Positions 1 through 64,000 of a stretch of 64,000 bases of DNA are shown one piece after another. Positions within the stretch are counted from its first letter, which is position 1. The number at the start of each line of letters is the position of its first letter. Under the pieces are notes generated by a model that was not told where the DNA came from, ran no database searches, and was given only the letters and a program-made list of their open reading frames with translations. A program made the position numbers and the translations under genes. The stretch lies in the IMG/VR virus record IMGVR_UViG_3300022868_000009, positions 248,001-312,000 of that record; one strand, written 5' to 3'.

Positions 1-868
1 CATCATATTCTAATCTTATAATTTTTCCTTTAGCTCTTAAATCAGCAACAAAATCATCCATATTTTCATTTGAACCATTATAAGTTCCCTGAATTATGAA
101 AAAATCTCCAACATCAGACTCTGCAATCTCACAACCCAATGTTTCATATTCTGGTGATTGAGACAATGAAGCGGTATACCAATTATCAGTATAATAATAC
201 TTAGTTCCAAATGTTGTTTCAGTATCAGTTATATATGTAAATTGAATAAATATAGGAGCAGTCTCACTTAAACCAACACCATTAGTTAAATTGTAATTAA
301 TAGTATCTGGTAACGCAGCGTTATTTTGATTTAAAAATGTTGTTCTTTGTGGTGATAAAACTCTCACTGAAGGTACATCTAACTCAATATATTTAATCCA
401 AACTTGTTCGTCATAGTATTGAGGCACTCCAAATTGTACTTCATTTTGTCTATTAGGATCTTCATTATCAAAGAAATAATTAGATAATTCATATACATTA
501 TTATTATTATAATCATAAGTATAAACCTTAATTAAAAAACCTTTATAAGTTCCATCATCTATTGTGTTATTTTGAGATAATTTAATTTTTATTTTATCAT
601 ATAAAACTGGACTAGAATTATATGTTTGTGATTTTATAAAATTGTATGTTGTACTTAATTGAGCATATTTTCTAGATATAGGATCAATATTAATTAATTG
701 GTTATTTGGAATATTAATAGCAGTTGCTCTATTAGATGTGAACAACCTTTTACTATTATCATTTAGATTAGTGTATACTTGATATTGCTCAGATATATTG
801 TTATCATTATCATAAGTCCATTCAAGTAGAATATTAGTATCTAATTTTAAATATTTGTTCAACGACAT
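1..868 (-). CDS. Partial ORF running off the window edge; probable virion structural protein
   Basis: ATG at 868-866 gives MSLNKYLKLDTNILLEWTYD..., apparently open to the window edge; TAATATATA motif upstream at 892-900. Confidence 0.6.
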   Translation of the reverse strand, partial: MSLNKYLKLDTNILLEWTYDNDNNISEQYQVYTNLNDNSKRLFTSNRATAINIPNNQLINIDPISRKYAQLSTTYNFIKSQTYNSSPVLYDKIKIKLSQNNTIDDGTYKGFLIKVYTYDYNNNNVYELSNYFFDNEDPNRQNEVQFGVPQYYDEQVWIKYIELDVPSVRVLSPQRTTFLNQNNAALPDTINYNLTNGVGLSETAPIFIQFTYITDTETTFGTKYYYTDNWYTASLSQSPEYETLGCEIAESDVGDFFIIQGTYNGSNENMDDFVADLRAKGKIIRLEYD

Positions 869-941
869 AAATTTTTACTATAATTTTAAACTATATATTA
901 AAATGACAAATATGAAACTAGAAAATTTATAGATTATTAAA

Positions 942-2498
942 TTAAATTGTAATAGTTAATTCATCATATGGATATTCCTGTTTTTTATAAATATTATCCC
1001 TTCTCGATAAATAGTGATTATATAATGTATTAGTATATTGCTTTGAAAATCTATCAACTATATCAAATACAATTAATTTACTTTTTTCAGAATGTAATCT
1101 TAATCCACGTCCAATAGACTGACGTATAATTTGATCAGATTTAAAAGAATCAGCAAATACAATATTAACAATTGATTTTATATTAACACCTGTACTTAAT
1201 GTACCATAACTCGCTACAAGTATTTTTGGATTACCACTTGTAATCTCCATATATTTTTTAATTTGTATTCTAACATCCGATTTAACAGAACCATCTATAT
1301 AATAAAAATCTTTTCCCTGTATATTATTTCTAAAAAAATCATATAATTGTGTACCATAGTCAATACTATGAAACAAAACTAACGAATTTTGTTTAAATTT
1401 AGTAACCAATTTAGTTAAAAATAATTTTCTTTTTTCTGAATTATGAATATATTGTTTCTCTAATTCAAAAGCTTTCTTACCACCGCCCCTCTTCTTAATC
1501 ATAAAAACATTTTCTGCAAATTCATGATCATCATAATTTAATTGTAAAGACTTTATTTTTAAATTACTTATAACACCAATCTCCTGTAGTTTTTTAGCTC
1601 TCACAGTTAAAAGTTTAGGACCCATTAATGATTCAATAGTCATTAATTCTGAAGTTCCATTTAATGGATATGTACCAGACATACCAAATCTATATCTAGC
1701 ATAACCAAATGTTCTTTCTAGAATAGTATTAATAGTTTTAGCTTTAGCTTTATGTGCTTCATCAGTACCTATTAAATAAAATTGTTTGAAAAATTCTTTT
1801 GGATATTTCTCTAAAGATTGATATGTGCCAATATAAATATTCGGTTCAACATTATCTCTATTTTTTCTTGGTTTATCAGACATAATCTCTTGTATCTTAA
1901 TATCTAAAGGTTCTTTTTGTTCTTTATTATAACCCTCATTATAATCTAAAATATCATCATAAAATTGTGTCACCAAAGATATATTAGGAACAATTAACAA
2001 AAATTTAGCTTCAGGGTCAATATATTTTAATATGAAAAATACAACAGTCGCAAACACTAATGACTTACCACCCGCTGTAGCAATTTCTACTAAACCATAC
2101 CTGTGTTTTAACAACTTAAACATCGCATCTATCTGATGTTCATACGGGAAAAATATTTCTCCTTTATCAGTTTTATATCCTGTATAAAACTCATTACAAA
2201 AATTTTCAATTTCAATTTTTTTAATATCATTGTTCCTAGGAAAGTTTTCTTTATTTTCTATCTCAAACGGATACCCATATTCTTTACAAATTTCATATAC
2301 ATAGTTCCATAAACCAAAATTTATAAAACCATTTTTGAAAAAATCAATTTTACCATCCCAAACACCTAATTTATATCTTTTCATAAATCGATAATTATTA
2401 ACGAATGGATTTAATAAATGTTTTAATTGATTGTATTCTTCTCGGGTAGATTCTTGTAATATTATCTTAGTGTTGTGTTCATTCAACTTAAATTTCAT
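942..2498 (-). CDS. uvsW: UvsW-like superfamily 2 DNA helicase
   Basis: T4 UvsW-like N-terminus (WDGKI), motif I ATAGGKS, DEAH, SGT, STGVNI, QSIGRGLR; adjacent to a UvsY-like gene. Confidence 0.9.
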   Translation of the reverse strand: MKFKLNEHNTKIILQESTREEYNQLKHLLNPFVNNYRFMKRYKLGVWDGKIDFFKNGFINFGLWNYVYEICKEYGYPFEIENKENFPRNNDIKKIEIENFCNEFYTGYKTDKGEIFFPYEHQIDAMFKLLKHRYGLVEIATAGGKSLVFATVVFFILKYIDPEAKFLLIVPNISLVTQFYDDILDYNEGYNKEQKEPLDIKIQEIMSDKPRKNRDNVEPNIYIGTYQSLEKYPKEFFKQFYLIGTDEAHKAKAKTINTILERTFGYARYRFGMSGTYPLNGTSELMTIESLMGPKLLTVRAKKLQEIGVISNLKIKSLQLNYDDHEFAENVFMIKKRGGGKKAFELEKQYIHNSEKRKLFLTKLVTKFKQNSLVLFHSIDYGTQLYDFFRNNIQGKDFYYIDGSVKSDVRIQIKKYMEITSGNPKILVASYGTLSTGVNIKSIVNIVFADSFKSDQIIRQSIGRGLRLHSEKSKLIVFDIVDRFSKQYTNTLYNHYLSRRDNIYKKQEYPYDELTITI

Positions 2499-2561
2499 AA
2501 TGCCTAAAAATTTTTATCACCGTGCCATAAATGATTATTATATTTTAAAGTGATTGTTTCA

Positions 2562-3023
2562 CTACATATCTAATCCAGTAATATTATGGATTTCTATCTT
2601 ATTCTTAATAGACCATATAACATGATCTACACTTTTTCTAGATTCTCCTAAAAATTGTATATGATTTTCATACAATTCTAACTTAGCCTTTTGCCAAGCT
2701 AAATCAGATTCTATTAACTTACCTTTTTCACTACCATTAGTCTTAATTTGATATTTAGTAGCATAATATTCAAATCTAGCCTTAGTCATTTGTTTCAATT
2801 TAGGAACATCTTTATATATTCTATAAGTATATATTGCAATTTCATCATTTAATATTTGTCTATAAGATATAGCTTCAGATTCTAATTGCATTGCATCTTT
2901 CAAATCACTGGTGATTCTGTTAGTTAAATTTTGAATAATTCTATTACATTTATTTCTTTGTTCCTCTAACTTATCAGCCAATTGTTCAATTATTTCTTCA
3001 AAATTAACTTCATTTTCTTTCAT
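2562..3023 (-). CDS. uvsY: UvsY-like recombination mediator
   Basis: 153 aa helical protein with FEYY...IESD...SIKNKIE pattern; next to uvsW as in T4-like phages. Confidence 0.65.
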   Translation of the reverse strand: MKENEVNFEEIIEQLADKLEEQRNKCNRIIQNLTNRITSDLKDAMQLESEAISYRQILNDEIAIYTYRIYKDVPKLKQMTKARFEYYATKYQIKTNGSEKGKLIESDLAWQKAKLELYENHIQFLGESRKSVDHVIWSIKNKIEIHNITGLDM

Positions 3024-3053
3024 GACAATTATAATATAAATTCAATTTTGGGT

Positions 3054-3803
3054 TTAAATTTTTTGATAATTGATATCAAAATAATAATTAAACTTATAAT
3101 TCTTAGAAGATTCAGTTTGATTATATGTCATAAACAATTCACCTAAACCATTACTAGGAAACTTCTTAACAACATTTAAATTACTTTCCAAATCACCTTT
3201 TTGCTTCGCTTCAAATGTGTATTCTGGGTTATATTTCAAAACTGAACTTGTACCTATTTTTTGATCATTTTCAATAGAAATATATTCAATATACATATCA
3301 ATATTTAAAAATTTATATCTATCTAAAACATTCTTTTCTATATAATAATAAATAGATTGATTAATATCTTTATTTAACAAATCATCATAATAGACAGATT
3401 TAAATGCTCTATTCTCTTTAATTTTAACAAATAAATATTCCTTTAAAATTGTCTTAACATCAATGGTATATTCCCATATAGTACTAATTTCTCTAATTTT
3501 GACGTTTTGTTGGGATTCTTTTATAGTATGATTATCATTTTTTAAAGACGTTAAATTCAATGTAAATACAGTTTCATCTCCTACATGTGTTTCACAATCA
3601 TAATATTGAAATCCATTATTTTTTACTAGATCTCTATCACCAGAAGTGAAAAATTGAGAATATTGTATTGTCTCATTATCAATAATAACATCATCTTCGA
3701 TTTCTAACATTTTAGAACCAAAAAAAGATTTCTCCTCTATCATATTAAGAGTACCAGGTACTCTAGAAGTTTTAAATTTTCTTAGTATAAGATTATTTTT
3801 CAC
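3054..3803 (-). CDS. Hypothetical protein, probably virion-associated
   Basis: Last gene of a structural-looking operon (1116 aa, 1825 aa, 249 aa). Confidence 0.45.
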   Translation of the reverse strand: MKNNLILRKFKTSRVPGTLNMIEEKSFFGSKMLEIEDDVIIDNETIQYSQFFTSGDRDLVKNNGFQYYDCETHVGDETVFTLNLTSLKNDNHTIKESQQNVKIREISTIWEYTIDVKTILKEYLFVKIKENRAFKSVYYDDLLNKDINQSIYYYIEKNVLDRYKFLNIDMYIEYISIENDQKIGTSSVLKYNPEYTFEAKQKGDLESNLNVVKKFPSNGLGELFMTYNQTESSKNYKFNYYFDINYQKI

Positions 3804-6800
3804 TATGTTAAATTCTTTTTTGTATCATCTTTAGATGTATCTAAAACTTCTTTATCTGTAAATATGTAATATTCTTTATCCCAAGTTGATTTAAATATAA
3901 ATCTTTCTACATAACTATAACCAAACTCATCAACCATAGGGTAAATTGATCTATCTTCTTCTGTATTTCTTATCTTTAATACATTTTCCACTGGGTTTAT
4001 TTTAGAATAAATAATCTCAGAAACCTTACCAAAATCTTCCAGATTTTCATTAAACTTATAATTTCTTTCTAATGCATTAAAATAATATTCACCTTCTGTT
4101 ACTCTTGGCATAGTATAACATACTTGAACTTCAACATTATCAAAATATGCATTATAAGTTGGACTTGATATTGGTGTAGCCAAAAATACAACATCAAAAT
4201 CACAATACACACTAAAATCTATATTTATTTCAATGTTACTAGAAGTAACTGCAGAACTTATATCTATACCAGAAATTGTATATTTATCTATAATCCAATA
4301 TGGATTATAAATTGTTGTTTTAGATAAATTATCAGAACTCGTATTATTTATCAAAATATCAACGAGATAGTCTTTAAAAAACAAATTCTTTTCAATGGAT
4401 ATTAACTTATAATATATAAAATCACCCTTTTTTTTAATAATAACATTAATTTCTGATATAATTGCCTCATTGGGAATGTCAAAATTAAAATTAGATAATC
4501 TTAATGTATCTGAATATCCTGTTAATGTTACAACAAGACCCGCTGAAATATCAGGTATTAAAAAATCAATTTTAGCAGAAATATTATCACTTTTATCTAA
4601 AATATTTTCTTCATCAACCCAATTTATAACAGTAGTATAACCTGATGTACCACCAGTTAATCCATTTGTAGTTATTTCAACATCACTAGCAAAAGATTTT
4701 TGACAAAATATTCCATTATGAGATGAATAATCTGTACCATCAAATAATTCAATATTTTTGAAAATAGGTTCATATGGCCCACTATATCTATATATTTCTT
4801 TATTATAAATTTGTGTTTCACCATGTTGTTGAACCTTTTTACTTATGTCTTTCTCATTTATAGTAATTTTTCTTGAAATAGGTTCATTAATGTCATAATT
4901 AACAGACGCACTAGCATCTACAGGTTTATATTTATCATAAATATTAGTTCTTGGACCTTTCAATGCACTATGATTAAATGATTGTTTCTTGATAGTTAAT
5001 AAATCTGGTCTACTAATAGAAACCATATATGGTGGGAAATCTTTGCCCCAAGACTCTAATTCTTCCATGGTACCATTTGTAGTGGCACTTGGAACCATAT
5101 TCATATAAGCATAATTACCATTTTCATCAATATAATGATAATATACATTTCTATCAAATCCATAAGTATTATTTAAATCATTTAAAGCAGATATTACATT
5201 TGAAGCAGTCAATGTAACAGTATTATAACTAATACCTGTATTATTATATGGTGTTCCATCTAATGCCTTAGCATAATAATATCCATAATTCTCACCAAAT
5301 ATTTTAATATTATTTAAATCATATAAATCCTTAAACATTGTTAATTTTGTATTAACAACAATTAATAAATTTTTATACTTATCATTTAAAAATATATCAA
5401 TACCAGTATCAGATGTATCAATATAATTTTCATTAATAATTGCAGAACTTTCAAAATCTAATTCATTTACAACTTCATATAACTCATATGTAGCACCACA
5501 AACAACAAAATCAGAAAAATTAGATGTCATATCATCTTCCTCCCAATTATCTAATGAAACATAAATAGTACAACCAGTATCACCACTAAATTGATATATT
5601 TGTGCAGTTAATCTAGTAGAATCAATATAATAAGAACTTCCAGTTGAATAAAAATGAGAATAATCTCCAGTTGTGTCTATATCATAAAAATCATATAAAG
5701 GTAGAGTTAAACCTGCAAATGTAAAACCTGTGGTTTTTATATAATAATCTTTATAATCTATAAAACTAGCATCATATGATCTTTTTAATTTTAAAGGGCC
5801 ATTGTTAACATAAGCTAAATCTGTAAAACTTGTTAAAGTCATAGTTTGTCCAGTAATAAAACCCCTAATACCTAAATTTTCATAATGCCAATTCACAGTA
5901 TCCATGTATCTTGTTTGATAAAAACTATATCCAGACACATCAACATAATCTGCAATAGTTCTTCCACTATCACCATCACTATTATAAACTGTTTCAATAT
6001 ACTGATAACAAGGATTAAATATAATACTACACTTATATTCATCATATTTCTTTTTACCGGAAATTATATTATAAATTTTATAATTAGAATCTCTAAATAA
6101 ATTTGCAACAGAATCTAAATCAATTCTCAAACCTTTAAAAAGAGTTGAAGCTGCATTATAATTATTTGTTGTTTTAAATATTGAATATTTAGTAGTAGAT
6201 TTAATATATAGTTGACTCTCATATTCATAATACATCTTATTCTTGAAAAAATAATCAAAATAATCAAAAGTAGAACCAACATATAAACTCAAATTAAATT
6301 TTTGACTATCATCATTCATTAAATTTGTTTCAATATTAGTACTTTGTTGAACATACTTTTCATTAGTACCATTATCATGCAAACCACCAACACGATACAT
6401 ATAATCCATATTTTTATCTGTTACACTTGGAGTATCTTTATAAATATTAGTTGTTTTATTGAATTGTGAGCCTACTTTATTATTATTATTTAATTTGTAT
6501 GAATAATCACTGTGACTTATACTATTCATAAAACCCCATTTACAAACTGTCTCATTTTTAATCCACATAGGATTAATATCTTTTGTTTCTGTTATTTGAT
6601 ATAATTCATCTGTAGAAATATACTCTGACGAAACATTCATTATCTTATTTTGACCAGGAACACCTTCTGGCATAACTTTAAATTGTTTAGGAGTTGAATT
6701 ATCTCTAAATTCAGTTGTATATAATTTATGTTCATCAGTATCAACATATTCTGTTTTCTCATAATCAAAATCAGCATAATGTGTATCAACTCTATCAAAA

Positions 6801-9280
6801 TCCCAATCTTTAATATCACTAAATTTAACTCTATAAACAGGATACATTAACGGTTTTCTTAATTTCTTATTTACTCTTATATCTTTAACTACAGAATATT
6901 CTGAATCATTTGATTTAATCCAATATTCTAATTTGGAACTATTAGATTTTATAGCATAATCAGTATCTATATAATACTTTAACTCAATTTCATCATTTTG
7001 ATCTATCGGCAAATTATATATATTTACATATGTTAATGAAGTATTAGAATCAGTTAAAGCTACAATATTTTCATTATAAAACACACCACCAGAATATATA
7101 TTATCATAATCAATACTAGGACTTAATAAATAATCAGTTAAAGTATCAGTTAAAGTATCATATTTCATTAATCCAGTACTAGCACTATTTTCAAACCACT
7201 TAAAAATTACATTATTATTATTATCATAAAAAACATGAGATGTTGAACCAGTAATATCATAACTAGTTGTTTGTGTAATATTTTTTTCATAATATTCTTT
7301 TTTAATAAACAAACCTTCAGTAGTACCCAAAAAAATTGTTCCATCATCTTTTAAATCAAATGTTAAAGGAATACCTTCCATAGACGTATTTGCAGAATTA
7401 TATTCAACAGAAGCTATAGGTTCTAAATCATAATAAACTGTAAAAATACCTGCATCTAATCCATTACTAATAACACTATATAAATTATTATTTTGTACTT
7501 CAATTTTACAATTAAAAACATCTCCTGTTACATTTGTATTATAAAATGTAACATCATATTTATTAGAAAGTTTTACAGACCAAGATACAGTTAAAGTACC
7601 ACCAGATCGAGCACAGGCAAAAATTGTAGAACCTGTAACAAAAATACTTTTAATTTGTTCAGCATCTTCTATACCAGAATTTAAATTAGTAATTGTATCT
7701 TCTACACCACTATCAAAATCTTTAATCCACATTCCTTCATATGTACCAACATACAATACATTATTATCTAAAAATAATGATTGCACACCTGAATTTGGTA
7801 ATGAAGAATTTGAAGTAGTATATGAATTTAATAAAACTAAATCTATATCATATATGAATAAACCATCATCAGCACCAATGTAAATCTTATCATCATTAAA
7901 ATAAACTACATTAAATGGTGGAATTGATTCTGTGATTGATGTATAAGAATAAGCAATATCTGATTTCTCAATAATATTTTGTTCAACTTTTAAAACATGA
8001 AACTTGTTGTCAATATCAACTAAATACAAATCACCATATAATCCCTTGAAATATCCATCATCATCAATATACGTATCACAAGTAAATTCACCAGTTCTGC
8101 CATTTACAACATTTATATAAGATGTACCAGTATTTTGAAAAACAATATCAACAATATTATCACTATGAATATCTGTAATAGATAAATCATAATCACTTAT
8201 AATTTTATATGTATCAACATTATCATCACTCTTTTTAACTACTCTATATAAATCTTCTAAAGCATAAATATAATACTCATTATTATTATCCCAAGTATTA
8301 ATAAAAGGCATGGTTGAACCAGTTGTTCCACTAACAACAAATATATTATTTACAATATCTAAACCATCTATTAATGTAGGTGGTTGATATGAAGTTAAGT
8401 TACAAACCTCATCCATTTGTTCCACATAAAAACCATAATATCTATTAACAGAATATTTATTTAAACCGAAAGGTGATGCAGGTGTATCATCATATAAAAA
8501 TTTAAAGTTGACAATGCTTGGAAATATCAAATTATTTAATTGATACCCCTCCGTTATAAATTGTTCTAATTGAAAATGTGGTTGTTCATAATATAATTTA
8601 TCATCTAAAAAGAAATCCTTTTCAGTATAAGTACCATAATCATAATCAATACCATACCATCTACTAAAATTATATTTTTTAGCATCAAACTCAAATGGAG
8701 ATTCAGGAAATCTGTCATTTTCAGTAAAATTTCTATACATCCAATATCCTAAAGGTGATTGATAAGTTAAATCAAATGTTGTAACACATTTCCATTTATC
8801 CACAATCTCACTTCTAAAATTATTTTTAGTTAAATTTACTATTTCATATGAATTACTATCATAAACTGCAGAATCATCAACTCTTAATATAATAAAATTT
8901 GAAGGTAAATTGTTAGGTCTAATATATAGAGGAGCCAAATATTCAAATTCTTCTTCATACCACTGATCTTGAATATTTTTAGCACCAGCATAATAAATAT
9001 CATCAAATTGACAATCATATGTATTATACATTTTATCACTATCATCTTCATATTTAACTTTAAAAGCTAAATTAGAAGGCAAACCTTTATAAAATATAGG
9101 TAATTGATCCTCCAAATAAGTATTCTTATTCATAGAAAAATGTTTAAATCTTTCATCACTTAATTGTCTATTAACCTTGAAAGATTCTAAATATAAGTTA
9201 TAATCAGTATTAACCACTACACTTACATTTGTTGTAAGTGTAGGATTAGTTCTTATTATTTGAAAACTTTTATCTATCAT
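3803..9280 (-). CDS. Very large virion structural protein with an internal beta-propeller-like segment
   Basis: 1825 aa; repeats such as IYIGADDGLFIYD, LYVGTYEGMWI, IFLGTTEGLFI; many [ST]-G-x-[TS] motifs. Confidence 0.55.
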   Translation of the reverse strand: MIDKSFQIIRTNPTLTTNVSVVVNTDYNLYLESFKVNRQLSDERFKHFSMNKNTYLEDQLPIFYKGLPSNLAFKVKYEDDSDKMYNTYDCQFDDIYYAGAKNIQDQWYEEEFEYLAPLYIRPNNLPSNFIILRVDDSAVYDSNSYEIVNLTKNNFRSEIVDKWKCVTTFDLTYQSPLGYWMYRNFTENDRFPESPFEFDAKKYNFSRWYGIDYDYGTYTEKDFFLDDKLYYEQPHFQLEQFITEGYQLNNLIFPSIVNFKFLYDDTPASPFGLNKYSVNRYYGFYVEQMDEVCNLTSYQPPTLIDGLDIVNNIFVVSGTTGSTMPFINTWDNNNEYYIYALEDLYRVVKKSDDNVDTYKIISDYDLSITDIHSDNIVDIVFQNTGTSYINVVNGRTGEFTCDTYIDDDGYFKGLYGDLYLVDIDNKFHVLKVEQNIIEKSDIAYSYTSITESIPPFNVVYFNDDKIYIGADDGLFIYDIDLVLLNSYTTSNSSLPNSGVQSLFLDNNVLYVGTYEGMWIKDFDSGVEDTITNLNSGIEDAEQIKSIFVTGSTIFACARSGGTLTVSWSVKLSNKYDVTFYNTNVTGDVFNCKIEVQNNNLYSVISNGLDAGIFTVYYDLEPIASVEYNSANTSMEGIPLTFDLKDDGTIFLGTTEGLFIKKEYYEKNITQTTSYDITGSTSHVFYDNNNNVIFKWFENSASTGLMKYDTLTDTLTDYLLSPSIDYDNIYSGGVFYNENIVALTDSNTSLTYVNIYNLPIDQNDEIELKYYIDTDYAIKSNSSKLEYWIKSNDSEYSVVKDIRVNKKLRKPLMYPVYRVKFSDIKDWDFDRVDTHYADFDYEKTEYVDTDEHKLYTTEFRDNSTPKQFKVMPEGVPGQNKIMNVSSEYISTDELYQITETKDINPMWIKNETVCKWGFMNSISHSDYSYKLNNNNKVGSQFNKTTNIYKDTPSVTDKNMDYMYRVGGLHDNGTNEKYVQQSTNIETNLMNDDSQKFNLSLYVGSTFDYFDYFFKNKMYYEYESQLYIKSTTKYSIFKTTNNYNAASTLFKGLRIDLDSVANLFRDSNYKIYNIISGKKKYDEYKCSIIFNPCYQYIETVYNSDGDSGRTIADYVDVSGYSFYQTRYMDTVNWHYENLGIRGFITGQTMTLTSFTDLAYVNNGPLKLKRSYDASFIDYKDYYIKTTGFTFAGLTLPLYDFYDIDTTGDYSHFYSTGSSYYIDSTRLTAQIYQFSGDTGCTIYVSLDNWEEDDMTSNFSDFVVCGATYELYEVVNELDFESSAIINENYIDTSDTGIDIFLNDKYKNLLIVVNTKLTMFKDLYDLNNIKIFGENYGYYYAKALDGTPYNNTGISYNTVTLTASNVISALNDLNNTYGFDRNVYYHYIDENGNYAYMNMVPSATTNGTMEELESWGKDFPPYMVSISRPDLLTIKKQSFNHSALKGPRTNIYDKYKPVDASASVNYDINEPISRKITINEKDISKKVQQHGETQIYNKEIYRYSGPYEPIFKNIELFDGTDYSSHNGIFCQKSFASDVEITTNGLTGGTSGYTTVINWVDEENILDKSDNISAKIDFLIPDISAGLVVTLTGYSDTLRLSNFNFDIPNEAIISEINVIIKKKGDFIYYKLISIEKNLFFKDYLVDILINNTSSDNLSKTTIYNPYWIIDKYTISGIDISSAVTSSNIEINIDFSVYCDFDVVFLATPISSPTYNAYFDNVEVQVCYTMPRVTEGEYYFNALERNYKFNENLEDFGKVSEIIYSKINPVENVLKIRNTEEDRSIYPMVDEFGYSYVERFIFKSTWDKEYYIFTDKEVLDTSKDDTKKNLT

Positions 9281-9294
9281 AATTTATAATAATT

Positions 9295-12200
9295 TTATTG
9301 AAAACCTACTGATACTTGTGATTGTGTTGATATATAATTAGCCGTTCTGTGTTGTTTCATATTAAATATCAAAGTAAATTGGAACGGTCTAATACTGTTC
9401 TCAGTTTCTACAAATATTTTCAACGGTCTCTTTAATATACGTGAAACAGGTTTTTCAGTTGGATTTATAGTAAATGAACTTCCACTTACAGCATCAAACT
9501 TAAAATATAAATTTATTGGTATAATCATCTCTTCTTGACCATTTATTAATTTCAACTTTTCCTGTCCTGTGTCAATTAAATCTGATATATCTATAACTAA
9601 TGGATATATACTAGATAAAAATGCATTTTGGTTTGTTAATGTCCCATCAGTCCAACTAATACCAGTTAACAAATTGAACGTATAATCATCTCTAGTAAAA
9701 GTTGTCCCTGTTAATCCAAGATTTGAACCATATGTTCCACCATCAGCATTTAACCAATTATAAGCAGTTGCTTTATCAGACTCTGTTATACCTGAATATA
9801 AATTCTGTCCGTTGTGATTATCAGAAAACCAAAGAAATTGATTGTCTTCTTGATTATGTAGATAACCATCAGCATCAATATAACAGGATGAATCATCTGT
9901 AAATTGAAAGAAACTATTTGTTCCACCAACTGTATAATTTCTATCAGAAAATAAACCTAATGGGTTATTTTGTGCAATATTCTTCAAACTAATATAATAA
10001 TCTTTTATAACATAAATATTATTATAATAAATTCTATCTGCAGTAGCACCACTTATTTCTCCATAATCTTCACATTCAACTATAATATTAGTTTCCGAAT
10101 TATTACCAATTTCAGTTTCTGTTGTACCTTTAAATAATGTAACAAGAAGTTCACCTTTAGCTCTACTAACTTGTTCTTCTAAAGAAGATATCTTATTTGT
10201 TAATGTTTCTAAATAATCAAATAAATTAATTAAATTACCTTGAGCATCTCTAAATGACGTTGCCAAAGTTTTATCATTATGTGCATAATAACTATCATTT
10301 TGAGTAAAACTATCTCTAACGTGTCTATAAACACCTTTAGCATCCATTTCATTATCAAATTCAACTCTTACTGATTCTTGACTATTTTGTAATGTTATTA
10401 ATTGAGAATCATCATTAGTGTTTTCATATTCATCAGGAAAATCAATCTTAACAATATCCGACCATTCTGATTCAATCAAAGCATCGGGCCAACCAACCTC
10501 AGAAATAGATTTAACTTTTATTTCAATAGATTCATTTTCCTTAATGGGAATATCTACTTGATTTATATTTGGTTTTTCTGCATTTGCAACATCTTCAACA
10601 ACCCAATACCACACATTTTTGGTACTATCAAAACTTCTCTCTCTAGGTTTTGTTACATATTCTTTCCAATTAGAAAAGAAACCATTAGTATTTTGTGTTT
10701 GTAATATAGTTTGATTACTTAAAGGTATTTTTTGACCAGATGCAGTTGTTATAACTGTATTAGTTGGTGATGGTGTCATACCAATAGAAGGTGCATTAAT
10801 TTGTGAACTTCTAGGAGTAAATTCAGCACTACTACTTTCAGGATTATTTATAACCGATCCACTTGTTGTTGGATCTGGTTTTAAGTTTGGTTGCGTTAAT
10901 AAACTTGTATCAATAGTTAAACCTTGTTGACCAGATAAATCTTCTAAATTCACAGTAGGTTTAATATCAAAACTCTCTATTGGATTAGTTTGACCATCTT
11001 TAGCACTATATCTATACTGAATTTTAAATGCAACCACATCTTGTATTTTATCTTCAAGACTTCTAGCCATTGGAATATCAAAGAAACCTCTTAATCTATA
11101 TTTAGGGCTTGCAGATAAAGTTGTAACAACATTAGAAATTTGATTAACAATTGAGCCATATTGTTTAGATTCACTCTCTTGTTGTGTTATAAGTCTATTT
11201 AACTCATTTTGAGATTTATTTTTTTCACCAATACTTTTATATTGTTTTGTGTTTAATTCTTTATTTTTTTCAATAATAGAATCATTTAATTGGTTTAATC
11301 TAGACTTAATAGATTCTTTTCTTGTATGTAAATCTTTCTTTTCTTTTGAATTTCCATTATCTGTAAGATGTTTATTAATTTGTACAACTTTAAAATTATC
11401 TATTTCCAATACTGGTTTATTTGGAATTAATGCCTCATCAGTTGGTGTTTGTCTTCTTATTAAATCTTTTAATAATTTACCATAATCATATATATTATCT
11501 AAATAATAACTTGTCAAATCTATCGTATTATCCGTATTTAATACTAAATCATTTGTATAAAATGCACTACCTTGAGACCAAACACTACCAATTATATTAT
11601 TATCAGTATTTACAGGTTTCATAAATACAAGATTATATTCATTATAACCCACACCAATATTAACAGATTTATCTAACTCACCAGCTGAGTATATCTTTAA
11701 AACATCTGTTCCAACAGGAATAGGATCATAACCTTCAACTCTTTCAACTATTATCTTAGGCGTAGATGAAGCTTTACTAATTTCAATTATTTTATATCTA
11801 GTATTACTTTCTTTTTTATTTATTATTATTTCATCATTAATAGATAATTCTTTATTAACACCATCTTTAGTTCTATAAGTTAGAGTATTTAAGTGATACC
11901 AAAATTTCTTTCTTATTGTATCATCCTCTGTATTTAAAACACTAAAAAAACCAACATTATTTAATGTTTGTAAATTAATATCATAAATATCTTCATCCAA
12001 ATATTTATAAGGGTCCAAATTATCAACAACACCTGGTTGAGCCAAGTACCAATTAATAAAAGTGTCATAATTAATATCTGATTTATTCAAAAATGTGTCT
12101 ATAAAACTATTTAAAGAATTTCTTCCTGTCTCTGTTAATTGTCCATAACTACCAACTTGAAATTTTACAATATGTCTCCTTACCAAAACTTTCTTATTCC

Positions 12201-12645
12201 TATCATCAATTTTACCAGTTAAATCAAAATTTACATGTATGTTAGGGTTAATTAATTCTTCGAAAAACCAGTTAGTTTTACTTTCAAATTTATCAATGTT
12301 ATTTAAATTACTAATAGGTACAGGTTCTCTATTAAGATCAACTTGATAGATCTTTTTTGTAGTTTGTCCATCTATAATATAAGTTGAACCTTGACCTTCT
12401 CCGCCTGTTAATTTTTTAATATTTTGATTTAGTAAATCTATTTGTGATTTCAAATAACCAACTGTAGGCATCTGAAATGTTGAATTAGTATAATTACCAC
12501 TATTATCTTTTATCACCCAATCAACTGTTACATTACTATCATTAGTTGATAGTAGATCATTTATTGATGATAAAATTTCTATACTATTTTTATTAAGAAT
12601 AGCAATATCTTCTAATAATTTAACAAAGGAATTTTCTTGACTCAT
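9295..12645 (-). CDS. Large virion structural protein with a central coiled coil
   Basis: 1116 aa; coiled-coil segments and a low-complexity S/T/P linker; late-type promoter at 12669-12677. Confidence 0.5.
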   Translation of the reverse strand: MSQENSFVKLLEDIAILNKNSIEILSSINDLLSTNDSNVTVDWVIKDNSGNYTNSTFQMPTVGYLKSQIDLLNQNIKKLTGGEGQGSTYIIDGQTTKKIYQVDLNREPVPISNLNNIDKFESKTNWFFEELINPNIHVNFDLTGKIDDRNKKVLVRRHIVKFQVGSYGQLTETGRNSLNSFIDTFLNKSDINYDTFINWYLAQPGVVDNLDPYKYLDEDIYDINLQTLNNVGFFSVLNTEDDTIRKKFWYHLNTLTYRTKDGVNKELSINDEIIINKKESNTRYKIIEISKASSTPKIIVERVEGYDPIPVGTDVLKIYSAGELDKSVNIGVGYNEYNLVFMKPVNTDNNIIGSVWSQGSAFYTNDLVLNTDNTIDLTSYYLDNIYDYGKLLKDLIRRQTPTDEALIPNKPVLEIDNFKVVQINKHLTDNGNSKEKKDLHTRKESIKSRLNQLNDSIIEKNKELNTKQYKSIGEKNKSQNELNRLITQQESESKQYGSIVNQISNVVTTLSASPKYRLRGFFDIPMARSLEDKIQDVVAFKIQYRYSAKDGQTNPIESFDIKPTVNLEDLSGQQGLTIDTSLLTQPNLKPDPTTSGSVINNPESSSAEFTPRSSQINAPSIGMTPSPTNTVITTASGQKIPLSNQTILQTQNTNGFFSNWKEYVTKPRERSFDSTKNVWYWVVEDVANAEKPNINQVDIPIKENESIEIKVKSISEVGWPDALIESEWSDIVKIDFPDEYENTNDDSQLITLQNSQESVRVEFDNEMDAKGVYRHVRDSFTQNDSYYAHNDKTLATSFRDAQGNLINLFDYLETLTNKISSLEEQVSRAKGELLVTLFKGTTETEIGNNSETNIIVECEDYGEISGATADRIYYNNIYVIKDYYISLKNIAQNNPLGLFSDRNYTVGGTNSFFQFTDDSSCYIDADGYLHNQEDNQFLWFSDNHNGQNLYSGITESDKATAYNWLNADGGTYGSNLGLTGTTFTRDDYTFNLLTGISWTDGTLTNQNAFLSSIYPLVIDISDLIDTGQEKLKLINGQEEMIIPINLYFKFDAVSGSSFTINPTEKPVSRILKRPLKIFVETENSIRPFQFTLIFNMKQHRTANYISTQSQVSVGFQ

Positions 12646-12764
12646 TTTGAAATGAATTTATTTTTTATTATATATTAAATTGAATCAATTAAAAGAAGGA
12701 AAATGATAATTATTATTTATCATAATTTTACGCCATTTTTAGCTAATGATAATAAGTTAAGTAA

Positions 12765-13520
12765 TTATAAATGCGGATCAAAATTAAAAAAAGTTATCTG
12801 TTCTTCTATTATTCTAAAAAAGAATTTTACTTCATTATTTTCTTTGTCAACATTTGTATATGGTGTAACTTTTTCAATCCAAGATTTATCTTGTGCAAAA
12901 TGTATTAACGATTGGTTTAAAAGTGTTTCATCTTTGTGATCTTCTTTAAATAAATCTAAAGACATAGTTTTACTAATTCTTAATTCATCTAATATTTTAA
13001 CTTCAGATTTTACATTAGACCACCAATCCACAAAATCTTTTTTAACTTGATGTAATAAATTTAAATTCTTAAGATTAGAATCTTTTAATCTCAACTTAAT
13101 TGATTTAACACATTGGTGTCTTGGAAAATCATACCTTAAAAATCTATCATTAATTTTAAATTTCCCTATTTTATAGACTAGATTTTTTATACTATTATAG
13201 AATCCATATTCTAAAATTTTATTCTTTATACCTATAAAAAATGATAATTTATCGTCTTTAATACTTCTTAATGTCAAAAATGCAGTTTCTAAACTTTTCT
13301 TCATTTCTAATTCACCAAGTAATTCATTAATCTTCGTTATTCTATCAGTTGAAAAAAAATAGTAAAAACTACCAGTATTTAAATAGTTTTGGAAAGCAAA
13401 ATCATTACCATGTTTATTAACCAAATCAAAAAAAATTCTAAATCCTTCTTTACCAGCTAACAATGGTTCTATTTGTATTTGTTCATTTATAAATTGTATA
13501 TATGTATTAATAACTTTCAT
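12765..13520 (-). CDS. Hypothetical protein with CTS-like leader (MKVINTYIQFINE)
   Basis: N-terminal motif shared with about 16 ORFs in the window. Confidence 0.6.
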   Translation of the reverse strand: MKVINTYIQFINEQIQIEPLLAGKEGFRIFFDLVNKHGNDFAFQNYLNTGSFYYFFSTDRITKINELLGELEMKKSLETAFLTLRSIKDDKLSFFIGIKNKILEYGFYNSIKNLVYKIGKFKINDRFLRYDFPRHQCVKSIKLRLKDSNLKNLNLLHQVKKDFVDWWSNVKSEVKILDELRISKTMSLDLFKEDHKDETLLNQSLIHFAQDKSWIEKVTPYTNVDKENNEVKFFFRIIEEQITFFNFDPHL

Positions 13521-13852
13521 AATAATCCAAGTTTAATTGCTTCTATTTTTGTATTTAAATCATTAATATTTTTAATATCCTCAGATTTACAAAATACATA
13601 GTTCGATTCACCACCCAAATTCTCTTCAATGCCAGTGTATGTTATTAAATTGTAATCTAGTTGATAAATTATACCTTTTATATAATTTTTAAAAGATTTT
13701 GGTTGTTGATCTGAATAACCATGCCCATCTTGCCAATATATCTTATTATTGAAAAACATTTCTTGCAATCTATAAAATTCTGATTTATCACACGATATAA
13801 TTAAATATTTTTCATTCGTTGTTCTTTCATTATATGTTTTTAAATACTTCAT
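13517..13852 (-). CDS. Small protein carrying both the MKYLKTYNE leader and the C-terminal EAIKLGLL tag
   Basis: Both motifs visible; core resembles the 55.9-62.4 kb family (..LQEMFFNNKIYW..). Confidence 0.75.
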   Translation of the reverse strand: MKYLKTYNERTTNEKYLIISCDKSEFYRLQEMFFNNKIYWQDGHGYSDQQPKSFKNYIKGIIYQLDYNLITYTGIEENLGGESNYVFCKSEDIKNINDLNTKIEAIKLGLL

Positions 13853-14337
13853 TAATAACTTTCATATCCATAAACACTATTCAAATATTCCTCTTTACTT
13901 ACTTTTGTTTCTTTACCATTTTTGTAAATATAATACTCACTTGGTGCAGTTTTAATTTTATCTTCATTAACAAAATTATTATATCGCATAATATTATTCT
14001 CATTATTCATGCCTGTCTCACCAACTAATGAATTTGGACTGCTTTCATCACTTCTATTAAATTTCTGATCATAATCAGCATTTACAATAGATTTTTCATA
14101 GAATTGATCTACAATAGCCTTAGCAATATCATAATCACCTTTACCAATATTCTCATCGAATATTTTTTTGATTCTGTTCTGATTTTCAGCCATCATCATA
14201 TTAAGAAAATCGTTAGCTTCCTGGTCATTATACTCAGTACCAGCATCTCTCTTATTTTCTTTAATGATATCCTTGATAATTTCTTGGATAGTCTGAAATT
14301 TATTGTCAACTTCTTTTGGTGTGAATTCTGTATACAT
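13852..14337 (-). CDS. Hypothetical protein
   Basis: 161 aa ORF behind the TATATA motif at ~14367; internal MRYNNFVNE resembles the leader motif. Confidence 0.55.
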   Translation of the reverse strand: MYTEFTPKEVDNKFQTIQEIIKDIIKENKRDAGTEYNDQEANDFLNMMMAENQNRIKKIFDENIGKGDYDIAKAIVDQFYEKSIVNADYDQKFNRSDESSPNSLVGETGMNNENNIMRYNNFVNEDKIKTAPSEYYIYKNGKETKVSKEEYLNSVYGYESY

Positions 14338-14439
14338 ATCTTTTAAATTTTATTTTCATTCAACAGTATATATAAAAATTTAATTGTAAACTAAATATCC
14401 AATGATTAATATAATTTTAAATAAAAGAAAAACATACAA

Positions 14440-16071
14440 ATGATCACAATAAACGATCTTAACATACACTTCCCACTAAAACTTATACCAAGAAACCAAC
14501 AAATAGAATCACTACATTTTGTTAAAGAATCAATTAATACTGGTAATAAATTTGTACTTCTTAATATACCAACAGGTGTGGGTAAATCATATTTCGCAAT
14601 AATGTTTATGAACTGGTATAGAAACTTTGTTAATGAAGATGCAAAATTTGATATTTTAACAAACTCTAAAGTACTACAAAACCAATATATAAAAGATTAT
14701 GTTTTTATAGAAAATTTTAAAGGTAGAAGTAATTATAAATGTGAACCTTTTAACACAGACTGTGAACAAGGAAAAGAATTATGTTCAATTATGAAAAGAA
14801 AATGTTCAGATTGTCCATATGATATGGCAAAAGAAAAATGGAAAAACAGTAATATCTCACTTACAAACTTCCATTTATTTAACACAATTGCATTATATTT
14901 GCCATCTTTATTAAAAGAAAGATCTTCTAATGTTCTATTAATAGATGAAGCACACGATTTTGAAAATGTTTTTTGTGATTTCATTTCAACAAGATTAAAT
15001 GTTAGAGGTCTTAAAATGATGGGTTTTACATTATCAGAATTAGAAAAAATAGACAAACAAATACAAAAAGTAAAAAGGATTGACCAATATGTTAATTTAC
15101 TTGAACGAGTTATAATACCAGACTTAAATGAAAAAGATGTACTATTTTCAAAAGAGGTTATAGAAAAATCAATTACATCAAAAAGAAAAACAGAAATAAC
15201 TAAATATATATCTCAAATACAAACAAACAAATTAAAATATAAAAACTTTATCGAAGAATTCAAAAAAAATAAAAATAACTGGGTTCTAGATATTAATCTT
15301 AACAAAAAAGCCAAAATATATTCCGGAATTGAATTAATAACACAACCAGTATGGGGTAATGAATATTTAAAAGAATCTATATGGGATAAATATGACCATG
15401 TTATATTTATGTCTGGCACCATTCTAAATAAAGAAATGTTTAGCTATATAAATGGACTGGATAAAGAAGTTTCAACATATTATGAAATGAATAGTCCATT
15501 TTCTATTAAAAGAAGACCAATATATTATATAAAAGCTGGTAAAATGACTTATAATGAAAAAATAGAAACATTCAAAAATCAAAAAGAATGGATTAAAAAA
15601 ATTATAAAGAAAAACGCTAAAAGAAAAGGTATAATACATACAACTACATATGAATTCGCAGATATGTTAAAAACCCAAATTTATAACAAAAGATTAATTT
15701 TTCATGAAACAAAAAACCGTGAAGAAATGTTAAATAAACATATTGATAGCAAACAACCGACAATATTAGTAAGCCCAAGTATGAATAGTGGTGTTGATTT
15801 AAAAGATGATTTAAGCAGATTTCAAATTATAATGAAAATACCTTTCCCAAATATTAGTAGCAATAAGATTAAGCAAAGACAAAAAACAAATAAAGAATGG
15901 TATAACTGGAAAACATGTGTTGATTTTATTCAATCTTATGGTAGGTCATTGCGATCTGAAGAGGACTGGGCTGAAACGTATGTACTAGATTCTAGTTTAT
16001 CAACGTTACTTAAATATAATAGTAATTTAATTCCGAGATATATCACTGACGCTATTAAAGTTCTAAAATAA
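14440..16071 (+). CDS. DinG/XPD-family ATP-dependent helicase with Fe-S cysteines
   Basis: PTGVGKS, KGRSNYKC..C..C..CPY, DEAH, SGT, KIPFPN, QSYGRSLRSEEDWA. Confidence 0.88.
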   Translation: MITINDLNIHFPLKLIPRNQQIESLHFVKESINTGNKFVLLNIPTGVGKSYFAIMFMNWYRNFVNEDAKFDILTNSKVLQNQYIKDYVFIENFKGRSNYKCEPFNTDCEQGKELCSIMKRKCSDCPYDMAKEKWKNSNISLTNFHLFNTIALYLPSLLKERSSNVLLIDEAHDFENVFCDFISTRLNVRGLKMMGFTLSELEKIDKQIQKVKRIDQYVNLLERVIIPDLNEKDVLFSKEVIEKSITSKRKTEITKYISQIQTNKLKYKNFIEEFKKNKNNWVLDINLNKKAKIYSGIELITQPVWGNEYLKESIWDKYDHVIFMSGTILNKEMFSYINGLDKEVSTYYEMNSPFSIKRRPIYYIKAGKMTYNEKIETFKNQKEWIKKIIKKNAKRKGIIHTTTYEFADMLKTQIYNKRLIFHETKNREEMLNKHIDSKQPTILVSPSMNSGVDLKDDLSRFQIIMKIPFPNISSNKIKQRQKTNKEWYNWKTCVDFIQSYGRSLRSEEDWAETYVLDSSLSTLLKYNSNLIPRYITDAIKVLK

Positions 16072-16078
16072 ACAAGAA

Positions 16079-16102
16079 AACCTCCTATTAATATAGGAGG
16101 TT
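16079..16102. terminator. Bidirectional intrinsic terminator hairpin
   Basis: aacctcctat-taat-ataggaggtt between convergent genes. Confidence 0.75.
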
Positions 16103-16105
16103 ATA

Positions 16106-16471
16106 TTATTTATTGTATGATCCTGTGTTTGTCCAATCTCTTTTAGTTACCAATCCTGTTTGTTTTTTAAATTCTGTTTCTTGTGTTATTGATAAATTTT
16201 TATAACCATTTACAAGATTTGTAACTTTATCTAAACCTTTTTGATATGTTTCATCCGTTTCATCTTCAAATTTTTTATACCATTTTTTAGTAATAGCTGA
16301 CCACATAGGTTCACTACCCACCTCCGGATGATTTTCCTTATAATCTTGTAAATATTTTGTGCATTCTTCATAATCACCACAATTATCTATGTAATCCAAC
16401 ACATCTTGTAAATCATTATCATCTTGTAAATCATTATCTTGTAAATTTTCAAATTTTTTTAAGTGTTTCAT
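16106..16471 (-). CDS. Hypothetical protein with CTS-like leader (MKHLKKFE); start probably 16471 rather than 16501
   Basis: Leader motif begins at the second Met; short LQD(D)ND tandem repeat. Confidence 0.55.
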   Translation of the reverse strand: MKHLKKFENLQDNDLQDDNDLQDVLDYIDNCGDYEECTKYLQDYKENHPEVGSEPMWSAITKKWYKKFEDETDETYQKGLDKVTNLVNGYKNLSITQETEFKKQTGLVTKRDWTNTGSYNK

Positions 16472-16505
16472 AATCGTTTTTTTTTTGTTGTCATTTGACA
16501 TATAT

Positions 16506-17126
16506 TTAAAATTTTTGGATAAACCAAAAATTATCTCTTCCCCAAGTGGTCTTTACAATTTTCCCTTTAGCTTGTAAATCAGTTAAAACATTATTAACAT
16601 CAGCTTCAGAAAAACCAACATGACCAGCAATAGTATAAGAACTCATCTTAACACCTTTATCTTTCATAACATGTAAAACATCATTACCTATTTCATTAAT
16701 ATCTTTAGAAATACCTTTAGTTTTTCCTAAAGTATTTAAACCTTTTGGTCCTTCACTTTGTAAATCATTAATAGTCTTAGAAATACCTAAAACTGGTTTT
16801 GCAATAGCTGGTCCTTTAGCTTTTGTATCATTCAATTGATCTAAACTATAACCTGGTTGATTACCTTCAAATTTTTGAATAAATTCAAATTTATCGTGTC
16901 CTAATATATTATTCTTAACGATATGACCACCGTCTTCTAGACCTTTTAGTATATTGTTAACTTGAGCTACAGTAACAGCACCACCCAAAGCGGTTTTAAT
17001 TGACATAGCAGTTGCAGGAACGCCTTTATCTTTCATTGCTGATATAACTTGATCTTTTAAATCACCTATTTCTTTTGCTACTTTATTAGCTTCTGTGATA
17101 AACTCTGTTAATGTTTTAATTTTCAT
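16506..17126 (-). CDS. Tandem winged-helix (Zalpha-like) protein with CTS-like leader
   Basis: Two repeats of V..MKDKGV.....I....G....VNN(I/V)L..L...G.IVK; leader MKIKTLTEFITE. Confidence 0.65.
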   Translation of the reverse strand: MKIKTLTEFITEANKVAKEIGDLKDQVISAMKDKGVPATAMSIKTALGGAVTVAQVNNILKGLEDGGHIVKNNILGHDKFEFIQKFEGNQPGYSLDQLNDTKAKGPAIAKPVLGISKTINDLQSEGPKGLNTLGKTKGISKDINEIGNDVLHVMKDKGVKMSSYTIAGHVGFSEADVNNVLTDLQAKGKIVKTTWGRDNFWFIQKF

Positions 17127-17171
17127 AATAACAATTATTATTTTTTCTTTTACTTATATATAAAAGTTAAA

Positions 17172-17230
17172 AATTCATTTTTTTAATTCAATACTATATA
17201 TAAAATTCGATTACCTAAAATTTTTAAACT
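17172..17230 (+). repeat. 59-bp direct repeat, copy 1
   Basis: aattcatttttttaattcaatactatatataaaattcgattacctaaaatttttaaact, identical to 18006-18064. Confidence 0.9.
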
Positions 17231-17231
17231 A

Positions 17232-18005
17232 TCATAATTTTATATTTGGAAATAGGTTTTTAACATTATCATAATAAAGATTTCTAATATCATCTATAGA
17301 TATATTAAATTCTTCTAATAAATTAGTTGGAGAATGTTTAGTTTTACCTGTCAGAACATCTTCAAAAAAATTTAATTTTTCGTCTAATAAAGTTTTAAAA
17401 TCTGATTTTTGTCTTTTTGCCATTTTATTTATACCTCTTAAGTATGCTAAAATTTCATCTGGTGTGATGATTTTATTTAATAATCCATTTTTTTCTTTAA
17501 TCATTATGTTATATAAATGTTTATTATTATAAGTAATATTATATCTTTTAGATAATTTATCATTATAATCTGATTTAACCATGTCGATTATTTCATCTGT
17601 AAAGTATTTTTGGAAATGTGACATTTCATGATCAACTAATTCAGATATTTTATAAGATAATTCCTCATATATTTTTTTAATATTGAGTGGATTTAATTTA
17701 ATTTCTTCAATAGGAATACTAAATGTTATTACACTTACAAATATCATAAAATTTGTAGTTTTTGGTAAAATTTGACCACCAACTTTAACTGAATAATTAT
17801 CACTTTTTTTAAAATTGATATCAATATCAAAATAAAATCTAATATCATCAAATTTTTTTTCCTCTTTAATTTTTATACTCTTTGAATCATTAATATTTTC
17901 AACATTCTCAATTATATCAACACATTTATTAAAAAAATATTTTTGTAATGATTTTCTAATCTCTCTCTTTAAATTAAAATATTCGTAATATTTAATATAC
18001 TTCAT
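17232..18005 (-). CDS. Putative zincin-motif protein with CTS-like leader
   Basis: HEMSH plus a downstream E (PDEILAY); leader MKYIKYYEYF; flanked by 59-bp direct repeats. Confidence 0.55.
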   Translation of the reverse strand: MKYIKYYEYFNLKREIRKSLQKYFFNKCVDIIENVENINDSKSIKIKEEKKFDDIRFYFDIDINFKKSDNYSVKVGGQILPKTTNFMIFVSVITFSIPIEEIKLNPLNIKKIYEELSYKISELVDHEMSHFQKYFTDEIIDMVKSDYNDKLSKRYNITYNNKHLYNIMIKEKNGLLNKIITPDEILAYLRGINKMAKRQKSDFKTLLDEKLNFFEDVLTGKTKHSPTNLLEEFNISIDDIRNLYYDNVKNLFPNIKL

Positions 18006-18064
18006 AATTCATTTTTTTAATTCAATACTATATATAAAATTCGATTACCTAAAATTTTTAAACT
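18006..18064 (+). repeat. 59-bp direct repeat, copy 2
   Basis: Identical to 17172-17230. Confidence 0.9.
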
Positions 18065-18120
18065 TATAACTCTTATTAATATATATTTTTCGGAGAAACA
18101 CATAAAATTCAATAAATATT

Positions 18121-21100
18121 ATGACGAAAAAACTTGAAGAACGATATAAAAAATTAACCCATCGTGAGCATATTCTACAACGACCAGAAACATATATTGG
18201 TTCAACTGTCACAGAACTTAAAAAAATGTTCATTATCGAAGATATAAATGATATTAAAAATTTAAATATTGTAAATCAAATGGTACATTATAATCCAGGT
18301 TTTATTAAAATATTTGATGAAATAATTACAAATGCATCAGATCATTATATTAGAACAAAAAAAGTCAAATATATTAAAGTTATTATAGAAAAAGATCATA
18401 TTTCAATTGAAAATGATGGTCCTGGCATACCAGTAGAAATACATAAAAAAGAAAAAATTTATGTACCAGAATTAATATTCGGTCACCTTTTAACTGGAGA
18501 AAATTATGACGATACAGAAGAAAGAATAGTAGGCGGTAGAAACGGATATGGTTCAAAACTCACTAATACATACTCAACGAAATTTATTGTAGAAACTGCA
18601 GATGGTACAAATAAATATAAACAAGAATTTTCAAATAATCTTGAAATAAAAGGTAAACCAAAAATTACAAAAAATAAAAAGAATTTTACAAAAATAACAT
18701 TCTATCCAGATTTTAATAGATTTGGTCTAACAGAAATTACAGAAGAACTTCAACAAATAATGCTGAAAAGATGTGTGGACATATCTGTATATTGTCCAAA
18801 TGTAAAAGTATATTATAACAATACATTAATACCTGTTAAAACATTTAAAGACTATATGAAAATGTATGTTGAAGACCAAGACTATTTTTATGAAAAAGTA
18901 AACACATCATGGGAGATTGGAGTATCCAAATCCGAAGACGATTTATTCCAACAAATATCAATGGTAAATAGTATATCAACTTATCAAGGTGGAACTCATG
19001 TTAATTTTATAACTAAACAAATAACAAAAGGTGTTGCTGATATCTTAAATAAGAAATATAAAAATATTAATATTAAAGAAGCAGATATTAAAAGAAACCT
19101 TTTCATATTCGTTAATTCTAAAATAGTAAATCCTTCTTTTGATACACAAACAAAAGAAAACCTAATAACAAGAATGACACAGAAAAACACTGAAGGTGTA
19201 AACATATCAGATAAATTCTTGAAATTGCTAGCTTCTTCAGAAATAATGGAGAGCGTTCTTAGATATATCGAAGCAAAAGAAAAATCATCATTGGCTAAAG
19301 AAAGTGGTAAGAAGGTTTCTAAAGTTAGGATTAAAAAACTTGACGATGCAAATAAAGCAGGTACTACTCAATCACAAAAATGTATGTTATTCTTAACAGA
19401 AGGTGATTCAGCTTTATCTACGGCTTTATCAGGATTCGCAGTAACAGGTAGAGATTATTATGGAGCATTCCCCTTGAAAGGAAAACCTTTGAATGTCAGA
19501 GACATCGCAATGGATAAAATACGAGCCAATGAAGAAATTAAAAACATAGTATCAGCATTAGGATTAGAATATGGTAAAAAATATAAATCAACAAAAGATC
19601 TGAGATATGGCAAAGTTGTTATTATGTCTGACCAAGATTTGGATGGATATCACATTAAAGGATTATTAATAAATCTATTTGATACATTTTGGCCCGAATT
19701 ATTACAATTAGATTTTTTATATGAATTTATAACACCAATTGTTAAAGTAACAAAAGGAAAACAATATAAATATTTCTACAGATTAGAAGAATATAGAAAA
19801 TGGAAAAATAGCTCAGATACAAAAGGATTTTTTGTTAAATATTATAAAGGTCTTGGTACAATAGAACCAAAGGAATCTAAAAGATTTTTCAAAAATATCG
19901 CAAAACACTTAATAAGATTTAATTATAAAGATGAAGAAAAAACCGAAAATCTTATTGATTTAGCTTTCAATAAAAAAAGAGCAGAAGATAGGAAAAAATG
20001 GTTACTTAACTATAATCCAGCCAACGAAATAGATAAATTCACAACAAAAACAACTATTGATTCATTTATAGACGATGAACTAATAGAATTTTCAATGGCA
20101 GATAATATAAGATCAATACCTTCATTGTTAGATGGTTTAAAACCATCACAAAGGAAAATCTTATTTACAATGTTTTTGAATAATTATAAAAATGAAGTTA
20201 AAGTCAATCAACTAAGTGGTTCTATTATTGATAAATCAGCATATCACCATGGACCTGCTAGTTTAGAACAAGGCATAGTTGGAATGGCACAAAATTTTGT
20301 TGGTTCCAATAATATAAACTTATTAGTACCAAATGGTCAATTTGGTACAAGAATAACTGGTGGTAAAGATAGCTCTGCGTCAAGATATATCTTCACAAAA
20401 TTAAATAAAATATCTAATGTTATTTTTGATAAAAGAGATACAGATGTTTTAAATCACAATTATGATGATGGTAAGAAAATAGAACCTGAATATTATATAC
20501 CAGTAATACCAATGATACTTGTAAATGGTGCAAAAGGAATCGGAACAGGTTATTCTACAGATATTACACAATTTAATCCTGTTGATATAATAGAATATTA
20601 TGAAAACAAACTCACTAAAAAGAAAACAGACAAAATAATAAAGCCTTGGTTCAATGGATTTAAAGGTGAAATTAAATGGGATGAAGAAAATGGTAGATAT
20701 CTAACAAAAGGTATTTATGAGAAATTAAATGCAACAACAATTAGAATAACAGAATTACCAATCGGTACCTGGAATGATAAATATTTTGATCATTTAGATA
20801 AATTAATTGATAGAAAAGTTATTAAAGATTATACCAAAAATTGTACTGATATAGAAATAGATATTACTATTAATATAGGTAGAGAAGAAATCCAAAATAT
20901 TGATAGTATTAATAAAGTTTTTAATCTTATTAGTTATATAAGCCTAGACAACTTAAACGTGATGGATAAAGAAGGTAAAATAAAGAAATATAAAGATCAA
21001 TATGAAATATTAGATGATTTCTTAGTTATAAGATTAAATTATTATAAATTAAGAAAAGAAAATATGTTAGCTAAATTAAAACGTGAAAAATCTATTCTTT

Positions 21101-21384
21101 ATAATAAAATGAAATTTATCAAATATATTCTAGAAGATAAACTGGATTTTAAAAACAAAAAAAGAGTAACAATAGAAAAATCCATGATCGAATTAGGCTT
21201 AAAAAAAATTGATGATAATCTAGATTATTTGTTAAATATGAACTTTTTATCATTAAGTAATGAAAAATTACGTGATTTAAAAAACACATATGAAAATAAA
21301 AAGAGTGAAATTGATGTTATTCAAAATATATCAATAAATAAAATGTGGTTAACTGATTTACAAAATGTTAAAAAATTATTATAA
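18121..21384 (+). CDS. Type IIA DNA topoisomerase, single polypeptide (ATPase + TOPRIM + breakage-reunion domains fused)
   Basis: HILQRPETYIGS, GGRNGYGSK, TEGDSA, PLKGK, DQDLDG, YYKGLGT, DGLKPSQRK, YHHG, SRYIF (catalytic Tyr). Confidence 0.95.
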   Translation: MTKKLEERYKKLTHREHILQRPETYIGSTVTELKKMFIIEDINDIKNLNIVNQMVHYNPGFIKIFDEIITNASDHYIRTKKVKYIKVIIEKDHISIENDGPGIPVEIHKKEKIYVPELIFGHLLTGENYDDTEERIVGGRNGYGSKLTNTYSTKFIVETADGTNKYKQEFSNNLEIKGKPKITKNKKNFTKITFYPDFNRFGLTEITEELQQIMLKRCVDISVYCPNVKVYYNNTLIPVKTFKDYMKMYVEDQDYFYEKVNTSWEIGVSKSEDDLFQQISMVNSISTYQGGTHVNFITKQITKGVADILNKKYKNINIKEADIKRNLFIFVNSKIVNPSFDTQTKENLITRMTQKNTEGVNISDKFLKLLASSEIMESVLRYIEAKEKSSLAKESGKKVSKVRIKKLDDANKAGTTQSQKCMLFLTEGDSALSTALSGFAVTGRDYYGAFPLKGKPLNVRDIAMDKIRANEEIKNIVSALGLEYGKKYKSTKDLRYGKVVIMSDQDLDGYHIKGLLINLFDTFWPELLQLDFLYEFITPIVKVTKGKQYKYFYRLEEYRKWKNSSDTKGFFVKYYKGLGTIEPKESKRFFKNIAKHLIRFNYKDEEKTENLIDLAFNKKRAEDRKKWLLNYNPANEIDKFTTKTTIDSFIDDELIEFSMADNIRSIPSLLDGLKPSQRKILFTMFLNNYKNEVKVNQLSGSIIDKSAYHHGPASLEQGIVGMAQNFVGSNNINLLVPNGQFGTRITGGKDSSASRYIFTKLNKISNVIFDKRDTDVLNHNYDDGKKIEPEYYIPVIPMILVNGAKGIGTGYSTDITQFNPVDIIEYYENKLTKKKTDKIIKPWFNGFKGEIKWDEENGRYLTKGIYEKLNATTIRITELPIGTWNDKYFDHLDKLIDRKVIKDYTKNCTDIEIDITINIGREEIQNIDSINKVFNLISYISLDNLNVMDKEGKIKKYKDQYEILDDFLVIRLNYYKLRKENMLAKLKREKSILYNKMKFIKYILEDKLDFKNKKRVTIEKSMIELGLKKIDDNLDYLLNMNFLSLSNEKLRDLKNTYENKKSEIDVIQNISINKMWLTDLQNVKKLL

Positions 21385-21410
21385 TATTTTATTTTTTTGA
21401 ATAATTATTA

Positions 21411-21418
21411 TATATTTG
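21411..21418 (+). promoter_or_regulatory. Bacteroidota-type -7 element TATATTTG
   Basis: Matches TAnnTTTG; ATG starts 5 nt after the motif's last base (21423). Confidence 0.5.
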
Positions 21419-21422
21419 TATT

Positions 21423-21812
21423 ATGGAAAGGGAATATGAAAAATTAAAATTTATACTTAATAAAAAACCCCATAAAAGAGGTATAACTAACTATAATAAA
21501 TATTGGGATAGTTTAAGAAAAGAATCAGAAGAAGAATATTTTAGACAACAATATGAATTAGTAGAAGATGAATTACATGTGTGGTTTAGTAGAAAAACTG
21601 TTACTTCATTTATGTATAAATTATTTATTGGTTTATCTATAGTATTTATATTTTTGAATGTTATATTAGCTTTAATTTTCTTAGTGTTATCTTTTATTTC
21701 ACAATTATATATGAAACACAGTGACCAAAAAATTATAAGTACACAATTTTTTTACCGACTATTAGAAATAGATGAAAAAACTGAACCTTTTTCAGAAATA
21801 GATAAAAATTGA
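21423..21812 (+). CDS. Hypothetical membrane protein
   Basis: Long hydrophobic stretch LFIGLSIVFIFLNVILALIFLVLSFI. Confidence 0.6.
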   Translation: MEREYEKLKFILNKKPHKRGITNYNKYWDSLRKESEEEYFRQQYELVEDELHVWFSRKTVTSFMYKLFIGLSIVFIFLNVILALIFLVLSFISQLYMKHSDQKIISTQFFYRLLEIDEKTEPFSEIDKN

Positions 21813-21838
21813 AAACTTAAAAAATTGTTTAAAAAAAT

Positions 21839-21868
21839 TAAAACCAATCTGGTATCAGATTGGTTTTA
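21839..21868. terminator. Bidirectional terminator hairpin
   Basis: taaaaccaatctg-gtat-cagattggtttta between convergent genes. Confidence 0.75.
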
Positions 21869-21891
21869 AAATTTATATTAAATTTATTACT

Positions 21892-22284
21892 TTATAATGT
21901 AGGTAAATTTGAAGTTGGTCCTGACATTAATCGACCAGATTGTTTTGCTGGCATATAAACCCATTTTGTATGTTTTTTATCAATACCAATCAATCCTCTA
22001 AATTTATCTACTTCTGCTTCTTTTACTAATTCATCAACATCTTTTTTAGTTAACTTTAATTTAGTTCTATGTGTTTGTAAAATCTTTTGTTTATGTTTAG
22101 TATTTTTATTTAGTTTATTAAATTTTTCTAATATATCACCTTCTACACCAAGTTTTGTCATCAATTCAGTCCAACCTTTTTTTACTTTTTCTAAATTTGC
22201 TTTATCTTCTTTTGACATAAATGAAAAACCTTCATCTATTTGATTCTCTTTTGAGAATGATTCATATGTCATTAAATGTTTCAT
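21892..22284 (-). CDS. Basic hypothetical protein with CTS-like leader (MKHLMTYESFSKE)
   Basis: Leader motif; TAATATATA at 22311-22319. Confidence 0.6.
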   Translation of the reverse strand: MKHLMTYESFSKENQIDEGFSFMSKEDKANLEKVKKGWTELMTKLGVEGDILEKFNKLNKNTKHKQKILQTHRTKLKLTKKDVDELVKEAEVDKFRGLIGIDKKHTKWVYMPAKQSGRLMSGPTSNLPTL

Positions 22285-22402
22285 AATTTTAATTTTATTT
22301 TTCTTTATTTTATATATTAAACAAAAAAATTCATTTTTTAATCCATTGAAATTTTTAATTTTTGAAAAAATTCCGTATATTTAATTAAACTAAAACACTA
22401 AA

Positions 22403-22771
22403 ATGAAAAAATTAATTAAAATATTGATAACAATTTATAACGTAATATCAATACCTAGTATATTAATACACGAACTTCTACACATAATTGCAACCTATTT
22501 AACAGGAAACACAGTTAATTGGTATAATTCAGAATTTAGATGTTATCTAGACACCGGTGAAATGTATGCCTCTGTAGTAATTAATAAAAAATTAACAAAG
22601 GTAAAATCAGCAATAATATCTATGGCTCCTATATTTGCGGTATTGTTAACTCTATCTTTAAGTTTTATTTCCCCTTTCTTTATATATATATTAGCTTACC
22701 AAGCAACAACTTTCATATATTCATTACCAAGCAAAACCGATTTTGAAGATTTTTTAGACTTATTAGAATAA
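22403..22771 (+). CDS. Putative membrane zinc metalloprotease (HExxH, DUF3267/M50-like)
   Basis: IHELLH, then AP(I/F) and hydrophobic helices, PSKTD. Confidence 0.6.
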   Translation: MKKLIKILITIYNVISIPSILIHELLHIIATYLTGNTVNWYNSEFRCYLDTGEMYASVVINKKLTKVKSAIISMAPIFAVLLTLSLSFISPFFIYILAYQATTFIYSLPSKTDFEDFLDLLE

Positions 22772-22806
22772 TTATTATATATTAAATATAAAATAAAATT
22801 TTATTA

Positions 22807-23301
22807 ATGATCGGCCCTTTTGAAGGTAAATATGAGTTTCTAAGTAATTTCTACAATTTTTATAAGAAACATGGAATTATGATTTCATTCAATGGTATTG
22901 AATGTGAAACATCTGAACATGCATATCAAGCTGCAAAATCAACCACTTTTGATGATTTCATGTATGTTATGAATTCATCTACAGCATCAAAATCTAAAAA
23001 AAGAGGCAAAGAAATTAAGAAAAGAATTGATTGGAGAGAAGCTAAATTTAAAGTTATGTATGAAGTTTGTAGAAGAAAATTTGAAATACCAGAACTTAAA
23101 CAACTTTTGTTAAATACAGAAGAAGAAGAACTCATAGAACTTAATTGGTGGGGAGATGAAGTATTTGGTGTCAATAGCAATACAATGAAAGGCGAAAATC
23201 ATCTCGGTAAAATATTAATGAAAATAAGAGATGAGTTTAACGGTAAAGTTGATGAAAATAAATCAACTGGACTCGGCAAAATATTATTTCCAGATGAATG
23301 A
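22807..23301 (+). CDS. NADAR family protein (YbiA-like N-glycosidase/ADP-ribosyl hydrolase)
   Basis: FLSNFY, SEHAYQAAK, KF...LL.T, WGD..FG, GENHLGKILMKIR. Confidence 0.9.
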   Translation: MIGPFEGKYEFLSNFYNFYKKHGIMISFNGIECETSEHAYQAAKSTTFDDFMYVMNSSTASKSKKRGKEIKKRIDWREAKFKVMYEVCRRKFEIPELKQLLLNTEEEELIELNWWGDEVFGVNSNTMKGENHLGKILMKIRDEFNGKVDENKSTGLGKILFPDE

Positions 23302-23861
23302 TAATTATTGGTATTAGTGGAAAAATTGGTAGTGGTAAAGATACTGTCACCAATTCAATTATTAAAAACTTCAAAGAATACAAATTTAAAAATAAAAAAT
23401 TTGCACATTATGTTAAAAAAATCTGTGCACTTCTCACAGGTATAAATCTTAAAGTGCTCACTAATAGACAAACAAAAGAAAAATATCTAGAAGATTGGGG
23501 AATGACAGTTGGTAGGATGTTTCAATTAATAGGAACAGAATCAATTAGAAATAATTTACACCCTGATGCCTGGATTTTAACACTAGTTGCCAACAGCAAA
23601 GGACAAAATGTTATTATATCAGATGTAAGATTTAAAAATGAAGCAAATTACATAAAAAATAATGGTGGTATTCTAATAAGATTGGAAGGCGATCCAAAAG
23701 AAATAAGAGGAAAAGATGGTAGAGATTTAAATCATATATCAGAAACAGATTTAGACGATTATGAAGATTTTGACATAATATGGAACAACAAACCACCCAT
23801 CGAAAATCTCAAAAACTTAATGAAAATAATAAAAGATAAGATAAATGAAAAATATAACTAA
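23298..23861 (+). CDS. Deoxynucleoside monophosphate kinase (T4 gp1-like)
   Basis: IIGISGKIGSGKDT, Q.IGTE..R, ISDVRFKNE, HISE. Confidence 0.9.
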   Translation: MIIIGISGKIGSGKDTVTNSIIKNFKEYKFKNKKFAHYVKKICALLTGINLKVLTNRQTKEKYLEDWGMTVGRMFQLIGTESIRNNLHPDAWILTLVANSKGQNVIISDVRFKNEANYIKNNGGILIRLEGDPKEIRGKDGRDLNHISETDLDDYEDFDIIWNNKPPIENLKNLMKIIKDKINEKYN

Positions 23862-24162
23862 AGTTTATGAAATAAAAGACTCTAAAATTGATATAACAAT
23901 CAATTATGGTTTAGATAAAGAACAAATATTAAATCACCCAATATCTTTTGATGAAAAAAATCCACATATATTATATGTATTTCTTTCAAGTAAAGAAATG
24001 GAAAAACATACAGATTGGTTATGGGAAAATAAAGAAAATAATCCTTTCGTAGTTGTTATGTTAACACAATACGAAGAAAAAGATTTCGATGAAATAGAAT
24101 CAAGCATAGATTTATTATATACTTCTGTAAAAGAAAAATTTGAAAATAAGAATGACAATTAG
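23845..24162 (+). CDS. Hypothetical protein
   Basis: Operon-like overlap with neighbours. Confidence 0.5.
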   Translation: MKNITKVYEIKDSKIDITINYGLDKEQILNHPISFDEKNPHILYVFLSSKEMEKHTDWLWENKENNPFVVVMLTQYEEKDFDEIESSIDLLYTSVKEKFENKNDN

Positions 24163-24406
24163 TGAACTATTTGAAAAAGAAAGACCAATGTATGTTATTT
24201 GTGTAAAATCAGATTCAGCTTATAATGTATCTGAAGGTACAAAATATAAAATTGAATCTTATACTACTAGAAGTCTTAAATTATTCATGTTATTTAAAAA
24301 TGATAATAATGATGAATTAGAATTACAAGTAGGTGAATCTTCAAAACATTTTATACCAATTATTTCTGATAGAAAAAGAAAATTAGATAGAGTGAGAGGA
24401 TTATAA
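24140..24406 (+). CDS. Hypothetical protein
   Basis: Overlapping ORF; C-terminal RKRKLDRV. Confidence 0.5.
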   Translation: MKIRMTISELFEKERPMYVICVKSDSAYNVSEGTKYKIESYTTRSLKLFMLFKNDNNDELELQVGESSKHFIPIISDRKRKLDRVRGL

Positions 24407-24691
24407 TTATCTTTTAACATCTCTAATAACTTTATCCATTCCTTTTTTCATATCTTCTATTAAAGATAATATAGTTTTATATTGTGGATCTTTTTTATGA
24501 TATTTATCTAATTCTTGATATAATCTTTGTAATTCTTCTTCAAAATCTGGTCGTTTATTTTGTTTGCCAGTTTTTATTCCTTTAGTATAAACAGTTCCTT
24601 CCTCATCTACAAACCTATTTCTCCAATTCCAACCTATAGGCCCAATTTTATTTTCATTAACATAATCATCAAAATTACAAATATGTTTCAT
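24407..24691 (-). CDS. Hypothetical protein with CTS-like leader (MKHICNFDDYVNE)
   Basis: Leader motif. Confidence 0.55.
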   Translation of the reverse strand: MKHICNFDDYVNENKIGPIGWNWRNRFVDEEGTVYTKGIKTGKQNKRPDFEEELQRLYQELDKYHKKDPQYKTILSLIEDMKKGMDKVIRDVKR

Positions 24692-24773
24692 AATATTTAG
24701 ATATTTTTATCTAAATATTAAAAAACTTAAATTATTTTTTATACTAAGTAAGTAAATCTAAAATTTTAACTTC

Positions 24774-25205
24774 ATGAAAAAAACTATGACGATTGATTAT
24801 AACGAATATATGTCTTTAATCAATAGTAAAGATGAACTTCGAAAACAAATGGAAATACTTAAAAAAGAAGTCTTTAAGAAAAACGAAGAATTATCTTTTA
24901 TTAAAGATAATGCGGAAGAAATATTAGTAATTGAAAAAACAGAAGATGGTTCAAAAATAGAAAGCAGAAGAAAAGAAAAAGATGTTATATCAAGTATTGT
25001 TAATGAAAATATGAAATTAATGGAAAAATTAGAAAAGACAAAAGAAAAATTATCAGAACTTAAAGATGAGTTTGATTTAATAAAATATGAATATGAAGAT
25101 TATTTAAAACTAAACCATGAATTAAAAATAAATAATTTTGAAAATAAAATTCAAAAATTAGAAAAAAGAAATATTCTACAAAGAATAATAAATAAAAAAC
25201 AATGA
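24774..25205 (+). CDS. Coiled-coil hypothetical protein
   Basis: E/K-rich heptads. Confidence 0.55.
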   Translation: MKKTMTIDYNEYMSLINSKDELRKQMEILKKEVFKKNEELSFIKDNAEEILVIEKTEDGSKIESRRKEKDVISSIVNENMKLMEKLEKTKEKLSELKDEFDLIKYEYEDYLKLNHELKINNFENKIQKLEKRNILQRIINKKQ

Positions 25206-25525
25206 AAATGGCTTTTATCTATTTAATTGAAAGTGACAACGAACATGAAAAATTATATAAGATAGGTTTTACAAGAAATAACGATGTCAAAAAAAGATTA
25301 AAACAACTTAAAATTGGTAATACATCTAAATTAACAATAATAGAAAAATTTGAAACAAACCACAATAGAAAAGTAGAAATTACACTACACAATATTTATT
25401 CAGTAAAAAATATTGATGGAGAATGGTTTAAACTTGAAAATTATGATGTTGATAATTTTTTAGAAAATTGTTCTAAAATTGAAAAAAATTTTGACCTACT
25501 TGAAAATGAAAACCCATATTATTAA
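25202..25525 (+). CDS. GIY-YIG superfamily protein (T5orf172/MUG113-like)
   Basis: FIYLI...YKIGFT...RLKQL..GN...E..LH...GEWF. Confidence 0.85.
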   Translation: MKMAFIYLIESDNEHEKLYKIGFTRNNDVKKRLKQLKIGNTSKLTIIEKFETNHNRKVEITLHNIYSVKNIDGEWFKLENYDVDNFLENCSKIEKNFDLLENENPYY

Positions 25526-25543
25526 AAAATAAATATATTATAT

Positions 25544-26041
25544 ATGCAAATTACAATAACACCAAATGATATTATAGAAAGATGTCTATGGTATGAATAT
25601 AAAAAGTTTTGTCTTAAAGACAAATCAGAACAAGAAATAGAAGAATTAATAATTGAAAACAAACCTTTTGTTATTACAGAAAATAACGCATATGTAACTG
25701 GATTATTGAAAATAATATCAACTAATAACTTAACACATAGATTTAAACAATATATAAATGAATTACTAGATATAAGATCAATTATTTATGAAAATAACGT
25801 TTATATAAATAAAATAATTCTAATGAAAGAATCTATTTCATTTAAAAATAGATTTCCTATATCATATAATCCAGACTTATCATTTAAATTAGCTCTAGAA
25901 GAAATGAACAATTTTATCAATACTGTAGTAAAAGAATTTGATAAACTTGAAGTAATTGAAGTTAGTAGAAAAATTAAAGGACAAATTAAAAAATATAATT
26001 GTGTTAAATCTACACAAATAGCAAAATTAGTTAAACTTTAA
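25544..26041 (+). CDS. Hypothetical protein
   Basis: 165 aa ORF. Confidence 0.55.
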   Translation: MQITITPNDIIERCLWYEYKKFCLKDKSEQEIEELIIENKPFVITENNAYVTGLLKIISTNNLTHRFKQYINELLDIRSIIYENNVYINKIILMKESISFKNRFPISYNPDLSFKLALEEMNNFINTVVKEFDKLEVIEVSRKIKGQIKKYNCVKSTQIAKLVKL

Positions 26042-26499
26042 ATTGTTTTAGGGTAACCATTAATAACAAGATCATTTGATATTTTATCTGTTTGTCTAGT
26101 TCCTAAATCGGTTTGTAAAGCAGGAGAATTATTTGATCTGTACATAGCAACAATATCAGTGCTCTTGATAGTGGCTTCAGGAGCATTTCTAAATAAACTA
26201 CCTTCAATATTAAAATCAACAGTATAACTATTCTTTGAATTTACTTTAATAATTTTAACAGGAGTCATATCACCAGTTTGCCAATATCTTATCATTACAA
26301 CATCCCCAGTCGTGTAAACATTACCAACTTCATGATTATGTGAAATATCATCTTCTAATTTCTTAATCTTATTCTTAGTTTTAAGATAATCATCATCATT
26401 AAAATTCAACTTCTTTAAATACTTATTTAATTTTGCAATATCTTTTTGTTTACCTTTAAAAGATTCATTTAATTCGTTATACGTTAGAAGATGTTTCAT
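26038..26499 (-). CDS. Tudor/KOW-like domain protein with CTS-like leader ([12 protein letters not shown])
   Basis: GDVVMIRYW...VKIIKV...YTVDF SH3-like barrel pattern. Confidence 0.55.
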   Translation of the reverse strand: MKHLLTYNELNESFKGKQKDIAKLNKYLKKLNFNDDDYLKTKNKIKKLEDDISHNHEVGNVYTTGDVVMIRYWQTGDMTPVKIIKVNSKNSYTVDFNIEGSLFRNAPEATIKSTDIVAMYRSNNSPALQTDLGTRQTDKISNDLVINGYPKTI

Positions 26500-26834
26500 G
26501 TTTTTAATAATATTAAGTTCTTATCACAAATATCATATATTTTATTATATATAGAATTTGAATTTTGTAAATCAGTTTGCAATATATTTAATTCTTTTAC
26601 TAAATCATCCCAACATTGACACTTTTCCAATATTTCTAATTTTTTAGTTTTAAATAAATTGATCAATTCTTTAACAAAATTAGGTTCATCAATTGTAGAA
26701 TTAGTAAAATTATTCCAAGTTTGAGATATATCTACAACGATATTCCAATCTATATCAGATTCAAATTGAACATCACCATCAAATATTAATTTTCCGGTTT
26801 GTTGTTCTTTAATATATTGATTATATTTTTTCAT
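26496..26834 (-). CDS. Hypothetical protein with CTS-like leader ([10 protein letters not shown])
   Basis: Leader motif. Confidence 0.55.
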
Positions 26835-26958
26835 ATTTTATTCATAAATGCTTTTTTCATAATAATTTTATTTTCTTTTCTGATCCAATAAGGTCATTTC
26901 AATTATTAGGACCAACATTAAATACAAGAAATGAATTTTTTAGGGCTAATTATCTTCA

Positions 26959-28797
26959 TCATTTTGAGGGAAGTATATGAGATAAAATTCCGGTATTAAG
27001 CGTAGTTAGGTATAAATTTCCATCAACAGTAATAAGTTGTTTACTTTGACTTGCAGATATATTCATAGTTGCACTACCATCTATCAATTCTCCACCTTCT
27101 GTTTGAATAAGTATCTCTTTTCCAACAGCCGCTGAAAAAGGTATAATTGTTAGTTTTCTACCCTCAATCGCAATTTGTGCGGATAAAATAGTCATTGTAA
27201 CTGCTGTCGTTGAATTAATAAAAATGACATTATCTGTTGATAATACAGTATAACCACTTGTTGAACCAGATATTTTAGTCACATTAATATAATTGGCTTG
27301 TTTTGAATATAAATCACCATTTATATCTAATGTTCTACTTGAAAAATCACCATCTAATAAAGGTGAATTTGTTGTTGTATTATCAATCATTAATCTATTT
27401 GAAAAAGACACTAAACTATCTTTACCAACATCATAACCAATTATAATATTATCTTCAAATGTTAAACCAGTTGTCTCAGTTGAGAATGCACCGGAGCCAA
27501 TACTAACATTTCTGTTATATGTAGCGGCTTTTTGAGCATTATTGTTTCCAATAAAAACATTTCTTTGCCCACCTATAACATATCTACAACAATTATTACC
27601 AATAGCAACATTTTGTTTATCATCAGTTGTATCACCTATTACACCACCTGCTTCATGTCCTATAAAAGTATTTGATGAGCCTTCTTTTATTCCCATGCCA
27701 GACTTATAACCAAGTGTTGTGTTTTTTGTACCAGTGGTTAAACCAGAACTTGAATATTGTCCTATATGAAGCGACTCAGTTCCAAATAGTATATAATCTT
27801 TATTATATATTTTCGTACCATCAAATGTTAAATTACTTGAAGAACCTAAAACATCACCATCATTAAATTGTATTTCTGTATCAGAACCTGCCACTAAACT
27901 TGTATTAGCACTTAAAAAATTATTATTTGCTTGTGTTTCTGTATAAACATCAGCAATACTATATCCTGAAATTGTAGTCGGTGTTGATGTTATATCACTC
28001 CAACCAAGATTTCCATAAAATGTTGTAGCTGTTATTATTGTTGAATTTATTGTTGATGAACTTAAACTAATAAAAAATGCTTCACCATTACCTTTAACAT
28101 ATCCATTTATTGTTGTAGCACTAGATTGAAATGTTACAACATTATCAAAATCTGAACCACTACCAACTCTAAAGTCAACTGACCCTCTAGTCGAATCCGT
28201 TAATATTTCAGGTGTAGGTGTTGAATTATTATAAGCATTTTGTAGGTTTGTTATAGAACTGAGACTAACATATGTTTCTACCCAATCTTGGCTCGCTAAA
28301 GTTTCTCCACTAAATAAAAAATTAGAACCACTAATACTTAATGGTATTTGATCTAAATAAATTGTGCCACCAGATACCCATATATCTTTCCATTGTCTAC
28401 CAGTAGAACCTAATGAATATATACCATCAACGATAGGAACCAAATCACCAGTAATACCAGTAGAACCAGATAATGTTATATATCGATCATCAAGAACACC
28501 ATCTTCAAGTTGTACTTTTGTATAATATTCAACATAAATATTTTGTATTAATTCTTTTTTGATAGTATTTAATTTCTGTAATGCCTGTATTGCGATATCA
28601 GATGTTTCAAAATCTAAATTTAAATCAACATCATCTTCTTGTTTTATAATAACATAATTGTTTTTATAATAAAAATATGATAAATTTGGCGTGACATTAT
28701 ACTGAAAATTATCATATTTGTCGTATAATCTTATTCTATTGTCACTAGTATCTGGGATTTGTATGAAATTATCTAATTTATAATTAAAAGTAGCCAT
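26959..28797 (-). CDS. Fibre/spike-like virion protein with beta-roll repeats
   Basis: NTTLGYKSG / NTFIGHEAG / NVAIG / NVFIG repeats; N-terminus shared with 29212-30414. Confidence 0.65.
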
Positions 28798-28924
28798 GAA
28801 AAAGAATAATATTTTTAACTATATATTAATTAAAAATACCAAAAAACCTTGTTTTACATCAATTCTACATTAATCCTACATAATTTTTACATTTTTTCAT
28901 GAAAATCTATTTATATATAAGATT

Positions 28925-29230
28925 ATGAAAAAAATGAAAACAATCGTAATTCAAGAAGATTTACACACAAAACTCAAAAAATATTGTAAAGATAACAATA
29001 TTAAAATAAATGAATATGTAGAAAAAATAATTTTAGATCATTTACAATTCACATTAGAAAGTGAATCACAACTTCCATTAGTTTTAAAAAATTCTAAAAA
29101 TGAAATAGTAGAAACAATTATATGTTCTTCAATTTCTAGAGAATATCAAAAAAATATGCCAATAGAAATAACTTTAATTAGAAATGTTGGTGATGAGGGT
29201 CATATAGGAAATTATTCTATTAATCTATAA
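28925..29230 (+). CDS. Ribbon-helix-helix DNA-binding protein
   Basis: KTIVIQEDLHTKLKKYCKDNNIKINEYVEKII. Confidence 0.6.
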   Translation: MKKMKTIVIQEDLHTKLKKYCKDNNIKINEYVEKIILDHLQFTLESESQLPLVLKNSKNEIVETIICSSISREYQKNMPIEITLIRNVGDEGHIGNYSINL

Positions 29231-30414
29231 ATATATCTAAATGTTCCATCACCAGTATAATATGGTGTAATTATACAACCTGTAGAAGTATCTATTGATA
29301 TAACATCCCATTCATCCATTGTAGCATCATTAATTTGATAATTATGTGTCCATATAGCTGCATCAACGCCGTCACCTTTTAGAATTCTTAATTCACCTTC
29401 TTGTCTATTAGTACCATTAAGAATAATATAATCTACAATAATAGCATTCCAATTTGTATTTGTTGTTACTGTTGTGTTACCACTAGCATCTGAAATATTT
29501 GTAGTTGCATCATCACTATTAATTATAACTGCATTATCAGTAACATCAACATTTAAACCAGTACCACCAACAAATGTTAGAGTGTCACCTAAATCTACGA
29601 AATCAGTTCCAGTATCACCTGAAATAGTGAAACCACTGTTTACAAGAGAAGCATTTTCAATACTATTAGCATCTATACCAATTGTTAATGATTGAGTTGC
29701 CCAATTAATAACTGATTCAGTGATATTTAAACCATCACTAGCACTTATGGTAATACCTGAAAGATATCTACCTTCTAAACTAATATTAGGAACTGCAGTA
29801 TCATTTCTATATAATATTAAATTACCATCAACTATACTAAATGTACCACCTGTGACAAATATATCTTCAGTTGATGCACTTAAAAAATTTTCATTAACTT
29901 GTGTTTTAGTATAATAATTTGTTAATCCACTAATACTACCAGTAATTATTTCACTACCATTAAAATATAAATCATCACCAGAAACATATAGAGATAAACC
30001 ACTAATTGTTACTAAAGTTGAACATATATTAAACCATTGTTTAGTATATGATCCAAGTGAGTGTGTTGCATCTGTTAATGGAACTAAATCACCGTATATA
30101 TTACTAGAACCAGAAAGTGGTATATACTCATAAATACCAGGTTCTGATGTTCTATTTAAAAAGTATTTTTTAATAGTATTTAATTTTACCAAAGCACATT
30201 CAGATTCATTGTTATCAGCAAAATCTAATACATTATTATAATTTTTCTTATTTTCAACCAACATATATACAAATCTACTCTTTGCATAAAAAGATGTAAC
30301 GTAAGGATCTAGAGAAAATCTATGGACTCCCCTAATATCATATATTTGTATAGCAGTATCATTTATACTTGGTGTCTGTACAAAAGAATCACAAGAATAA
30401 TTATATGTTGACAT
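29212..30414 (-). CDS. Fibre-like virion protein, paralogue of 26959-28797
   Basis: Shared N-terminal domain (NY..D.F.Q.P...LDF...KLNTIKK) and LSGS..I.GDLVP...SLGS...QW. Confidence 0.6.
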   Translation of the reverse strand: MSTYNYSCDSFVQTPSINDTAIQIYDIRGVHRFSLDPYVTSFYAKSRFVYMLVENKKNYNNVLDFADNNESECALVKLNTIKKYFLNRTSEPGIYEYIPLSGSSNIYGDLVPLTDATHSLGSYTKQWFNICSTLVTISGLSLYVSGDDLYFNGSEIITGSISGLTNYYTKTQVNENFLSASTEDIFVTGGTFSIVDGNLILYRNDTAVPNISLEGRYLSGITISASDGLNITESVINWATQSLTIGIDANSIENASLVNSGFTISGDTGTDFVDLGDTLTFVGGTGLNVDVTDNAVIINSDDATTNISDASGNTTVTTNTNWNAIIVDYIILNGTNRQEGELRILKGDGVDAAIWTHNYQINDATMDEWDVISIDTSTGCIITPYYTGDGTFRYIYRLIE

Positions 30415-30418
30415 AATA

Positions 30419-32122
30419 TTATGTTATAATAGTTTTAGTAGTTGTACCTGTTAATTGTGAAAAGTTAACCACATTAAAATCAGCGACATAAGTTTGACCA
30501 CTCGATAATGGGAACACAACACCAGAAACATATACACTACTCACACCTAAACTAGGTTCGAATGTATCAGTAATACCAGAAACCATTTCAGTTATTAATT
30601 CAGATTCAGTATAACCAGATAATGTTGCACCAGTTGAACCTGATATAATAGGCACATCATATGAATCATAGAAATTAATAGTAGCCGCAGATAATTCATA
30701 AACCACTAATGATATTTCAGATGAATAACCTCTATTACCTACTGTATCATCAGCATAAAATTTAAATGGATATTCTCCAACATATTCTATCATTCCAGTG
30801 TCACCTGAAAATGTCACAGCTGATGTTGAACCAGAAATATATGAATTACTCTTACTAATAACACCATCAACGGCATCATAAATACCTTCTATATAATAAT
30901 CTTTTAATTCAGCACCAGTAATAAACGGATCACTTGGATAATATAAATACAATGTATTAGATACATCATATAAAGTAAATTCAGGAGCCGTAGAATCAAC
31001 TATTAAATCTTTAACATCTGTAACTCTATTATTTGCTATATCAGCGACAGAGAAAACTAGTTCATAATTACCATCCTGACTTATATAATCTATTTCCTCT
31101 AAAGAACCAACTCTTGTAATAGTAACACCTACATTATCAACAGATATCACACCATCTCTAGGAATAGTATTACCACTATCAGCATAATCATAAACAGATG
31201 AGATAAAGTAACTTCTAATATCGCCCTTACTTATAGTAGGATTTAATGGTAATGTATTAACACTATGTGAAATATAAGTTATTAATGGAACTTGTGAATC
31301 TATAATTGGATATGTTCCACCACTAGCAGGATTTGCTAAATATCTAGTACTTTGACTCTCCATAACCCAATTAATTCTACTATTAGCTTGGTAAGCATTA
31401 AACTCACTTAAAAAACTTAATTTAGCTTTATCATCATGTGTTGTTGTAACAATCAAATCACTACCATCTTGTTCTATTATATCAATTTCAGCATAAGTTA
31501 AAACTAATTGTGGTATATAATTTAAATCCAATATTTCTAATTGTGTAGATCCAGTATTACCAAACATATCATATATTTGATCTGATGATATAGAATTAAA
31601 GAATAAACCACTAAATGTTTGTGCTGCTGATAATACAGCAGAAATAGTGCAATCACCAACATTTGCAACCATAACTTCAACTTCAACAGCGTTATCATTT
31701 GGATTATATAAATAAACTTGTGGTATTCTGTGTTGTTCAGTACCAGTTAAAATCATAAAATTAGACATATATCTCTTAGTCAAAGCATCATCTTCAAAAT
31801 AATACTCCAAATAAGATTGTGTATCACAACATATAGATGTAACATTATTACAACAACTAGCCTGACTAACTGTAGAATCATAATTAACCTTAATCATAAG
31901 ATATGTAATATCTGTACCCAAAAATCCATACATTATTGGTTTATCAGCTTCACCAGATTCCAATTTCATTTTTGATACGAAAAATGTTTCATATGGTATA
32001 TTTAAATCACTTAAACTTAATTTACCCACAATATTAGGGCCTTCTGCAACTATCATACTACAGTCGTAATTAGTGATATATTTATTTGTTGATTGTAATA
32101 ATTGACTTGGCTTTATTTTCAT
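30419..32122 (-). CDS. Virion protein with Ig-like repeats; start probably 32122 (MKIKPSQ)
   Basis: DG.Y.L.FSV.D.ANN and YPFKFYADD.VGN Ig-like ends; the longer call overlaps the divergent gene and promoter. Confidence 0.55.
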   Translation of the reverse strand: MKIKPSQLLQSTNKYITNYDCSMIVAEGPNIVGKLSLSDLNIPYETFFVSKMKLESGEADKPIMYGFLGTDITYLMIKVNYDSTVSQASCCNNVTSICCDTQSYLEYYFEDDALTKRYMSNFMILTGTEQHRIPQVYLYNPNDNAVEVEVMVANVGDCTISAVLSAAQTFSGLFFNSISSDQIYDMFGNTGSTQLEILDLNYIPQLVLTYAEIDIIEQDGSDLIVTTTHDDKAKLSFLSEFNAYQANSRINWVMESQSTRYLANPASGGTYPIIDSQVPLITYISHSVNTLPLNPTISKGDIRSYFISSVYDYADSGNTIPRDGVISVDNVGVTITRVGSLEEIDYISQDGNYELVFSVADIANNRVTDVKDLIVDSTAPEFTLYDVSNTLYLYYPSDPFITGAELKDYYIEGIYDAVDGVISKSNSYISGSTSAVTFSGDTGMIEYVGEYPFKFYADDTVGNRGYSSEISLVVYELSAATINFYDSYDVPIISGSTGATLSGYTESELITEMVSGITDTFEPSLGVSSVYVSGVVFPLSSGQTYVADFNVVNFSQLTGTTTKTIIT

Positions 32123-32172
32123 TTTCTGATATACTTTTTTTAATATATATAAAAAAATCATACTGATTTTAA

Positions 32173-34554
32173 ATGCAAAACAATTTAACATATTTACTTA
32201 GTAAGAAGTATGATATGACTTTCTCAATGAATTGGGTTGGCACTCAACCAAACCTTTTTAATGTTGGTGATTCTCAAAAATTATCAACAAATGATACAAC
32301 GACGGGAATCAAAAATTTTACATCTTATGACATTTCTACAGAAGAAGAAACTACAAATAGTTATCTAAAAATATTATTTAAATATAAAAATAGTCCTGAA
32401 AATTGTGAAAATTGGAGCGATTTAATACCAATTGAAAATATCACAGGTTTAACATTAAATTCTTCATATACATTTGATATAGAATTACAAGTTTTTAGAG
32501 TTGATGATAGTATAACAGGAAATATACCATCTGATATTTATCTTAACTATGTTAAATTATATGGTGATTATGAATATACAGTTACAGATAGTTTAGCTCT
32601 ACTTTTACCAGGTGAAGAAACAATATTAGAACCTATAGAAACTTATAAAGTATTTGATTTAGAAGATTATCAAATAAACGCAAGAAACCTTAAACTAGGT
32701 GGGTATGAAATAAAATATAGATTTACACAAAATAATGGAAGATCATATACAGAATGGGAAAATTTAACAACAGAAAATTTAAAAACATTAAGATTAGATG
32801 AATTAAGATTTGCTAATGTACAATATTTAATTAAAAATATTGGTACAGACACATTTATAATCAATGATATTACGTTAATAGGAGATTTTCAAAATGTGTC
32901 TGCTGATTATATAAAAGTAAACAGATATGGATTAAGAGAAGATTGTATAACATTTTTTCAAAATACAACCGTAGGTATTAATGCATTTAATAAAAATGCA
33001 TTAACAAACGGATTAAGTTGTTATCAAAATCCATTAACCGATCTAGAAAATAAAGATAAATCTGGGTTTTGGAATCCTTATGACTTTGATAAAATAGTAG
33101 GATTAGCTAATCTATTTGGGGGACATGTTTCAGATATTGCTGGATGGACTTCAACTTATTGTTTAGCTGATCCAGACGGAAACGGTATAGATAAATATTT
33201 ACATGAACATCAACTTAAAAATATAATTGATATGCAAGATGTAAAAATAATAATTCCAGAAAATAAATTTCCAAACGAAACTATCAAAATAAATATATTT
33301 AACTTAGATCTTTTTGATACATTTGAAGTTCATATTATGAAAGACCCATTCAAAGAAGCTTTTGGAATAACAAAAAGACCAGGTGAAGATGATATAGTGT
33401 ACATATGCGAATCAAATCGATTATTTAGAGTTAAACATGCTCAAGCATTTAGAGAAGTTATGAATGCATCAACTTATTATAAAGTTATTCTAGAAAAATA
33501 TGAAGATAGAAAAAATATTCAATTTATTGATGAAGATGCAAAAGATTTAATCGATGAATTAACTAAAAATACTTCTATAGATGAAATACTTGGTATTGAA
33601 AATGAACAAGATGAAGATAAAATCTCAAATAAAGAACAAACATATACATTATCATTTGATAAAATAAGAGCAGAAATACACAAAGACGTACTATTTGAAA
33701 ATTATAATATAAATCAAGATAATACAACAATTTCAAAATCTCAATATGATTTCAAAGATGTAATTGGTAATACTGCTGTAGATTATTTAAAAACAGACCC
33801 TACATTAGGAAAAGGTAATAATAGGTCTTTTATTACTTGGTTTAATTTTAATTATAAATATACATCAGAAAATTATTTATCTAATGAAGTATTTGATGCA
33901 TATACACCAACTAAAAATGCAGTATTTCCTCTATTATATAATTATGATACTACTGAAAAATTAGGTTATAGATACTGGTTAGAATATGATAAATTAATAT
34001 TTCAAATAAATGAAAAATATTTCAGTTTAGAATATAATTTTATGACTGGTATATGGTACGGTATAATAATAAACCTAAACCAAAAACAAGGATCAATATC
34101 ACTGGATATTTATAAAAGAAGTTATGATATTGAAATTACAATGTTTAATAAAGACTACGAAAAAATCACAATGACAACAGAAGATACAATAGAAAACAGT
34201 CACGAACAATATAATACAGGTTATACATATACTGATGCAATTGCTGATGGTTATGAACCTGTTAAAAATATCCAGAATATATATTCTGTTACAGATGATA
34301 ACTTGACAAATGTTAGTAGTATAACATATGAAAATATTGAACCTTCAGAATTCTCACATGATCAATCTATTAAAATTATAGGTTCAGATATACAATATAC
34401 AAACTTAAGGTTATTCAATGACGTTATTAAAGAAGAAAGCCAAGAAAATTTATTAAAACAATTTATTATCAAAGATGCACAATATTTAATTTTATCAGAC
34501 AACTCATCAAAACAAGTCATAACAACAAATTATTGGAACAAAAATTTTAAATAA
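32173..34554 (+). CDS. Neck/head-closure protein (T4 gp14-like core) with extra domains including a LamG-like C-terminus
   Basis: FKEAFG..KRPGEDDIVY...NRLFRV resembles gp14 RP.EGDLIY..LFEI. Confidence 0.55.
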   Translation: MQNNLTYLLSKKYDMTFSMNWVGTQPNLFNVGDSQKLSTNDTTTGIKNFTSYDISTEEETTNSYLKILFKYKNSPENCENWSDLIPIENITGLTLNSSYTFDIELQVFRVDDSITGNIPSDIYLNYVKLYGDYEYTVTDSLALLLPGEETILEPIETYKVFDLEDYQINARNLKLGGYEIKYRFTQNNGRSYTEWENLTTENLKTLRLDELRFANVQYLIKNIGTDTFIINDITLIGDFQNVSADYIKVNRYGLREDCITFFQNTTVGINAFNKNALTNGLSCYQNPLTDLENKDKSGFWNPYDFDKIVGLANLFGGHVSDIAGWTSTYCLADPDGNGIDKYLHEHQLKNIIDMQDVKIIIPENKFPNETIKINIFNLDLFDTFEVHIMKDPFKEAFGITKRPGEDDIVYICESNRLFRVKHAQAFREVMNASTYYKVILEKYEDRKNIQFIDEDAKDLIDELTKNTSIDEILGIENEQDEDKISNKEQTYTLSFDKIRAEIHKDVLFENYNINQDNTTISKSQYDFKDVIGNTAVDYLKTDPTLGKGNNRSFITWFNFNYKYTSENYLSNEVFDAYTPTKNAVFPLLYNYDTTEKLGYRYWLEYDKLIFQINEKYFSLEYNFMTGIWYGIIINLNQKQGSISLDIYKRSYDIEITMFNKDYEKITMTTEDTIENSHEQYNTGYTYTDAIADGYEPVKNIQNIYSVTDDNLTNVSSITYENIEPSEFSHDQSIKIIGSDIQYTNLRLFNDVIKEESQENLLKQFIIKDAQYLILSDNSSKQVITTNYWNKNFK

Positions 34555-34580
34555 TGAAATTCCTCAAATAGAAATAACCC

Positions 34581-34611
34581 AAAAAAAAGAGCGCCGAAGC
34601 ACTCTTTTTTT
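34581..34611. terminator. Bidirectional terminator
   Basis: A8-gagcgc-cgaa-gcactc-T7 between convergent genes. Confidence 0.7.
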
Positions 34612-35446
34612 ATTTTAATGTTATCAAATTTAAAGGATCCAGTGTCTTATCATTATAATATATTTCATAATGTAAATGAGATCCAGTTGATAAACCAGTA
34701 CTACCAACATAAGCTATAACATCATCAACATCTACTGTATCACCTAATTCAACGTTAAAATTAGATAAATGAGCGTATAATGTTTTATAACCATTTTGAT
34801 GATTAATAACTAATCTGTTGCCATATCCGATTCTAGAATATATTTTCATAGTCACAATACCTTTACCAGGTGAATATATATCTGCACCATATTCTGTGTC
34901 TAAATCTATACCATCATGGAAATCTATTTTTTTAGTTATAGGATGTTTCCTATAACCATATCCTGATGTTATCCGATTAAGATCAATTGTTGATATTGGA
35001 GAACGATATGGTATATATTCCAATTCATTAACATAATCTGAAAGTTCGTTATATGACTCTTTTTGAATTTTGAGTCTAGTTTCAAATTTATCAACATTCA
35101 AATATGAATCTTTTATAAAAGATTCTAAATCTTCGTCAAATAAAAAGATATTTTTATATCTTTCAACACCACCAAATCCACCATTTCTATCATATGGTAT
35201 TTCATTAACTCCAAGTACATTTCTAAACATTGAATCGTTTTTTTCAAAATCCATTAATGCTGTTTTTAAAAGTGTAACTTTGTTGTTAATTTTTTGGTAG
35301 GTGTTTGTTAGGGCTTTTTTATCATTTTTTAGTTCAATATTTTCTCTACTTTTATCAATAGAAATAATATTAACTGTTAAAAACAATAATAATAAAAGTA
35401 AAACCCAATTTTTTTTGAAAAAGATTTTTTTCTTTTCATTTTTCAT
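34610..35446 (-). CDS. M23 family peptidoglycan endopeptidase with N-terminal membrane anchor and coiled coil
   Basis: GYRKHPI, HDGIDL, GYGN, YAHL, GSTGLSTGSHLHYE; TM WVLLLLLFLTV. Confidence 0.9.
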   Translation of the reverse strand: MKNEKKKIFFKKNWVLLLLLLFLTVNIISIDKSRENIELKNDKKALTNTYQKINNKVTLLKTALMDFEKNDSMFRNVLGVNEIPYDRNGGFGGVERYKNIFLFDEDLESFIKDSYLNVDKFETRLKIQKESYNELSDYVNELEYIPYRSPISTIDLNRITSGYGYRKHPITKKIDFHDGIDLDTEYGADIYSPGKGIVTMKIYSRIGYGNRLVINHQNGYKTLYAHLSNFNVELGDTVDVDDVIAYVGSTGLSTGSHLHYEIYYNDKTLDPLNLITLK

Positions 35447-35716
35447 CTTTAATTTTTGTTTTTTAAGACTTGTAACCCCAACCATTTTAGTGTAATATTA
35501 CTAAAGTAGTATCAATATTCAATTTTAATTTAAAATCTTCCAAAGTCATATAAAATGAAAGATTACAGTCTAGTAACGATTTATATATAAAAATAAATTA
35601 CTCAAAAAATTCTAAAAACACGAATTAATTATAATTAGATTTATTTATTTAGTTTGAAAAAATTTTTTGGCATGAAAATTGTATTATATTAAATATAAAA
35701 ACTTAAAAAATATATT

Positions 35717-36781
35717 ATGAAAACACTACTTTTAACAATTTTACTCGCAATTACAACATTATTCTCATATTCACAAATAGATGAATATGATGATGTTTAT
35801 TATTCTCCTCTAAAAGAGAAAGATACTATATATATAGTGGATACTATATACACAGACACAACAGTTGAAAAAAACACACACGTAACGAATAACTATTATG
35901 ATGATAATGATTATGAAGATTATTATTACACAAAAAGAATCCAAAGATTTCATAGATATTATAATTATGATTACTATTCAACGTATTATTCAGATTACTA
36001 TTTTTTATTTGATATAGGTGGTGTTGATTTTTACTTTACAAATTATTATTATCCATATTATTACGGACATTATTATAGACCATATCATTATCATTATTAT
36101 AGACCATATTATTATTCATACTACAATAATTATCACTACTGGGGATATAATCATTATTATTATAATTATAATGGATGGAATAATGGACATAACTATGGAT
36201 ATCATAATAATGAACAATATACCAACAACAATAATATTTATTATGGACACAGAAATAATTCAATTACAAATGGATCTAGAGGAAATAACAATAGAACAGA
36301 TAATGTTGCAGTTTCAACTAATACAAAAAACCCAACTAGTAACCCTACATCTTATAGTCACAAACAAGACCAGTCACACACACCTGTTGCAACTAATACT
36401 TTAGAAAATAAAAAACCTTATACAAGACCTTCAAATTATAGTAAAGATAAAAGTCCATATACAGAATTATTAAATGGTTCAGAAAATAAAAAACCATATA
36501 ATAAACCTAATTTTAGACCTAACAATACAAAGAAACCTACTAACACATACACTAAACCTAACAATAAACCAACTTATAAACCAACTTATAAACCATCTAG
36601 TTCAAGATCAAGTTATTCTAAACCTAGTAGAAGTTCATCAAATTATTCTAGACCAAGTTCAAAATCAAGTTACTCTAGACCTAGTTCTAGTAGAAGTTCA
36701 TCAAGTTACTCTAGACCTAGTTCTAGTAGAAGTTCATCAAGTTCATCAAGACCATCTAGTAGAAGTGGTGGGCGAAGATAA
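35717..36781 (+). CDS. Secreted Tyr/His-rich then Ser/Arg-rich low-complexity protein (Bacteroidota-like)
   Basis: Signal peptide, DDVYYSP, YYRPYYY tract, SSSYSRPSSSR repeats ending SGGRR. Confidence 0.7.
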   Translation: MKTLLLTILLAITTLFSYSQIDEYDDVYYSPLKEKDTIYIVDTIYTDTTVEKNTHVTNNYYDDNDYEDYYYTKRIQRFHRYYNYDYYSTYYSDYYFLFDIGGVDFYFTNYYYPYYYGHYYRPYHYHYYRPYYYSYYNNYHYWGYNHYYYNYNGWNNGHNYGYHNNEQYTNNNNIYYGHRNNSITNGSRGNNNRTDNVAVSTNTKNPTSNPTSYSHKQDQSHTPVATNTLENKKPYTRPSNYSKDKSPYTELLNGSENKKPYNKPNFRPNNTKKPTNTYTKPNNKPTYKPTYKPSSSRSSYSKPSRSSSNYSRPSSKSSYSRPSSSRSSSSYSRPSSSRSSSSSSRPSSRSGGRR

Positions 36782-36789
36782 TCGTTCAT

Positions 36790-36819
36790 AAAAAAACCTC
36801 TCGATTGAGAGGTTTTTTT
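36790..36819. terminator. Bidirectional terminator
   Basis: aaaaaaacctctc-gatt-gagaggttttttt. Confidence 0.85.
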
Positions 36820-36825
36820 ATGCGA

Positions 36826-37218
36826 CTATTTATATAATAACCGTATTAAATCTTGTGTAATTATTTTAATCAATTTTTGATCACCAACTTGAACATCTGG
36901 TATATTCTTAAGAATAGAAAAATTGTCATTTCCCTCAATAACTAAATTTTCAATGTGTTGGTACATTTCTAAATCTTTTTTATAATATTCTTTAAGAGAT
37001 TCTACAAATTTCTGACAATTAAATCCAACTCTATTATTATATTTTATCATTTGTAAATCTTCACCTTCATTACTATCTTTTTCAATAATAAAATACCATA
37101 ATTTTTTCTTAGAAACTTTTATATTTTCTAATACATTATAAGCTTTACTAGCTTGAACATTTTTTGGAAATGTAGCTACTTTACCATAAAAATTTACATC
37201 ACTTGTATTACCTGTCAT
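36826..37218 (-). CDS. Hypothetical protein
   Basis: 130 aa ORF. Confidence 0.55.
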   Translation of the reverse strand: MTGNTSDVNFYGKVATFPKNVQASKAYNVLENIKVSKKKLWYFIIEKDSNEGEDLQMIKYNNRVGFNCQKFVESLKEYYKKDLEMYQHIENLVIEGNDNFSILKNIPDVQVGDQKLIKIITQDLIRLLYK

Positions 37219-37289
37219 ATTTTATATTAAGATTTTAAGATTTTAATTATATATCTTCTTATAGAAGTCTAAAAAAGTCAAAAATTTTA

Positions 37290-37544
37290 TTAATTATTAT
37301 GTTTATCATAATACTTATCAACATTATAATTCCAAAAATTTCTTAATACTAAATTTGAATTAATTACATCAATAGCAAGTTTTTGAAGCCATCCTAAAAA
37401 TTCATATGTAGTATCATTATGTAAAAGATAACCAGAAGTCATTTTCTCAACCAATTTATTCTCATAATCAACCCCAGTATTTTTTAAATTATCATTTCTG
37501 TGTTTTAATTCATACAATTCTCTTATATGTCTATCTTTTTCCAT
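37290..37544 (-). CDS. Hypothetical protein, possibly baseplate-associated
   Basis: Coupled to the gp6-like gene. Confidence 0.45.
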   Translation of the reverse strand: MEKDRHIRELYELKHRNDNLKNTGVDYENKLVEKMTSGYLLHNDTTYEFLGWLQKLAIDVINSNLVLRNFWNYNVDKYYDKHNN

Positions 37545-39496
37545 TATACAGTTTTATTCTCTTTCTTAGTAACACCATCAAATATTATATTAATACTTGT
37601 TAAACCATCAGAATCTGGATTCTCATTGTAATATAAATTGTCTCTATCTTTCCAACCACCTCTTATAATAGCATATTCATCTTTACTAATAATAATATCA
37701 CCATGCACTGGGTCTAAACCTATTATAGCATTATTATCATAAGAATTTACTTTATCTTTATCATTAATAACCAATTCACTTATAGGTGTTATACTTTTTG
37801 TATTTATACTAACAATAGATTTTTTTGATAATTTAGAAAATTTTAAATTTTTTTGTTTCAAACCTTTTTGAATTAAATTAGAATTTCTTGCATGATAATC
37901 TTCATTATTTTGACTTACAAAATGAATATCAATAGAATCAACACCATCAACTCCTTTTAAAATTTTGATTAAATCTGATTTTACTATTCTATCAAATCTT
38001 TCGTTATTTAATAAATAATCAGACATTTTAGATATAATATCTTGTTTAATATTAGTTTCAATAACATCATCATATCTTCTAACATAAACATAAGAAACAT
38101 ATTTAGTTATCTTAGGTTGAATTATAACCAATTCAGAAGTCATACTCAATATACCCATTTTTTTAATATAATTAACAATTTTTTGCTGTTCTACATCATC
38201 TAAATAAAATACATCAACAGGAACATTAAAATAATTAACACTATCAGTAAAATAATTAGATATTTTAGGTATCAAGTATAAATAAATTTGATTGTCATTT
38301 GTATTACTAAAATACTCATAATAAGCATTCTCAAAATTTATCATTTTGTTTTGAATATATGCACTACTCTTGCCATTTGAAATAGATTTTTTTAATTCTT
38401 GCATCTTTGTATTGATAACAGTAGATGTAATATTAGAACCAAAGTTATTATCATCAGACTTATTAAAAGCATTTATTTTACTAAACATATTTAATCTCTT
38501 TAAATGAAATATAAATTGTGGAGGAGTAGATAAAATAAAATTCCTAGAAACATAAGGAATTAAAGATTTTGTAAATTTAGGTGATTCGCCATTACTAGAC
38601 AATCCAATATTAACATCAACTTCAATATTAAATAAATCTTCCATTTCTAAAGAATTACCATCACTATCATTAATCATATCAATAAACGTCCAATCATTAT
38701 TAATTGGATTTAAAATATCACCCCTTTGACCTTCTGTTAATAAATATTTAACTTCTATAATTGAACCTAATGCAGGTATAAAACCAAAATCATCAGTACC
38801 AAATTCAACATCTACACCACCATTAAAACCTGTTTTAACAACACATGATAATTCACCAGATGTCATACTATATTTATGTTCTTTAATAGTTAATGGATAA
38901 CCATTAACATAAACTAAAACATTAAAATTTTCAATTAAAGATTCACTAGAAATATTAACACTTATAGATTGATCAGGCTCTGCAGCACCAGTAAAAGTTT
39001 GAGTTTCAAATTGACCTTGAATAATATTTGCAAAAAATTGTGTACTTGTGTTCATATTATAAATATTAGAATCAGTACCAAGTACGATAGAATATTTTAA
39101 ATTATTCGTTTTATTTTTAACAACAGTATAATTATTAATAGTAAATGTGCCAGAAGATATTTCCTCATTAATATTAATACCTGGTTTTAATTTAAACATT
39201 AATGTACCTGTAGCACTAATCGGTCTAGTAGGGCTATGTCCTGCAATTCTAGATATATTCCAAATAACTTTAGGATCAATTGTTTGTTCAATATTTATTT
39301 GTTCAACCGATCTTTTTTGATAAATCATAGTATGTCTAAAAACCTCTTCAATGAAAATTAACATTTGACCATAAGGGGAACTAGAATTAAAAAGAAGATC
39401 AGATTTCTGATACTGGTTTCGTAACCAAGTATTAGTTTGATTTACAAGACTATCAAATTTTAATTCTATAAAATTAAATATATTCTTTGCAGGCAT
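37544..39496 (-). CDS. Baseplate wedge protein (T4 gp6/BW2-like)
   Basis: SI..I.RIAGHSP.R..SA.G.L, IQG, V.FG...FG.IP..GS.IEV.YL.TEG.RG, GE. Confidence 0.75.
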   Translation of the reverse strand: MPAKNIFNFIELKFDSLVNQTNTWLRNQYQKSDLLFNSSSPYGQMLIFIEEVFRHTMIYQKRSVEQINIEQTIDPKVIWNISRIAGHSPTRPISATGTLMFKLKPGININEEISSGTFTINNYTVVKNKTNNLKYSIVLGTDSNIYNMNTSTQFFANIIQGQFETQTFTGAAEPDQSISVNISSESLIENFNVLVYVNGYPLTIKEHKYSMTSGELSCVVKTGFNGGVDVEFGTDDFGFIPALGSIIEVKYLLTEGQRGDILNPINNDWTFIDMINDSDGNSLEMEDLFNIEVDVNIGLSSNGESPKFTKSLIPYVSRNFILSTPPQFIFHLKRLNMFSKINAFNKSDDNNFGSNITSTVINTKMQELKKSISNGKSSAYIQNKMINFENAYYEYFSNTNDNQIYLYLIPKISNYFTDSVNYFNVPVDVFYLDDVEQQKIVNYIKKMGILSMTSELVIIQPKITKYVSYVYVRRYDDVIETNIKQDIISKMSDYLLNNERFDRIVKSDLIKILKGVDGVDSIDIHFVSQNNEDYHARNSNLIQKGLKQKNLKFSKLSKKSIVSINTKSITPISELVINDKDKVNSYDNNAIIGLDPVHGDIIISKDEYAIIRGGWKDRDNLYYNENPDSDGLTSINIIFDGVTKKENKTV

Positions 39497-40152
39497 TATT
39501 GTCTAATATTATTTTTTAAAACATCTCCAACTGTCTCCACAATTGTTGTTAAATTATTTTTTTCAACATGTATAAATTTATCATATATTTGAAAATCAAA
39601 TTTAAATAAACCATCTCTTTCTTTTGTAATATTTAATTTAACATCATGTTTATTACTAACATTAATATCAAAATTAAACGCTAAATATTTACACGGAACC
39701 ATAGTAACTTGTGGATCATATTTAAAACCATAAATAGATATTTCATTAACATCATTTTTAGAAAACCATTCATTAATCATAACAGCAGGCGAATTAATAA
39801 ATTCCGATAAAATTTTTATATTTTTTCCAAATTTATTTTTCTTAAAAACATTAGAAAGATTTTTTTTAAACTCATCTATATCTTCAAAATAAATAGCCTT
39901 ATATAAACAATTAATATCATATAAATATAAGCATTCATTTTTAGTTAAATATTGTTTATCTGAATCAACAACAAATATCAACTTTGTATGTAACACTTGT
40001 GTTTTCTTATAATATAATTTATTAAAAGCAACAACCAATTTCAAATCATCAGAACCTTCTATTTTCTCATAAACATGATCGACAGTTAAAACTTGACTAT
40101 CATCAAATTTTTCTTTCGTAGCTTTATATATTTCGTCAATACTTATATTCAT
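39496..40152 (-). CDS. Hypothetical protein
   Basis: Within the structural operon. Confidence 0.5.
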   Translation of the reverse strand: MNISIDEIYKATKEKFDDSQVLTVDHVYEKIEGSDDLKLVVAFNKLYYKKTQVLHTKLIFVVDSDKQYLTKNECLYLYDINCLYKAIYFEDIDEFKKNLSNVFKKNKFGKNIKILSEFINSPAVMINEWFSKNDVNEISIYGFKYDPQVTMVPCKYLAFNFDINVSNKHDVKLNITKERDGLFKFDFQIYDKFIHVEKNNLTTIVETVGDVLKNNIRQ

Positions 40153-42761
40153 TATAATAATTTTCTTGTTATTTCATATCTTTCTGAAACTGTAGACGTA
40201 TTAGATTCATCAACTCTTAATATTCTAATATTCATTCCTTTATAATAATTCATATCAGAATAATTTTTCATAGTTAAACCACTACTAGTACTATCCAAAT
40301 TAATATTATAGTAATATGTTGTTCCAGTCATACCAGTTGATTGTATCGTATAAACGCCTGTTAAATCTACAACAGTATCTCCACTATTAAAATAAAAATT
40401 GTCTACATAAACTGTATCACCAGATTGAAATATAGGATATTTATAAGGTTCTAAATAAAGTGAACTAGTTGAACCACTAACAAATGTTATTAACCTTTCA
40501 TTAACATTAGTATGATTATAATAAGAATTTGCATATGTAGAACCAGTTGGATTCGAAGAATTATATTCATATAAATCCACTGGTAAATTAACACTAAACA
40601 ATCTAATCTCTGAATTTGAATCACCGTCATAAAAATTCATATTCACATTTAACTTATTTAACACCGATGTCATATTTGCATCAATAGTTATATCCATAAC
40701 TTGCGCATATTCTAAATCTTTTGTTAACATAATATATAATTCACCACCAAAATCAACAATATCATCATTATCAACTGTCAATTTAACTTGATTAGTTGTC
40801 GGTATAATTATTGGATAACTTGTACCACTAGCAGTTTGGTTATAATTATATATTTCAGTTGAAGTTATATCATATATTTCTGAATATTCAGAATTCAAAG
40901 CTCTCATTCTCAATGTAGGATAATTACCTGTATAATCAGTTTCTATTTTAATTGAAGGTGAATCCACAAATTGATAAGTAGAATATAAAGTTAACAATTC
41001 TTCTAAATTAATAATTTGTGATTTAATTAAATCTAAATCTGTTTGAGAATAAATCAAACTTTTTATGTTCCATAACTCTTCATGAAAATAAGTATATCCA
41101 CTTAAAACTTTCATATAATTATCACTCATTTGAGCATTTGTCTGCAATATTCTCTTATATAAATCTAGACTAAATGAATTATAGATACTAGTTGGATCAT
41201 AACTCATAGGCAAAACATCATTATCAATATCATAATTTATATTTAATATAAAATCATAACTAACACCATCTTGTACCCCGTTACTCACATATTTTGGATA
41301 TGGTCTTATTAATGTGCCATCTGGATCAACTGCACCATCCAAATCGTTATTTGGATTATTAAGAAATTCTACACCATATAAATTAGTTGTAATATTTCCT
41401 GATCCATCATCAATTTCATAATACCATAAAATAGCATTAAAATAAAAATCAGAAGGAGCCTCGTTATTATAACTATAACTATTAAATTCATTAAATGTTT
41501 CTAAATTAGCAATAGTCATTTTATAATAATGTTCTGTTTCAAAGTCAATTGTTAAACCATCAATATCATCTGAATTAAAACTAACAAGACTCTCGACATA
41601 ATCAGATTGATCTAAATCAACATTATTAGTTAATTCTATACCATAATAATTTCCTTTTTTCCTCAATTTATCACCACTTGAACAAATATATGTTTTATCG
41701 TCTGTATCAAAATAACCAAAATAAGAGCCTGGATAATCAGACGGATTTAATCTTATAGGAGAATTCAATGATTCTGCGCCCATAATTTCATCTTGTATTT
41801 CTTCTGGAATAATAGGTAATTCTAAATTTGGATAATAATTATTATTATCTTCTATTTTAAATAAGATATTTGGAGTTTGACCCTCGTGATGAGGAATCTT
41901 AGCTATTATCTCATTGTAATTTCTTCTACTTGTCTGTACTTGGCTATCTACTTGTGTATCACCAGCATATTGTATAAATCTAGTATAATCTAAATAAATT
42001 GTAGCCGATTCGCTGATTATACTATGTACAGTAGAACCTAAATCAAGATATGTTATACTGCCAACAACAGTCACATTTTCAATTGTGTATGTTGTGTCTA
42101 CTAAATATATGTTTGTTGTACCTGAAAAATTAACTTCATCACCAATTTTGAATTTAGCAACACTTGATATTTCCACACTTATTGTACCACCACTGTAGTA
42201 ACCAGTTGAACTATCTACAACACAACTATAATAATTAATTTCTCTTTCTTTCCATAAATACTCTCTAAAATAATCTGTATTAGTTACAGTAGATGCATTC
42301 GGATTTTGAAAATCAGGAAGATTTTTATCCCAGTCTACCAAATGTACACCTGGTTCAAAATCCATCAAATTTAATTTTCTACACCATTTCCAAAAAATCA
42401 TTTCGGTAGGTGTTTGTAACTCTGATATATTGTAGAAATCCGTGTTCGAGTTTATTCTACTTTCTCGTTCAACATCATCATAATTAGCAACATAATTTCT
42501 TAATGATTCAATTAAATTATCACCAAATGATAAAGCAGGTGGACTTGGTTCATAACAGAAAAAGTCTCCTTTTTTATTGGTTGTAATATCAAAATTTAAT
42601 GTATCTCCAGATTGATTTGGAAAATTAAGACATACAAATTTTGTAAAATTTACTTTGAAATTCTGATTATTATGCGCTTGATTAATATCTTCTGCTGCAC
42701 TTGGAAAAGCATAAAAACTTGTTCCACGTTCTTTCATTGCTTTGTAAAGTGGTGTAGCCAT
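40152..42761 (-). CDS. Large virion structural protein
   Basis: 869 aa, MATPL start, [ST]-G-x-[TS]-rich, late-type promoter at ~42785. Confidence 0.55.
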   Translation of the reverse strand: MATPLYKAMKERGTSFYAFPSAAEDINQAHNNQNFKVNFTKFVCLNFPNQSGDTLNFDITTNKKGDFFCYEPSPPALSFGDNLIESLRNYVANYDDVERESRINSNTDFYNISELQTPTEMIFWKWCRKLNLMDFEPGVHLVDWDKNLPDFQNPNASTVTNTDYFREYLWKEREINYYSCVVDSSTGYYSGGTISVEISSVAKFKIGDEVNFSGTTNIYLVDTTYTIENVTVVGSITYLDLGSTVHSIISESATIYLDYTRFIQYAGDTQVDSQVQTSRRNYNEIIAKIPHHEGQTPNILFKIEDNNNYYPNLELPIIPEEIQDEIMGAESLNSPIRLNPSDYPGSYFGYFDTDDKTYICSSGDKLRKKGNYYGIELTNNVDLDQSDYVESLVSFNSDDIDGLTIDFETEHYYKMTIANLETFNEFNSYSYNNEAPSDFYFNAILWYYEIDDGSGNITTNLYGVEFLNNPNNDLDGAVDPDGTLIRPYPKYVSNGVQDGVSYDFILNINYDIDNDVLPMSYDPTSIYNSFSLDLYKRILQTNAQMSDNYMKVLSGYTYFHEELWNIKSLIYSQTDLDLIKSQIINLEELLTLYSTYQFVDSPSIKIETDYTGNYPTLRMRALNSEYSEIYDITSTEIYNYNQTASGTSYPIIIPTTNQVKLTVDNDDIVDFGGELYIMLTKDLEYAQVMDITIDANMTSVLNKLNVNMNFYDGDSNSEIRLFSVNLPVDLYEYNSSNPTGSTYANSYYNHTNVNERLITFVSGSTSSLYLEPYKYPIFQSGDTVYVDNFYFNSGDTVVDLTGVYTIQSTGMTGTTYYYNINLDSTSSGLTMKNYSDMNYYKGMNIRILRVDESNTSTVSERYEITRKLL

Positions 42762-42860
42762 TTAAATATACTATATTTTTTTATTATATATTAAATAAAC
42801 TCATTCATAATTCAAAAATTTATTTTTAAAACTTTTAAAAATAAGAACACTAAAATATAA

Positions 42861-43238
42861 ATGAGATGGAAACCCGGTACAATATTTCAGGCAGATGAAA
42901 GATTTATTTTTGCAAGAAAAATGATAGATAAAAATACACTAATAATTTGTACCAGAGATGATGAATATAAAATGTACAAAAAAATTATCACAGAAAAAAT
43001 ATATTCTAAAGGCAAAGTATTTATAAATAAAAGAATAGTAGAAATAAATCTAATGGCTGATGATATTACAAGAAATGGTTCATATTATAAAATAATAAAA
43101 CCAATGTTTACTCCGTTTAAAAGTGAACACTTAGCAATAAGACTAGATAAGAATTTTAATAAACTAGAAGAAATAATAGATTTCCAATTAGACAAAATGA
43201 TAAATCTAAAACTTAGTATTTTTGCCCCTGTCGTCTAA
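42861..43238 (+). CDS. Hypothetical protein
   Basis: 125 aa ORF. Confidence 0.45.
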   Translation: MRWKPGTIFQADERFIFARKMIDKNTLIICTRDDEYKMYKKIITEKIYSKGKVFINKRIVEINLMADDITRNGSYYKIIKPMFTPFKSEHLAIRLDKNFNKLEEIIDFQLDKMINLKLSIFAPVV

Positions 43239-43610
43239 ATAAACATTTAACATATCATACATACTAATAGCCAGTTTTATCTGAAACTCAACTTCCTTAA
43301 ACTTACCAGAATTTAACATATTCATCAATTGAAATAAAGAATGATCTTTAAAAAGATAAAGAGTTAAACCATCCATTTCTTCTTCATCAACTAACTCTTC
43401 AACTTCAATTTTTTGATCCTCAATCTTTTTCTCAATTTTTTTCAATTCTTTAGCATCTTTTTTATTTTTAACATCGATATATTGTGTATTTCCAAGAGAA
43501 TCATGCATATAATATCCAAGTACTTTACCACCATGTCCATATACAATTTGAGGCGGTTTATTTATAGGGTATCTGTCCATTTCACTACCAAATAATTTAT
43601 GAATATCCAT
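43206..43610 (-). CDS. Hypothetical protein
   Basis: 134 aa ORF. Confidence 0.5.
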   Translation of the reverse strand: MDIHKLFGSEMDRYPINKPPQIVYGHGGKVLGYYMHDSLGNTQYIDVKNKKDAKELKKIEKKIEDQKIEVEELVDEEEMDGLTLYLFKDHSLFQLMNMLNSGKFKEVEFQIKLAISMYDMLNVYLDDRGKNTKF

Positions 43611-44034
43611 TTAATATTTTTATTGCTTTTTTAGACGAAATTAAACCAAATTCAGCATCTACTTTAATTAAATTATCATATAATCCATCTATATCCATAT
43701 CATCAATTATAATAAATGATTCTACATCATTTAAATATATCCAATGATTAATTTCTTCACTTCTATTTTTATATTCAAAACCAATAGGAGTAACATCTAT
43801 TATGTTCTTTATACCTCTCTTTTTAAATATTTCTTGTATTTTTTCTAAACCTGCCGTTCTCCATGTACTAGTCACTACAATTTTCGCATCGGTTTTATTT
43901 TGAATTTCGTTGATAAATTTGACTACTTCTGGATTAAATTTTGATAATTTATCCTTAGCCTCTTTATAATCAATTGAAATTTGATGTTTTCTAGTTACTA
44001 AAACACCATCTATATCCAAAAATATTATTTTCAT
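43597..44034 (-). CDS. HAD-superfamily phosphatase (Swiss-Army-knife RNA repair type, HAD_SAK_2)
   Basis: IIFLDIDGVL, IVVTSTWR, R.EEI..W, FIIIDD. Confidence 0.85.
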   Translation of the reverse strand: MKIIFLDIDGVLVTRKHQISIDYKEAKDKLSKFNPEVVKFINEIQNKTDAKIVVTSTWRTAGLEKIQEIFKKRGIKNIIDVTPIGFEYKNRSEEINHWIYLNDVESFIIIDDMDIDGLYDNLIKVDAEFGLISSKKAIKILNGYS

Positions 44035-44158
44035 ATTTAATATATATTAAAGAATATAAATCCATTATGAAAAATTTAATGACATGAAAATTGGTTTAAA
44101 AAGAAAGCACATCATCGAAGCACTTAAAATGAATTTATTATAATAATATATAAAATAT

Positions 44159-44764
44159 ATGAGAAACCTTAAAACATATGAAGATTATTTATATGAATAT
44201 TCTGAAATTAAAAAAGAAGAAACACTACACATATACACAGATGGTAGTTATTCTGACCAAGTTTCAAATTATAAAATAAGTTATAGTGCAGTTTTAATAA
44301 CAGAAAACGAAAACGAATATTATCTTTCAGGACATATGGTTAGAAAATATGTTGATCAATTATTTGGTTCTCAAACACCATTAAATAGTTTAACTGCTGA
44401 ATTAGTGGCTTTAAATCAACTACTTTATATTATGAATAGCTATAAAATATCTAATAAAAATCTTCTAATTTATACAGATTGTGAATCTGTTTACGAACAC
44501 TTCAATGAATCTTTGCCTGTAATAAAGAAAAAAAATATGTCTAAATTAGTCAATAATATAAAACATAATATTAACAATTTAAAAAATAAAAAAAATATCG
44601 TTGATATTAGATGGATTCCAGGACATAAACAAATATACGGTAATATGATAGCAAACTATCTAGCCAAAAAAGGTGAAGATATCAACACTTTTAAAATATA
44701 TTTTAATATGGCAGATAGACATTTTAAAAATATGAAAGACTACGATTGGTTCAAAAAACTTTAA
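44159..44764 (+). CDS. rnhA: Ribonuclease HI with CTS-like leader (MRNLKTYEDYLYE)
   Basis: IYTDGS, AEL.A, IYTDC, WIPGH...GN..A..LAK; the last catalytic Asp appears as N. Confidence 0.8.
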   Translation: MRNLKTYEDYLYEYSEIKKEETLHIYTDGSYSDQVSNYKISYSAVLITENENEYYLSGHMVRKYVDQLFGSQTPLNSLTAELVALNQLLYIMNSYKISNKNLLIYTDCESVYEHFNESLPVIKKKNMSKLVNNIKHNINNLKNKKNIVDIRWIPGHKQIYGNMIANYLAKKGEDINTFKIYFNMADRHFKNMKDYDWFKKL

Positions 44765-45399
44765 AAATCACCACCTTTTATTGGAGGAGCACCCCAGTGA
44801 CAAACTAAATATTGTGGCATATTTTCAAGTTTCTTAAATTTCAAACCTTTACTAGCTAAAGTTAAAACAAATAACCAATCATGACCATAACCAGTTTTCC
44901 ATTCTATACCAGAAATATTCTTATGACAAATAGAACTTGTTCCGATCTGACCAAATCTCGGTTCAACCAACCTTTTATGTAATATTTTAAAATCTTTACT
45001 ACCAACTAAATAATCATCATAATATACCCAGTCATATTTATTAATATCAAATTGAGACATTATAGTTTCTAAATGTGTTTTACCCCAAGCATCATCACTA
45101 TCAAGATAAGCGATAACTTCACCTTTAGCATGGTTTAATCCTTCTGTTCTAACATTTCCACTATAAGTTGGCTGTTTTGGTATTATTATACATTCAATAT
45201 TTGGAATATCATCCCAATTTTCTTTATATATCTCATAAGTTTTTGTACAACCATCTGAAACAATAATTAATTCAGTATTTTTATATGATTGTTTTATAAA
45301 AGTTTTAACAGCTCTTATAAATTTTTTATCTCTATTTTTAGCAGCATTTGGATAATCACCCAAATAACTTGCCATTATAACTGAAACTAATTTATTCAT
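44761..45399 (-). CDS. Glycosyltransferase family 2
   Basis: VSVIMASY, ELIIVSDGC, R..GL..AKGE.IAYLDSDD, GHDW. Confidence 0.9.
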   Translation of the reverse strand: MNKLVSVIMASYLGDYPNAAKNRDKKFIRAVKTFIKQSYKNTELIIVSDGCTKTYEIYKENWDDIPNIECIIIPKQPTYSGNVRTEGLNHAKGEVIAYLDSDDAWGKTHLETIMSQFDINKYDWVYYDDYLVGSKDFKILHKRLVEPRFGQIGTSSICHKNISGIEWKTGYGHDWLFVLTLASKGLKFKKLENMPQYLVCHWGAPPIKGGDF

Positions 45400-45414
45400 A
45401 TTATTTATTTTATT

Positions 45415-46587
45415 TTAAACTGCAACCTCCATTTTTATATTAGGATGATATTCATAATTAACAAATTCAAAATCTTCATATCTATAATCATAAATAGAAA
45501 CTTTTTTTTCTATTTTTAATTTACAGGGTTTAAAACTATCCCTTGTTAACAATTCTGTTAATTGTTCCTCATGATTCTTATAAATATGAACATCTCCCCC
45601 CTGCCAAATAAATTCATCAGGTTTCATATTAACAACAGATGCAATCATATTTAATAAAATAGAATAAGATGCAATGTTAAATGGTAAACCTAAACCAACA
45701 TCCACAGATCTTTGATATAATTGCAAAGATAAAGATTTAGTAGATACATTTAAATCATTTAATTTATGTATTTGTTCAACTCTATCATATTTATCCATAA
45801 AAGTAACAATTTGATATTTATCATTATCAAAATAGTATTCTAATCTTTCTTTATGTGACAATGTTTTAACATAACATTGAAATAATATATGACATGGTGG
45901 TAACATCATATCATCAACATCATTAACATTCCATGCATTAACAATATGCCTTCTTGAATCTGGATTTGACATTAAACCATCAATTAAATTATCAATTTGA
46001 TTTATACCTGGAAAATATACATCTTTCCAACCAAGATGATCTACTATCTTAGTTTCTGATTTAGTATAATTATATTCTTTCTTTACTTCAACTTTTTCAT
46101 AATGTCCATTCCAATCAACCCATTGTTTACCATAAACTGGTCCAAGATCTCCCCATTTAAGAGCAAAATTATCATCTTTTTCAATTTTAGTTTCAAATTC
46201 TTTCTGATTCAACATTTTAAATTTCTTTACAGTCTTTTCATCTATTAAATCATTTTGCATATATTTTTCTAATTTCTTACTTCTGTAATCTTTATACGGC
46301 CAATCACTCCAAAAAGTGACACCATTATCAATTAAATATTTGATATTAGTATTACCAAATTTATCATATTTCTCGTCATAAGATTTTAAAAACCATAATA
46401 ATTCATGAATTAATGATTTATTGTGTATTTTTCTTAATGTTAATAATGGAAATCCATCATCCATTTTAAATCTTATATTATAACCAAAAACACTTTTAGT
46501 ACCAATATTAGTTCTGTCTGCTTTATCAGAACCATTTTCAAATATATGTTTGATAAGTTCTTTATATTTCTTATCATGTATATTCAT
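45415..46587 (-). CDS. thyA: Thymidylate synthase with insertions
   Basis: DRTNIGT, ELLWF, LGPVYGKQW, SRRH, LPPCH, YQRSVD..LGLPFN, GDVHIY. Confidence 0.95.
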   Translation of the reverse strand: MNIHDKKYKELIKHIFENGSDKADRTNIGTKSVFGYNIRFKMDDGFPLLTLRKIHNKSLIHELLWFLKSYDEKYDKFGNTNIKYLIDNGVTFWSDWPYKDYRSKKLEKYMQNDLIDEKTVKKFKMLNQKEFETKIEKDDNFALKWGDLGPVYGKQWVDWNGHYEKVEVKKEYNYTKSETKIVDHLGWKDVYFPGINQIDNLIDGLMSNPDSRRHIVNAWNVNDVDDMMLPPCHILFQCYVKTLSHKERLEYYFDNDKYQIVTFMDKYDRVEQIHKLNDLNVSTKSLSLQLYQRSVDVGLGLPFNIASYSILLNMIASVVNMKPDEFIWQGGDVHIYKNHEEQLTELLTRDSFKPCKLKIEKKVSIYDYRYEDFEFVNYEYHPNIKMEVAV

Positions 46588-46610
46588 ATTATTCTTTATT
46601 TTTGGAAAGA

Positions 46611-47141
46611 TTAACGTTTCATTAATTCTCTATATTGTTCTTCTAATTGAGATATTTTATCTTTCATATATTCATTCTCACTAGTTAATTTTTCAACCTC
46701 ACATTTATATTCATTTAATTCAATTTGCAAATTCCCAGTCGTTGTACCTTCACAACACTTATCAAATATATCACCATCTTCTTCCATTAAAATAGTTGAA
46801 ATATATTTTCCAGATATTTCATTTTTTATATCATTTAATTTCGCATGTAATGCATTTTGATAATTAATATCAGAATCTAATTCTAATTCATCTTTAATCC
46901 ATCCAGATGATACTTCTAAACAATGATTTTCATGTTCTGTTATTAATTGTCGAACTTGTGGTTTAATTGCATTTGATATCAATAAAGTAAAATTACTTTT
47001 ATCTGCATATGATTTACATAATATCTCACTTATAGTGTCAGCAATAATATTTGATATTATTTCGTAAGCTTCTGTTGATACAACCATTTCGGTGTATGTT
47101 TGTTCTCTATTTTCATTAAATATGAAACCTTTTTTAATCAT
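46611..47141 (-). CDS. Hypothetical protein with C-terminal coiled coil
   Basis: 176 aa ORF in the GT/thyA operon. Confidence 0.55.
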   Translation of the reverse strand: MIKKGFIFNENREQTYTEMVVSTEAYEIISNIIADTISEILCKSYADKSNFTLLISNAIKPQVRQLITEHENHCLEVSSGWIKDELELDSDINYQNALHAKLNDIKNEISGKYISTILMEEDGDIFDKCCEGTTTGNLQIELNEYKCEVEKLTSENEYMKDKISQLEEQYRELMKR

Positions 47142-47152
47142 TTTTTAAATTA

Positions 47153-48370
47153 TTATTTTTTAGATACTATCTCTTTATAAAGATCAGTTCTTTTTTTATT
47201 TACTACACTCATTTCAAACGTTTTCATAAAATATTCATGATTTGCTTCACCATGATCAATAATAGCATTTGGGTTATCAACATACCATTTCATTTTATTA
47301 TACCAATCACTATTTTTTTCACTAACATAAAAACCTTTTTGTTTACCGTCATTTTTGCCTTCTATATCATCTATAAGATAAGGACCATAATCACTTAATA
47401 TTATTGGCATTTTGTGAGCACCAGATTCAATTACTTTTAATTGAGATTTACAATAATTAAACATATGATTATTTTTTAAAGGTGCTAAAGAAATATCAGC
47501 CTCTCTATACATTGTACCATATTCTAAAATGGCTTTTGTCCATCTTCTTTGATAAAATTCATCTTTGTATTTTTCAACATATCCAAAAGTAACATTATCA
47601 TTTTTTTCATTATTATCTAAATGAGATCTATAATTATGATCTTTTATATATTTATTACCACTTGTAAATATACTCTCAAAATGACCCCATTGACTTCTTC
47701 TAGAATCATCAATTGCAGTTTGGCCACCAGCCATTCTGATTCTTAAATCAAACCCACACAAATAAATTTGTGCCTTTGTCAAAAATTCTTTATCAAATAA
47801 TTTAAAATCATCCTTTAATAATCTTAAATCTGGCATATGAGAAATACCACCACCCCATATAAATCTAGTTTTTTCAGATTCAACTTTAACAGAGTTCCAT
47901 TGTTGCTCTTTAATATTTAAAGCATTTTCAATAACAGTAATATTTGGATTATGTTCTCTAATTATATCTGCAAACAAAGGAGAAGTAGTTGTTATATGAT
48001 CTGAATTTTTAAGAATTTTTTCAATAACTGATTGTGAATTATTCTTTTTCCATGATCTATAATTTAAATGAGTACTATTCAATATCCAATAATCATCAAT
48101 ATCATAAACTAATTTAATATTATATTTTTTAATAATTGAATAAAAAACAGATTCAATTTCAGGTTTTAAAGGTAACATTTTATTATAAAATAAAATATCA
48201 TATTTACTCATAAATTCCTCGCTTAATAACGGTAATGTACCATCAGAAAGAAGTCTAATGTCTACATTAATATCTGGGTCATTCATACATAAATGTGGAT
48301 TTAATATCCGATAATATCCAACACCATCGTTATCACCTGAAACTACAAGTATATTAATTTTTTTGCTCAT
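47153..48370 (-). CDS. GT-B fold glycosyltransferase (GT4-like)
   Basis: GVGYYRI..PH, YDIDDYW, WGGG.SH..DL, DISLAPL...FN.CKSQLKVIE. Confidence 0.85.
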   Translation of the reverse strand: MSKKINILVVSGDNDGVGYYRILNPHLCMNDPDINVDIRLLSDGTLPLLSEEFMSKYDILFYNKMLPLKPEIESVFYSIIKKYNIKLVYDIDDYWILNSTHLNYRSWKKNNSQSVIEKILKNSDHITTTSPLFADIIREHNPNITVIENALNIKEQQWNSVKVESEKTRFIWGGGISHMPDLRLLKDDFKLFDKEFLTKAQIYLCGFDLRIRMAGGQTAIDDSRRSQWGHFESIFTSGNKYIKDHNYRSHLDNNEKNDNVTFGYVEKYKDEFYQRRWTKAILEYGTMYREADISLAPLKNNHMFNYCKSQLKVIESGAHKMPIILSDYGPYLIDDIEGKNDGKQKGFYVSEKNSDWYNKMKWYVDNPNAIIDHGEANHEYFMKTFEMSVVNKKRTDLYKEIVSKK

Positions 48371-48440
48371 AAATAGTAATATTTTTAATTTTATATATCC
48401 TTAGAGATTAAGTTTAATAAAAATTATTTTTTAAAATTCA

Positions 48441-48471
48441 AAAAACCTATTCGACGAATCGAACAGGTTTT
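48441..48471 (-). terminator. Intrinsic terminator hairpin
   Basis: aaaacctattcga-cgaa-tcgaacaggtttt downstream of the minus-strand rpsU cluster. Confidence 0.65.
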
Positions 48472-48496
48472 CTATATTTGAAGTATAATTTTATTT

Positions 48497-48678
48497 ATTT
48501 TTTAAAATCATGTACATTACAATAATTATTTTTTGAAACTATTTCTATTAACTCATCAAGAGTAACTTTTATGAGAAATTCACCTCTCTTTACATTCTTT
48601 GCAAATTTGCATGTCTTTTATTCCTGTACCAATACAATCTTCACAAAGTTTGTGAACATAATATAATCCTTTCAGGAT
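48497..48678 (-). pseudogene. Decayed CxxCxGxG zinc-finger ORF remnant
   Basis: Reads HKLCEDCIGTGIKDMQICKECK, then an apparent frameshift; no start codon. Confidence 0.35.
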
Positions 48679-48912
48679 TTAATTTAATTTTTCTAATTCT
48701 TCATAAAATTTTTCCATTAACTTCTCTTTATACATTATCCAATCTTTATTTGTCTTATCAAAATAACTAAAAACAAGCAAAGGTGATATTAAATAAATTA
48801 TAGGTACTCTTAATAACCAAAAAGGGTATATACATATTTTACCAATTTTATTATAATTAGACCAATCCTCTTTTATATATTGATTATACACAAACTTATA
48901 GAATTTTCTCAT
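48679..48912 (-). CDS. Hypothetical membrane protein
   Basis: Hydrophobic central segment. Confidence 0.5.
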   Translation of the reverse strand: MRKFYKFVYNQYIKEDWSNYNKIGKICIYPFWLLRVPIIYLISPLLVFSYFDKTNKDWIMYKEKLMEKFYEELEKLN

Positions 48913-48929
48913 TTAAATTTTTTCTTTTG

Positions 48930-49133
48930 TTAATAAATAAGTACATATTCTACATTAATATAACATTTCTTTTTTAACTCCACTAAATCAACTTTTAATT
49001 CCTGTGGAATTCCATACAATCTACCATGATATTTAGATTTCATTTTAATTTCTAATTGATCTGAAACAAATCTAATATAATCACCTTTTGTTTCAAAAAT
49101 TTCCATATCATGACCACTAACATTTAATTTCAT
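48930..49133 (-). CDS. Hypothetical protein
   Basis: 67 aa in a co-oriented cluster. Confidence 0.45.
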   Translation of the reverse strand: MKLNVSGHDMEIFETKGDYIRFVSDQLEIKMKSKYHGRLYGIPQELKVDLVELKKKCYINVEYVLIY

Positions 49134-49148
49134 ATAATTTTATTTATT

Positions 49149-49523
49149 TTATTTTCCTAAGCCAAATAAACGTTGAAAAAAATTTCTTGAAGGTTTAACC
49201 ATAATAATCTCTTTCAATTCTCGAACAACTTCTTGTTCATTTTTTTCTTCAACTTTAGGTTCAACTTTAGGTTCAACTTTAGGTTCAACTTTAGGTTCAA
49301 CTTTAGGTTCAACTTTAGGTTCAACTTTAAGTTTTTTAGCAGAATCAACTGATCTAATTAAATCTTTATAATTTGCTTCAAATCTGTGTCTTTCATTAGA
49401 ATCTAACATTTCTTTTAAAATACTATCAATTTTAATTTTATACTCTTCATAATTTAAATCAACTTTTAATAAAGGTTTAACTTTATGCCAAAAGTAATAA
49501 GCAACTGTTGTTTTTGGTACCAT
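49149..49523 (-). CDS. Hypothetical protein with (KVEP)n repeat and C-terminal amphipathic RNFFQRLFG
   Basis: Seen in the translation. Confidence 0.6.
   Translation of the reverse strand: MVPKTTVAYYFWHKVKPLLKVDLNYEEYKIKIDSILKEMLDSNERHRFEANYKDLIRSVDSAKKLKVEPKVEPKVEPKVEPKVEPKVEPKVEEKNEQEVVRELKEIIMVKPSRNFFQRLFGLGK
49248..49329 (+). repeat. Perfect 12-bp tandem repeat (ttcaactttagg), 6 full copies plus a partial
   Basis: Read directly from the sequence. Confidence 0.9.
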
Positions 49524-49541
49524 AATTTTATGTTTTTAAGT

Positions 49542-49997
49542 TTATACTAATTTTATTTCTATATTTTCATTCTTGTAAAAATGTTCCTTCATTAAAAATA
49601 TAACAGAAGTTTTTCTTAAAAAATAAGTCTTTGAAGTAAAACATTCTTTATCATCCATAATCTTAATAACCAAGCCATCTTTCATTTTAAATTCACCATC
49701 TCTCAATAAATCTATAACTTGTTCATATGTTAAATCAACTTCTTTAAATTTAAGAGATTCGCCATTTTTAATTACATATCTTGTTTCATTATATTTCTTA
49801 CTAATTGTATCTGTAGTTTCATCTACAAAATCTTTAACCTCTGAATTTTTATAATTTTCCATTAATCCATCAACCCTTTTTTTGAAATTAGATTTTTTAT
49901 ATTTTTCTTGCGCTTTCTTAGCACTAACTTTAACATTTCTCTTTACAGAATATTTGAGTGTTTCAAATAATAACTGTTGTTTTAAAAAATTCCACAT
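49542..49997 (-). CDS. Hypothetical protein
   Basis: 151 aa ORF. Confidence 0.55.
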   Translation of the reverse strand: MWNFLKQQLLFETLKYSVKRNVKVSAKKAQEKYKKSNFKKRVDGLMENYKNSEVKDFVDETTDTISKKYNETRYVIKNGESLKFKEVDLTYEQVIDLLRDGEFKMKDGLVIKIMDDKECFTSKTYFLRKTSVIFLMKEHFYKNENIEIKLV

Positions 49998-50011
49998 TTT
50001 TTTTATATTTT

Positions 50012-50464
50012 TTAGTTAATAAATTCTTTATGTACTATTACATTTTCTCTGAATTCTTCAGAGAAAGTTTTCTTCAAATCTTCATTCTCTTTTTTCAATA
50101 CCTTATTCTCTTTTTTCAATTCTTCTATCTTCTTATATTCAGGTGTTAAATTACCATCCCAATTTAACCATTCTTCAGTTTCACCAATAATATTCAAATA
50201 ATTCTCAATCAATCTTGTAACACCAACTTGATAATCTTCCAATTTATCATATAAATCACGAGTCCAATCATTATAAAATATAAATTTACTCTTAGAATGA
50301 TACCTTTCTGAATGTAATTCAACTTTTCTAATTTTTTTATAACCAAAAAAATTTTTTTTTATAACATCCTTATATAAAGTAGTTTTTATTTCCCAAGAAA
50401 AACTACTATCATGAAAAGTCGTATAATACTTTTTACCCTTATAATGAATTTCTCTATATGTCAT
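50012..50464 (-). CDS. Hypothetical protein
   Basis: 150 aa ORF directly downstream of rpsU. Confidence 0.55.
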   Translation of the reverse strand: MTYREIHYKGKKYYTTFHDSSFSWEIKTTLYKDVIKKNFFGYKKIRKVELHSERYHSKSKFIFYNDWTRDLYDKLEDYQVGVTRLIENYLNIIGETEEWLNWDGNLTPEYKKIEELKKENKVLKKENEDLKKTFSEEFRENVIVHKEFIN

Positions 50465-50466
50465 TT

Positions 50467-50661
50467 TTAGTTGTCTTCTGACTCCTTTAATTTCTGAACA
50501 TAAATCGCTTTCAATTTTTGTTCTCTTTTCTTAACTGATTTCTTTTTATAATCTTTCTTGTCCCTGATTGCTTTTAAAACACCAGTCTTAATATATTTTT
50601 GCTTATATTTTTTTAAAGCTCTATCAATTTTATCTTTACTATCTACTTTAATTATTAACAT
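50467..50661 (-). CDS. rpsU: Phage-encoded ribosomal protein bS21 (Bacteroidota type)
   Basis: MLII.V...IDRALKKYK.K..KTG.L..IR....Y.K.SV.KR....KA.Y. Confidence 0.92.
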   Translation of the reverse strand: MLIIKVDSKDKIDRALKKYKQKYIKTGVLKAIRDKKDYKKKSVKKREQKLKAIYVQKLKESEDN

Positions 50662-50721
50662 TTTTTATATTTATTATTTTTATTCTGTTTTGTTTAATTA
50701 TTTGTTAAAATTTCACTAACA

Positions 50722-50729
50722 CAAATATA
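50722..50729 (-). promoter_or_regulatory. Bacteroidota-type -7 element TATATTTG upstream of rpsU
   Basis: caaatata on the + strand, ~60 nt upstream of the rpsU start. Confidence 0.5.
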
Positions 50730-50768
50730 GTAAAAATTTAACAAATAAAAAATTTAAAAAGAAAAATA

Positions 50769-51842
50769 CTAAGAAACTACATACTTATATAACTTCTTGT
50801 GATAGTCAAGATCCTTATAATCACTAACCATCAAATAAACTATATAACAAAAATAAAATATTTTATCAATCATCAAACTTCTATCAACATCACCACCAAC
50901 AAACCTAAATTCAACATAATCATCATCAATAATTCTTCTTAAATTCATACCGAAAGTTTTAGAACCTAGATTATTAGATAATTCCTTTAATTCGATTTCC
51001 AAAAACTTCTCAACATCATCTACAAAATTATCACTACTAAACTCAGGAAACTCACCCTTCTTTATCTTATCTAAAAATGTCTGACAATATGCAGTAAATT
51101 GTCTATATTCAATATCTTTATAAATATAGGGTTTTTCACTAGTCTCAACCATCATAATTAAACCCTTTACAAAATTCCATCTATCTACATCTTTATTTAA
51201 ACCAATATTAATATGAATAGAAGTGTGATTATTCATATACCAATAATCCTGTTTATTAAAATCATCATAAAAATCATTAATCATTTCTAAACCTTTATCC
51301 AAACCAGTCACATATTTCTTAGGTGAAAATTCAACCCCCCTAGATAAAGTTTGATCAAACTCAAATTTTAAATCATCATAATATTTAGTATAAAAATTAG
51401 GCAAATATTCACCAATTTTATTTATAACATATCCAAGATTTTCAAATTCATCTTCTTCCTCTTCCTCATATTCAATTTCTAAATTATCAATAATATTAAT
51501 CATATTAGAAACTATATATTCCTCTGTCTTATTCTTACAACTATTCATAATATTATCCAAAGAATCAGATATATTTCCAAAATCAAACTGATTATAAACT
51601 ATCTGTTTTAAAAAATCTAAATCATAATCAATTTTATCAATGTCTAATCCAACACGTAATTTTTTAAATATTTCTAATAAATACTTATCCTCTACTTTAG
51701 AAACTTTAACATTCTCATCATCTGTTTCTAATTCAAATTCAAAAGCTAATGTAAAATGTTCTACCATACCAGAATCAAATAATAATTTCTTATCTTTTCT
51801 ATTAAATTCTAGTAATTGTTTATATGTTATAAGATATTTCAT
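50769..51842 (-). CDS. Putative amidoligase (COOH-NH2 ligase type 2) with CTS-like leader
   Basis: FEFELE, EFSP, TSIHINIG, VEFR; leader MKYLITYKQLLE. Confidence 0.75.
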   Translation of the reverse strand: MKYLITYKQLLEFNRKDKKLLFDSGMVEHFTLAFEFELETDDENVKVSKVEDKYLLEIFKKLRVGLDIDKIDYDLDFLKQIVYNQFDFGNISDSLDNIMNSCKNKTEEYIVSNMINIIDNLEIEYEEEEEDEFENLGYVINKIGEYLPNFYTKYYDDLKFEFDQTLSRGVEFSPKKYVTGLDKGLEMINDFYDDFNKQDYWYMNNHTSIHINIGLNKDVDRWNFVKGLIMMVETSEKPYIYKDIEYRQFTAYCQTFLDKIKKGEFPEFSSDNFVDDVEKFLEIELKELSNNLGSKTFGMNLRRIIDDDYVEFRFVGGDVDRSLMIDKIFYFCYIVYLMVSDYKDLDYHKKLYKYVVS

Positions 51843-51878
51843 TTCAACTTTATATATTAAAAATTAATATATACTAGT

Positions 51879-52271
51879 ATGAAAAATTTTTTAAATTTTA
51901 TAAATAATAATCACGAATATTCAAATAATGAAATGAATAAAATTATTAAATTCATTGGCAAATTATGTAAATATGAAAACAAAAAAGCAAACGCAATATT
52001 CAATTTTAACATATCAAAAAATATACTTAATGATACAGATTTTAATGCATCAGTAAGATCAAATAACATATATTCAAACGATATAAAACAAGTTACAAAA
52101 ATACTTGATAAAGTATGCGAAAAATTAAATATGTATCCAACAATAAATATTATGATTAATACATTTGGTAGATCAACAAATTATAATATTAACTGTACAT
52201 TTGAATTTACAGAAAAAAATAAATTAGACATTCTTGCAACTATAGAAGGAAATAAATTAGGACTATTATAA
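51879..52271 (+). CDS. Small dual-tag protein (leader-like N-terminus, ...EGNKLGLL)
   Basis: Terminal motifs. Confidence 0.7.
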   Translation: MKNFLNFINNNHEYSNNEMNKIIKFIGKLCKYENKKANAIFNFNISKNILNDTDFNASVRSNNIYSNDIKQVTKILDKVCEKLNMYPTINIMINTFGRSTNYNINCTFEFTEKNKLDILATIEGNKLGLL

Positions 52272-52616
52272 ATGAAACATCTTAAAAAATATAACGAAGA
52301 GAAAATAGAAAATAAATGGAAAAATACAATAGTAATTTATGAATCTTACTCGGATTCATGGGTATATGTAGATGGTTCATTGATATCAGAATGGTCTGTT
52401 ACCATATTTGATATATTATTAATATTATCAGAGGATAATGTTAATATATTGAAATATAAAATATCAATGTTAACAGATCATTTTCCTCAAAATATAATTG
52501 ATCATTTAAACGATCACCCAGAACAAGAATTTCCAATGTATGATTTAGATATATATGAACAAGAAATAATAAAAAGAAAAGCAGAAAAAGAAGGACAAAA
52601 AATGGGTCTGTTTTAA
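52272..52616 (+). CDS. Small dual-tag protein (MKHLKKYNEE ... EGQKMGLF)
   Basis: Terminal motifs. Confidence 0.75.
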   Translation: MKHLKKYNEEKIENKWKNTIVIYESYSDSWVYVDGSLISEWSVTIFDILLILSEDNVNILKYKISMLTDHFPQNIIDHLNDHPEQEFPMYDLDIYEQEIIKRKAEKEGQKMGLF

Positions 52617-52617
52617 A

Positions 52618-52941
52618 ATGAAACATATTTCAACATATAACGAATACTTACAAACACCCTTAAATTTATCAATACCAATATAGAAGATAATGATAAATTT
52701 ACAAATTACCTAGAACAATCAAACCTAATATCAAAAAATTCTTTATTTAGAACATATCATAAAGGATGTATATATCATACATTTTTAATATCAATTATAG
52801 ATAATCATTCTTAAAAATTAGTTGTTCAAACCCAGATAATGTATCTGGGTTTGAACAAAAAGGAGTAAATGAAATATTATTTGATCCAGATATAATTATA
52901 TAATTATAAGATTAGAAGCAAATAAAATGGGATTATTATGA
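52618..52941 (+). pseudogene. Disrupted dual-tag gene (MKHISTYNE ... RLEANKMGLL)
   Basis: Both terminal motifs intact, but internal stops and frameshifts; contains a perfect 17-bp inverted repeat. Confidence 0.7.
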
Positions 52942-53219
52942 AATATTTAAAGACATACAACGAATCAAAATATAAACCATCATATACTGCACGCCCAATG
53001 CCAGATAAATATCGGCTTAGATGTGAATATTTAATAGATAAATACGGTAAACTAAATACAAATAATAAAATTACACATTTATCAGAAGAATCAGAAATTT
53101 TACAAATAGATATAAATGATGATTATAGATTAGATATTTTTAAAACTACTGATAAATCGTTACTTAATATGAGAGAATTAGAAATGAAATTACAAGCAAA
53201 AGAATTAGGATTGTTATAG
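52938..53219 (+). CDS. Small dual-tag protein (MKYLKTYNE ... QAKELGLL)
   Basis: Terminal motifs. Confidence 0.75.
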   Translation: MKYLKTYNESKYKPSYTARPMPDKYRLRCEYLIDKYGKLNTNNKITHLSEESEILQIDINDDYRLDIFKTTDKSLLNMRELEMKLQAKELGLL

Positions 53220-53281
53220 ATTTAATGAAAAGGGGAATTTATATTATAATATATTTAATGTATCATAATTTAGCACCTTTT

Positions 53282-53667
53282 TTATAATAATCCCATTTGA
53301 TTTGCCTGTTTAACATTATCGAGTGATATACCAACATTTTTTTCTAACCAATTTTCAATTGTAATATAATTGTATTTTTTATAATCAGGATCTTGTAAAT
53401 TATTTTGTAAATATACCATACTACCCCCAATTAAAATCATAATCTTTAACATTAAATATTTCATAATTTTCTTGAGAAATAGATATCAGAAAATAACTAG
53501 GTCTACCACCAGAATAACGAAAAATATAATCATAATCTATATCAATATTATAAAAATCATCATATAATGAAAATAATACAAAATTAATACATAATATATG
53601 TATACATAATATTAAAACAGATGATATAAAATTATTAGAAAAAATATGTTGTTTTAAGGTATTTTAT
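53282..53667 (-). pseudogene. Decayed dual-tag gene; the residual ORF 53282-53464 ends QANQMGLL
   Basis: ATA-AAA-TAC-CTT-AAA-ACA (ATG>ATA, KYLKT) overlaps the upstream stop; frameshifts in between. Confidence 0.55.
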
Positions 53668-54050
53668 AACAATCCCATTTTTTTCGCAGTTAATATTTTT
53701 TCTATTTCAGAACCTAATAAAAATGCATTTAATTTTATGAGTATAGAATTATCTAAATCATCATATTGTACATTTCTTTCATATTCACTATCTGATAAAT
53801 TATAATAATAAATAATACCGGTTGTATTAATATTACTTTGATAAATGTCAAATTTTAAATCATCTAATTTTATTTTTATTAAATTAGTAGATGTAGATCT
53901 ACCATAAAGATCAGATATTCTATTATTACCATCATTATTTTTTTCACCGTATTTATCTAGTAAATATAAACACCTATTAAATACTTTATCAGGCATTAAA
54001 TAACAATGATTTCTATTAATTTTTTCTAAATATGATTTCAAATATCTCAT
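53664..54050 (-). CDS. Small dual-tag protein (MRYLKSYLE ... TAKKMGLL), paralogue of 52938-53219
   Basis: Shared MPDK...RC.YL.DKYG core. Confidence 0.75.
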   Translation of the reverse strand: MRYLKSYLEKINRNHCYLMPDKVFNRCLYLLDKYGEKNNDGNNRISDLYGRSTSTNLIKIKLDDLKFDIYQSNINTTGIIYYYNLSDSEYERNVQYDDLDNSILIKLNAFLLGSEIEKILTAKKMGLL

Positions 54051-54091
54051 TAATCTTATATATTAAATTTAAATAAGAATATATAAATAAT

Positions 54092-54394
54092 ATGAAATAC
54101 CTTAAAACATATAATGAAAATAAATCATTTAATGATAAAGTTAATATGATTAAAAAAATAGTAGACACCGTTGGTAAAACTGATGATAGAGGTAAAATTT
54201 TAAATTTAAACTATAAATCAAAAGGTTCTAAAACCTATCTTTTAAAAATTCAAGATACATGCTGGATAAGTATTGAGATGATAGGTACAAGATTTTTAAG
54301 AAATTTAGATTCTAGAGTAATTGAATCTATATATAAAGAATTAAAAGAAAAATACCCAGAGTTTTTTATGGGAGATAAATTAGGTATTTTATAA
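54092..54394 (+). CDS. Small dual-tag protein (MKYLKTYNE ... MGDKLGIL)
   Basis: Terminal motifs. Confidence 0.75.
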   Translation: MKYLKTYNENKSFNDKVNMIKKIVDTVGKTDDRGKILNLNYKSKGSKTYLLKIQDTCWISIEMIGTRFLRNLDSRVIESIYKELKEKYPEFFMGDKLGIL

Positions 54395-54900
54395 AATAAA
54401 AGTCTTAAAAAATTTTCCAAAAAAATTTTCCAAAAAAATTTTAGAAACAAAATCCCAGTTTCTAAGTTATACTTTGTAACGGATACCCAAACGTAATTAT
54501 ATTATATATTATATTATATACACTTTTTAAATTTACACTTTCTGACAAATACTTAATATCTACTACAAAACAGTTACTAATTTAAATGAACACTACTTAC
54601 TCTATAAAAACAAACTTACTATTCTGTGATATAAAAAGTACTCTATTTACTATAAAATAGTTAATACCTTATATAGATAATACTTTATTTTAAAATAAAC
54701 TTCTTTATATTATTTAAAATAAACTTCTTCATGACCTCATATATTCACTATATCTATATATGTAGATAGGTGGCCCGTGAGCTATTTTTACTTATTATTA
54801 TTAATCTTAAATTAGGAGGATTTTTATAATCCTTATCTATTATTATTTTTTTGTCATGGATCATTGTGACATCTTTTTTTATTTTTATATTAAGGTTGCT
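54395..54900. other. Non-coding AT-rich region with short repeats at a strand-composition switch; candidate replication origin
   Basis: (aaaaattttccaa) repeats, tttaaaataaacttctt x2; + strand changes from C/A-rich to G/T-rich. Confidence 0.45.
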
Positions 54901-54905
54901 TTCCT

Positions 54906-54913
54906 TATCTTTG
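54906..54913 (+). promoter_or_regulatory. Bacteroidota-type -7 element TATCTTTG
   Basis: TAnnTTTG preceded by ttcct, as in the other copies. Confidence 0.65.
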
Positions 54914-54936
54914 TAATGAATAAAAATTATAATGAG

Positions 54937-55488
54937 ATGGAAAATTATTTTAAAATTGAACATGGAAGAAAGGTTGAGACATACACACCTAAAGATACAT
55001 ATGTATTAACATGGAATGAAAGACATGGTGATGCTGATCAAAGTATGCCTACATCTATGACTATACACAGTATGGATGAGTTATGGTTCATGTTATGGTT
55101 TAGTAAGTGGTTAGATAGATACAGACAGTATAGTGACTTAGATGAGTATAGTAAGGTACTTAATAAGTATAGTAAGGAGTTATTGGGTAGTAGTTGGTAT
55201 ATAACTGATTGGTGTAGTGATGTGTATGATCATGATTGTATATATTCTAGTTGTTATTGTGGTGTGGATGCCATGAAGTTATATTATTATGATGAGCATG
55301 GTGTTAAGTATGAAGAGGAGATTGATGGTAGTACATATATATCTTTAGTGAAGATGGGATATAAGTTAGATTGTTGGTTCATTGATAAGTATCCACATAT
55401 AGCTAATGAGTTACAGGGTATGATATGTGATGCTGCATTGGAAGATAAGAAGGATGTTATTGAGGCTAATAAAATGGGGTTGATATGA
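54937..55488 (+). CDS. Early protein with C-terminal EANKMGLI tag; related to 59584-60093
   Basis: GDAD and LYYYDEHGVK motifs; start placed downstream of the promoter (54916 also possible). Confidence 0.7.
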   Translation: MENYFKIEHGRKVETYTPKDTYVLTWNERHGDADQSMPTSMTIHSMDELWFMLWFSKWLDRYRQYSDLDEYSKVLNKYSKELLGSSWYITDWCSDVYDHDCIYSSCYCGVDAMKLYYYDEHGVKYEEEIDGSTYISLVKMGYKLDCWFIDKYPHIANELQGMICDAALEDKKDVIEANKMGLI

Positions 55489-55817
55489 TAGATAAGAATA
55501 TAGTTATAGTATCGTATAGTAAAGAGGAGTTTAATTATGTATTGAATCTATTTAAATCTAGGGAGTTCAGTAGGTCTACGATTGATTCGTATCTACGTTA
55601 CGTTAATGATGATGGTCATTATAATGATTATGTATATCCTATTGCATTAATTGTGAGGTTTAAATTAATGTCAGCAACGTGGCAGTATAAAGATATGTGG
55701 GATCATATTAATGATTTATTAGATAGGGGTGAGGTTGATAGTGTTATTGATTGTAAAGATTTCAAAGAGATGGGTGGTGATAATTATATTGAAGGTATTA
55801 AATTAGGTTTACTTTAA
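55485..55817 (+). CDS. Small tag protein (...EGIKLGLL)
   Basis: C-terminal motif. Confidence 0.75.
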   Translation: MIDKNIVIVSYSKEEFNYVLNLFKSREFSRSTIDSYLRYVNDDGHYNDYVYPIALIVRFKLMSATWQYKDMWDHINDLLDRGEVDSVIDCKDFKEMGGDNYIEGIKLGLL

Positions 55818-55846
55818 AGTTTAGAAGGTATTCCTTATCTTTGTAT
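55815..55846 (+). promoter_or_regulatory. Repeated early promoter taaagtttagaaggtattccttatctttgtat
   Basis: Near-identical copies at 58048, 58798 and 63287; contains TATCTTTG. Confidence 0.75.
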
Positions 55847-55889
55847 TGAATATAATTTAAAGAATAGAAAATGATAAAAGGAATAAGTA

Positions 55890-56207
55890 ATGACATATAA
55901 GGTATTGATTAAGGTTCGTAATGAATCTGAATGGATATCATGTTGTGATATGTTGTATAGTCATGGTTATCGATGGCAAGACAATTGTATGGACTCAAAG
56001 AAGATACATGGATATAAGTTGATAAGTGAAGGTGATATATATTTAGTTATATATAATCATACTGACCCTCATCATCATGATGATCGTTTATTTTATAATA
56101 CTAATGTTAATGTTGATATTTATGGGCCGGATGTTATTATAATTAATTATGTTGAAGGTATGGATTTACATGAGATAATAGAAGTTAATAAATTGGGATT
56201 AATATGA
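55890..56207 (+). CDS. Small tag protein (...EVNKLGLI)
   Basis: KVRNESEW.SCC.MLYSHGY.W core. Confidence 0.75.
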   Translation: MTYKVLIKVRNESEWISCCDMLYSHGYRWQDNCMDSKKIHGYKLISEGDIYLVIYNHTDPHHHDDRLFYNTNVNVDIYGPDVIIINYVEGMDLHEIIEVNKLGLI

Positions 56208-56539
56208 TAGTATTTAGTAAAGATATAAAGAAAATAAATATTAAGGTTCGTAATGAATCTGAATGGGTATCATGTTGCAATATGTTGTATAGTCATGGTT
56301 ATCATTGGAATGTTGAGTCTGATTTTATGGAGATATATTCTGAATGTTTAGAAACTGCTAAGGAATATATTAAGACTTATGCAATAAATGATGGTATATA
56401 TTTAGTTGTTTATAATGATAATAGTGGACGGTTATATTATAATTATAAATATAAGACTGATGGTATAATAAATCTTGATTGGTATGATGGTATGGATTTA
56501 CATGAGATAAATGAAGCTAATAAATTGGGGTTAATATGA
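56204..56539 (+). CDS. Small tag protein (...EANKLGLI); recent paralogue of 55890-56207
   Basis: Near-identical DNA over the KVRNESEW...GY segment and the GMDLHEI tail. Confidence 0.75.
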   Translation: MIVFSKDIKKINIKVRNESEWVSCCNMLYSHGYHWNVESDFMEIYSECLETAKEYIKTYAINDGIYLVVYNDNSGRLYYNYKYKTDGIINLDWYDGMDLHEINEANKLGLI

Positions 56540-56841
56540 AAGAGAAGATATACATAATATTAAATAATATAGATGATTGGATTAATTGTTGTAATCAATT
56601 AGACAATGAGGGATATTTTTGGGCAAGAAGTAGTGACTCATATAAAGATAAATATCATAAATGTAAAACTTTCGGTAATCCTGAAAATTATATAGTAATA
56701 GGTCATAATGAGTATGATGATAATCGTTTATATTATGGTAATATATATAATGATAAGAAGTTTGATGGTATTATTTTATATTGGGATGCTGATGTAGATT
56801 TAGAAAGTTATTTTGCAGGTTTAAAAATGGGATTATTATAA
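56536..56841 (+). CDS. Small tag protein (...AGLKMGLL)
   Basis: CC.QL..EGYFW core plus tag. Confidence 0.75.
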   Translation: MKEKIYIILNNIDDWINCCNQLDNEGYFWARSSDSYKDKYHKCKTFGNPENYIVIGHNEYDDNRLYYGNIYNDKKFDGIILYWDADVDLESYFAGLKMGLL

Positions 56842-56951
56842 TAATATTTTCATGTTTGACCAGGGAGAATTTAGGTTGGAGGAAAGGGGATATTTTTATT
56901 TGGTGAAGGTTTGTTGTGTATTTGTGTATAAATTAAAATGTAAAAAAGATT

Positions 56952-57332
56952 ATGATAAAATGGATTAATATAAGGCTGGAAGGTTATGGTAAAGGTAAAG
57001 GTAAAGGTAAAGGTAAGAAGAAACTGAATAAGATGGTTATGCGTAAATTGTTACATCAAATTGATTGTAAGGTTGGTTTTCGTATTAAGGATGGTGGATG
57101 GAAACCAGTTTTAAATAGTTTAAAAGAATATAAGCATTATAAATATATATGGATTGCTATATGTCCTTTTGGTAAAGATATGGCTGCGGATTATCATGAA
57201 AATAAAGAAGAATGGGAGAGTTATAAAGACGGTATTGAGGCGGATGAAGCTGAGGTATGGTTGAGTTGGGAAGAGTTTATGGATTTAGATATTCAGATGA
57301 TTGTTAATGGTTCTAAAATGAATTTATTATGA
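56952..57332 (+). CDS. Small tag protein (...NGSKMNLL) with a (GK)5 microsatellite
   Basis: ggtaaa repeats at ~56988-57017. Confidence 0.7.
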   Translation: MIKWINIRLEGYGKGKGKGKGKKKLNKMVMRKLLHQIDCKVGFRIKDGGWKPVLNSLKEYKHYKYIWIAICPFGKDMAADYHENKEEWESYKDGIEADEAEVWLSWEEFMDLDIQMIVNGSKMNLL

Positions 57333-57721
57333 AAGATATAAAGTGGATAAATATAATGTTAGACTGGGATAAGTTTAAGTGGGAACAATTCCATGATGTT
57401 GTTGATTATTATAAAGAGTTATTTCCTAAATTAGATTGGACAACTGTTCAAACTGAGATACAGATACATGATAAAATTCGAAATGAATCTGTTTTTGATA
57501 TTTTAGGTTTATCTATATGTTTGGAACATGATAGTAATGATTTTAATATTAATAATTGTGAAAATACTATAAATAATTGGCATCCTGTTATATTTAAGTA
57601 TGGTATTGGTGATGATTTATATGACAAGCAAACTGGTATTGAAATAATTGTTAAATATAGTAAAGATTTCCGTGAAGAGATTGAGTTTTATTTAGAGGGT
57701 TCTAAAATGGGTTTATTATGA
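57329..57721 (+). CDS. Small tag protein (...EGSKMGLL)
   Basis: C-terminal motif; IKWINI shared with the previous gene. Confidence 0.75.
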   Translation: MKDIKWINIMLDWDKFKWEQFHDVVDYYKELFPKLDWTTVQTEIQIHDKIRNESVFDILGLSICLEHDSNDFNINNCENTINNWHPVIFKYGIGDDLYDKQTGIEIIVKYSKDFREEIEFYLEGSKMGLL

Positions 57722-58050
57722 AAAAAACAATAATATTTTTACATAACAATAAGGATTTGGGCAACTTGTTCATGTATTTACATGTTATTGGATGCAAATG
57801 GTCTAGTGGTAGACCTATTATAATAGATAGTGAAATACAAAGATTTAATTTATCTTGTTCTAGATCTAAATCTGTTGCAATTATCGTTGATGATGGTAGT
57901 CTTACTTATGTATCAAATAAGAAAGATATTGTTTATAGTTATATATCTGGTGATAAATTTAAATATTATGATCATTATGAGTATGTAGATTTTGATAAGG
58001 AGTTTGATATTGATGTAACTATTAATGGTAATAAGATGGGATTACTTTAA
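57718..58050 (+). CDS. Small tag protein (...NGNKMGLL)
   Basis: YLH.IG.KW...YDHYEY core. Confidence 0.75.
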   Translation: MKKTIIFLHNNKDLGNLFMYLHVIGCKWSSGRPIIIDSEIQRFNLSCSRSKSVAIIVDDGSLTYVSNKKDIVYSYISGDKFKYYDHYEYVDFDKEFDIDVTINGNKMGLL

Positions 58051-58080
58051 AGTTTAGAAGGTATTCCGTGTCTTTGTATT
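58048..58080 (+). promoter_or_regulatory. Repeated early promoter copy (TGTCTTTG variant)
   Basis: taaagtttagaaggtattccgtgtctttgtatt. Confidence 0.65.
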
Positions 58081-58102
58081 ATAATTAAAGGAGGAAACAA
58101 AA

Positions 58103-58438
58103 ATGAAAATGATAATATATGCACATAATGACGAAGATATTTATAAGTTATCAACTTATTTACATTATATTGGAATTAAATGGCAAACTGAAATTTTTAT
58201 TATGAATGATGGTGAAATGACAATAGATTGTAATAGAGCTGAATCTAAATCTATTGCATTTTGTGTTAAAAATAATCGTGTGTCATATATGAATGATGGT
58301 GGTTCTTTTGGTGGTGATGTTTATAATTTTTTCAAAAGGCAACCATATGAATGTTATGACCATTATGAGTATATTGAATTTGATAAGGAGTTTGGTGTTG
58401 ATATGGTTTTAGAATCAATAAAGATGGGTTTATTATGA
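58103..58438 (+). CDS. Small tag protein (...ESIKMGLL)
   Basis: Paralogue of 57718 and 58435; AAGGAGG upstream. Confidence 0.75.
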   Translation: MKMIIYAHNDEDIYKLSTYLHYIGIKWQTEIFIMNDGEMTIDCNRAESKSIAFCVKNNRVSYMNDGGSFGGDVYNFFKRQPYECYDHYEYIEFDKEFGVDMVLESIKMGLL

Positions 58439-58800
58439 AAAAAACAATAATATATGTACATAGTGATGAGGATATGATTAATTTATTAAGTTATTTACAT
58501 TTTGTTGGAGTTACATGGCATGGCTCTGCTATTATAAAAGATGATGATAGTTCCGATAATTTTTTTAATGCCGATGCCAGATATATAGATATTAGTTGTA
58601 AAAAAACGGGAACTGTTGGATTTTGTATTGATCAAGATGATTATATTACATATATGGATGATGGTACTTTTAAAGGCGAGAATGTTTATGAATATTTCGG
58701 TAGAGATTTTATGGAGTATGATCATTATGAGTATGATGAATATGTTGAAAAGTTTGATATTGAACCACTCATAAATGGAATAAAGATGGGTTTACTTTAA
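58435..58800 (+). CDS. Small tag protein (...NGIKMGLL)
   Basis: Paralogue of 57718 and 58103. Confidence 0.75.
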   Translation: MKKTIIYVHSDEDMINLLSYLHFVGVTWHGSAIIKDDDSSDNFFNADARYIDISCKKTGTVGFCIDQDDYITYMDDGTFKGENVYEYFGRDFMEYDHYEYDEYVEKFDIEPLINGIKMGLL

Positions 58801-58830
58801 AGTTTAGAAGGTATTCCGTATCTTTGTATT
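58798..58830 (+). promoter_or_regulatory. Repeated early promoter copy
   Basis: taaagtttagaaggtattccgtatctttgtatt. Confidence 0.75.
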
Positions 58831-58852
58831 ATAATTAAAAAGGAGAAGAAAA

Positions 58853-59107
58853 ATGAAAAAGAAACAAAATAAAAAAGAAGAGAGTAAATATCAATACAGA
58901 AGTGATACTGCTGTTAGGGTTGAAGAAACTGAATATAGTGTAAATGAGTATGACGAATGGGATCGCATAGTATTTTATTTATGGAAGAAGAGTGGTTATT
59001 GGTCTGTGAATGTTTTTGCTCCTGTAACTGATGGTAAAAGGGTTTCATTAGAACCTTTACAAGTAATTCATAAGTATTGGACATCTTATAATAAATTATC
59101 AATATGA
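58853..59107 (+). CDS. Hypothetical early protein
   Basis: Behind a promoter and AGGAG. Confidence 0.6.
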   Translation: MKKKQNKKEESKYQYRSDTAVRVEETEYSVNEYDEWDRIVFYLWKKSGYWSVNVFAPVTDGKRVSLEPLQVIHKYWTSYNKLSI

Positions 59108-59370
59108 AAAGATTAAATATATTTGTAAGAAGTGGATTACAGCAAACGTTGTTTCTACATTATTTATATACTAATGGTTATAGTTATAAAGATAGAAAGG
59201 ATCTTTATTGGAAATTTACTAATGGTTCAGGTGCTATTGTGGTTAATGTAATTGATAAAATAATATTAGGTGGTAACACAGGTTGGTTTGCAACACAATC
59301 ACATATGAATGTAAAAGAATTTGTTGATAAGGCGTGGGAATTTGAAAGTATGAGGATTGGTGTATTATGA
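59104..59370 (+). CDS. Small tag protein, divergent tag (...ESMRIGVL)
   Basis: LY.NGY core plus tag variant. Confidence 0.65.
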   Translation: MKRLNIFVRSGLQQTLFLHYLYTNGYSYKDRKDLYWKFTNGSGAIVVNVIDKIILGGNTGWFATQSHMNVKEFVDKAWEFESMRIGVL

Positions 59371-59414
59371 TTAAGGAATATCATATATGTATTATAAATA
59401 AAAAGGAGAAAAAA

Positions 59415-59606
59415 ATGCTAACAATATTAACAATATTATTAATATGGAATCAATTTAGTGGTTGGTTTAGAAAGATGTTTTGTAAAATTGGTTTACACAC
59501 ATGGATTAAAGTCTATTCACATAATGAAAAAGGTTGGCATATAAAGGAAAAGAAATGTAGAATATGTAATAAGGAGGTAAAAAATGATAAAAATAATAGA
59601 AAATAA
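59415..59606 (+). CDS. Small protein with C-x3-H...C-x2-C motif (DUF1660-like)
   Basis: FCKIGLHTW...CRIC; AGGAG before ATG 59415. Confidence 0.55.
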   Translation: MLTILTILLIWNQFSGWFRKMFCKIGLHTWIKVYSHNEKGWHIKEKKCRICNKEVKNDKNNRK

Positions 59607-60093
59607 AACACAAACTAAAAGAATTGAACCTTATTATAGGTTAAAATTTAGTTACATGATTGGTGATGCTGATGGTGACACTACAGAGAAGATTGATATT
59701 CCTCTTAACAATCCATATGTCGAAAGAGTTGTTGATGTTTTAAATAATTGTGATACACCTAAAGGTCATTGGGGTATGATATTAGACTCTGAACATTTCA
59801 CTAAGTTATTGAATCAGGGTAAAATGACACAGAGTGATTATAATTTTTGTAAAGTGGTTGTATTTGGTGATGACATTGATGAACACATGGAAGAGTTTTT
59901 CAGCAAGGAAAGAATTGAGGCTGACAAATTAAAATTATTGGAGATAACTGGCGATGAAAAATCATACGCTTATGAATTTGAAGAGGCTTGTATTACTTCG
60001 ATTGGACATAGTTTCGCAGTTTTTGAAGGTATTGATTTATATTATATTGATGAATATGGAGTAAAACATGAGACCAAAATAGTTGATGATTAA
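59584..60093 (+). CDS. Early protein related to 54937-55488 but lacking the tag
   Basis: IGDADG, LYYIDEYGVKHE. Confidence 0.7.
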   Translation: MIKIIENKTQTKRIEPYYRLKFSYMIGDADGDTTEKIDIPLNNPYVERVVDVLNNCDTPKGHWGMILDSEHFTKLLNQGKMTQSDYNFCKVVVFGDDIDEHMEEFFSKERIEADKLKLLEITGDEKSYAYEFEEACITSIGHSFAVFEGIDLYYIDEYGVKHETKIVDD

Positions 60094-60110
60094 AACATTA
60101 AAATGGTAAG

Positions 60111-60140
60111 GAATTTCAGAAGGAGTTCCTTATCTTTGTA
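60111..60140 (+). promoter_or_regulatory. Early promoter copy
   Basis: tttcagaaggagttccttatctttgta. Confidence 0.65.
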
Positions 60141-60167
60141 TTAATATTAATTTAAAGAAGAAATAAA

Positions 60168-60395
60168 ATGATAAAATATAAAATAACAGATGAAAAAATT
60201 GAAGTAGGCGACATTGTTGCTTATGGAATAACATGGAGAGAGAAACGTGTAAGAAAGCACGGTTATGTACTTGGTGTTTGGGAAGAATATTGGGATGAGG
60301 ATTCACAGAAGTTTAGAAATAAGGTTGAATGTGTTGATAAAGATAATCATATAATTCGTAGTGAAGAATGGTTAAAAAAGGTGGTATTGATATGA
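60168..60395 (+). CDS. Hypothetical early protein
   Basis: 75 aa; IEVGDIV SH3-like start. Confidence 0.55.
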   Translation: MIKYKITDEKIEVGDIVAYGITWREKRVRKHGYVLGVWEEYWDEDSQKFRNKVECVDKDNHIIRSEEWLKKVVLI

Positions 60396-60697
60396 TAAAA
60401 CGATATTATAAAATAGGAATAGATATTCCTGATAATAAATTTGTTAAGTTGATATCAGATCATTTATATTCTTTGGGTTATAAATGGTGTAGTGATTTTA
60501 GAGACGAATCTTTTTATGATAAAGTAACGAATGAATGTATAAGAAGTAATGTGCGTGGTATTGGTGTTGAATGTAATGGTCGCATGAGTTACAATGTTGT
60601 TAAAAATCAAACTGAAAAGTGGTATTCTCTTGAAGAATATGTAATAAAATATGATTTAGTGATTGAATATGAAGGATTAAAAATGGGTTTATTATGA
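60392..60697 (+). CDS. Small tag protein (...EGLKMGLL)
   Basis: LYSLGYKW core; ATGA overlap start at 60392. Confidence 0.75.
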   Translation: MIKRYYKIGIDIPDNKFVKLISDHLYSLGYKWCSDFRDESFYDKVTNECIRSNVRGIGVECNGRMSYNVVKNQTEKWYSLEEYVIKYDLVIEYEGLKMGLL

Positions 60698-60801
60698 GAA
60701 AGAGAAAACGAATCAAGGAAAATATTGACTATTTGTTATTTGGAATGGATTGTGCATTGATAGTATTATTTGTATTATTCATAGTATTAATTATAATTTA
60801 G
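60694..60801 (+). CDS. 35-aa single-pass membrane peptide (below the ORF-track cutoff)
   Basis: MRKRKRIKENIDYLLFGMDCALIVLFVLFIVLIII; ATGA overlap with the upstream gene. Confidence 0.55.
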   Translation: MRKRKRIKENIDYLLFGMDCALIVLFVLFIVLIII

Positions 60802-60810
60802 GAGGAAAAA

Positions 60811-61161
60811 ATGAGAAAAATATATTTAGCAACAAATTATTTCACAGCGTTAACCCCGCTTGATGATGATAACAATTTATTAAAATTAGAAAGAGGTAAA
60901 GATCCTGTTATTATTTGTACCCTTGAGAAATATCTGGAAGATGTTGATAACACAATAATCACAGGTAACATATTAAGATTAGAAATAATTGCAAAAACAG
61001 ATGATGGTTGGATAATTGAACAAGAATTTATAACACCGGGAATGTTAGAGAGTTTGAATTGTAGAAAGATAAGTCTTGACTCACAATTTATTGAAACTTT
61101 AAATCGAAGCCAGAAAGTGGCTTTAGAGTTAAAGAATATAAATGAAAAATTGTCAAGGTAA
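60811..61161 (+). CDS. Hypothetical early protein
   Basis: AGGAGG upstream. Confidence 0.6.
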   Translation: MRKIYLATNYFTALTPLDDDNNLLKLERGKDPVIICTLEKYLEDVDNTIITGNILRLEIIAKTDDGWIIEQEFITPGMLESLNCRKISLDSQFIETLNRSQKVALELKNINEKLSR

Positions 61162-61329
61162 ATTTTTTTATTAAGTAGAATCACCGTATATTTGTATTAT
61201 ACAATTGAGAAGATAGAAAAAGAAGAGAAATAAACAGAATGATTTTTTAATTCAGAATAAAGTTCTTATCTTTGTATAGACAAAAACAAGTAAACATAAT
61301 ATTAATTAATTTAAAAAACGAAAAACAAA

Positions 61330-61644
61330 ATGGCAAACAAAAAAGATTTAACAAACGCAATTGCAATAGCTACAGGCAAAACAAAAAAAGATAGCAAAGA
61401 ATTAGTAAACGTCATAATGGCATCTATTAAATCTGAATTAAGTAACGGTGAAGGTTCTATCGTAAAATTAGTAAACTTTGGAACATTTAAAGTAGTTAAT
61501 CGAAAAGCAAGAAAAGGAAGAAATCCAAGGACTGGTGAATCAATTGATATCCCTGCAAAGAATGTAGTTAGATTCAAAGCTGGTAAAGGTCTTAAAGAAG
61601 CGGTTGATTATACTGCTGAAGAAAGAGAAGAATTAGGAATATAA
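61330..61644 (+). CDS. hup: HU/IHF-family DNA-binding protein
   Basis: NKKDL..AIA...VKLVNFGTFKV..RKARKGRNPRTGE.I.IPAK.VVRFKAGK.LKEAV. Confidence 0.95.
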   Translation: MANKKDLTNAIAIATGKTKKDSKELVNVIMASIKSELSNGEGSIVKLVNFGTFKVVNRKARKGRNPRTGESIDIPAKNVVRFKAGKGLKEAVDYTAEEREELGI

Positions 61645-61667
61645 GAAATAAAACTCCTGAAATATCG

Positions 61668-61694
61668 AAGCCACCTGGAGAGGTGGCTTTTTTT
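61668..61694 (+). terminator. Intrinsic terminator after HU
   Basis: aagccacct-ggag-aggtggctt plus T-tract. Confidence 0.85.
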
Positions 61695-61721
61695 ATTTGA
61701 AAAAATTCCTTATATTTGTAT

Positions 61722-62042
61722 ATGAATAACGAAAAATATATAAGGTTTAAGGTAAAAACTCTATCAGATAGTAAGAGTATTCAAGAATTTTTATTTTCTT
61801 TAGGATATATGTGGTGTTCAGAAAATAGGAAAGAATATTATTATATGAATTTTGAAACGTCTGATATTTTATTATGTCTTGAGAGTGACTTTAATCCTAA
61901 TATAGATCATATTTTTCATGGTGATGTAGAGATATTAAATTATGATAAAAGATGGATGGATAAGATAATAAAATCTTATGATATGAGTAATTATAAAGAT
62001 TTTATTCAATATAAAAATGCAAAACAACTGGGATTAATTTAA
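61722..62042 (+). CDS. Small tag protein (...NAKQLGLI)
   Basis: FKV...SK.IQEFLFSLGY.W core; TATATTTG just upstream. Confidence 0.75.
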   Translation: MNNEKYIRFKVKTLSDSKSIQEFLFSLGYMWCSENRKEYYYMNFETSDILLCLESDFNPNIDHIFHGDVEILNYDKRWMDKIIKSYDMSNYKDFIQYKNAKQLGLI

Positions 62043-62072
62043 TATTAAGAACAAACTCCGTATCTTTACACT

Positions 62073-62378
62073 ATGAAAAAACATGAAAAATTTATATTAT
62101 TTAAGGTTGATACTTCAAGGGAAAGTAAGGAAATTCAAGAATTTTTGTTTTCTTTAGGTTATTCTTGGCGTGGAGATAATAATATGGAATATTTCTCTGT
62201 TGAAATTGGGGCTTATATTTTATTATGTGTTGATAGTAATAATATTAAGAGCAAAAATTGTATTTTTTATGGAAATGATAAAATGCAATATGATCAAGAA
62301 CTTATAAAATCTTATAACATGAATAATTATAAAGATTCTTTATGTTTTATAGAATCATTTAAATTGGGATTATTTTAA
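62073..62378 (+). CDS. Small tag protein (...ESFKLGLF); paralogue of 61722
   Basis: Shared core. Confidence 0.75.
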   Translation: MKKHEKFILFKVDTSRESKEIQEFLFSLGYSWRGDNNMEYFSVEIGAYILLCVDSNNIKSKNCIFYGNDKMQYDQELIKSYNMNNYKDSLCFIESFKLGLF

Positions 62379-62517
62379 AATTGAGAACAAACTCCGTATC
62401 TTTACATAGTTAAAGGGCGGAGAATTTTTATAGGTTCTGGGAGAGTAGACTCCAACTTGCGATATATTTTTTTTAACACAATTTTTATTTCTTAGAAGTA
62501 ATCCGTATCTTTGTTAT

Positions 62518-62949
62518 ATGAAAATGAAAGTATTATATATTAAAGCTGAAAACATGAAAGATGGTGATTTTGACATTATGTTAAAATTTGTTAATAATAA
62601 TAAAAATTTAGATTATTATTTAACAGGTATAAATATGGGGGGTATTATGAGAACATTTATATGTATAGCCGTAAATGATGATAATTATAATGAGGTTAAA
62701 GAAAAATTATTCTCTAAATATAATACACCATCACATATTACTGATTTTCAAAATTATGAAGATTATAAATATCCCTATTTATCAATTGAAATATCAATGG
62801 AAAATGAACATGCAGATCATTTAACTATTCATCCTTTGAATGATGATGATGTAGATGTTAAAAATTTTGAAATAATTTATAGTAATATTGATGACATATT
62901 TGATGATATTGATATGCATATAACTACAAAAAAACTTGGTTTATCTTAA
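62518..62949 (+). CDS. Small tag protein (...TTKKLGLS)
   Basis: Tag variant; TATCTTTG just upstream. Confidence 0.7.
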   Translation: MKMKVLYIKAENMKDGDFDIMLKFVNNNKNLDYYLTGINMGGIMRTFICIAVNDDNYNEVKEKLFSKYNTPSHITDFQNYEDYKYPYLSIEISMENEHADHLTIHPLNDDDVDVKNFEIIYSNIDDIFDDIDMHITTKKLGLS

Positions 62950-62964
62950 CTAAAAAAAATAATT

Positions 62965-63285
62965 ATGAGAAAATTTAATTGTATTAAAATAGAAAATGAA
63001 GAACATTTAAATGAATGTTATAAAAAGATAATTGATCTTAAAACACATTATCCATATAACACTTTTGTTGATAGATTTATTATGATAAAGGGTTATTGTA
63101 TTGGTTTTGAAATAGAAGAAATAGAAGAAGGAAGATTAATTTTAACATTTTTAACTGATAATGATCTTCAACGATTTGATGAATCAAATGAATTAGCTTT
63201 TAATTGTAATTATTTTAATGATATTGATTCTTTTGTTGAATATCATAAGATTTATTTTGATTGTAGATCATTAGGGGTTTTATAA
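62965..63285 (+). CDS. Small tag protein (...DCRSLGVL)
   Basis: Tag variant. Confidence 0.65.
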   Translation: MRKFNCIKIENEEHLNECYKKIIDLKTHYPYNTFVDRFIMIKGYCIGFEIEEIEEGRLILTFLTDNDLQRFDESNELAFNCNYFNDIDSFVEYHKIYFDCRSLGVL

Positions 63286-63286
63286 G

Positions 63287-63317
63287 AAAGTTTAGAAGGT
63301 ATTCCGTATCTTTGTAT
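63287..63317 (+). promoter_or_regulatory. Repeated early promoter copy
   Basis: aaagtttagaaggtattccgtatctttgtat. Confidence 0.75.
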
Positions 63318-63338
63318 AAATATTAAAATAATATAATT

Positions 63339-63800
63339 ATGGAATTAGATAAAGCAAGAATAAAAATGAGAGAATTGTTATCAAAACATGGTCTTGATAA
63401 TTGGAGTTTTGATTTTGATAGAGCAGTTAGACGTTTAGGTCAATGTGTTTGGAAAAAGAATAGTATCATGACTCGAAAAATTACTATGTCTAGAATTATG
63501 ACTGAAAGTAGAACTGATAAAGAAGTTATTAATACAATGTTACATGAAATAGCACACGCAATAGATTTTGAAACAAGGGGTAGAAGTGCTCATGATGATG
63601 TTTGGAGATCAATTGCATTGAGTATTGGTTGTGATGGTAATAGATCTAGTAATGTTGATGTTGAGGTTTCAGAAAAGAATTATAAGTGGTTGGCTATATG
63701 TCCAGAGCATGGTGTTTTGGGTGGATGGCAAAGAAAACCAAAAGATAATAAAATGTGTAAAAAATGTAAAAGTAAAATCATAATAAAGGAAAATAAATAA
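63339..63800 (+). CDS. SprT-like zinc metalloprotease
   Basis: RRLGQC, TMLHEIAHA, H..VW, C-terminal CPEH...CKKC. Confidence 0.88.
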   Translation: MELDKARIKMRELLSKHGLDNWSFDFDRAVRRLGQCVWKKNSIMTRKITMSRIMTESRTDKEVINTMLHEIAHAIDFETRGRSAHDDVWRSIALSIGCDGNRSSNVDVEVSEKNYKWLAICPEHGVLGGWQRKPKDNKMCKKCKSKIIIKENK

Positions 63801-63801
63801 C

Positions 63802-64000
63802 ATGAAAATAAAAGAAATAATAAGAAAAATATATGATAAAACCGGACATGGATATACTGCTACGGCTATTAGTGTTTTAAAAAAATCTGGTTTGATGGGT
63901 GATAAAACACATCAAAAGATTAAGAACATTGTTGAGAATGAAATTCAAAGATATGAAAAAGAATATTTTGAAAAATATAAGTCTTATATTAGTGAGTATA
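63802..64000 (+). CDS. Partial hypothetical protein (runs off the window)
   Basis: MKIKEIIRKIYDKTGHGY..., open to the end. Confidence 0.5.
   Translation, partial: MKIKEIIRKIYDKTGHGYTATAISVLKKSGLMGDKTHQKIKNIVENEIQRYEKEYFEKYKSYISEY

What the first reader, a model, noticed from the sequence alone, without database searches (positions are those of the whole stretch)
3803..42761. Dispersed [S/T]-G-x-[T/S] motif saturating virion proteins: possible glycosylation sequon for the two phage glycosyltransferases
Seen: the structural ORFs contain very many non-tandem SGxT/TGxT motifs, e.g. VSGTTGST, LTGGTSGYT, FSGDTGCT (3803); ISGAT, YSGIT, LTGTT (9295); ISGSTGATLSGYT, DSGNT, SSGQT (30419); QSGDT, FSGTT, PTGST, STGMTGTT (40152). 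I noticed few in the enzymes. The phage encodes GT2 and GT4-like enzymes at 44.8-48.4 kb. Established: some phages glycosylate their virions. Inference: a surface sequon for O-glycosylation or another modification.
Basis: inference. Interest (0 to 1): 0.6.

Follow-up and report, generated by a model that had tools for sequence, protein, structure and literature searches.

The report
Ser-Gly-x-Thr loop motif in huge-phage tail proteins
A four-residue motif (Ser/Thr-Gly-x-Thr) really is about five times too frequent in six large tail-appendage proteins of this uncultured huge phage and its close relatives, where it mostly sits at the ends of beta-strands. Whether it is a sugar-attachment site for the phage's glycosyltransferases remains unproven, and the comparative evidence on that is mixed.

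Summary

**The enrichment.** [ST]-G-x-[ST] occurs 62 times in six large proteins, against 11-13 expected from global or local shuffles. The preferred form is SGxT or TGxT, with hydrophobic residues at -1 and +4. The rest of the 345-kb contig is near chance (74 vs 63). The capsid, portal, neck-like and gp6-like wedge proteins are not enriched, and T4 virion proteins are not either.

**Level of selection.** The signal is at the protein level: codon use in the motif is ordinary and the other five reading frames carry 0-4 hits.

**Structure.** In AlphaFold models, most motifs lie at strand-loop junctions of Ig-like and small beta-barrel domains. About a third of those in p869 are tight hairpin tips.

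**Lineage specificity.** Orthologues of three unrelated families are enriched in this clade of Mahaphage-like huge phages. They are at chance in the sister clade, although S, T and G content is the same.

**Link to the glycosyltransferases.** GT2 and the GT4-like gene are present in 5 of 5 motif-rich genomes tested and absent from 5 of 5 motif-poor outgroup genomes. That is essentially one phylogenetic event. Two ingroup lineages keep both GTs while their p869 orthologue has lost or never had the motif. A second, large glycan cluster does not track the motif.

**Verdict.** This is a real, unexplained lineage trait. The sequon reading is possible (about 0.4 for any trans-acting recognition, about 0.2 for these two GTs) but not demonstrated.

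The parts
3803..9280 (-). p1825, a large virion-type protein with no Pfam or PHROG hit. It has homologues in Mahaphage-like and Lak phages. It carries 17 motifs against 2.4 expected.
   Evidence: Thirteen of the 17 motifs lie in segments that the G001 and G002 orthologues lack. The LR756501 orthologue has 13 vs 1.9; the LR756502, LR745206 and LR756504 orthologues have 0-3 vs about 2.
9295..12645 (-). p1116 (phrog_29329, function unknown). Weak enrichment only: 5 vs 1.7, all in the C-terminal 260 residues.
26959..28797 (-). p612, a tail-fibre or tail-spike-like protein with 9 motifs vs 2.8. It shares its first ~200 residues with p400.
   Evidence: Weak phrog_4636 'tail spike' hit. Paralogy with p400 at E 2e-20.
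29212..30414 (-). p400, a paralogue of the p612 N-terminus, with 8 motifs vs 1.5.
30419..32191 (-). p590, which has a conserved N-terminal domain followed by a chain of Ig/cadherin-like beta-sandwich domains. It carries 11 motifs vs 1.4.
   Evidence: AlphaFold pLDDT 85.8. Foldseek matches tandem Ig-like adhesins and cadherins at E 1e-8, and the ESM Atlas gives similar look-alikes. The 52 homologues carry well above their expected counts (2-15 motifs against 0.4-2.4 expected; weakest in the short ones), with an odds ratio of 13.7.
40152..42761 (-). p869, a protein of the baseplate gene module with two small six-stranded beta-barrel domains (residues 174-258 and 750-840). It carries 12 motifs vs 1.4, seven of them in the last 110 residues.
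   Evidence: AlphaFold pLDDT 81.8. VIA-align Z 8-9.6 to beta-barrel domains of phage tail proteins and endosialidase. 120 orthologues average 6.5 motifs vs 1.1 expected.
37544..39496 (-). gp6-like baseplate wedge subunit. A structural protein without the motif (0 vs 0.7), used as an internal negative control.
32173..34554 (+). Neck-like / 'Gp88 family' virion protein. Not enriched (2 vs 0.8).
44761..45399 (-). GT2-family (GT-A fold) glycosyltransferase, 212 aa and consisting only of the GT-A catalytic domain. Candidate modifier; its substrate is unknown.
   Evidence: Pfam PF00535 at 54.8 bits. Best solved relative is GalT1 of the Fap1 glycosylation pathway, at only E 1e-7. Orthologues are in LR756501, G001, G002 and G005, and absent from LR756502, LR745206, LR756504, G003 and G004.
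45415..46587 (-). Thymidylate synthase with canonical catalytic and folate-binding motifs plus ~120 aa of insertions. It lies between the two GTs.
   Evidence: The same GT2-ThyA-GT4 neighbourhood is found in L138 and in L073/L129.
47153..48370 (-). GT-B / GT4-like glycosyltransferase, 405 aa. Candidate modifier; its substrate is unknown.
   Evidence: phrog_7162 at 1e-46. Pfam hits are below cut-off, and there is no PDB sequence match. It has the same genome distribution as GT2.

Best explanation
**Shown.** The unit is hydrophobic-[S>T]-G-x-[T>>S]-hydrophobic. It sits mostly where a beta-strand ends and the next begins. That includes tight 2-4-residue hairpin tips in Ig/cadherin-like and small beta-barrel domains of a few large tail or baseplate appendage proteins. 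It is selected at the protein level. It is specific to one clade of Mahaphage-like huge phages. It recurs in at least three unrelated protein families whose orthologues in the sister clade have the same composition but no motif.

**Inferred.** The same coupled Ser/Thr pair around a Gly has been fixed at many loops in several proteins of one lineage only. The most economical cause is a factor of that lineage that reads this loop. The leading candidate is a cytoplasmic protein O-glycosyltransferase that decorates exposed loops of the distal tail appendages before or during assembly. The GT2 and GT4-like genes 2-6 kb upstream of p869 are the named candidates. In that scheme GT4 would start the glycan and GT2 would extend it, by analogy with serine-rich-repeat adhesin glycosylation. 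My estimates are about 0.4 for 'trans-acting recognition or modification site' and about 0.2 for 'acceptor of these two particular GTs'.
For: - **Strength and specificity of the enrichment.** 62 vs 11-13; SG.T is 11-fold over expectation; permuted motifs reach only 1-2x.
- **Protein-level signal.** Synonymous codons are used as in the rest of the proteins, and the other five frames hold 0-4 hits.
- **Coupling of S/T at -1 with S/T at +2 around Gly.** The odds ratio is 5.0 in crown p869 orthologues and 13.7 in the p590 family. It is 0.7-0.8 in outgroup or subclade orthologues and 1.3 in T4 virion proteins, at identical S, T and G content.
- **In-place substitutions.** At aligned loops, FSGxT stands against FDGN or YNVSN, and [VT]TGxT against ITGGI.
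- **Parallel enrichment in other families.** p1825 and p590 orthologues are enriched in LR756501, G001, G002 and G005 and are at chance in LR756502, LR745206 and LR756504.
- **Location.** Motifs lie at strand ends or hairpin tips in two confident models. Cys is enriched 8-fold at -2 and +5, which fits cross-strand partners.
- **GT distribution.** GT2 and GT4 are present in 5 of 5 motif-rich genomes and 0 of 5 outgroup genomes.
- **Glycan capacity.** The phage carries much more glycan machinery than these two genes.
- **Precedent.** Virion glycosylation by phage GTs is established in mycobacteriophages (Freeman et al. 2023, as cited in PMC12619734).
Against: - There is no direct evidence of any modification.
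- The GT/motif coincidence is one branch of the tree, on which many other genes must also have changed.
- Seven or more contigs of one ingroup subclade, plus L138, keep GT2 (55-69% identity) and/or GT4 (49-62% identity) next to p869. Their p869 has 0-2 motifs. Two p1825 orthologues come from the same samples as subclade contigs, but I could not show they belong to the same phages; they are also at chance (L227, L242).
- Within the ingroup, enrichment is graded and protein-specific. The p1825 orthologues of G001 and G005 have only 3 vs 1.
- GT2 and GT4 are embedded with ThyA, RNase H and a HAD-like gene, as early nucleotide-metabolism genes usually are.
- The large GT11/FkbM glycan cluster is present in motif-poor LR756502 and LR745206 and absent from motif-rich LR756501 and G001.
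- Non-structural proteins show no depletion of the motif (74 vs 63).
- Capsid, portal, neck and wedge proteins are not enriched.
- Thr at a strand start and Gly in a turn are what a purely structural loop would also prefer.
Confidence: 0.4

Rival explanations
1. Purely structural loop motif. S-G-x-T is a turn or strand-cap sequence: Gly takes the turn conformation, Thr starts the next strand, and the Ser/Thr hydroxyls cap the backbone. This lineage happens to favour it in its beta-sandwich and beta-barrel appendage domains. Nothing is attached, and the GTs act elsewhere.
For: - Secondary-structure assignments (DSSP) on both models place most motifs at strand ends or in 2-4-residue hairpins.
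- Hydrophobic residues at -1 and +4 and Cys at -2 and +5 fit antiparallel pairing.
- T is preferred to S at +3 (81%), as expected for a strand residue.
- The GTs are retained in lineages whose p869 lacks the motif.
- The motif is not depleted elsewhere in the proteome.
Against: - The same folds in orthologues of the sister clade, and T4 fibres, Hoc and baseplate proteins, show no coupling (odds ratio 0.7-1.3). The sequence is therefore neither required by the fold nor generally favoured.
- This rival gives no reason why three or more unrelated families of one lineage converged on it.
- The variable position is hydrophobic in a third of sites, which is odd for a free turn tip.
Confidence: 0.35
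2. By-product of module acquisition. The lineage gained motif-bearing Ig-like, beta-barrel or short collagen-like modules by domain shuffling. The excess then reflects which domains are present, not selection on a motif.
For: - 13 of the 17 motifs in p1825 lie in segments absent from the G001 and G002 orthologues.
- The C-terminal Ig-like parts of the p590 family are variable, with 102 motif columns.
- Relatives carry collagen-like (G-S/T-S/T)n runs and Big_2-like domains that contain the motif.
- Some p590 homologues carry precomputed Pfam hits to Ig-like families (PF16403, PF12245, PF19077).
Against: - Motif-rich regions of different proteins share no detectable sequence similarity.
- In p869 the motifs arose by substitution at aligned loops of a conserved domain.
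- This rival only moves the question to why those modules carry the motif.
Confidence: 0.15
3. GT2 and GT4 serve another substrate, such as host envelope glycans or DNA, and are unrelated to the motif. This statement concerns the GTs only and is compatible with either reading of the motif.
For: - The conserved GT2-ThyA-GT4 neighbourhood sits beside RNase H.
- The GTs are kept in motif-poor lineages.
- Phage GTs are best known for DNA glucosylation and serotype conversion (PMC12619734).
Against: - The ThyA is canonical (LPPCH, GLPFNIASY, DLGPVYGKQW), so it is not a hydroxymethylase.
- No Tet/JBP match was found on the contig. That search also found nothing in its control genomes, and the contig is only ~48% complete.
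- GT2 is a bare GT-A domain of 212 aa, with no room for the membrane part of GtrB-type enzymes.
Confidence: 0.5
4. Chance or amino-acid composition.
For: The proteins are somewhat rich in S, T and G.
Against: z is about 15 against global and local shuffles. Permuted motifs are near expectation. The enrichment is replicated in more than 170 homologues.
Confidence: 0.01

Closest known systems
Mycobacteriophage virion glycosylation (Freeman et al. 2023, Cell Host Microbe; known here only through its citation in PMC12619734)
   Same: Phage-encoded glycosyltransferases modify virion proteins in the cytoplasm.
   Different: In the mycobacteriophages the glycans are on the C-termini of the capsid and tail-tube subunits. 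Here the capsid protein is not enriched, and the motif is dispersed over loops of tail appendage proteins. Nothing is shown experimentally here.
Fold-dependent O-glycosylation consensus sites of eukaryotic EGF and TSR repeats (POFUT, POGLUT, EOGT). From general knowledge.
   Same: A short Ser/Thr-containing consensus is read only in the context of a folded loop between paired strands. The occasional C-x-[ST]-G-x-T-x-C form seen here resembles those Cys-flanked sites.
   Different: The enzymes, cellular compartment and folds are unrelated. Only ~4% of sites here have flanking Cys.
Serine-rich-repeat adhesin glycosylation (a GtfA/B GT4 starts the glycan; GT2/GalT1-type enzymes extend it)
   Same: A cytoplasmic GT4 + GT2 pairing. 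The best solved relative of the window's GT2 is GalT1 (5hea). The p590 model resembles adhesin-type Ig-like chains, including SraP.
   Different: The acceptor there is a long low-complexity Ser-rich repeat, not dispersed loops. The similarity to GalT1 is weak (E 1e-7, N-terminal GT-A core only).
General O-glycosylation of Bacteroidota, with the sequon D-[ST]-[AILVMT]
   Same: It is a defined three-residue O-glycosylation sequon in the likely host phylum.
   Different: That sequon is not enriched here (26 vs 28). It also acts on exported proteins, whereas virions assemble in the cytoplasm.
Two-residue (type I'/II') beta-hairpin turns with Gly
   Same: Gly is in the turn, polar or beta-branched residues flank it, and hydrophobic cross-strand neighbours surround it.
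   Different: Ordinary hairpins do not show a lineage-restricted 5-14-fold coupling of S/T at both flanks.

Membership tests
Protein O-glycosylation sequon | The motif is over-represented beyond composition in the putative substrates | tested here: met
   62 vs 11-13 in six proteins; SG.T is 11-fold over expectation.
Protein O-glycosylation sequon | A glycan is covalently attached to the Ser/Thr of the motif | not testable with these tools
   This needs mass spectrometry of virions or of co-expressed proteins, and the phage is uncultured.
Protein O-glycosylation sequon | The motif co-varies with the transferase across genomes | tested here: inconclusive
   5 of 5 motif-rich genomes have GT2 + GT4 and 0 of 5 outgroup genomes do. 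This is one branch of the tree, and GT-positive lineages with motif-poor p869 exist.
Protein O-glycosylation sequon | The sites are exposed on the folded substrate | tested here: inconclusive
   Secondary-structure assignments (DSSP) put 8 of 12 (p869) and about 6 of 11 (p590) at strand ends or hairpin tips, and most of the rest in loops. No coordinates or assembled-particle model were available to measure accessibility.
Bacteroidota general O-glycosylation | D-[ST]-[AILVMT] sequon | tested here: not met
   26 observed vs 28.2 +/- 5.5.
N-glycosylation | N-x-[ST] sequon enrichment | tested here: not met
   80 vs 83.
Ordinary beta-turn (structural only) | The motif lies in turns or strand junctions | tested here: met
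   plus the Cys pair at -2/+5.
Ordinary beta-turn (structural only) | The same preference appears in homologous folds and in other phage beta-rich virion proteins | tested here: not met
   Outgroup orthologues have an odds ratio of 0.7. T4 virion proteins total 32 vs 25.7 with an odds ratio of 1.3.
Collagen-like G-x-y repeat | Long tandem period-3 Gly runs | tested here: not met
   G..G..G occurs once vs 1.2 expected in the six window proteins, and 45 of 62 motifs are isolated. Such runs do exist in proteins of relatives.
GT2 family (window 44761-45399) | Match to PF00535 above the curated cut-off | tested here: met
   54.8 bits against a cut-off of 23.3.
GT4 / GT-B family (window 47153-48370) | Match to GT-B Pfam models above the cut-off | tested here: not met
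   PF13692 at 18.5 bits and PF13439 at 16.6 bits are below their cut-offs. The protein does match phrog_7162 'glycosyltransferase' at 1e-46. A GT-B fold is likely, but the family assignment stays open.
DNA-hypermodification module (TS-like hydroxymethylase + GTs) | The TS homologue carries hydroxymethylase-type changes, such as Asp in place of the dUMP-specifying Asn | tested here: not met
   GLPFNIASY, LPPCH and DLGPVYGKQW are all canonical, and TIGR03284 scores 307 bits.

The most novel reading that the evidence does not exclude
S/T-G-x-T at beta-hairpin tips is a fold-dependent sequon. A phage-encoded cytoplasmic O-glycosyltransferase system (GT4-like initiator and GT2 extender, or another enzyme of the clade) reads it. 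The system coats the distal tail appendages of a widespread clade of 350-735-kb phages with glycans. This would be the first defined acceptor motif for phage virion glycosylation.
Probability: 0.2. Interest if true: 0.8.

Novelty: new variant of a known kind. Interest (0 to 1): 0.45.

Why it matters
**If the motif is an acceptor site.**
- Glycosylation sites on uncultured huge-phage virions could be predicted from sequence alone.
- Phage virion glycosylation would extend beyond the actinobacteriophages.
- There would be a compact enzyme/sequon pair to test, and possibly to use for cytoplasmic glycoengineering.

**If it is only structural.** It is still a clean example of lineage-wide convergence on one loop sequence across unrelated proteins, and that calls for an explanation.

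Tried and rejected
- **DNA-level cause rejected.** Codon use in the motif is ordinary and the other frames are empty.
- **Composition and local low complexity rejected**.
- **Shared sequence module between motif-rich regions rejected.** The only similarity is between the p400 and p612 N-termini.
- **Family scans of the six proteins.** Pfam gave nothing. PHROGs gave a strong match for p1116 to a family of unknown function and several weak matches for p612.
- **Fold search of p869.** Foldseek of the whole model against the PDB gave no match at E<1e-3. VIA-align recognised only its two beta-barrel domains.
- **Gene presence in the +/-10-kb flanks of p869.** No crown-specific gene was found.
- **Large glycan cluster at contig 62-79 kb as the modifier.** Its GT11 genes occur in motif-poor genomes and are missing from motif-rich LR756501 and G001.
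- **Hydroxymethylase reading of the ThyA homologue rejected**.
- **Tet/JBP search.** It was empty, but its controls were empty too, so it is uninformative.
- **Whole-contig search of the GT-positive, motif-poor subclade.** The records behind L091 and L158 are not held. Only p869 and its neighbours could be scored there.
- **L227 and L242.** They come from the same samples as subclade contigs and their p1825 orthologues are not enriched. I could not show that they belong to the same phages.
- **Literature.** Searches found no paper on this motif.


Full report
**What the window is**

The window is bases 248001-312000 of a single 344,634-bp contig with 25% G+C. CheckV rates the contig as about 48% of a genome.

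It encodes T4-like replication and virion genes:
- a UvsW-like helicase and a single-chain type II topoisomerase;
- a gp6-like baseplate wedge protein;
- a gp23-like capsid protein, a portal and a terminase.

Its nearest relatives by protein similarity are the 630-735-kb 'uncultured phage' genomes LR756501-LR756504 and LR745206. Lak Prevotella phages and a Flavobacterium phage follow. It is therefore a huge phage of the Mahaphage type, probably with a Bacteroidota host. The host assignment is an inference from the relatives.

Six minus-strand ORFs carry far more [ST]-G-x-[ST] than composition predicts:

| ORF | Label | Observed | Expected |
|---|---|---|---|
| 3803-9280 | p1825 | 17 | 2.4 |
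| 40152-42761 | p869 | 12 | 1.4 |
| 30419-32191 | p590 | 11 | 1.4 |
| 29212-30414 | p400 | 8 | 1.5 |
| 26959-28797 | p612 | 9 | 2.8 |
| 9295-12645 | p1116 | 5 | 1.7 |

Pooled, the count is 62 against 11.1 +/- 3.2. Shuffling only within 20-residue blocks gives 13.2 +/- 3.2, so local composition does not explain it.

The signal is specific:
- SG.T is 34 vs 3 and TG.T is 17 vs 3, while SG.S and TG.S are only about 2-fold.
- All permutations of the same residues reach 1-2-fold.
- S/T on only one side of the Gly is at or below expectation.
- N-x-S/T and the Bacteroidota sequon D-[ST]-[AILVMT] are at chance.
- 45 of the 62 motifs are isolated, and there is no collagen-like period-3 Gly run in these six proteins.

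Codon use within the motif matches the proteins' overall usage, and the other five frames hold 0-4 hits. The constraint therefore acts on protein, not DNA.

The wider context is a hydrophobic residue at -1 and +4 and few Lys nearby.

'Saturating virion proteins' is an overstatement. Almost the whole genome-wide excess (136 vs 74) lies in these few proteins. The following are not enriched:
- gp6-like wedge: 0 vs 0.7
- neck-like protein 32173-34554: 2 vs 0.8
- capsid protein: 2 vs 1.2
- portal: 0 vs 0.6

**What the carriers are, and where the motif sits**

None of the six has a Pfam family.

- **p590.** It models with pLDDT 85.8 as a conserved N-terminal domain followed by Ig/cadherin-like beta-sandwich domains. 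Foldseek matches tandem adhesin and cadherin repeats at E 1e-8. Some homologues carry Ig-like Pfam hits.
- **p869.** It lies in the baseplate gene block and models with pLDDT 81.8. It contains two six-stranded beta-barrels (residues 174-258 and 750-840) like those inserted in phage tailspikes and tail proteins, with Z 8-9.6.
- **p400 and p612.** They share their first ~200 residues, and p612 weakly matches tail-spike PHROGs.

I mapped the motifs onto the secondary-structure assignments (DSSP) of the two models.
- **p869.** Four motifs are exact 2-4-residue hairpin turns (51-54, 762-765, 793-796, 812-815). Four more start or end a strand. Two are in longer loops, one is inside a strand, and one is in a low-confidence helix.
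- **p590.** About six of eleven are at strand ends and most of the rest are in loops.

Across 1,156 distinct sites from homologues, Cys is enriched about 8-fold at -2 and at +5. These positions would face each other across an antiparallel pair.

The motif is therefore a strand-loop junction, often a hairpin tip.

**Why it is not an ordinary turn**

*p869 family.* It has over 1,100 homologues. The best 120, all at least 43% identical, average 6.5 motifs against 1.1 expected. The outgroup orthologues in LR756502, LR745206 and LR756504 (33-36% identical) have 1-2, which is chance.

S, T and G content and the number of Gly per protein are the same in each group. The odds ratio linking S/T at -1 to S/T at +2 around Gly differs sharply:

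| Group | Odds ratio |
|---|---|
| Crown clade | 5.0 |
| Outgroup | 0.7 |
| One ingroup subclade | 0.8 |

At well-aligned loops the crown has FSGxT where others have FDGN or YNVSN. It has [VT]TGxT where others have ITGGI.

About 18 alignment columns of intermediate to high frequency account for the excess. The many rare columns are what chance would give. The picture is thus a limited set of sites gained at different depths, not free turnover.

*Other families.*
- The 52 p590 homologues carry well above their expected counts (2-15 motifs against 0.4-2.4 expected; weakest in the short ones), with an odds ratio of 13.7.
- The p590 and p1825 orthologues of LR756501 are enriched (8 vs 0.7 and 13 vs 1.9). 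Those of the three outgroup genomes are not.
- The p590 orthologues of G001, G002 and G005 have 11-12 vs ~1.3.

*Control.* Twenty-seven T4 proteins were scored, nearly all of them virion proteins, including all fibres, the baseplate and Hoc. They total 32 vs 25.7, with an odds ratio of 1.3.

The fold does not require the motif, and phage beta-rich proteins do not generally favour it. It is a trait of one lineage, expressed in several unrelated proteins.

The trait is graded. In the p1825 family, strong enrichment is limited to this phage, LR756501, L228 and L232. In p1825, 13 of the 17 motifs lie in segments that the G001 and G002 orthologues lack.

**The link to the glycosyltransferases**

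*In favour.* GT2 (44761-45399) and the GT-B-like ORF (47153-48370) have orthologues in every motif-rich genome tested: this contig, LR756501, G001 (complete), G002 and G005. They have none in LR756502, LR745206, LR756504, G003 or G004. GT2 lies 2-8 kb upstream of p869 in most ingroup contigs with enough flank.

*Against.*
- On the p869 tree this is a single branch.
- A subclade (L075, L078, L074, L076, L091, L072, L080, L157) carries GT2 at 55-58% identity and/or GT4 at 49-51% identity. Its p869 has 0-2 motifs.
- L138 has the closest GT2, ThyA and GT4 of all (69%, 56% and 62% identity), and its p869 has 2 motifs.
- I could not score other carrier families in that subclade, because its long contig is not held.
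- The two GTs flank a thymidylate synthase whose catalytic and folate motifs are fully canonical. They lie next to an RNase H. The GT2-ThyA-GT4 arrangement recurs in L138 and in L073/L129. That is a nucleotide-metabolism neighbourhood, not a late-gene one.

*A second glycan locus.* The contig also holds a ~17-kb glycan cluster outside the window. It contains:
- a HAD + nucleotidyltransferase fusion;
- a GDP-mannose-dehydratase-like epimerase;
- two GT11 genes and a second GT2;
- FkbM-type and other methyltransferases;
- about ten unassigned ORFs.

Its GT11 genes are found in motif-poor LR756502 and LR745206 and are missing from motif-rich LR756501 and G001. That cluster therefore does not explain the motif.

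**Conclusion**

*Shown:*
- a real, protein-level, lineage-restricted enrichment of hydrophobic-[S>T]-G-x-[T>>S]-hydrophobic;
- its location at strand-loop junctions of Ig-like and beta-barrel domains;
- its restriction to a handful of large tail-appendage proteins.

*Inferred:* something particular to the lineage selects for it.

My ranking of the explanations is:
- Recognition or modification by a trans-acting factor, most plausibly O-glycosylation: about 0.4. The two window GTs as the responsible enzymes: about 0.2.
- A purely structural loop preference: about 0.35.
- A by-product of acquiring motif-bearing modules: about 0.15.

The decisive experiment is co-expression of a motif-rich domain with the GTs, followed by mass spectrometry.

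Noticed in passing
Outside the window: G000:C1:62001-80000 (locus L189): A ~17-kb co-directional glycan-biosynthesis cluster. It holds a HAD + nucleotidyltransferase fusion, an NAD epimerase / GDP-mannose-dehydratase-like gene, two GT11 (fucosyltransferase family) genes, a second GT2, FkbM and other methyltransferases, and about ten unassigned ~260-aa ORFs. GT11 homologues occur in LR756502 and LR745206 but not in LR756501 or G001.
   Followed up: partly
window 18121-21384 (+): A single-polypeptide type II topoisomerase of 1087 aa (ATPase, Toprim and GyrA-like breakage-reunion domains). It is 56% identical to that of LR756501. In several listed relatives (Xanthomonas and Salmonella phages) the matching region is annotated as two subunits.
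   Followed up: partly
window 45415-46587 (-): A thymidylate synthase with fully canonical catalytic and folate motifs, but 390 aa long, so it carries ~120 aa of insertions. The GT2-ThyA-GT4 neighbourhood is conserved in L138 and in L073/L129.
   Followed up: partly
L103 3-791 (-), L034 8120-8950 (+), L043 5244-6578 (+): Relatives encode proteins with long collagen-like (G-S/T-S/T)n runs. One also has a poly-Thr tract. These inflate motif counts there, and no such runs occur in the six window proteins.
   Followed up: partly
Motif sites in alignments A1 and A2: Cys is enriched about 8-fold at positions -2 and +5 of the motif, giving C-x-[ST]-G-x-T-x-C in ~4% of sites. This suggests cross-strand disulfides clamping some of these hairpins.
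   Followed up: no
window 26959-28797 and 29212-30414 (-): Two adjacent paralogous fibre-like genes share their first ~200 residues (E 2e-20), including a Y-[IT]-x-L-S-G-S-[ST]...I-x-G-D-L-V-P segment, and then diverge completely. From memory, that segment resembles a motif common in phage tail fibres.
   Followed up: partly
window 34610-35485 (-): An M23 peptidase domain protein sits inside the tail/baseplate block. It is probably the tail-associated cell-wall hydrolase.
   Followed up: no
window 54000-64000 (+): A run of about 25 small (85-170 aa) co-directional ORFs with very strong G-over-C skew (up to +0.55). It follows a minus-strand block with skew down to -0.5. The function was not examined.
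   Followed up: no
window 35717-36781 (+): A 354-aa ORF with 15% Ser, with no Pfam or PHROG hit, on the opposite strand to the surrounding tail genes. It has no SGxT motif despite its Ser content.
   Followed up: no
Whole contig: A second near-identical assembly of 348,222 bp exists (IMGVR_UViG_3300023257_000007 = Ga0222658_1000003). CheckV rates the 344,634-bp record as only ~48% complete, so absences on this contig are not absences from the phage.
   Followed up: no

What the first reader, a model, noticed from the sequence alone, without database searches (positions are those of the whole stretch)
12765..54394. About 16 proteins start with a T4 capsid-targeting-sequence-like leader: a predicted packaged and injected cargo set
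Seen: N-termini MKVINTYIQFINE, MKYLKTYNE (x3), [132 protein letters not shown], scattered over 42 kb on unrelated proteins. Established: T4 internal proteins carry a ~10-aa capsid targeting sequence (IPIII MKTYQEFIAE) that is removed by prohead protease gp21 after Glu. Most of these genes or their operons also have the AATATATA late-type motif upstream. Inference: a large repertoire of head-packaged proteins, including enzymes (RNase H, amidoligase, HExxH protein, wHTH, Tudor-like), delivered with the DNA.
Basis: partly seen in the sequence, partly recalled or inferred. Interest (0 to 1): 0.85.

Follow-up and report, generated by a model that had tools for sequence, protein, structure and literature searches.

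The report
Capsid-targeting-like leaders on huge-phage proteins
A 348-kb uncultured phage with a T4-type head puts a short T4-like "capsid address tag" on dozens of late-expressed, otherwise different proteins, which most likely marks them for packing into the virus head, although nobody has yet shown that they are packed or injected.

Summary
The strict motif M[KR][YHN][LI]x[TKS][YF] occurs 11 times in the six-frame translation, always at an ORF start (0.02 expected). Selection is mainly on the peptide. The window belongs to a 348-kb IMG/VR contig. Its near-identical 344-kb twin carries a T4-type head module: gp55-like late sigma, Portal_T4, a gp21-like protease fused to a scaffold-like extension, and a Gp23 capsid protein.

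Evidence for a capsid-targeting role:
- The core K-T-Y-x-E matches T4's CTS (MKTYQEFIAE).
- The leader is an add-on: paralogs and orthologs exist with and without it, and AlphaFold2 leaves it outside the fold.
- 14 of 16 leader genes lie in units headed by the (A/T)ATATATA element that also precedes the protease and capsid genes. Leaderless paralogs use a different, host-type promoter (11 of 14).
- The protease extension holds 9 to 12 matches to a Y(S/A)EY(I/L/V)AE repeat, almost the T4 CTS.
- In a sister lineage the same leader heads the acidic protein in the gp67/gp68 slot.
- The leader is essentially absent from cellular genomes.

Packaging, cleavage and injection remain untested. The short MKYLKTYNE form lacks a canonical L/I-x-E site. 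Of the cargo calls, RNase H and winged helix are confirmed, amidoligase is tentative, and Tudor and the HExxH family are unconfirmed. Verdict: a new variant of the T4 CTS/internal-protein system.

The parts
12765..13520 (-). Leader gene, 251 aa, MKVINTYIQFINE|Q (full T4-CTS-like form [YF]xx[YF][ILV]xE)
   Evidence: in the late unit headed by 14367-14373
13517..13852 (-). Leader gene, 111 aa, MKYLKTYNE..., ends ..AIKLGLL. Member of the tail family whose other members lack the leader
   Evidence: AF2 leaves residues 1-15 unstructured (low confidence)
16106..16471 (-). Leader gene, 121 aa from the second Met, MKHLKKFE (the ORF also has an upstream ATG at 16501)
16506..17126 (-). Leader gene, 206 aa, MKIKTLTEFITE|A; winged-helix cargo (a curated DUF7343 match in the C-terminal half, and an HTH-family match in the N-terminal half)
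   Evidence: Pfam DUF7343 8e-9; PHROG HTH families; own late element at 17155-17161
17232..18005 (-). Leader gene, 257 aa, MKYIKYYEYF; contains an HEMSH (HExxH) motif but matches no family
   Evidence: late element at 18029-18035
21892..22284 (-). Leader gene, 130 aa, MKHLMTYESFSKE
   Evidence: late element at 22311-22317
24407..24691 (-). Leader gene, 94 aa, MKHICNFDDYVNE|N (full CTS-like form); no promoter assigned
26038..26499 (-).
   Evidence: downstream of the 612-aa fibre gene in the late unit
26496..26834 (-). Leader gene, 112 aa, [10 protein letters not shown]|Q (full CTS-like form)
44159..44764 (+). Leader gene, 201 aa, MRNLKTYEDYLYE|YSE, followed by an RNase H domain from residue 22
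   Evidence: Pfam RNase_H 1.9e-12, residues 22-172; ortholog P0002 keeps MKNIKSYTDYLFE|YSE; late element at 44146-44152, 6 nt before the ATG
48679..48912 (-).
50769..51842 (-). Leader gene, 357 aa, MKYLITYKQLLE|FNRKD; cargo with a tentative glutamine-synthetase-like (amidoligase) fold
   Evidence: AF2 mean pLDDT 89, with only residues 1-11 below 50; top fold matches are glutamine synthetases but weak; 32 of 55 orthologs have the extension and 23 start MILE..; late element at 51851-51857
51879..52271 (+). Leader gene, 130 aa, MKNFLNFINNNHE, tail ..GNKLGLL
   Evidence: late element at 51867-51873
52272..52616 (+). Leader gene, 114 aa, MKHLKKYNEE, tail ..GQKMGLF
52618..52941 (+). Decayed leader-plus-tail gene: starts MKHISTYNEY, ends ..ANKMGLL in the same frame, with about 9 stops between
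52938..53219 (+). Leader gene, 93 aa, MKYLKTYNE, tail ..AKELGLL
53664..54050 (-). Leader gene, 128 aa, MRYLKSYLE, tail ..AKKMGLL
   Evidence: late element at 54057-54063
54092..54394 (+). Leader gene, 100 aa, MKYLKTYNE, tail ..GDKLGIL
   Evidence: late element at 54079-54085
14367..14373 (-). Late-type element TTTATATATAC heading the unit 13852-14337 > 13517-13852 > 12765-13520
28820..28826 (-). Late-type element TTAATATATAG before the 612-aa tail-fibre-like gene; this unit continues into leader genes 26496-26834 and 26038-26499
42785..42791 (-). The same late-type element before the 869-aa, 218-aa and 650-aa (baseplate wedge gp6-like) operon. It shows that the element is shared with structural genes
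12669..12675 (-). The same late-type element before the 1116-aa and 1825-aa operon
54856..63285 (+). Contrast set: an array of about 25 small genes, 13 ending in K(L/M)GL(L/I) with no leader. They are driven by a different element, ..TTCC(G/T)TATCTTTGTAT, with sites at 54902, 55832, 58065, 58815, 60127, 61707, 62057, 62393, 62502 and 63303

Best explanation
The leader is a capsid (prohead-core) targeting sequence of the T4 type. The proposed mechanism is as follows. Late in infection a gp55-type sigma factor transcribes the leader genes together with the head genes. The 9-14-residue N-terminal tag (M-K-[Y/H]-[L/I]-K-[T/K]-[Y/F]-x-E, often extended to ..[Y/F]-phi-x-E) then docks the protein onto the assembling scaffold core. 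It probably does this by mimicking the scaffold's own tandem repeat, Y(S/A)EY(I/L/V)AE. The gp21-family protease then removes the tag after a Glu, and the freed cargo stays in the head and can enter the next host with the DNA. Leaderless paralogs of the same small-protein family are made from an early, host-type promoter instead, so one effector family would be deployed by two routes. Shown here: the motif, its modularity, the T4-type head module, the promoter partition and the scaffold repeat. Inferred: docking, cleavage, packaging and injection.
For: (1) The motif is position-specific and over 400-fold above chance, and selection is mainly at the peptide level. (2) T4 ipII/ipIII start MKTYQEFIAE|A and ipI starts MKTFKEF..ITE|A. 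The first 10 residues are sufficient for packaging, and gp21 cuts after L/I-x-E (PMC9026906). The window core K-T-Y-x-E and forms such as MKIKTLTEFITE|A and MKVINTYIQFINE|Q match this. The pattern [YF]xx[YFL][ILVM]xE has 12 hits in the window, 5 of them within the first 15 residues. (3) The head module of the source genome, read from its 344-kb twin (L267), has Portal_T4 at 3.8e-67, Gp23 at 6.4e-27, an 811-aa protease matching T4 gp21 at 3e-5 and Peptidase_S77 at 1.3e-4, and a gp55-like protein whose lineage profile matches T4 gp55 (hhalign 91.9%, E 7e-7). (4) The ATATATA element precedes the protease, MCP, baseplate and fibre genes as well as the leader genes. In the window the leader genes fall 14 late, 0 early and 2 unassigned, while tail-only paralogs fall 1 late, 11 early and 2 unassigned. 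In the genome sample the element lies within 45 nt upstream of 12 of 35 leader genes against 2 of 41 tail-only genes. (5) The leader is an add-on. RNase H starts at residue 22 and DUF6934 at residue 36. Paralogs occur with and without it. In one cargo family 32 of 55 orthologs have it, with at least 4 gains or losses on the tree. In a high-confidence AF2 model only residues 1-11 have low confidence. (6) The protease's C-terminal extension carries 9 matches to the full Y-x-E-Y-(I/L/V)-x-E unit and 12 to its (Y/F/L)(I/L/V/M)AE core in the source twin. Six other members of the lineage have 6-10 and 10-14. T4 gp22 starts MLKEQLIAE|A. (7) In sister contigs (L007, L065, L023, L052) the canonical leader MKH(L/I)KTY(N/K)EF..(I/V)xE|DAV heads the acidic 114-136-aa protein between portal and protease, the slot of T4 gp67/gp68. 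L037 has 8 consecutive leader genes. (8) Leader genes flank the head module in the source genome. (9) The leader is virus-specific: 132 of 142 matches in viral contigs are ORF starts, against 20 of 64 in 596 Gb of cellular genomes, and at least half of those 20 lie on mis-binned phage contigs.
Against: There are no virion proteomics or N-terminal data, and the phage is uncultured. The most common form, MKYLKTYNE, offers Y-N-E rather than L/I-x-E. Only 33% of 204 leaders have [LIVM]-x-E ending at residues 10-16, against 16% background. In the 357-aa cargo family the Glu of ..LLE|FN is invariant even in orthologs that start MILEFN, so it may be structural rather than a cleavage site. In most LR756501-type head modules the protein between portal and protease lacks the leader, and strict leaders are rare near the MCP across the wider lineage (16 of 930 ORFs). 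The protease scores below Pfam's curated cutoff. The number of tagged proteins is large (35 of 209 sampled), and the capsid's capacity for them is unknown. There is a mild A-ending codon bias at Thr and Ser in the leader. Transcription-unit assignment is by sequence motif only.
Confidence: 0.6

Rival explanations
1. The leader is a late-phase tag with a destination or role other than the head interior. Examples would be docking to another assembly or chaperone, or acting as an N-terminal stability signal or degron that times these proteins.
For: Late-promoter association and modularity fit any late-specific tag. The short form lacks a canonical gp21 site. Many tagged proteins also carry a second conserved peptide at the C-terminus, which suggests that docking motifs are used more generally here.
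Against: It does not explain the sequence resemblance to the experimentally defined T4 CTS and to the scaffold repeat. It also does not explain the canonical leader on the protein in the gp67/gp68 slot, or the clustering of leader genes around the head module.
Confidence: 0.2
2. The shared N-terminus (and C-terminus) is inherited family sequence, or a DNA-level recombination anchor that lets gene cassettes be swapped. It has no targeting function.
For: About seven of the window's leader proteins are paralogs that share the K(L/M)GLL tail. The decayed gene 52618-52941 keeps both ends in frame while its middle is full of stops. Synonymous divergence is somewhat below expectation (0.24 against 0.31).
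Against: The leader also sits on unrelated folds (RNase H, wHTH, GS-like, DUF6934) and on different phage lineages. Codons differ (TTA, CTT and CTA for Leu), so DNA identity is too low to act as a recombination anchor. The strict link to the late promoter is not predicted by this explanation.
Confidence: 0.1
3. The conserved start is an mRNA feature that boosts translation initiation of late, nearly leaderless transcripts, perhaps in concert with the phage-encoded ribosomal protein bS21.
For: Several leader genes have the late element only 5-8 nt before the ATG, which implies very short 5' UTRs. bS21 is encoded in the window. The leader is A-rich, with a mild A-ending codon bias.
Against: Genuine late structural genes (MCP, protease, baseplate, fibres) lack the leader. 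Leaders also occur on internal genes of operons (13517, 12765, 52272, 26038). Substitutions are conservative at the amino-acid level (Y/H/F, L/I, T/K/S, Y/F), with free synonymous change at Leu, Lys, Tyr and Asn.
Confidence: 0.05
4. The motif is a chance product of AT-rich N-termini.
For: GC is about 25%, and K, Y, N, L and E are common.
Against: 0.02 hits are expected and 9-11 are observed, with none internal.
Confidence: 0.01

Closest known systems
[quoted passage not shown]
   Same: An extreme N-terminal tag of about 10-19 residues, shared by otherwise unrelated proteins. The sequences are similar (T4 M-K-T-Y-Q-E-F-I-A-E; here K-T-Y-x-E and ..[YF]-phi-x-E). The phage has a gp20/gp21/gp23-type head and a gp55-type late sigma factor. 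The tag is dispensable for the cargo fold.
   Different: T4 has three such proteins (plus Alt and the core proteins); this genome has dozens. The dominant form here has a three-residue insertion (M-K-Y-L-K-T-Y-N-E) and no L/I at P3. Cargo includes enzymes and an expanded small-protein family that also exists as early-expressed leaderless copies. Packaging and cleavage are untested here.
T4 prohead core and scaffold proteins gp22, gp67 and gp68, and prohead protease gp21
   Same: The protease is homologous to gp21. The extension is acidic and repeat-rich, with many phi-A-E sites, like the many L/I-x-E sites of gp22 (16 in T4 gp22). A sister lineage has an acidic leader protein in the gp67/gp68 position.
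   Different: Protease and scaffold-like region are fused in one protein of about 800 aa. The scaffold region is a regular tandem repeat whose unit (YSEYIAE) resembles the CTS itself; T4 gp22 shows this only at its N-terminus (QLIAE|A).
Ejection and inner-body proteins of giant phages phiKZ, 201phi2-1 and SPN3US (PMC5694885, PMC7411985, PMC10052503)
   Same: Large capsids that carry many different internal proteins, processed after Glu by a diverged gp21 homolog.
   Different: Those phages use longer propeptides and an S/A-x-E site, and they have no short shared N-terminal consensus. They belong to a different lineage (nucleus-forming, with a virion RNA polymerase).
[quoted passage not shown]
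   Same: An N-terminal signal of 30 residues or fewer is sufficient to load a cargo into the head for delivery to the next host.
   Different: No consensus is shared among the P1 Dar proteins, and the head type is not T4-like.

Membership tests
T4-type CTS / internal-protein system | A short N-terminal sequence shared by otherwise unrelated proteins | tested here: met
   11 strict and about 6 looser leaders in the window, on RNase H, wHTH, GS-like and unknown folds
T4-type CTS / internal-protein system | Sequence similarity to the experimentally defined CTS (MKTYQEFIAE / MKTFKEF) | tested here: met
   The K-T-Y-x-E core and the [YF]xx[YF]phi-x-E forms, compared with T4 sequences read from NC_000866. 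This is a similarity of short motifs, not statistical homology.
T4-type CTS / internal-protein system | The tag ends in the prohead-protease site L/I-x-E | tested here: inconclusive
   Present in FINE, FITE, YVNE, ELNE, YIKE, YLYE and QLLE. Absent from the MKYLKTYNE form (Y-N-E). 33% against 16% background across 204 leaders.
T4-type CTS / internal-protein system | The phage encodes a gp21-family prohead protease and a scaffold core | tested here: met
   L267 7428-9863 matches T4 gp21 by phmmer at 3e-5 and the LR756501 ortholog at 2.7e-255. The L007 ortholog hits phrog_207 at 3e-40. Peptidase_S77 scores 1.3e-4, below the curated cutoff. The repeat-rich acidic extension looks like a scaffold.
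T4-type CTS / internal-protein system | Tagged proteins are made when heads are assembled (late) | tested here: met
   They share the promoter-like element with the MCP and protease genes and are excluded from early-type units. This is motif-based; no expression data are available.
T4-type CTS / internal-protein system | The tag is separable from the cargo fold | tested here: met
   Domain boundaries, paralogs and orthologs with and without the tag, and AF2.
T4-type CTS / internal-protein system | Tagged proteins are physically inside the head, are processed, and the tag is sufficient for packaging | not testable with these tools
   Needs virion proteomics or N-terminomics and leader-reporter packaging assays.
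T4-superfamily (gp20/gp23) myovirus head | Portal_T4 and Gp23 major capsid protein | tested here: met
   Pfam PF07230 at 3.8e-67 and PF07068 at 6.4e-27 on L267
T4-type late transcription | A gp55-like sigma factor and an AT-rich single-element late promoter | tested here: met
   Profile A4 against T4 gp55: 91.9%, E 7e-7. The (A/T)ATATATA(A/G) element lies upstream of head, tail and leader genes. Homologs of gp33 and gp45 were not searched for.

The most novel reading that the evidence does not exclude
A huge phage of a probable Bacteroidota host deploys one expanded effector family by two routes. Leaderless copies are transcribed early from host-type promoters. Leader-tagged copies are made late, loaded into the head and injected into the next cell. 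Loading works because the tag mimics the scaffold's own tandem repeat (YSEYIAE), so the T4 CTS would be a borrowed piece of scaffold. The second conserved peptide, the C-terminal K(L/M)GLL tail, would be a separate docking motif for a common target.
Probability: 0.3. Interest if true: 0.85.

Novelty: new variant of a known kind. Interest (0 to 1): 0.68.

Why it matters
If true, the T4 capsid-targeting mechanism, so far known from a handful of T-even internal proteins, would be an ancient and scalable protein-delivery system. In huge environmental phages it would address dozens of proteins, enzymes included, to the head. It would give a sequence rule for predicting injected proteins (candidate host-takeover and anti-defence factors) directly from metagenomes. 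The tag-like scaffold repeat also suggests how the tag works. Finally, it would offer a natural short tag for loading foreign proteins into large capsids.

Tried and rejected
- Chance or AT bias: rejected.
- An mRNA-level signal: disfavoured by codon analysis and by the absence of the leader from true structural late genes.
- Near-identical known phage: none found.
- The core-slot leader protein has no match in cultured phages.
It succeeded with the LR756501 MCP.
- The AF2 model of the small tail-family protein had low confidence (pLDDT 61), so no fold search was made on it.
- The tail-family core domain has no Pfam match and only 74 representatives among 1.84 billion proteins.
- I considered the C-terminal tail as a second protease-removed propeptide (phi-phi-E|[AGS]xK[LM]GLL). 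Glu is present at that position in only 50% of tails (N or Q in 30%), and tail-only genes are early. I left this open and did not adopt it.
- The MCP N-terminal cleavage site could not be placed reliably by alignment to T4 gp23. I note only a conserved phi-(N/Y)-E-(N/E) at about residues 45-48.

Full report
**What the window is.** GC is about 25% and there are no tRNAs. No near-identical phage record exists. The window maps to IMGVR_UViG_3300023257_000007 (348,222 bp) and to a near-identical twin, 3300022868_000009 (344,634 bp). Its fused topoisomerase II is 55.7% identical to that of the 735-kb uncultured phage LR756501. The window also encodes helicases, a gp6-like baseplate wedge protein, fibre-like proteins and ribosomal protein bS21. 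It is part of a huge phage.

**The observation.**
- The strict pattern M[KR][YHN][LI]x[TKS][YF] gives 11 six-frame hits, every one at an ORF start and none internal.
- N-terminal composition predicts 0.02 hits in 82 proteins, and shuffles agree. Only 2 of 2,501 other ATG triplets match, and both are plausible true starts.
- Leu codons in the leader are TTA, CTT and CTA. 24% of identical-residue pairs use different codons against 31% expected, so selection is mainly on the peptide.
- Beyond the leader most proteins are unrelated. About seven belong to a small-protein family that shares a C-terminal tail.

**Distribution.** Back-translated leader patterns found 142 matches in IMG/VR, and 132 of them are the first ATG of an ORF. 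They lie on many AT-rich contigs, several of 250-480 kb. In 596 Gb of bacterial and archaeal genomes there are 64 matches, and only 20 are at ORF starts. At least half of those 20 lie on GC 21-24% contigs of the same phage group that were binned into MAGs. The leader is therefore virus-specific. The consensus from 204 non-redundant examples is M-K-[Y/H]-[L/I]-K-[T/K]-[Y/F]-[E/N]-E. A second, weaker enrichment of [LIVM]-x-E ends at residues 11-15.

**Comparison with T4.** Read from NC_000866, T4 ipII and ipIII start MKTYQEFIAE|A and ipI starts MKTFKEF..ITE|A. According to the review PMC9026906, the first 10 residues of IPIII suffice for packaging, gp21 cuts after L/I-x-E, and phiKZ-type proteases cut after S/A-x-E. 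The window's K-T-Y-x-E core and forms such as MKIKTLTEFITE|A, MKVINTYIQFINE|Q and MRNLKTYEDYLYE|Y match this pattern.

**The head module of the source genome.** The module was retrieved through the LR756501 capsid protein. L267 is the first 15.3 kb of the twin contig. It carries:
- a gp55-like protein, whose lineage profile matches T4 gp55 at 91.9% probability, E 7e-7;
- a Portal_T4 portal (3.8e-67);
- an 811-aa protease (T4 gp21 3e-5; Peptidase_S77 1.3e-4, below the curated cutoff);
- a Gp23 capsid protein (6.4e-27).

The protease and capsid genes are preceded by the same (A/T)ATATATA(A/G) element that precedes the baseplate, fibre and leader genes in the window. Leader genes flank the module on both sides.

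**Two promoter classes.** The leaderless array at 54.9-63.3 kb uses a different conserved element..AGTTTAGAAGGTATTCC(G/T)TATCTTTGTAT. It contains TAnnTTTG, which from my own knowledge is the Bacteroidota housekeeping -7 motif.

| Gene class | Late-type units | Early-type units | Unassigned |
|---|---|---|---|
| Leader genes (16) | 14 | 0 | 2 |
| Tail-only paralogs (14) | 1 | 11 | 2 |

True structural late genes lack the leader, so the leader is not a general requirement for late-gene translation.

**Modularity.**
- RNase H begins at residue 22 and DUF6934 at residue 36.
- The leader-bearing protein 13517-13852 aligns with leaderless array members from its residue 15 onward.
- The 357-aa cargo has 65 homologs. 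All share the block (I/L)(L/F)EFN. In the 55 aligned full-length homologs, 23 start there (MILEFN..) and 32 carry an aromatic extension of about 5-30 residues (mostly 5-10) before it. The tree needs at least four gains or losses.
- The AF2 model of that cargo is confident (pLDDT 89) except for residues 1-11.
- Its best fold matches are glutamine synthetases, but weakly.

**The scaffold repeat.** The protease's C-terminal extension contains tandem repeats of ..N(I/V)DK(N/S)I.Y(S/A)EY(I/L/V)AE.., confirmed by Tandem Repeats Finder at periods of 42 and 84 nt. In the source twin the full unit Y-x-E-Y-(I/L/V)-x-E matches 9 times and its (Y/F/L)(I/L/V/M)AE core 12 times. Six other lineage members, including LR756501, have 6-10 and 10-14 matches. 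The unit Y-S-E-Y-I-A-E is nearly the T4 CTS Y-Q-E-F-I-A-E, and T4 gp22 itself begins MLKEQLIAE|A. This points to T4-like protease specificity (phi-A-E|). It also suggests that the tag works by mimicking the scaffold.

**A sister lineage.** In L007, L065, L023 and L052 the gene order is gp55, gp4, gp2, portal, leader protein, protease, MCP. The leader protein (MKH(L/I)KTY(N/K)EF..(I/V)xE|DAV, 114-136 aa, acidic tail) occupies the gp67/gp68 slot. These portals are closest to those of huge phages (LR756500, 57%). L037 has eight consecutive leader genes.

**Caveats.**
- The short form lacks L/I at P3.
- Most LR756501-type head modules have no leader protein in the core slot, and strict leaders are rare near the MCP across the wider lineage.
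- The Glu of the 357-aa cargo's leader is invariant in leaderless orthologs too.
- Timing is inferred from sequence motifs only.
- Nothing shows physical packaging, cleavage or injection.

**Verdict.** The best reading (confidence about 0.6) is a T4-type capsid-targeting tag that has greatly expanded in a huge-phage lineage. That makes it a new variant of a known kind.

Noticed in passing
window 13517-13852, 51879-54394 and 54856-63285; also L001, L008, L012, L021 and L267: A very large family of small proteins ends in a conserved C-terminal peptide, D-[LI]-x-x-phi-[LI]-[E/N/Q]-[A/G/S]-x-K-[L/M]-G-L-[L/I]. It accounts for 64 of 209 proteins sampled from this genome, and 23 of those also carry the leader (odds ratio 6.2). 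The family has only 74 representatives among 1.84 billion proteins and no Pfam match. The function of the tail is unknown. It could be a docking peptide (it loosely resembles clamp-binding QLxLF motifs, from my own memory), but that was not tested.
   Followed up: partly
window 22372, 54902, 55832, 58065, 58815, 60127, 61707, 62057, 62393, 62502, 63303 (+ strand): A conserved, probably early promoter element, AGTTTAGAAGGTATTCC(G/T)TATCTTTGTAT, containing TAnnTTTG. It suggests a Bacteroidota host and host-sigma-dependent early transcription. In several cases it is followed by AGGAGG-type ribosome-binding sites.
   Followed up: partly
L267 8333-8780 (protease gene 7428-9863); also L169, L083, L160, L163, L158 and L167: The prohead protease is fused to a long acidic extension with 10-14 (Y/F/L)(I/L/V/M)AE repeat cores in a 14-16-residue repeat unit (..Y(S/A)EY(I/L/V)AE..). 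This looks like a repeat-built scaffold with regularly spaced protease sites.
   Followed up: yes
window 50467-50661 (-): A phage-encoded ribosomal protein bS21 (Pfam 2.1e-9). Its neighbours differ from the published bS21-phage clades, where bS21 sits among TerL, portal, protease and MCP (PMC9723584).
   Followed up: partly
window 52618-52941 (+): A decayed gene keeps a leader (MKHISTYNEY) and a tail (..ANKMGLL) in the same frame, with about nine stops between. It is either a dying paralog or an emptied cassette.
   Followed up: partly
L267 5578-7320 (-) and 11890-13542 (+); L003 1788-3440; L083 8106-9689: Large DUF7487 or homing-endonuclease-like genes are inserted between portal and protease and just after the MCP gene.
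   Followed up: no
window 44761-48370 (-): A long thymidylate-synthase-family protein (390 aa, against a 266-position model) lies among glycosyltransferase genes (GT2 at 44761-45399; GT1/GT4-like at 47153-48370). This is reminiscent of T4's hydroxymethylase plus glucosyltransferases and may indicate DNA hypermodification.
   Followed up: no
L001 3384-4102, L021 274-993, L008 4106-4585, L010 (minus strand; 179-aa leader ORF 'MKYLKTYNENQLIKDNL…', 0-based reverse-complement coordinates 5543-6082): These leader proteins have leucine-rich-repeat-like cores (..LDLSDLNLTELPELPEGLERLDCDNN..) and a variant tail..NANKMGLY.
   Followed up: no
L009, L011, L015, L029, L034 and L363 (GC 20-23% contigs): A sub-family has an extended conserved leader, MKYLKTYNES(I/L)(K/R)(H/D)(L/K)(L/M)KPKS.EEI. 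Some of these contigs are binned into MAGs named Saccharofermentanales, Trichloromonas or Cellvibrionaceae and have the same lengths as IMG/VR viral contigs, so mis-binning is likely.
   Followed up: partly
L036 2906-3478 and 30066-31557; L169 34156-34788 (LR756501): Several small proteins of the 735-kb phage contain or end with another recurrent motif, DPYGEE.W. The same genome also uses looser CTS-like N-termini (MIKMFEQFKESLE, MVKNYLQFINE).
   Followed up: no
window 3803-12645 (-): Two very large late-unit ORFs (1116 aa, which hits only phrog_29329 of unknown function, and 1825 aa, with no family at all). They are probably virion proteins.
   Followed up: no
L267 3925-5532 (+): The portal ORF's first ATG lies inside the conserved N-terminal region. 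Upstream in-frame codons still encode the conserved ..GFFNRLLRNLSTFG, so the true start is a non-ATG codon or the 5' end is interrupted.
   Followed up: no

What the first reader, a model, noticed from the sequence alone, without database searches (positions are those of the whole stretch)
51879..63285. About 24 otherwise unrelated small proteins share a C-terminal K-(L/M)-G-L-L-stop tag: candidate undescribed targeting or docking system
Seen: 23 ORFs plus one pseudogene end in (E/N/x)-(G/A/S)-x-K-(L/M)-G-(L/I/V)-(L/I/F) immediately before the stop: EGNKLGLL, EGQKMGLF, QAKELGLL, QANQMGLL, TAKKMGLL, GDKLGIL, EANKMGLI, EGIKLGLL, EVNKLGLI, EANKLGLI, AGLKMGLL, NGSKMNLL, EGSKMGLL, NGNKMGLL, ESIKMGLL, NGIKMGLL, ESMRIGVL, EGLKMGLL, NAKQLGLI, ESFKLGLF, TTKKLGLS, DCRSLGVL, plus the outlier 13517-13852 (EAIKLGLL). 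The bodies belong to several different families. Codons vary synonymously (gga/ggt/ggg, tta/ttg/ctt), and the motif occurs on both strands and with TAA, TGA or TAG stops, so selection appears to act on the peptide with a free C-terminus. Inference: a shared ligand that recruits many effectors to one hub. Candidates are a sliding clamp (the beta-clamp motif QL[SD]LF/QLGLF is similar), a protease or adaptor (timed degron), or a phage scaffold or compartment. I know of no description of such a tag.
Basis: partly seen in the sequence, partly recalled or inferred. Interest (0 to 1): 0.92.

Follow-up and report, generated by a model that had tools for sequence, protein, structure and literature searches.

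The report
Shared C-terminal address tag, huge phage
In an uncultivated 350-kb phage, about 86 small and mostly unrelated proteins packed into one gene island all end in the same 14-residue peptide (…E-A-x-K-M-G-L-L-stop), which looks like an address label for one still unknown docking partner and has not been described before.

Summary
All 23 ORFs and the pseudogene end as described. The 8-residue ending is the core of a ~14-residue module ([DE][LI]xxΦ[IL]E[AGS]xK[ML]GLΦ-COOH).

Scale:
- The window is part of a 348-kb huge-phage contig with T4-like replication genes.
- The cluster is the left edge of an island of at least 71 kb.
- In that island 85 of about 166 ORFs carry the tag, against 1 of 53 in the rest of the window.

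Nature of the tag:
- Synonymous codons vary as in the genome at large, so selection acts on the peptide.
- With termini removed, the 86 carriers fall into 60 BLAST-unlinked groups.
- Two modelled carriers have different folds: an α/β protein and an LRR solenoid. In both the tag is a short terminal helix plus a 4-residue coil.
- The tag occurs only in this small phage clade, and no description was found.

What it binds was not shown. I read it as a docking or sorting peptide for one shared receptor. My ranking is head loading (like the T4 capsid-targeting sequence), then an AAA+ protease, then the sliding clamp. The clamp is least likely, because Lys replaces the conserved Gln and no replication enzyme read carries the tag.

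A second shared motif, N-terminal MKYLKTYNE, was also found.

The parts
13517..13852 (-). Tagged ORF, 111 aa, the only carrier outside the island; also has the N-terminal MKYLKTYNE motif
   Evidence: ends EAIKLGLL
51879..52271 (+). Tagged ORF, 130 aa, first gene of the island
   Evidence: ends EGNKLGLL
52272..52616 (+). Tagged ORF, 114 aa, with N-motif
   Evidence: ends EGQKMGLF
52618..52941 (+). Pseudogene: N-motif and tag intact in frame 1, at least 3 frameshifts between them
   Evidence: identical in the sibling contig
52938..53219 (+). Tagged ORF, 93 aa, with N-motif
   Evidence: ends QAKELGLL
53282..53464 (-). Tagged ORF, 60 aa
   Evidence: ends QANQMGLL
53664..54050 (-). Tagged ORF, 128 aa, with N-motif; paralog of 52938
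   Evidence: ends TAKKMGLL
54092..54394 (+). Tagged ORF, 100 aa, with N-motif
   Evidence: ends GDKLGIL
54856..55488 (+). Tagged ORF, 210 aa; weak paralog of the untagged 59584-60093, which stops before the tag-bearing extension
   Evidence: ends EANKMGLI
55485..55817 (+). Tagged ORF, 110 aa
   Evidence: ends EGIKLGLL
55890..56207 (+). Tagged ORF, 105 aa, alpha/beta family A
   Evidence: ends EVNKLGLI
56204..56539 (+). Tagged ORF, 111 aa, family A; the modelled member
   Evidence: pLDDT 73, helix 99-107 then a 4-residue coil; no PDB fold match
56536..56841 (+). Tagged ORF, 101 aa, family A
   Evidence: ends AGLKMGLL
56952..57332 (+). Tagged ORF, 126 aa, Asn in place of Gly at -3
   Evidence: ends NGSKMNLL
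57329..57721 (+). Tagged ORF, 130 aa
   Evidence: ends EGSKMGLL
57718..58050 (+). Tagged ORF, 110 aa, three-member paralog group
   Evidence: ends NGNKMGLL
58103..58438 (+). Tagged ORF, 111 aa, same paralog group
   Evidence: ends ESIKMGLL
58435..58800 (+). Tagged ORF, 121 aa, same paralog group
   Evidence: ends NGIKMGLL
59104..59370 (+). Tagged ORF, 88 aa, degenerate tag
   Evidence: ends ESMRIGVL
60368..60697 (+). Tagged ORF, 109 aa, family A
   Evidence: ends EGLKMGLL
61716..62042 (+). Tagged ORF, 106-108 aa (ATG at 61722), family A
   Evidence: ends NAKQLGLI
62073..62378 (+). Tagged ORF, 101 aa, family A
   Evidence: ends ESFKLGLF
62518..62949 (+). Tagged ORF, 143 aa, weakest tag (last residue Ser)
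   Evidence: ends TTKKLGLS
62965..63285 (+). Tagged ORF, 106 aa, degenerate tag
   Evidence: ends DCRSLGVL
61330..61644 (+). HU homolog with a 12-residue C-terminal extension ending ...EELGI, a possible truncated tag; two further HU paralogs downstream end the same way
   Evidence: Pfam Bac_DNA_binding 5e-31; paralogs in L305 and L307
55818..55847 (+). Promoter-like intergenic repeat containing TAnnTTTG; copies also at 58051-58080, 58801-58830 and 63289-63318, and diverged copies before 60168, 61330, 61722 and 62518
   Evidence: (6 matches against 0.7 expected)

Best explanation
The shared ending is a modular C-terminal short linear motif. It is about 14 residues long: [DE]-[LI]-x-x-hydrophobic-[IL]-E-[A/G/S]-x-K-[M/L]-G-L-(L>I>Y>F)-COOH, a short amphipathic helix followed by a Gly-Leu-Leu end at the free carboxyl terminus. 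At least 60 sequence-unrelated families of small, mostly acidic proteins carry it: 86 genes, median 111 aa. These genes fill half of one accessory-gene island of at least 71 kb in a ~350-kb huge phage with T4-like replication genes. The phage is uncultivated, and its promoter-like motifs suggest a Bacteroidetes-type host. I propose that the tag is an address label: the exposed C-terminal peptide docks every carrier onto one common receptor, so that diverse and fast-evolving binder or inhibitor bodies (one family is an LRR protein with 2-6 repeats) are all handled by a single machine. SHOWN: peptide-level conservation, strict C-terminal register, modularity across unrelated bodies and two predicted folds, confinement to one island and one small phage clade. 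INFERRED: that it docks, and to what. The confidence of 0.6 applies to the general claim (a docking or sorting peptide for one shared partner). Within that claim my best single guess is the assembling phage head, i.e. loading of proteins that are ejected with the DNA as with the T4 capsid-targeting sequence (about 0.3). Second is an AAA+ protease, with the tag acting as degron or adaptor tether (about 0.2). A sliding clamp is about 0.1. The remainder is an unforeseen partner.
For: Enrichment at the C-terminus: P = 5e-105. Logo: 2-4 bits per position over -8 to -1 except -6, weaker back to -14; position -3 is Gly or Asn only. Codons at Lys, Leu and Glu follow genome usage. After cutting both termini, 86 carriers fall into 60 BLAST clusters. 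Profile-profile comparison of tail-less families finds only the N-terminal motif in common. Nine carriers in the 166-kb contig 3300022890_000011 show no detectable body similarity to the own-genome carriers; a tagged LRR family is the one body found in both phages. Folds: family A is alpha/beta (pLDDT 73) with no PDB neighbour. The LRR family is a solenoid (Pfam LRR_4, E 1e-19 to 5e-29; AF2 pLDDT 92.7). In both models the tag is a terminal helix plus a 4-residue coil. Island map: 85 of about 166 ORFs tagged, against 1 of 53 to the left. A weak paralog pair exists with and without the tag-bearing extension. Distribution: multi-tag contigs are 4 related IMG/VR contigs only. A profile of carriers with both motifs finds 21 proteins among 1.84 billion representatives. 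Precedent for a short terminal tag on otherwise diverse phage proteins: the T4 CTS (PMC3012670, PMC9026906, PMC8442874). For head loading specifically: a hydrophobic-hydrophobic-Glu then small-residue pattern at -10 to -7 resembles prohead-protease sites (T4 logo L/I-x-E), and huge phages pack more than 50 head proteins (abstracts listed).
Against: No receptor was found and no complex could be modelled. None of the roughly 163 kb read encodes a recognisable PDZ, Clp, Lon or clamp protein, though about half of the contig is unread. In the LRR model the tail has pLDDT 84-93, so it may pack on its own protein rather than hang free. Against head loading: carriers are acidic (median pI 5.3) whereas T4 internal proteins are basic. 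Glu at -8 is present in only 44 of 86 tags. Many carriers sit behind a host-type promoter-like motif together with HU and SprT genes. Eighty-six cargo species is a very large number.
Confidence: 0.6

Rival explanations
1. Degron or adaptor tether. The free hydrophobic C-terminus is read by an AAA+ protease (ClpXP/ClpAP, Lon or FtsH type, host or phage). Either the tag clears a whole class of early proteins on schedule, or it tethers each binder to the protease so that the bound host target is destroyed.
For: Strict C-terminal register with a non-polar end, and a two-part layout of helix plus end. Carriers are small, acidic, diversifying, early-region-type proteins, and include an LRR binder family.
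Against: No sequence likeness to ssrA-type endings; this comparison is from my own knowledge, not tested here. No protease gene was seen in the roughly 163 kb read. I know of no phage precedent.
Confidence: 0.2
2. Sliding-clamp-binding tail. The last five residues mimic QL[SD]LF / QLGLF and tether the carriers to the host beta clamp or to a phage clamp.
For: Positions 2-5 fit: L/M, then G/N, then L, then L/I/Y/F. The motif is usually C-terminal. Pol II has QLGLF and UmuC has QLNLF, the same Gly/Asn alternation (PMC3716654). T4 gp43, gp33 and gp55 share interchangeable C-terminal clamp-binding tails (PMC2988020).
Against: The 'highly conserved glutamine' is Lys in 69 of 86 tags and Gln in 6. 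Topo II, two helicases, RNase H1, PolX, a DnaQ-like exonuclease, RNA ligase, gp32, a DnaB-like helicase, a RecA/UvsX-like protein and RNR all lack the tag. T4-type clamp tails are hydrophobic and acidic, and a 228-aa protein next to the helicase ends that way instead. Eighty-six competitors for one clamp pocket is hard to rationalise.
Confidence: 0.1
3. No shared receptor. The conserved termini are what remains of one ancestral small protein after explosive tandem duplication. The last helix is an intrinsic structural cap, or a homo- or hetero-oligomerisation helix among the paralogs.
For: Tandem arrays of paralogs. Gly or Asn only at -3 fits a helix C-cap. There is a small-xxx-small spacing between -7 and -3. 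The tail is modelled with fair confidence next to the body.
Against: An LRR solenoid and an alpha/beta fold cannot be divergent versions of one fold. The register to the stop codon is exact in 86 of 86 carriers. The tag is kept while bodies turn over between phages.
Confidence: 0.15
4. Nucleic-acid-level or translational signal. The conserved 3' ends serve termination-reinitiation for the next gene, recombination between cassettes, or a nascent-peptide effect at termination.
For: 18 of 62 carriers counted end in TGA, and several of these form an ATGA overlap with the next start. Gly at -3 prefers GGA, 63% against 24% genome-wide. The pseudogene keeps both termini.
Against: Synonymous sites otherwise vary as in the genome at large. 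M/L, L/I/V and L/I/Y/F exchanges are conservative at the protein level, not the DNA level. The tag also ends genes followed by long spacers or by convergent genes.
Confidence: 0.05

Closest known systems
T4 capsid-targeting sequence (CTS) of the internal proteins IPI-III
   Same: A short (~10 aa) conserved terminal peptide is the only feature shared by a diverse, fast-evolving set of small phage proteins. It routes them to one machine, the prohead core (PMC3012670, PMC9026906). This phage has T4-like replication genes (UvsW, gp32, fused Topo II).
   Different: The CTS is N-terminal, is cleaved after Glu, and sits on a handful of basic proteins. Here the tag is C-terminal, sits on 86 mostly acidic proteins, and cleavage is unproven. 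A separate N-terminal motif in this phage (MKYLKTYNE) resembles the CTS MKTYQEFIAE more than the C-tag does.
Clamp-binding C-terminal tails: bacterial QL[SD]LF/QLGLF, and T4 gp43/gp33/gp55 tails binding gp45
   Same: An interchangeable short C-terminal peptide on unrelated proteins docks in one hydrophobic pocket of a hub. Four of five core positions match the bacterial consensus.
   Different: Lys replaces the conserved Gln. The carriers are not replication or repair proteins. T4-type tails are acidic and hydrophobic.
ssrA-type C-terminal degrons and C-terminal adaptor tethers of AAA+ proteases (for example the SspB tail); comparison from my own knowledge
   Same: A free C-terminal peptide with a non-polar end is read by a ring machine, and the layout is two-part.
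   Different: No sequence similarity. Those tags are added co-translationally or sit on one adaptor, not on a quarter of a proteome.
Cargo-loading peptides of encapsulins and encapsulation peptides of bacterial microcompartments; comparison from my own knowledge
   Same: Short terminal amphipathic or Gly-hydrophobic peptides load unrelated cargo into a protein shell. Encapsulin shells have the phage-capsid fold.
   Different: No shell gene was seen beside the carriers, and the sequences differ.
Viral multigene families with a constant C-terminal docking module (poxvirus ankyrin-repeat/PRANC F-box-like proteins); comparison from my own knowledge
   Same: A variable repeat-type binder is joined to a constant C-terminal module that plugs into one hub, and the family is expanded in tandem in a large virus genome.
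   Different: That module is a folded ~50-aa domain docking to eukaryotic SCF ligases, whereas here it is a 14-aa peptide in a phage.

Membership tests
Bacterial beta-clamp-binding motif QL[SD]LF | Conserved Gln at motif position 1 | tested here: not met
   K 69, Q 6, N 5, R 4 of 86; consensus from PMC3716654
Bacterial beta-clamp-binding motif QL[SD]LF | Hydrophobic, small, Leu, then Phe/Leu at positions 2-5, often at the extreme C-terminus | tested here: met
   M 46 / L 36; G 79 / N 7; L at -2; L 58, I 13, Y 8, F 3 at -1
Bacterial beta-clamp-binding motif QL[SD]LF | Carried by replication or repair proteins | tested here: not met
   None of the DNA enzymes read in about 163 kb has it. The replicative polymerase was not found.
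Bacterial beta-clamp-binding motif QL[SD]LF | Binds the clamp pocket | not testable with these tools
   No complex prediction or binding assay is available here
T4-type capsid-targeting propeptide | Short conserved terminal peptide as the only shared feature of diverse small phage proteins | tested here: met
   60 unlinked body clusters, two folds
T4-type capsid-targeting propeptide | N-terminal position | tested here: not met
   The tag is C-terminal. C-terminal propeptides do exist in T4 Alt and gp21 (PMC9026906).
T4-type capsid-targeting propeptide | Prohead-protease site (L/I-x-E, then cleavage) at the tag boundary | tested here: inconclusive
   Hydrophobic at -10 and -9 and small at -7 in 78 of 86, but Glu at -8 in only 44 of 86
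T4-type capsid-targeting propeptide | Carriers found in the virion | not testable with these tools
   Needs virion proteomics
T4 gp45-binding tails | Hydrophobic and acidic extreme C-terminus | tested here: not met
   The core carries Lys at -5 and no acid in the last 7 residues; feature from PMC2988020
ssrA-like C-degron | Non-polar free C-terminus | tested here: met
   The last two residues are hydrophobic in 85 of 86
ssrA-like C-degron | Protease-dependent turnover | not testable with these tools
   Needs half-life assays
Leucine-rich repeat proteins (Pfam LRR_4) - one carrier family only | Tandem LRR units forming a solenoid | tested here: met
   E-values 2e-25, 2e-19 and 5e-29; AF2 model has 7 parallel strands and pLDDT 92.7

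The most novel reading that the evidence does not exclude
The phage runs its own protein-addressing code. A C-terminal tag on about 86 proteins, and a second N-terminal tag (MKYLKTYNE) on at least 29, route a large share of its accessory proteome to dedicated hubs. In the most interesting version the tagged proteins are an arsenal of target-specific binders that share one effector. Either they are all loaded into the head and injected ahead of gene expression, or they all plug into one protease that destroys whatever each binder holds. The second case would be a bacterial-virus counterpart of the ligase-hijacking adaptor families of eukaryotic viruses.
Probability: 0.3. Interest if true: 0.9.

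Novelty: new variant of a known kind. Interest (0 to 1): 0.75.

Why it matters
Short terminal sorting peptides are known in phages only for a few T4 internal proteins and for clamp partners. Here one peptide marks roughly half of a 71-kb island and more than 60 unrelated protein families.

If it is a docking label, it would:
- define the function class of about 86 ORFan proteins at once;
- point to a hub that a huge phage treats as central;
- give a portable 14-residue handle for finding that hub (peptide pull-down, complex prediction) and for loading or tethering foreign proteins;
- show how accessory genes of huge phages can diversify freely while keeping one invariant interface.

Tried and rejected
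- Known families: Pfam, PHROGs and PADLOC scans of 57 carriers gave no credible family. LRR was found only in the ...KMGLY family, which my first regular expression had missed.
- Homologs elsewhere: tblastn of two carriers against 50,697 phage records found nothing, and megablast of the region found nothing.
- Word-indexed protein searches returned only this phage and near-identical contigs. A tail-only hit cannot reach significance in libraries of that size.
Apart from one stretch of the 344-kb sibling contig, it returned only single, apparently chance matches.
- Large proteins elsewhere ending ...RVKLGLL look like tail-fibre proteins from their termini and I judged them unrelated; they were not scanned against any library.
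- The nearest GenBank relative is LR756501 (735 kb, Topo II 56% identical). Its first 250 kb hold no tag in 472 ORFs; the remaining 485 kb were not read.
- Foldseek of the family A model against the PDB found no neighbour.
- Walking the genome for a polymerase, clamp or protease took 9 look-ups and read about 163 kb. It found gp32, a DnaB-like helicase, a RecA/UvsX-like protein, RNR, PolX and RNase H, but no polymerase, no recognisable clamp and no protease.
- A 228-aa protein of clamp-like size had no PDB sequence match.
- Promoter class as a clue to timing was uninformative: carriers sit behind both upstream motif classes.
- The source habitat could not be verified from the paper checked.

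Full report
OBSERVATION.
The 24th copy, 52618-52941, is a pseudogene. Its first 21 codons and its last 10 codons (...EANKMGLL-stop) are in one frame. The middle is readable only in the other two frames, so there are at least three frameshifts. The sibling contig is identical over this stretch. No spurious overlapping ORF of the window carries the ending.

WHAT GENOME THIS IS.
- The window has 24% G+C and no tRNA genes.
- It encodes UvsW-like and DEAD_2 helicases, a fused type II topoisomerase, thymidylate synthase, an M23 peptidase, HU and SprT-like proteins, and baseplate- and tail-like proteins.
- The topoisomerase is 56% identical to that of the 735-kb uncultured phage LR756501 and 34-38% identical to those of jumbo phages.
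- The window lies in IMG/VR contig 3300023257_000007 (348,222 bp), at about 162.5-226.5 kb.
- Walking left of the window found PhoH, a CCA-adding-type enzyme, an AP endonuclease, T4-type gp32, a DnaB-like helicase, a RecA/UvsX-like protein and ribonucleotide reductase, followed by baseplate genes.
- I conclude that it is a huge phage with T4-like replication genes.

THE TAG IS LONGER AND FAR MORE NUMEROUS THAN REPORTED.
- A logo from 57 non-redundant carriers shows conservation from -14 to -1: [DE][LI]xx[YLF][IL]E[AGS]xK[ML]G L [L>I>Y>F] (counts for 86 carriers).
- Position -3 is Gly (79) or Asn (7) and nothing else.
- Scanning IMG/VR for one codon version of K-M-G-L-L-stop gave 66 stretches. 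Every stretch holding several tagged ORFs belongs to four contigs: this one, a 344-kb sibling, an 88-kb piece and a 166-kb contig. A second pattern gave the same picture.
- Chaining fetched loci shows one continuous island from window position 51,879 to at least 123,115. It holds about 166 ORFs of 45 aa or more, of which 85 are tagged: 65 on the + strand and 21 on the - strand (these strand counts are, before one nested duplicate was removed).
- In the 51.8 kb to the left, 1 of 53 ORFs is tagged. One more carrier lies just upstream of the window (L067).

PEPTIDE, NOT DNA.
- Codon choice at Lys -5, Leu -4, -2 and -1, and Glu -8 mirrors genome-wide synonymous usage. All three stop codons are used.
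- Only Gly -3 is skewed, with GGA at 63% against 24% genome-wide.
- Substitutions are conservative at the protein level: M/L, L/I/V and L/I/Y/F.
- The enrichment at the C-terminus over internal positions has P = 5e-105.

MODULARITY.
- With the first 10 and last 14 residues removed, the 86 carriers form 60 BLAST clusters. The largest has 7 members. The 23 in the window touch 16 clusters.
- hhalign between tail-less family profiles finds nothing except a shared N-terminal dozen residues.
- Nine carriers in the 166-kb contig show no detectable body similarity to those in this genome.
- The exception is one family found in both phages, which turned out to be LRR proteins. It scores Pfam LRR_4 at E 2e-25, 2e-19 and 5e-29 for three members and has two to six repeats per paralog.
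- AlphaFold models:
  - Family A is strand-helix-helix-three strands-helix (pLDDT 73, pTM 0.68). It has no PDB neighbour.
  - The LRR protein is a seven-strand solenoid (pLDDT 92.7, pTM 0.85).
  - In both, the tag forms a terminal helix ending at Lys -5, followed by a four-residue coil.
- A tagged 210-aa protein and an untagged 169-aa neighbour are weak paralogs. The untagged one stops where the tag-bearing extension begins.

DISTRIBUTION.
- No carrier matches Pfam, PHROGs or PADLOC credibly.
- Protein searches of billions of sequences return only this phage and its close relatives.
- A profile of 17 carriers that have both terminal motifs finds 21 proteins among 1.84 billion representatives. 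The 12 whose sequences I fetched all carry both motifs, apart from one N-terminally truncated fragment. Of six that were new to me, one lies in this genome, one on a 42.5-kb contig and four on contigs under 2.5 kb.
- The first 250 kb of LR756501 hold none.
- String searches of the paper library for the motif found nothing relevant.

WHAT IT DOES.
Nothing here measures binding, so the mechanism is inferred. I infer a docking peptide read by one shared receptor from four facts:
- an exact register to the free carboxylate in every copy;
- a hydrophobic end preceded by a short amphipathic helix;
- presence on unrelated bodies;
- retention while the bodies turn over.

The carriers look like binders or inhibitors. 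They are small and acidic (median pI 5.3, against 7.75 for small untagged ORFs), they have diversified in tandem, and one family is an LRR protein.

Candidate receptors, in my order of preference:

(a) The assembling head.
- The only phage precedent for such a label is the T4 capsid-targeting sequence. [quoted passage not shown]
- C-terminal propeptides exist in T4 Alt and gp21, and the protease logo is L/I-x-E (PMC9026906).
- The tag has hydrophobic-hydrophobic-Glu followed by Ala/Gly/Ser at -10 to -7.
- Against: Glu is present in only 44 of 86 tags, the carriers are acidic, and many lie behind a host-type promoter-like motif.

(b) An AAA+ protease, with the tag as degron or tether. This is plausible from the non-polar free end, but has no sequence precedent.

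(c) A sliding clamp.
- The last five residues resemble QL[SD]LF / QLGLF, including the Gly/Asn alternation seen between Pol II and UmuC (PMC3716654). T4 uses interchangeable C-terminal clamp tails (PMC2988020).
- Against: the conserved Gln is Lys, and no DNA enzyme read carries the tag.
- Against: a 228-aa protein next to the replicative helicase ends in a T4-style hydrophobic-acidic tail instead.

(d) No receptor at all, only a structural or oligomerisation helix inherited from a common ancestor. The two different folds argue against this.

(e) A nucleic-acid or termination signal. The synonymous variation and the variable downstream context argue against this.

COMPARISON AND NOVELTY.
The principle, a short terminal sorting peptide on diverse cargo, is known. 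This peptide, its C-terminal position on phage accessory proteins, its scale (86 genes in 60 families, half of an island) and its pairing with a second N-terminal motif are not described in anything I could search. I rate it a new variant of a known kind, of high interest. The receptor is the open question.

Noticed in passing
window 13517-13852(-), 52272, 52938, 53664(-), 54092 (tagged); 12765-13520(-), 17232-18005(-), 21892-22284(-), 26038-26499(-), 44159-44764(+), 50769-51842(-) (untagged); many more in L028, L060, L197, L306, L308-L312: A second shared terminal motif. At least 29 ORFs start with M-K-(Y/H)-(L/I)-K-(T/K/S)-(Y/F)-(N/E)-E. It co-occurs with the C-tag more than expected (both 21, N only 8, C only 66, neither 125; odds ratio 5, P = 1.6e-4). 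It also sits on an RNase H1 homolog (44159-44764, Pfam 1.9e-12) and on larger untagged proteins. Its codons vary, so selection is on the peptide. In the LRR model residues 1-6 have pLDDT below 50. It resembles the T4 capsid-targeting sequence MKTYQEFIAE (PMC8442874).
   Followed up: partly
window 61330-61644; L305 15982-16296; L307 6006-6314: Three HU paralogs in the island each carry a ~12-residue C-terminal extension ending ...EER(E/A)ELG(I/L). This looks like the tag core one residue short, with Glu in place of Lys.
   Followed up: no
window 55818-55847, 58051-58080, 58801-58830, 63289-63318; diverged copies before 60168, 61330, 61722, 62518, 22403: An intergenic repeat AAGTTTAGAAGGTATTCCGTATCTTTGTAT contains TAnnTTTG. 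From my own knowledge this matches the Bacteroidetes -7 promoter box, so it is probably a host-type promoter and a host clue. A second upstream motif, TTAATATATA, precedes structural genes, replication genes and some tagged genes.
   Followed up: partly
L311 18003-18689(-): A 228-aa protein between the DnaB-like helicase and ribonucleotide reductase ends ...IIGDFDFQ, a hydrophobic-acidic tail of the T4 clamp-partner type. The gp32 homolog (L310 15944-16900) has the usual acidic tail. Neither has the tag.
   Followed up: partly
L197 3592-4758 and L028 13499-14665: The same 388-aa IS605-type TnpB (OrfB_IS605, Cas12f-like TNB) is present in this phage and in the 166-kb contig.
   Followed up: no
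window 3803-9280(-) and 9295-12645(-): Two very large ORFs (1825 and 1116 aa) have no Pfam match. The second matches only PHROG 29329, of unknown function.
   Followed up: no
L197 1952-2779, 2771-3451(-), 6088-6978; L305 18342-19325: Enzymes are embedded among the tagged genes: a truncated Glu/Gln-tRNA-synthetase-like protein (which ends ...NNGLL), a DnaQ-like exonuclease, a PolX-like protein and an RNA ligase. None has the full tag.
   Followed up: partly
tag position -3, all carriers: The Gly codon GGA is used in 63% of tags against 24% genome-wide. This is the only synonymous bias in the tag and is unexplained.
   Followed up: no
L028 8275-8598, 9898-10275; L308 117158-117448 and L309 118055-118396 (window-scale coordinates): Degenerate tag variants exist (...KMDLI, ...KMALLV with one extra residue, ...KKLQLL, ...KMKLW). 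My counts are therefore lower bounds, and decay of the tag can be observed.
   Followed up: no
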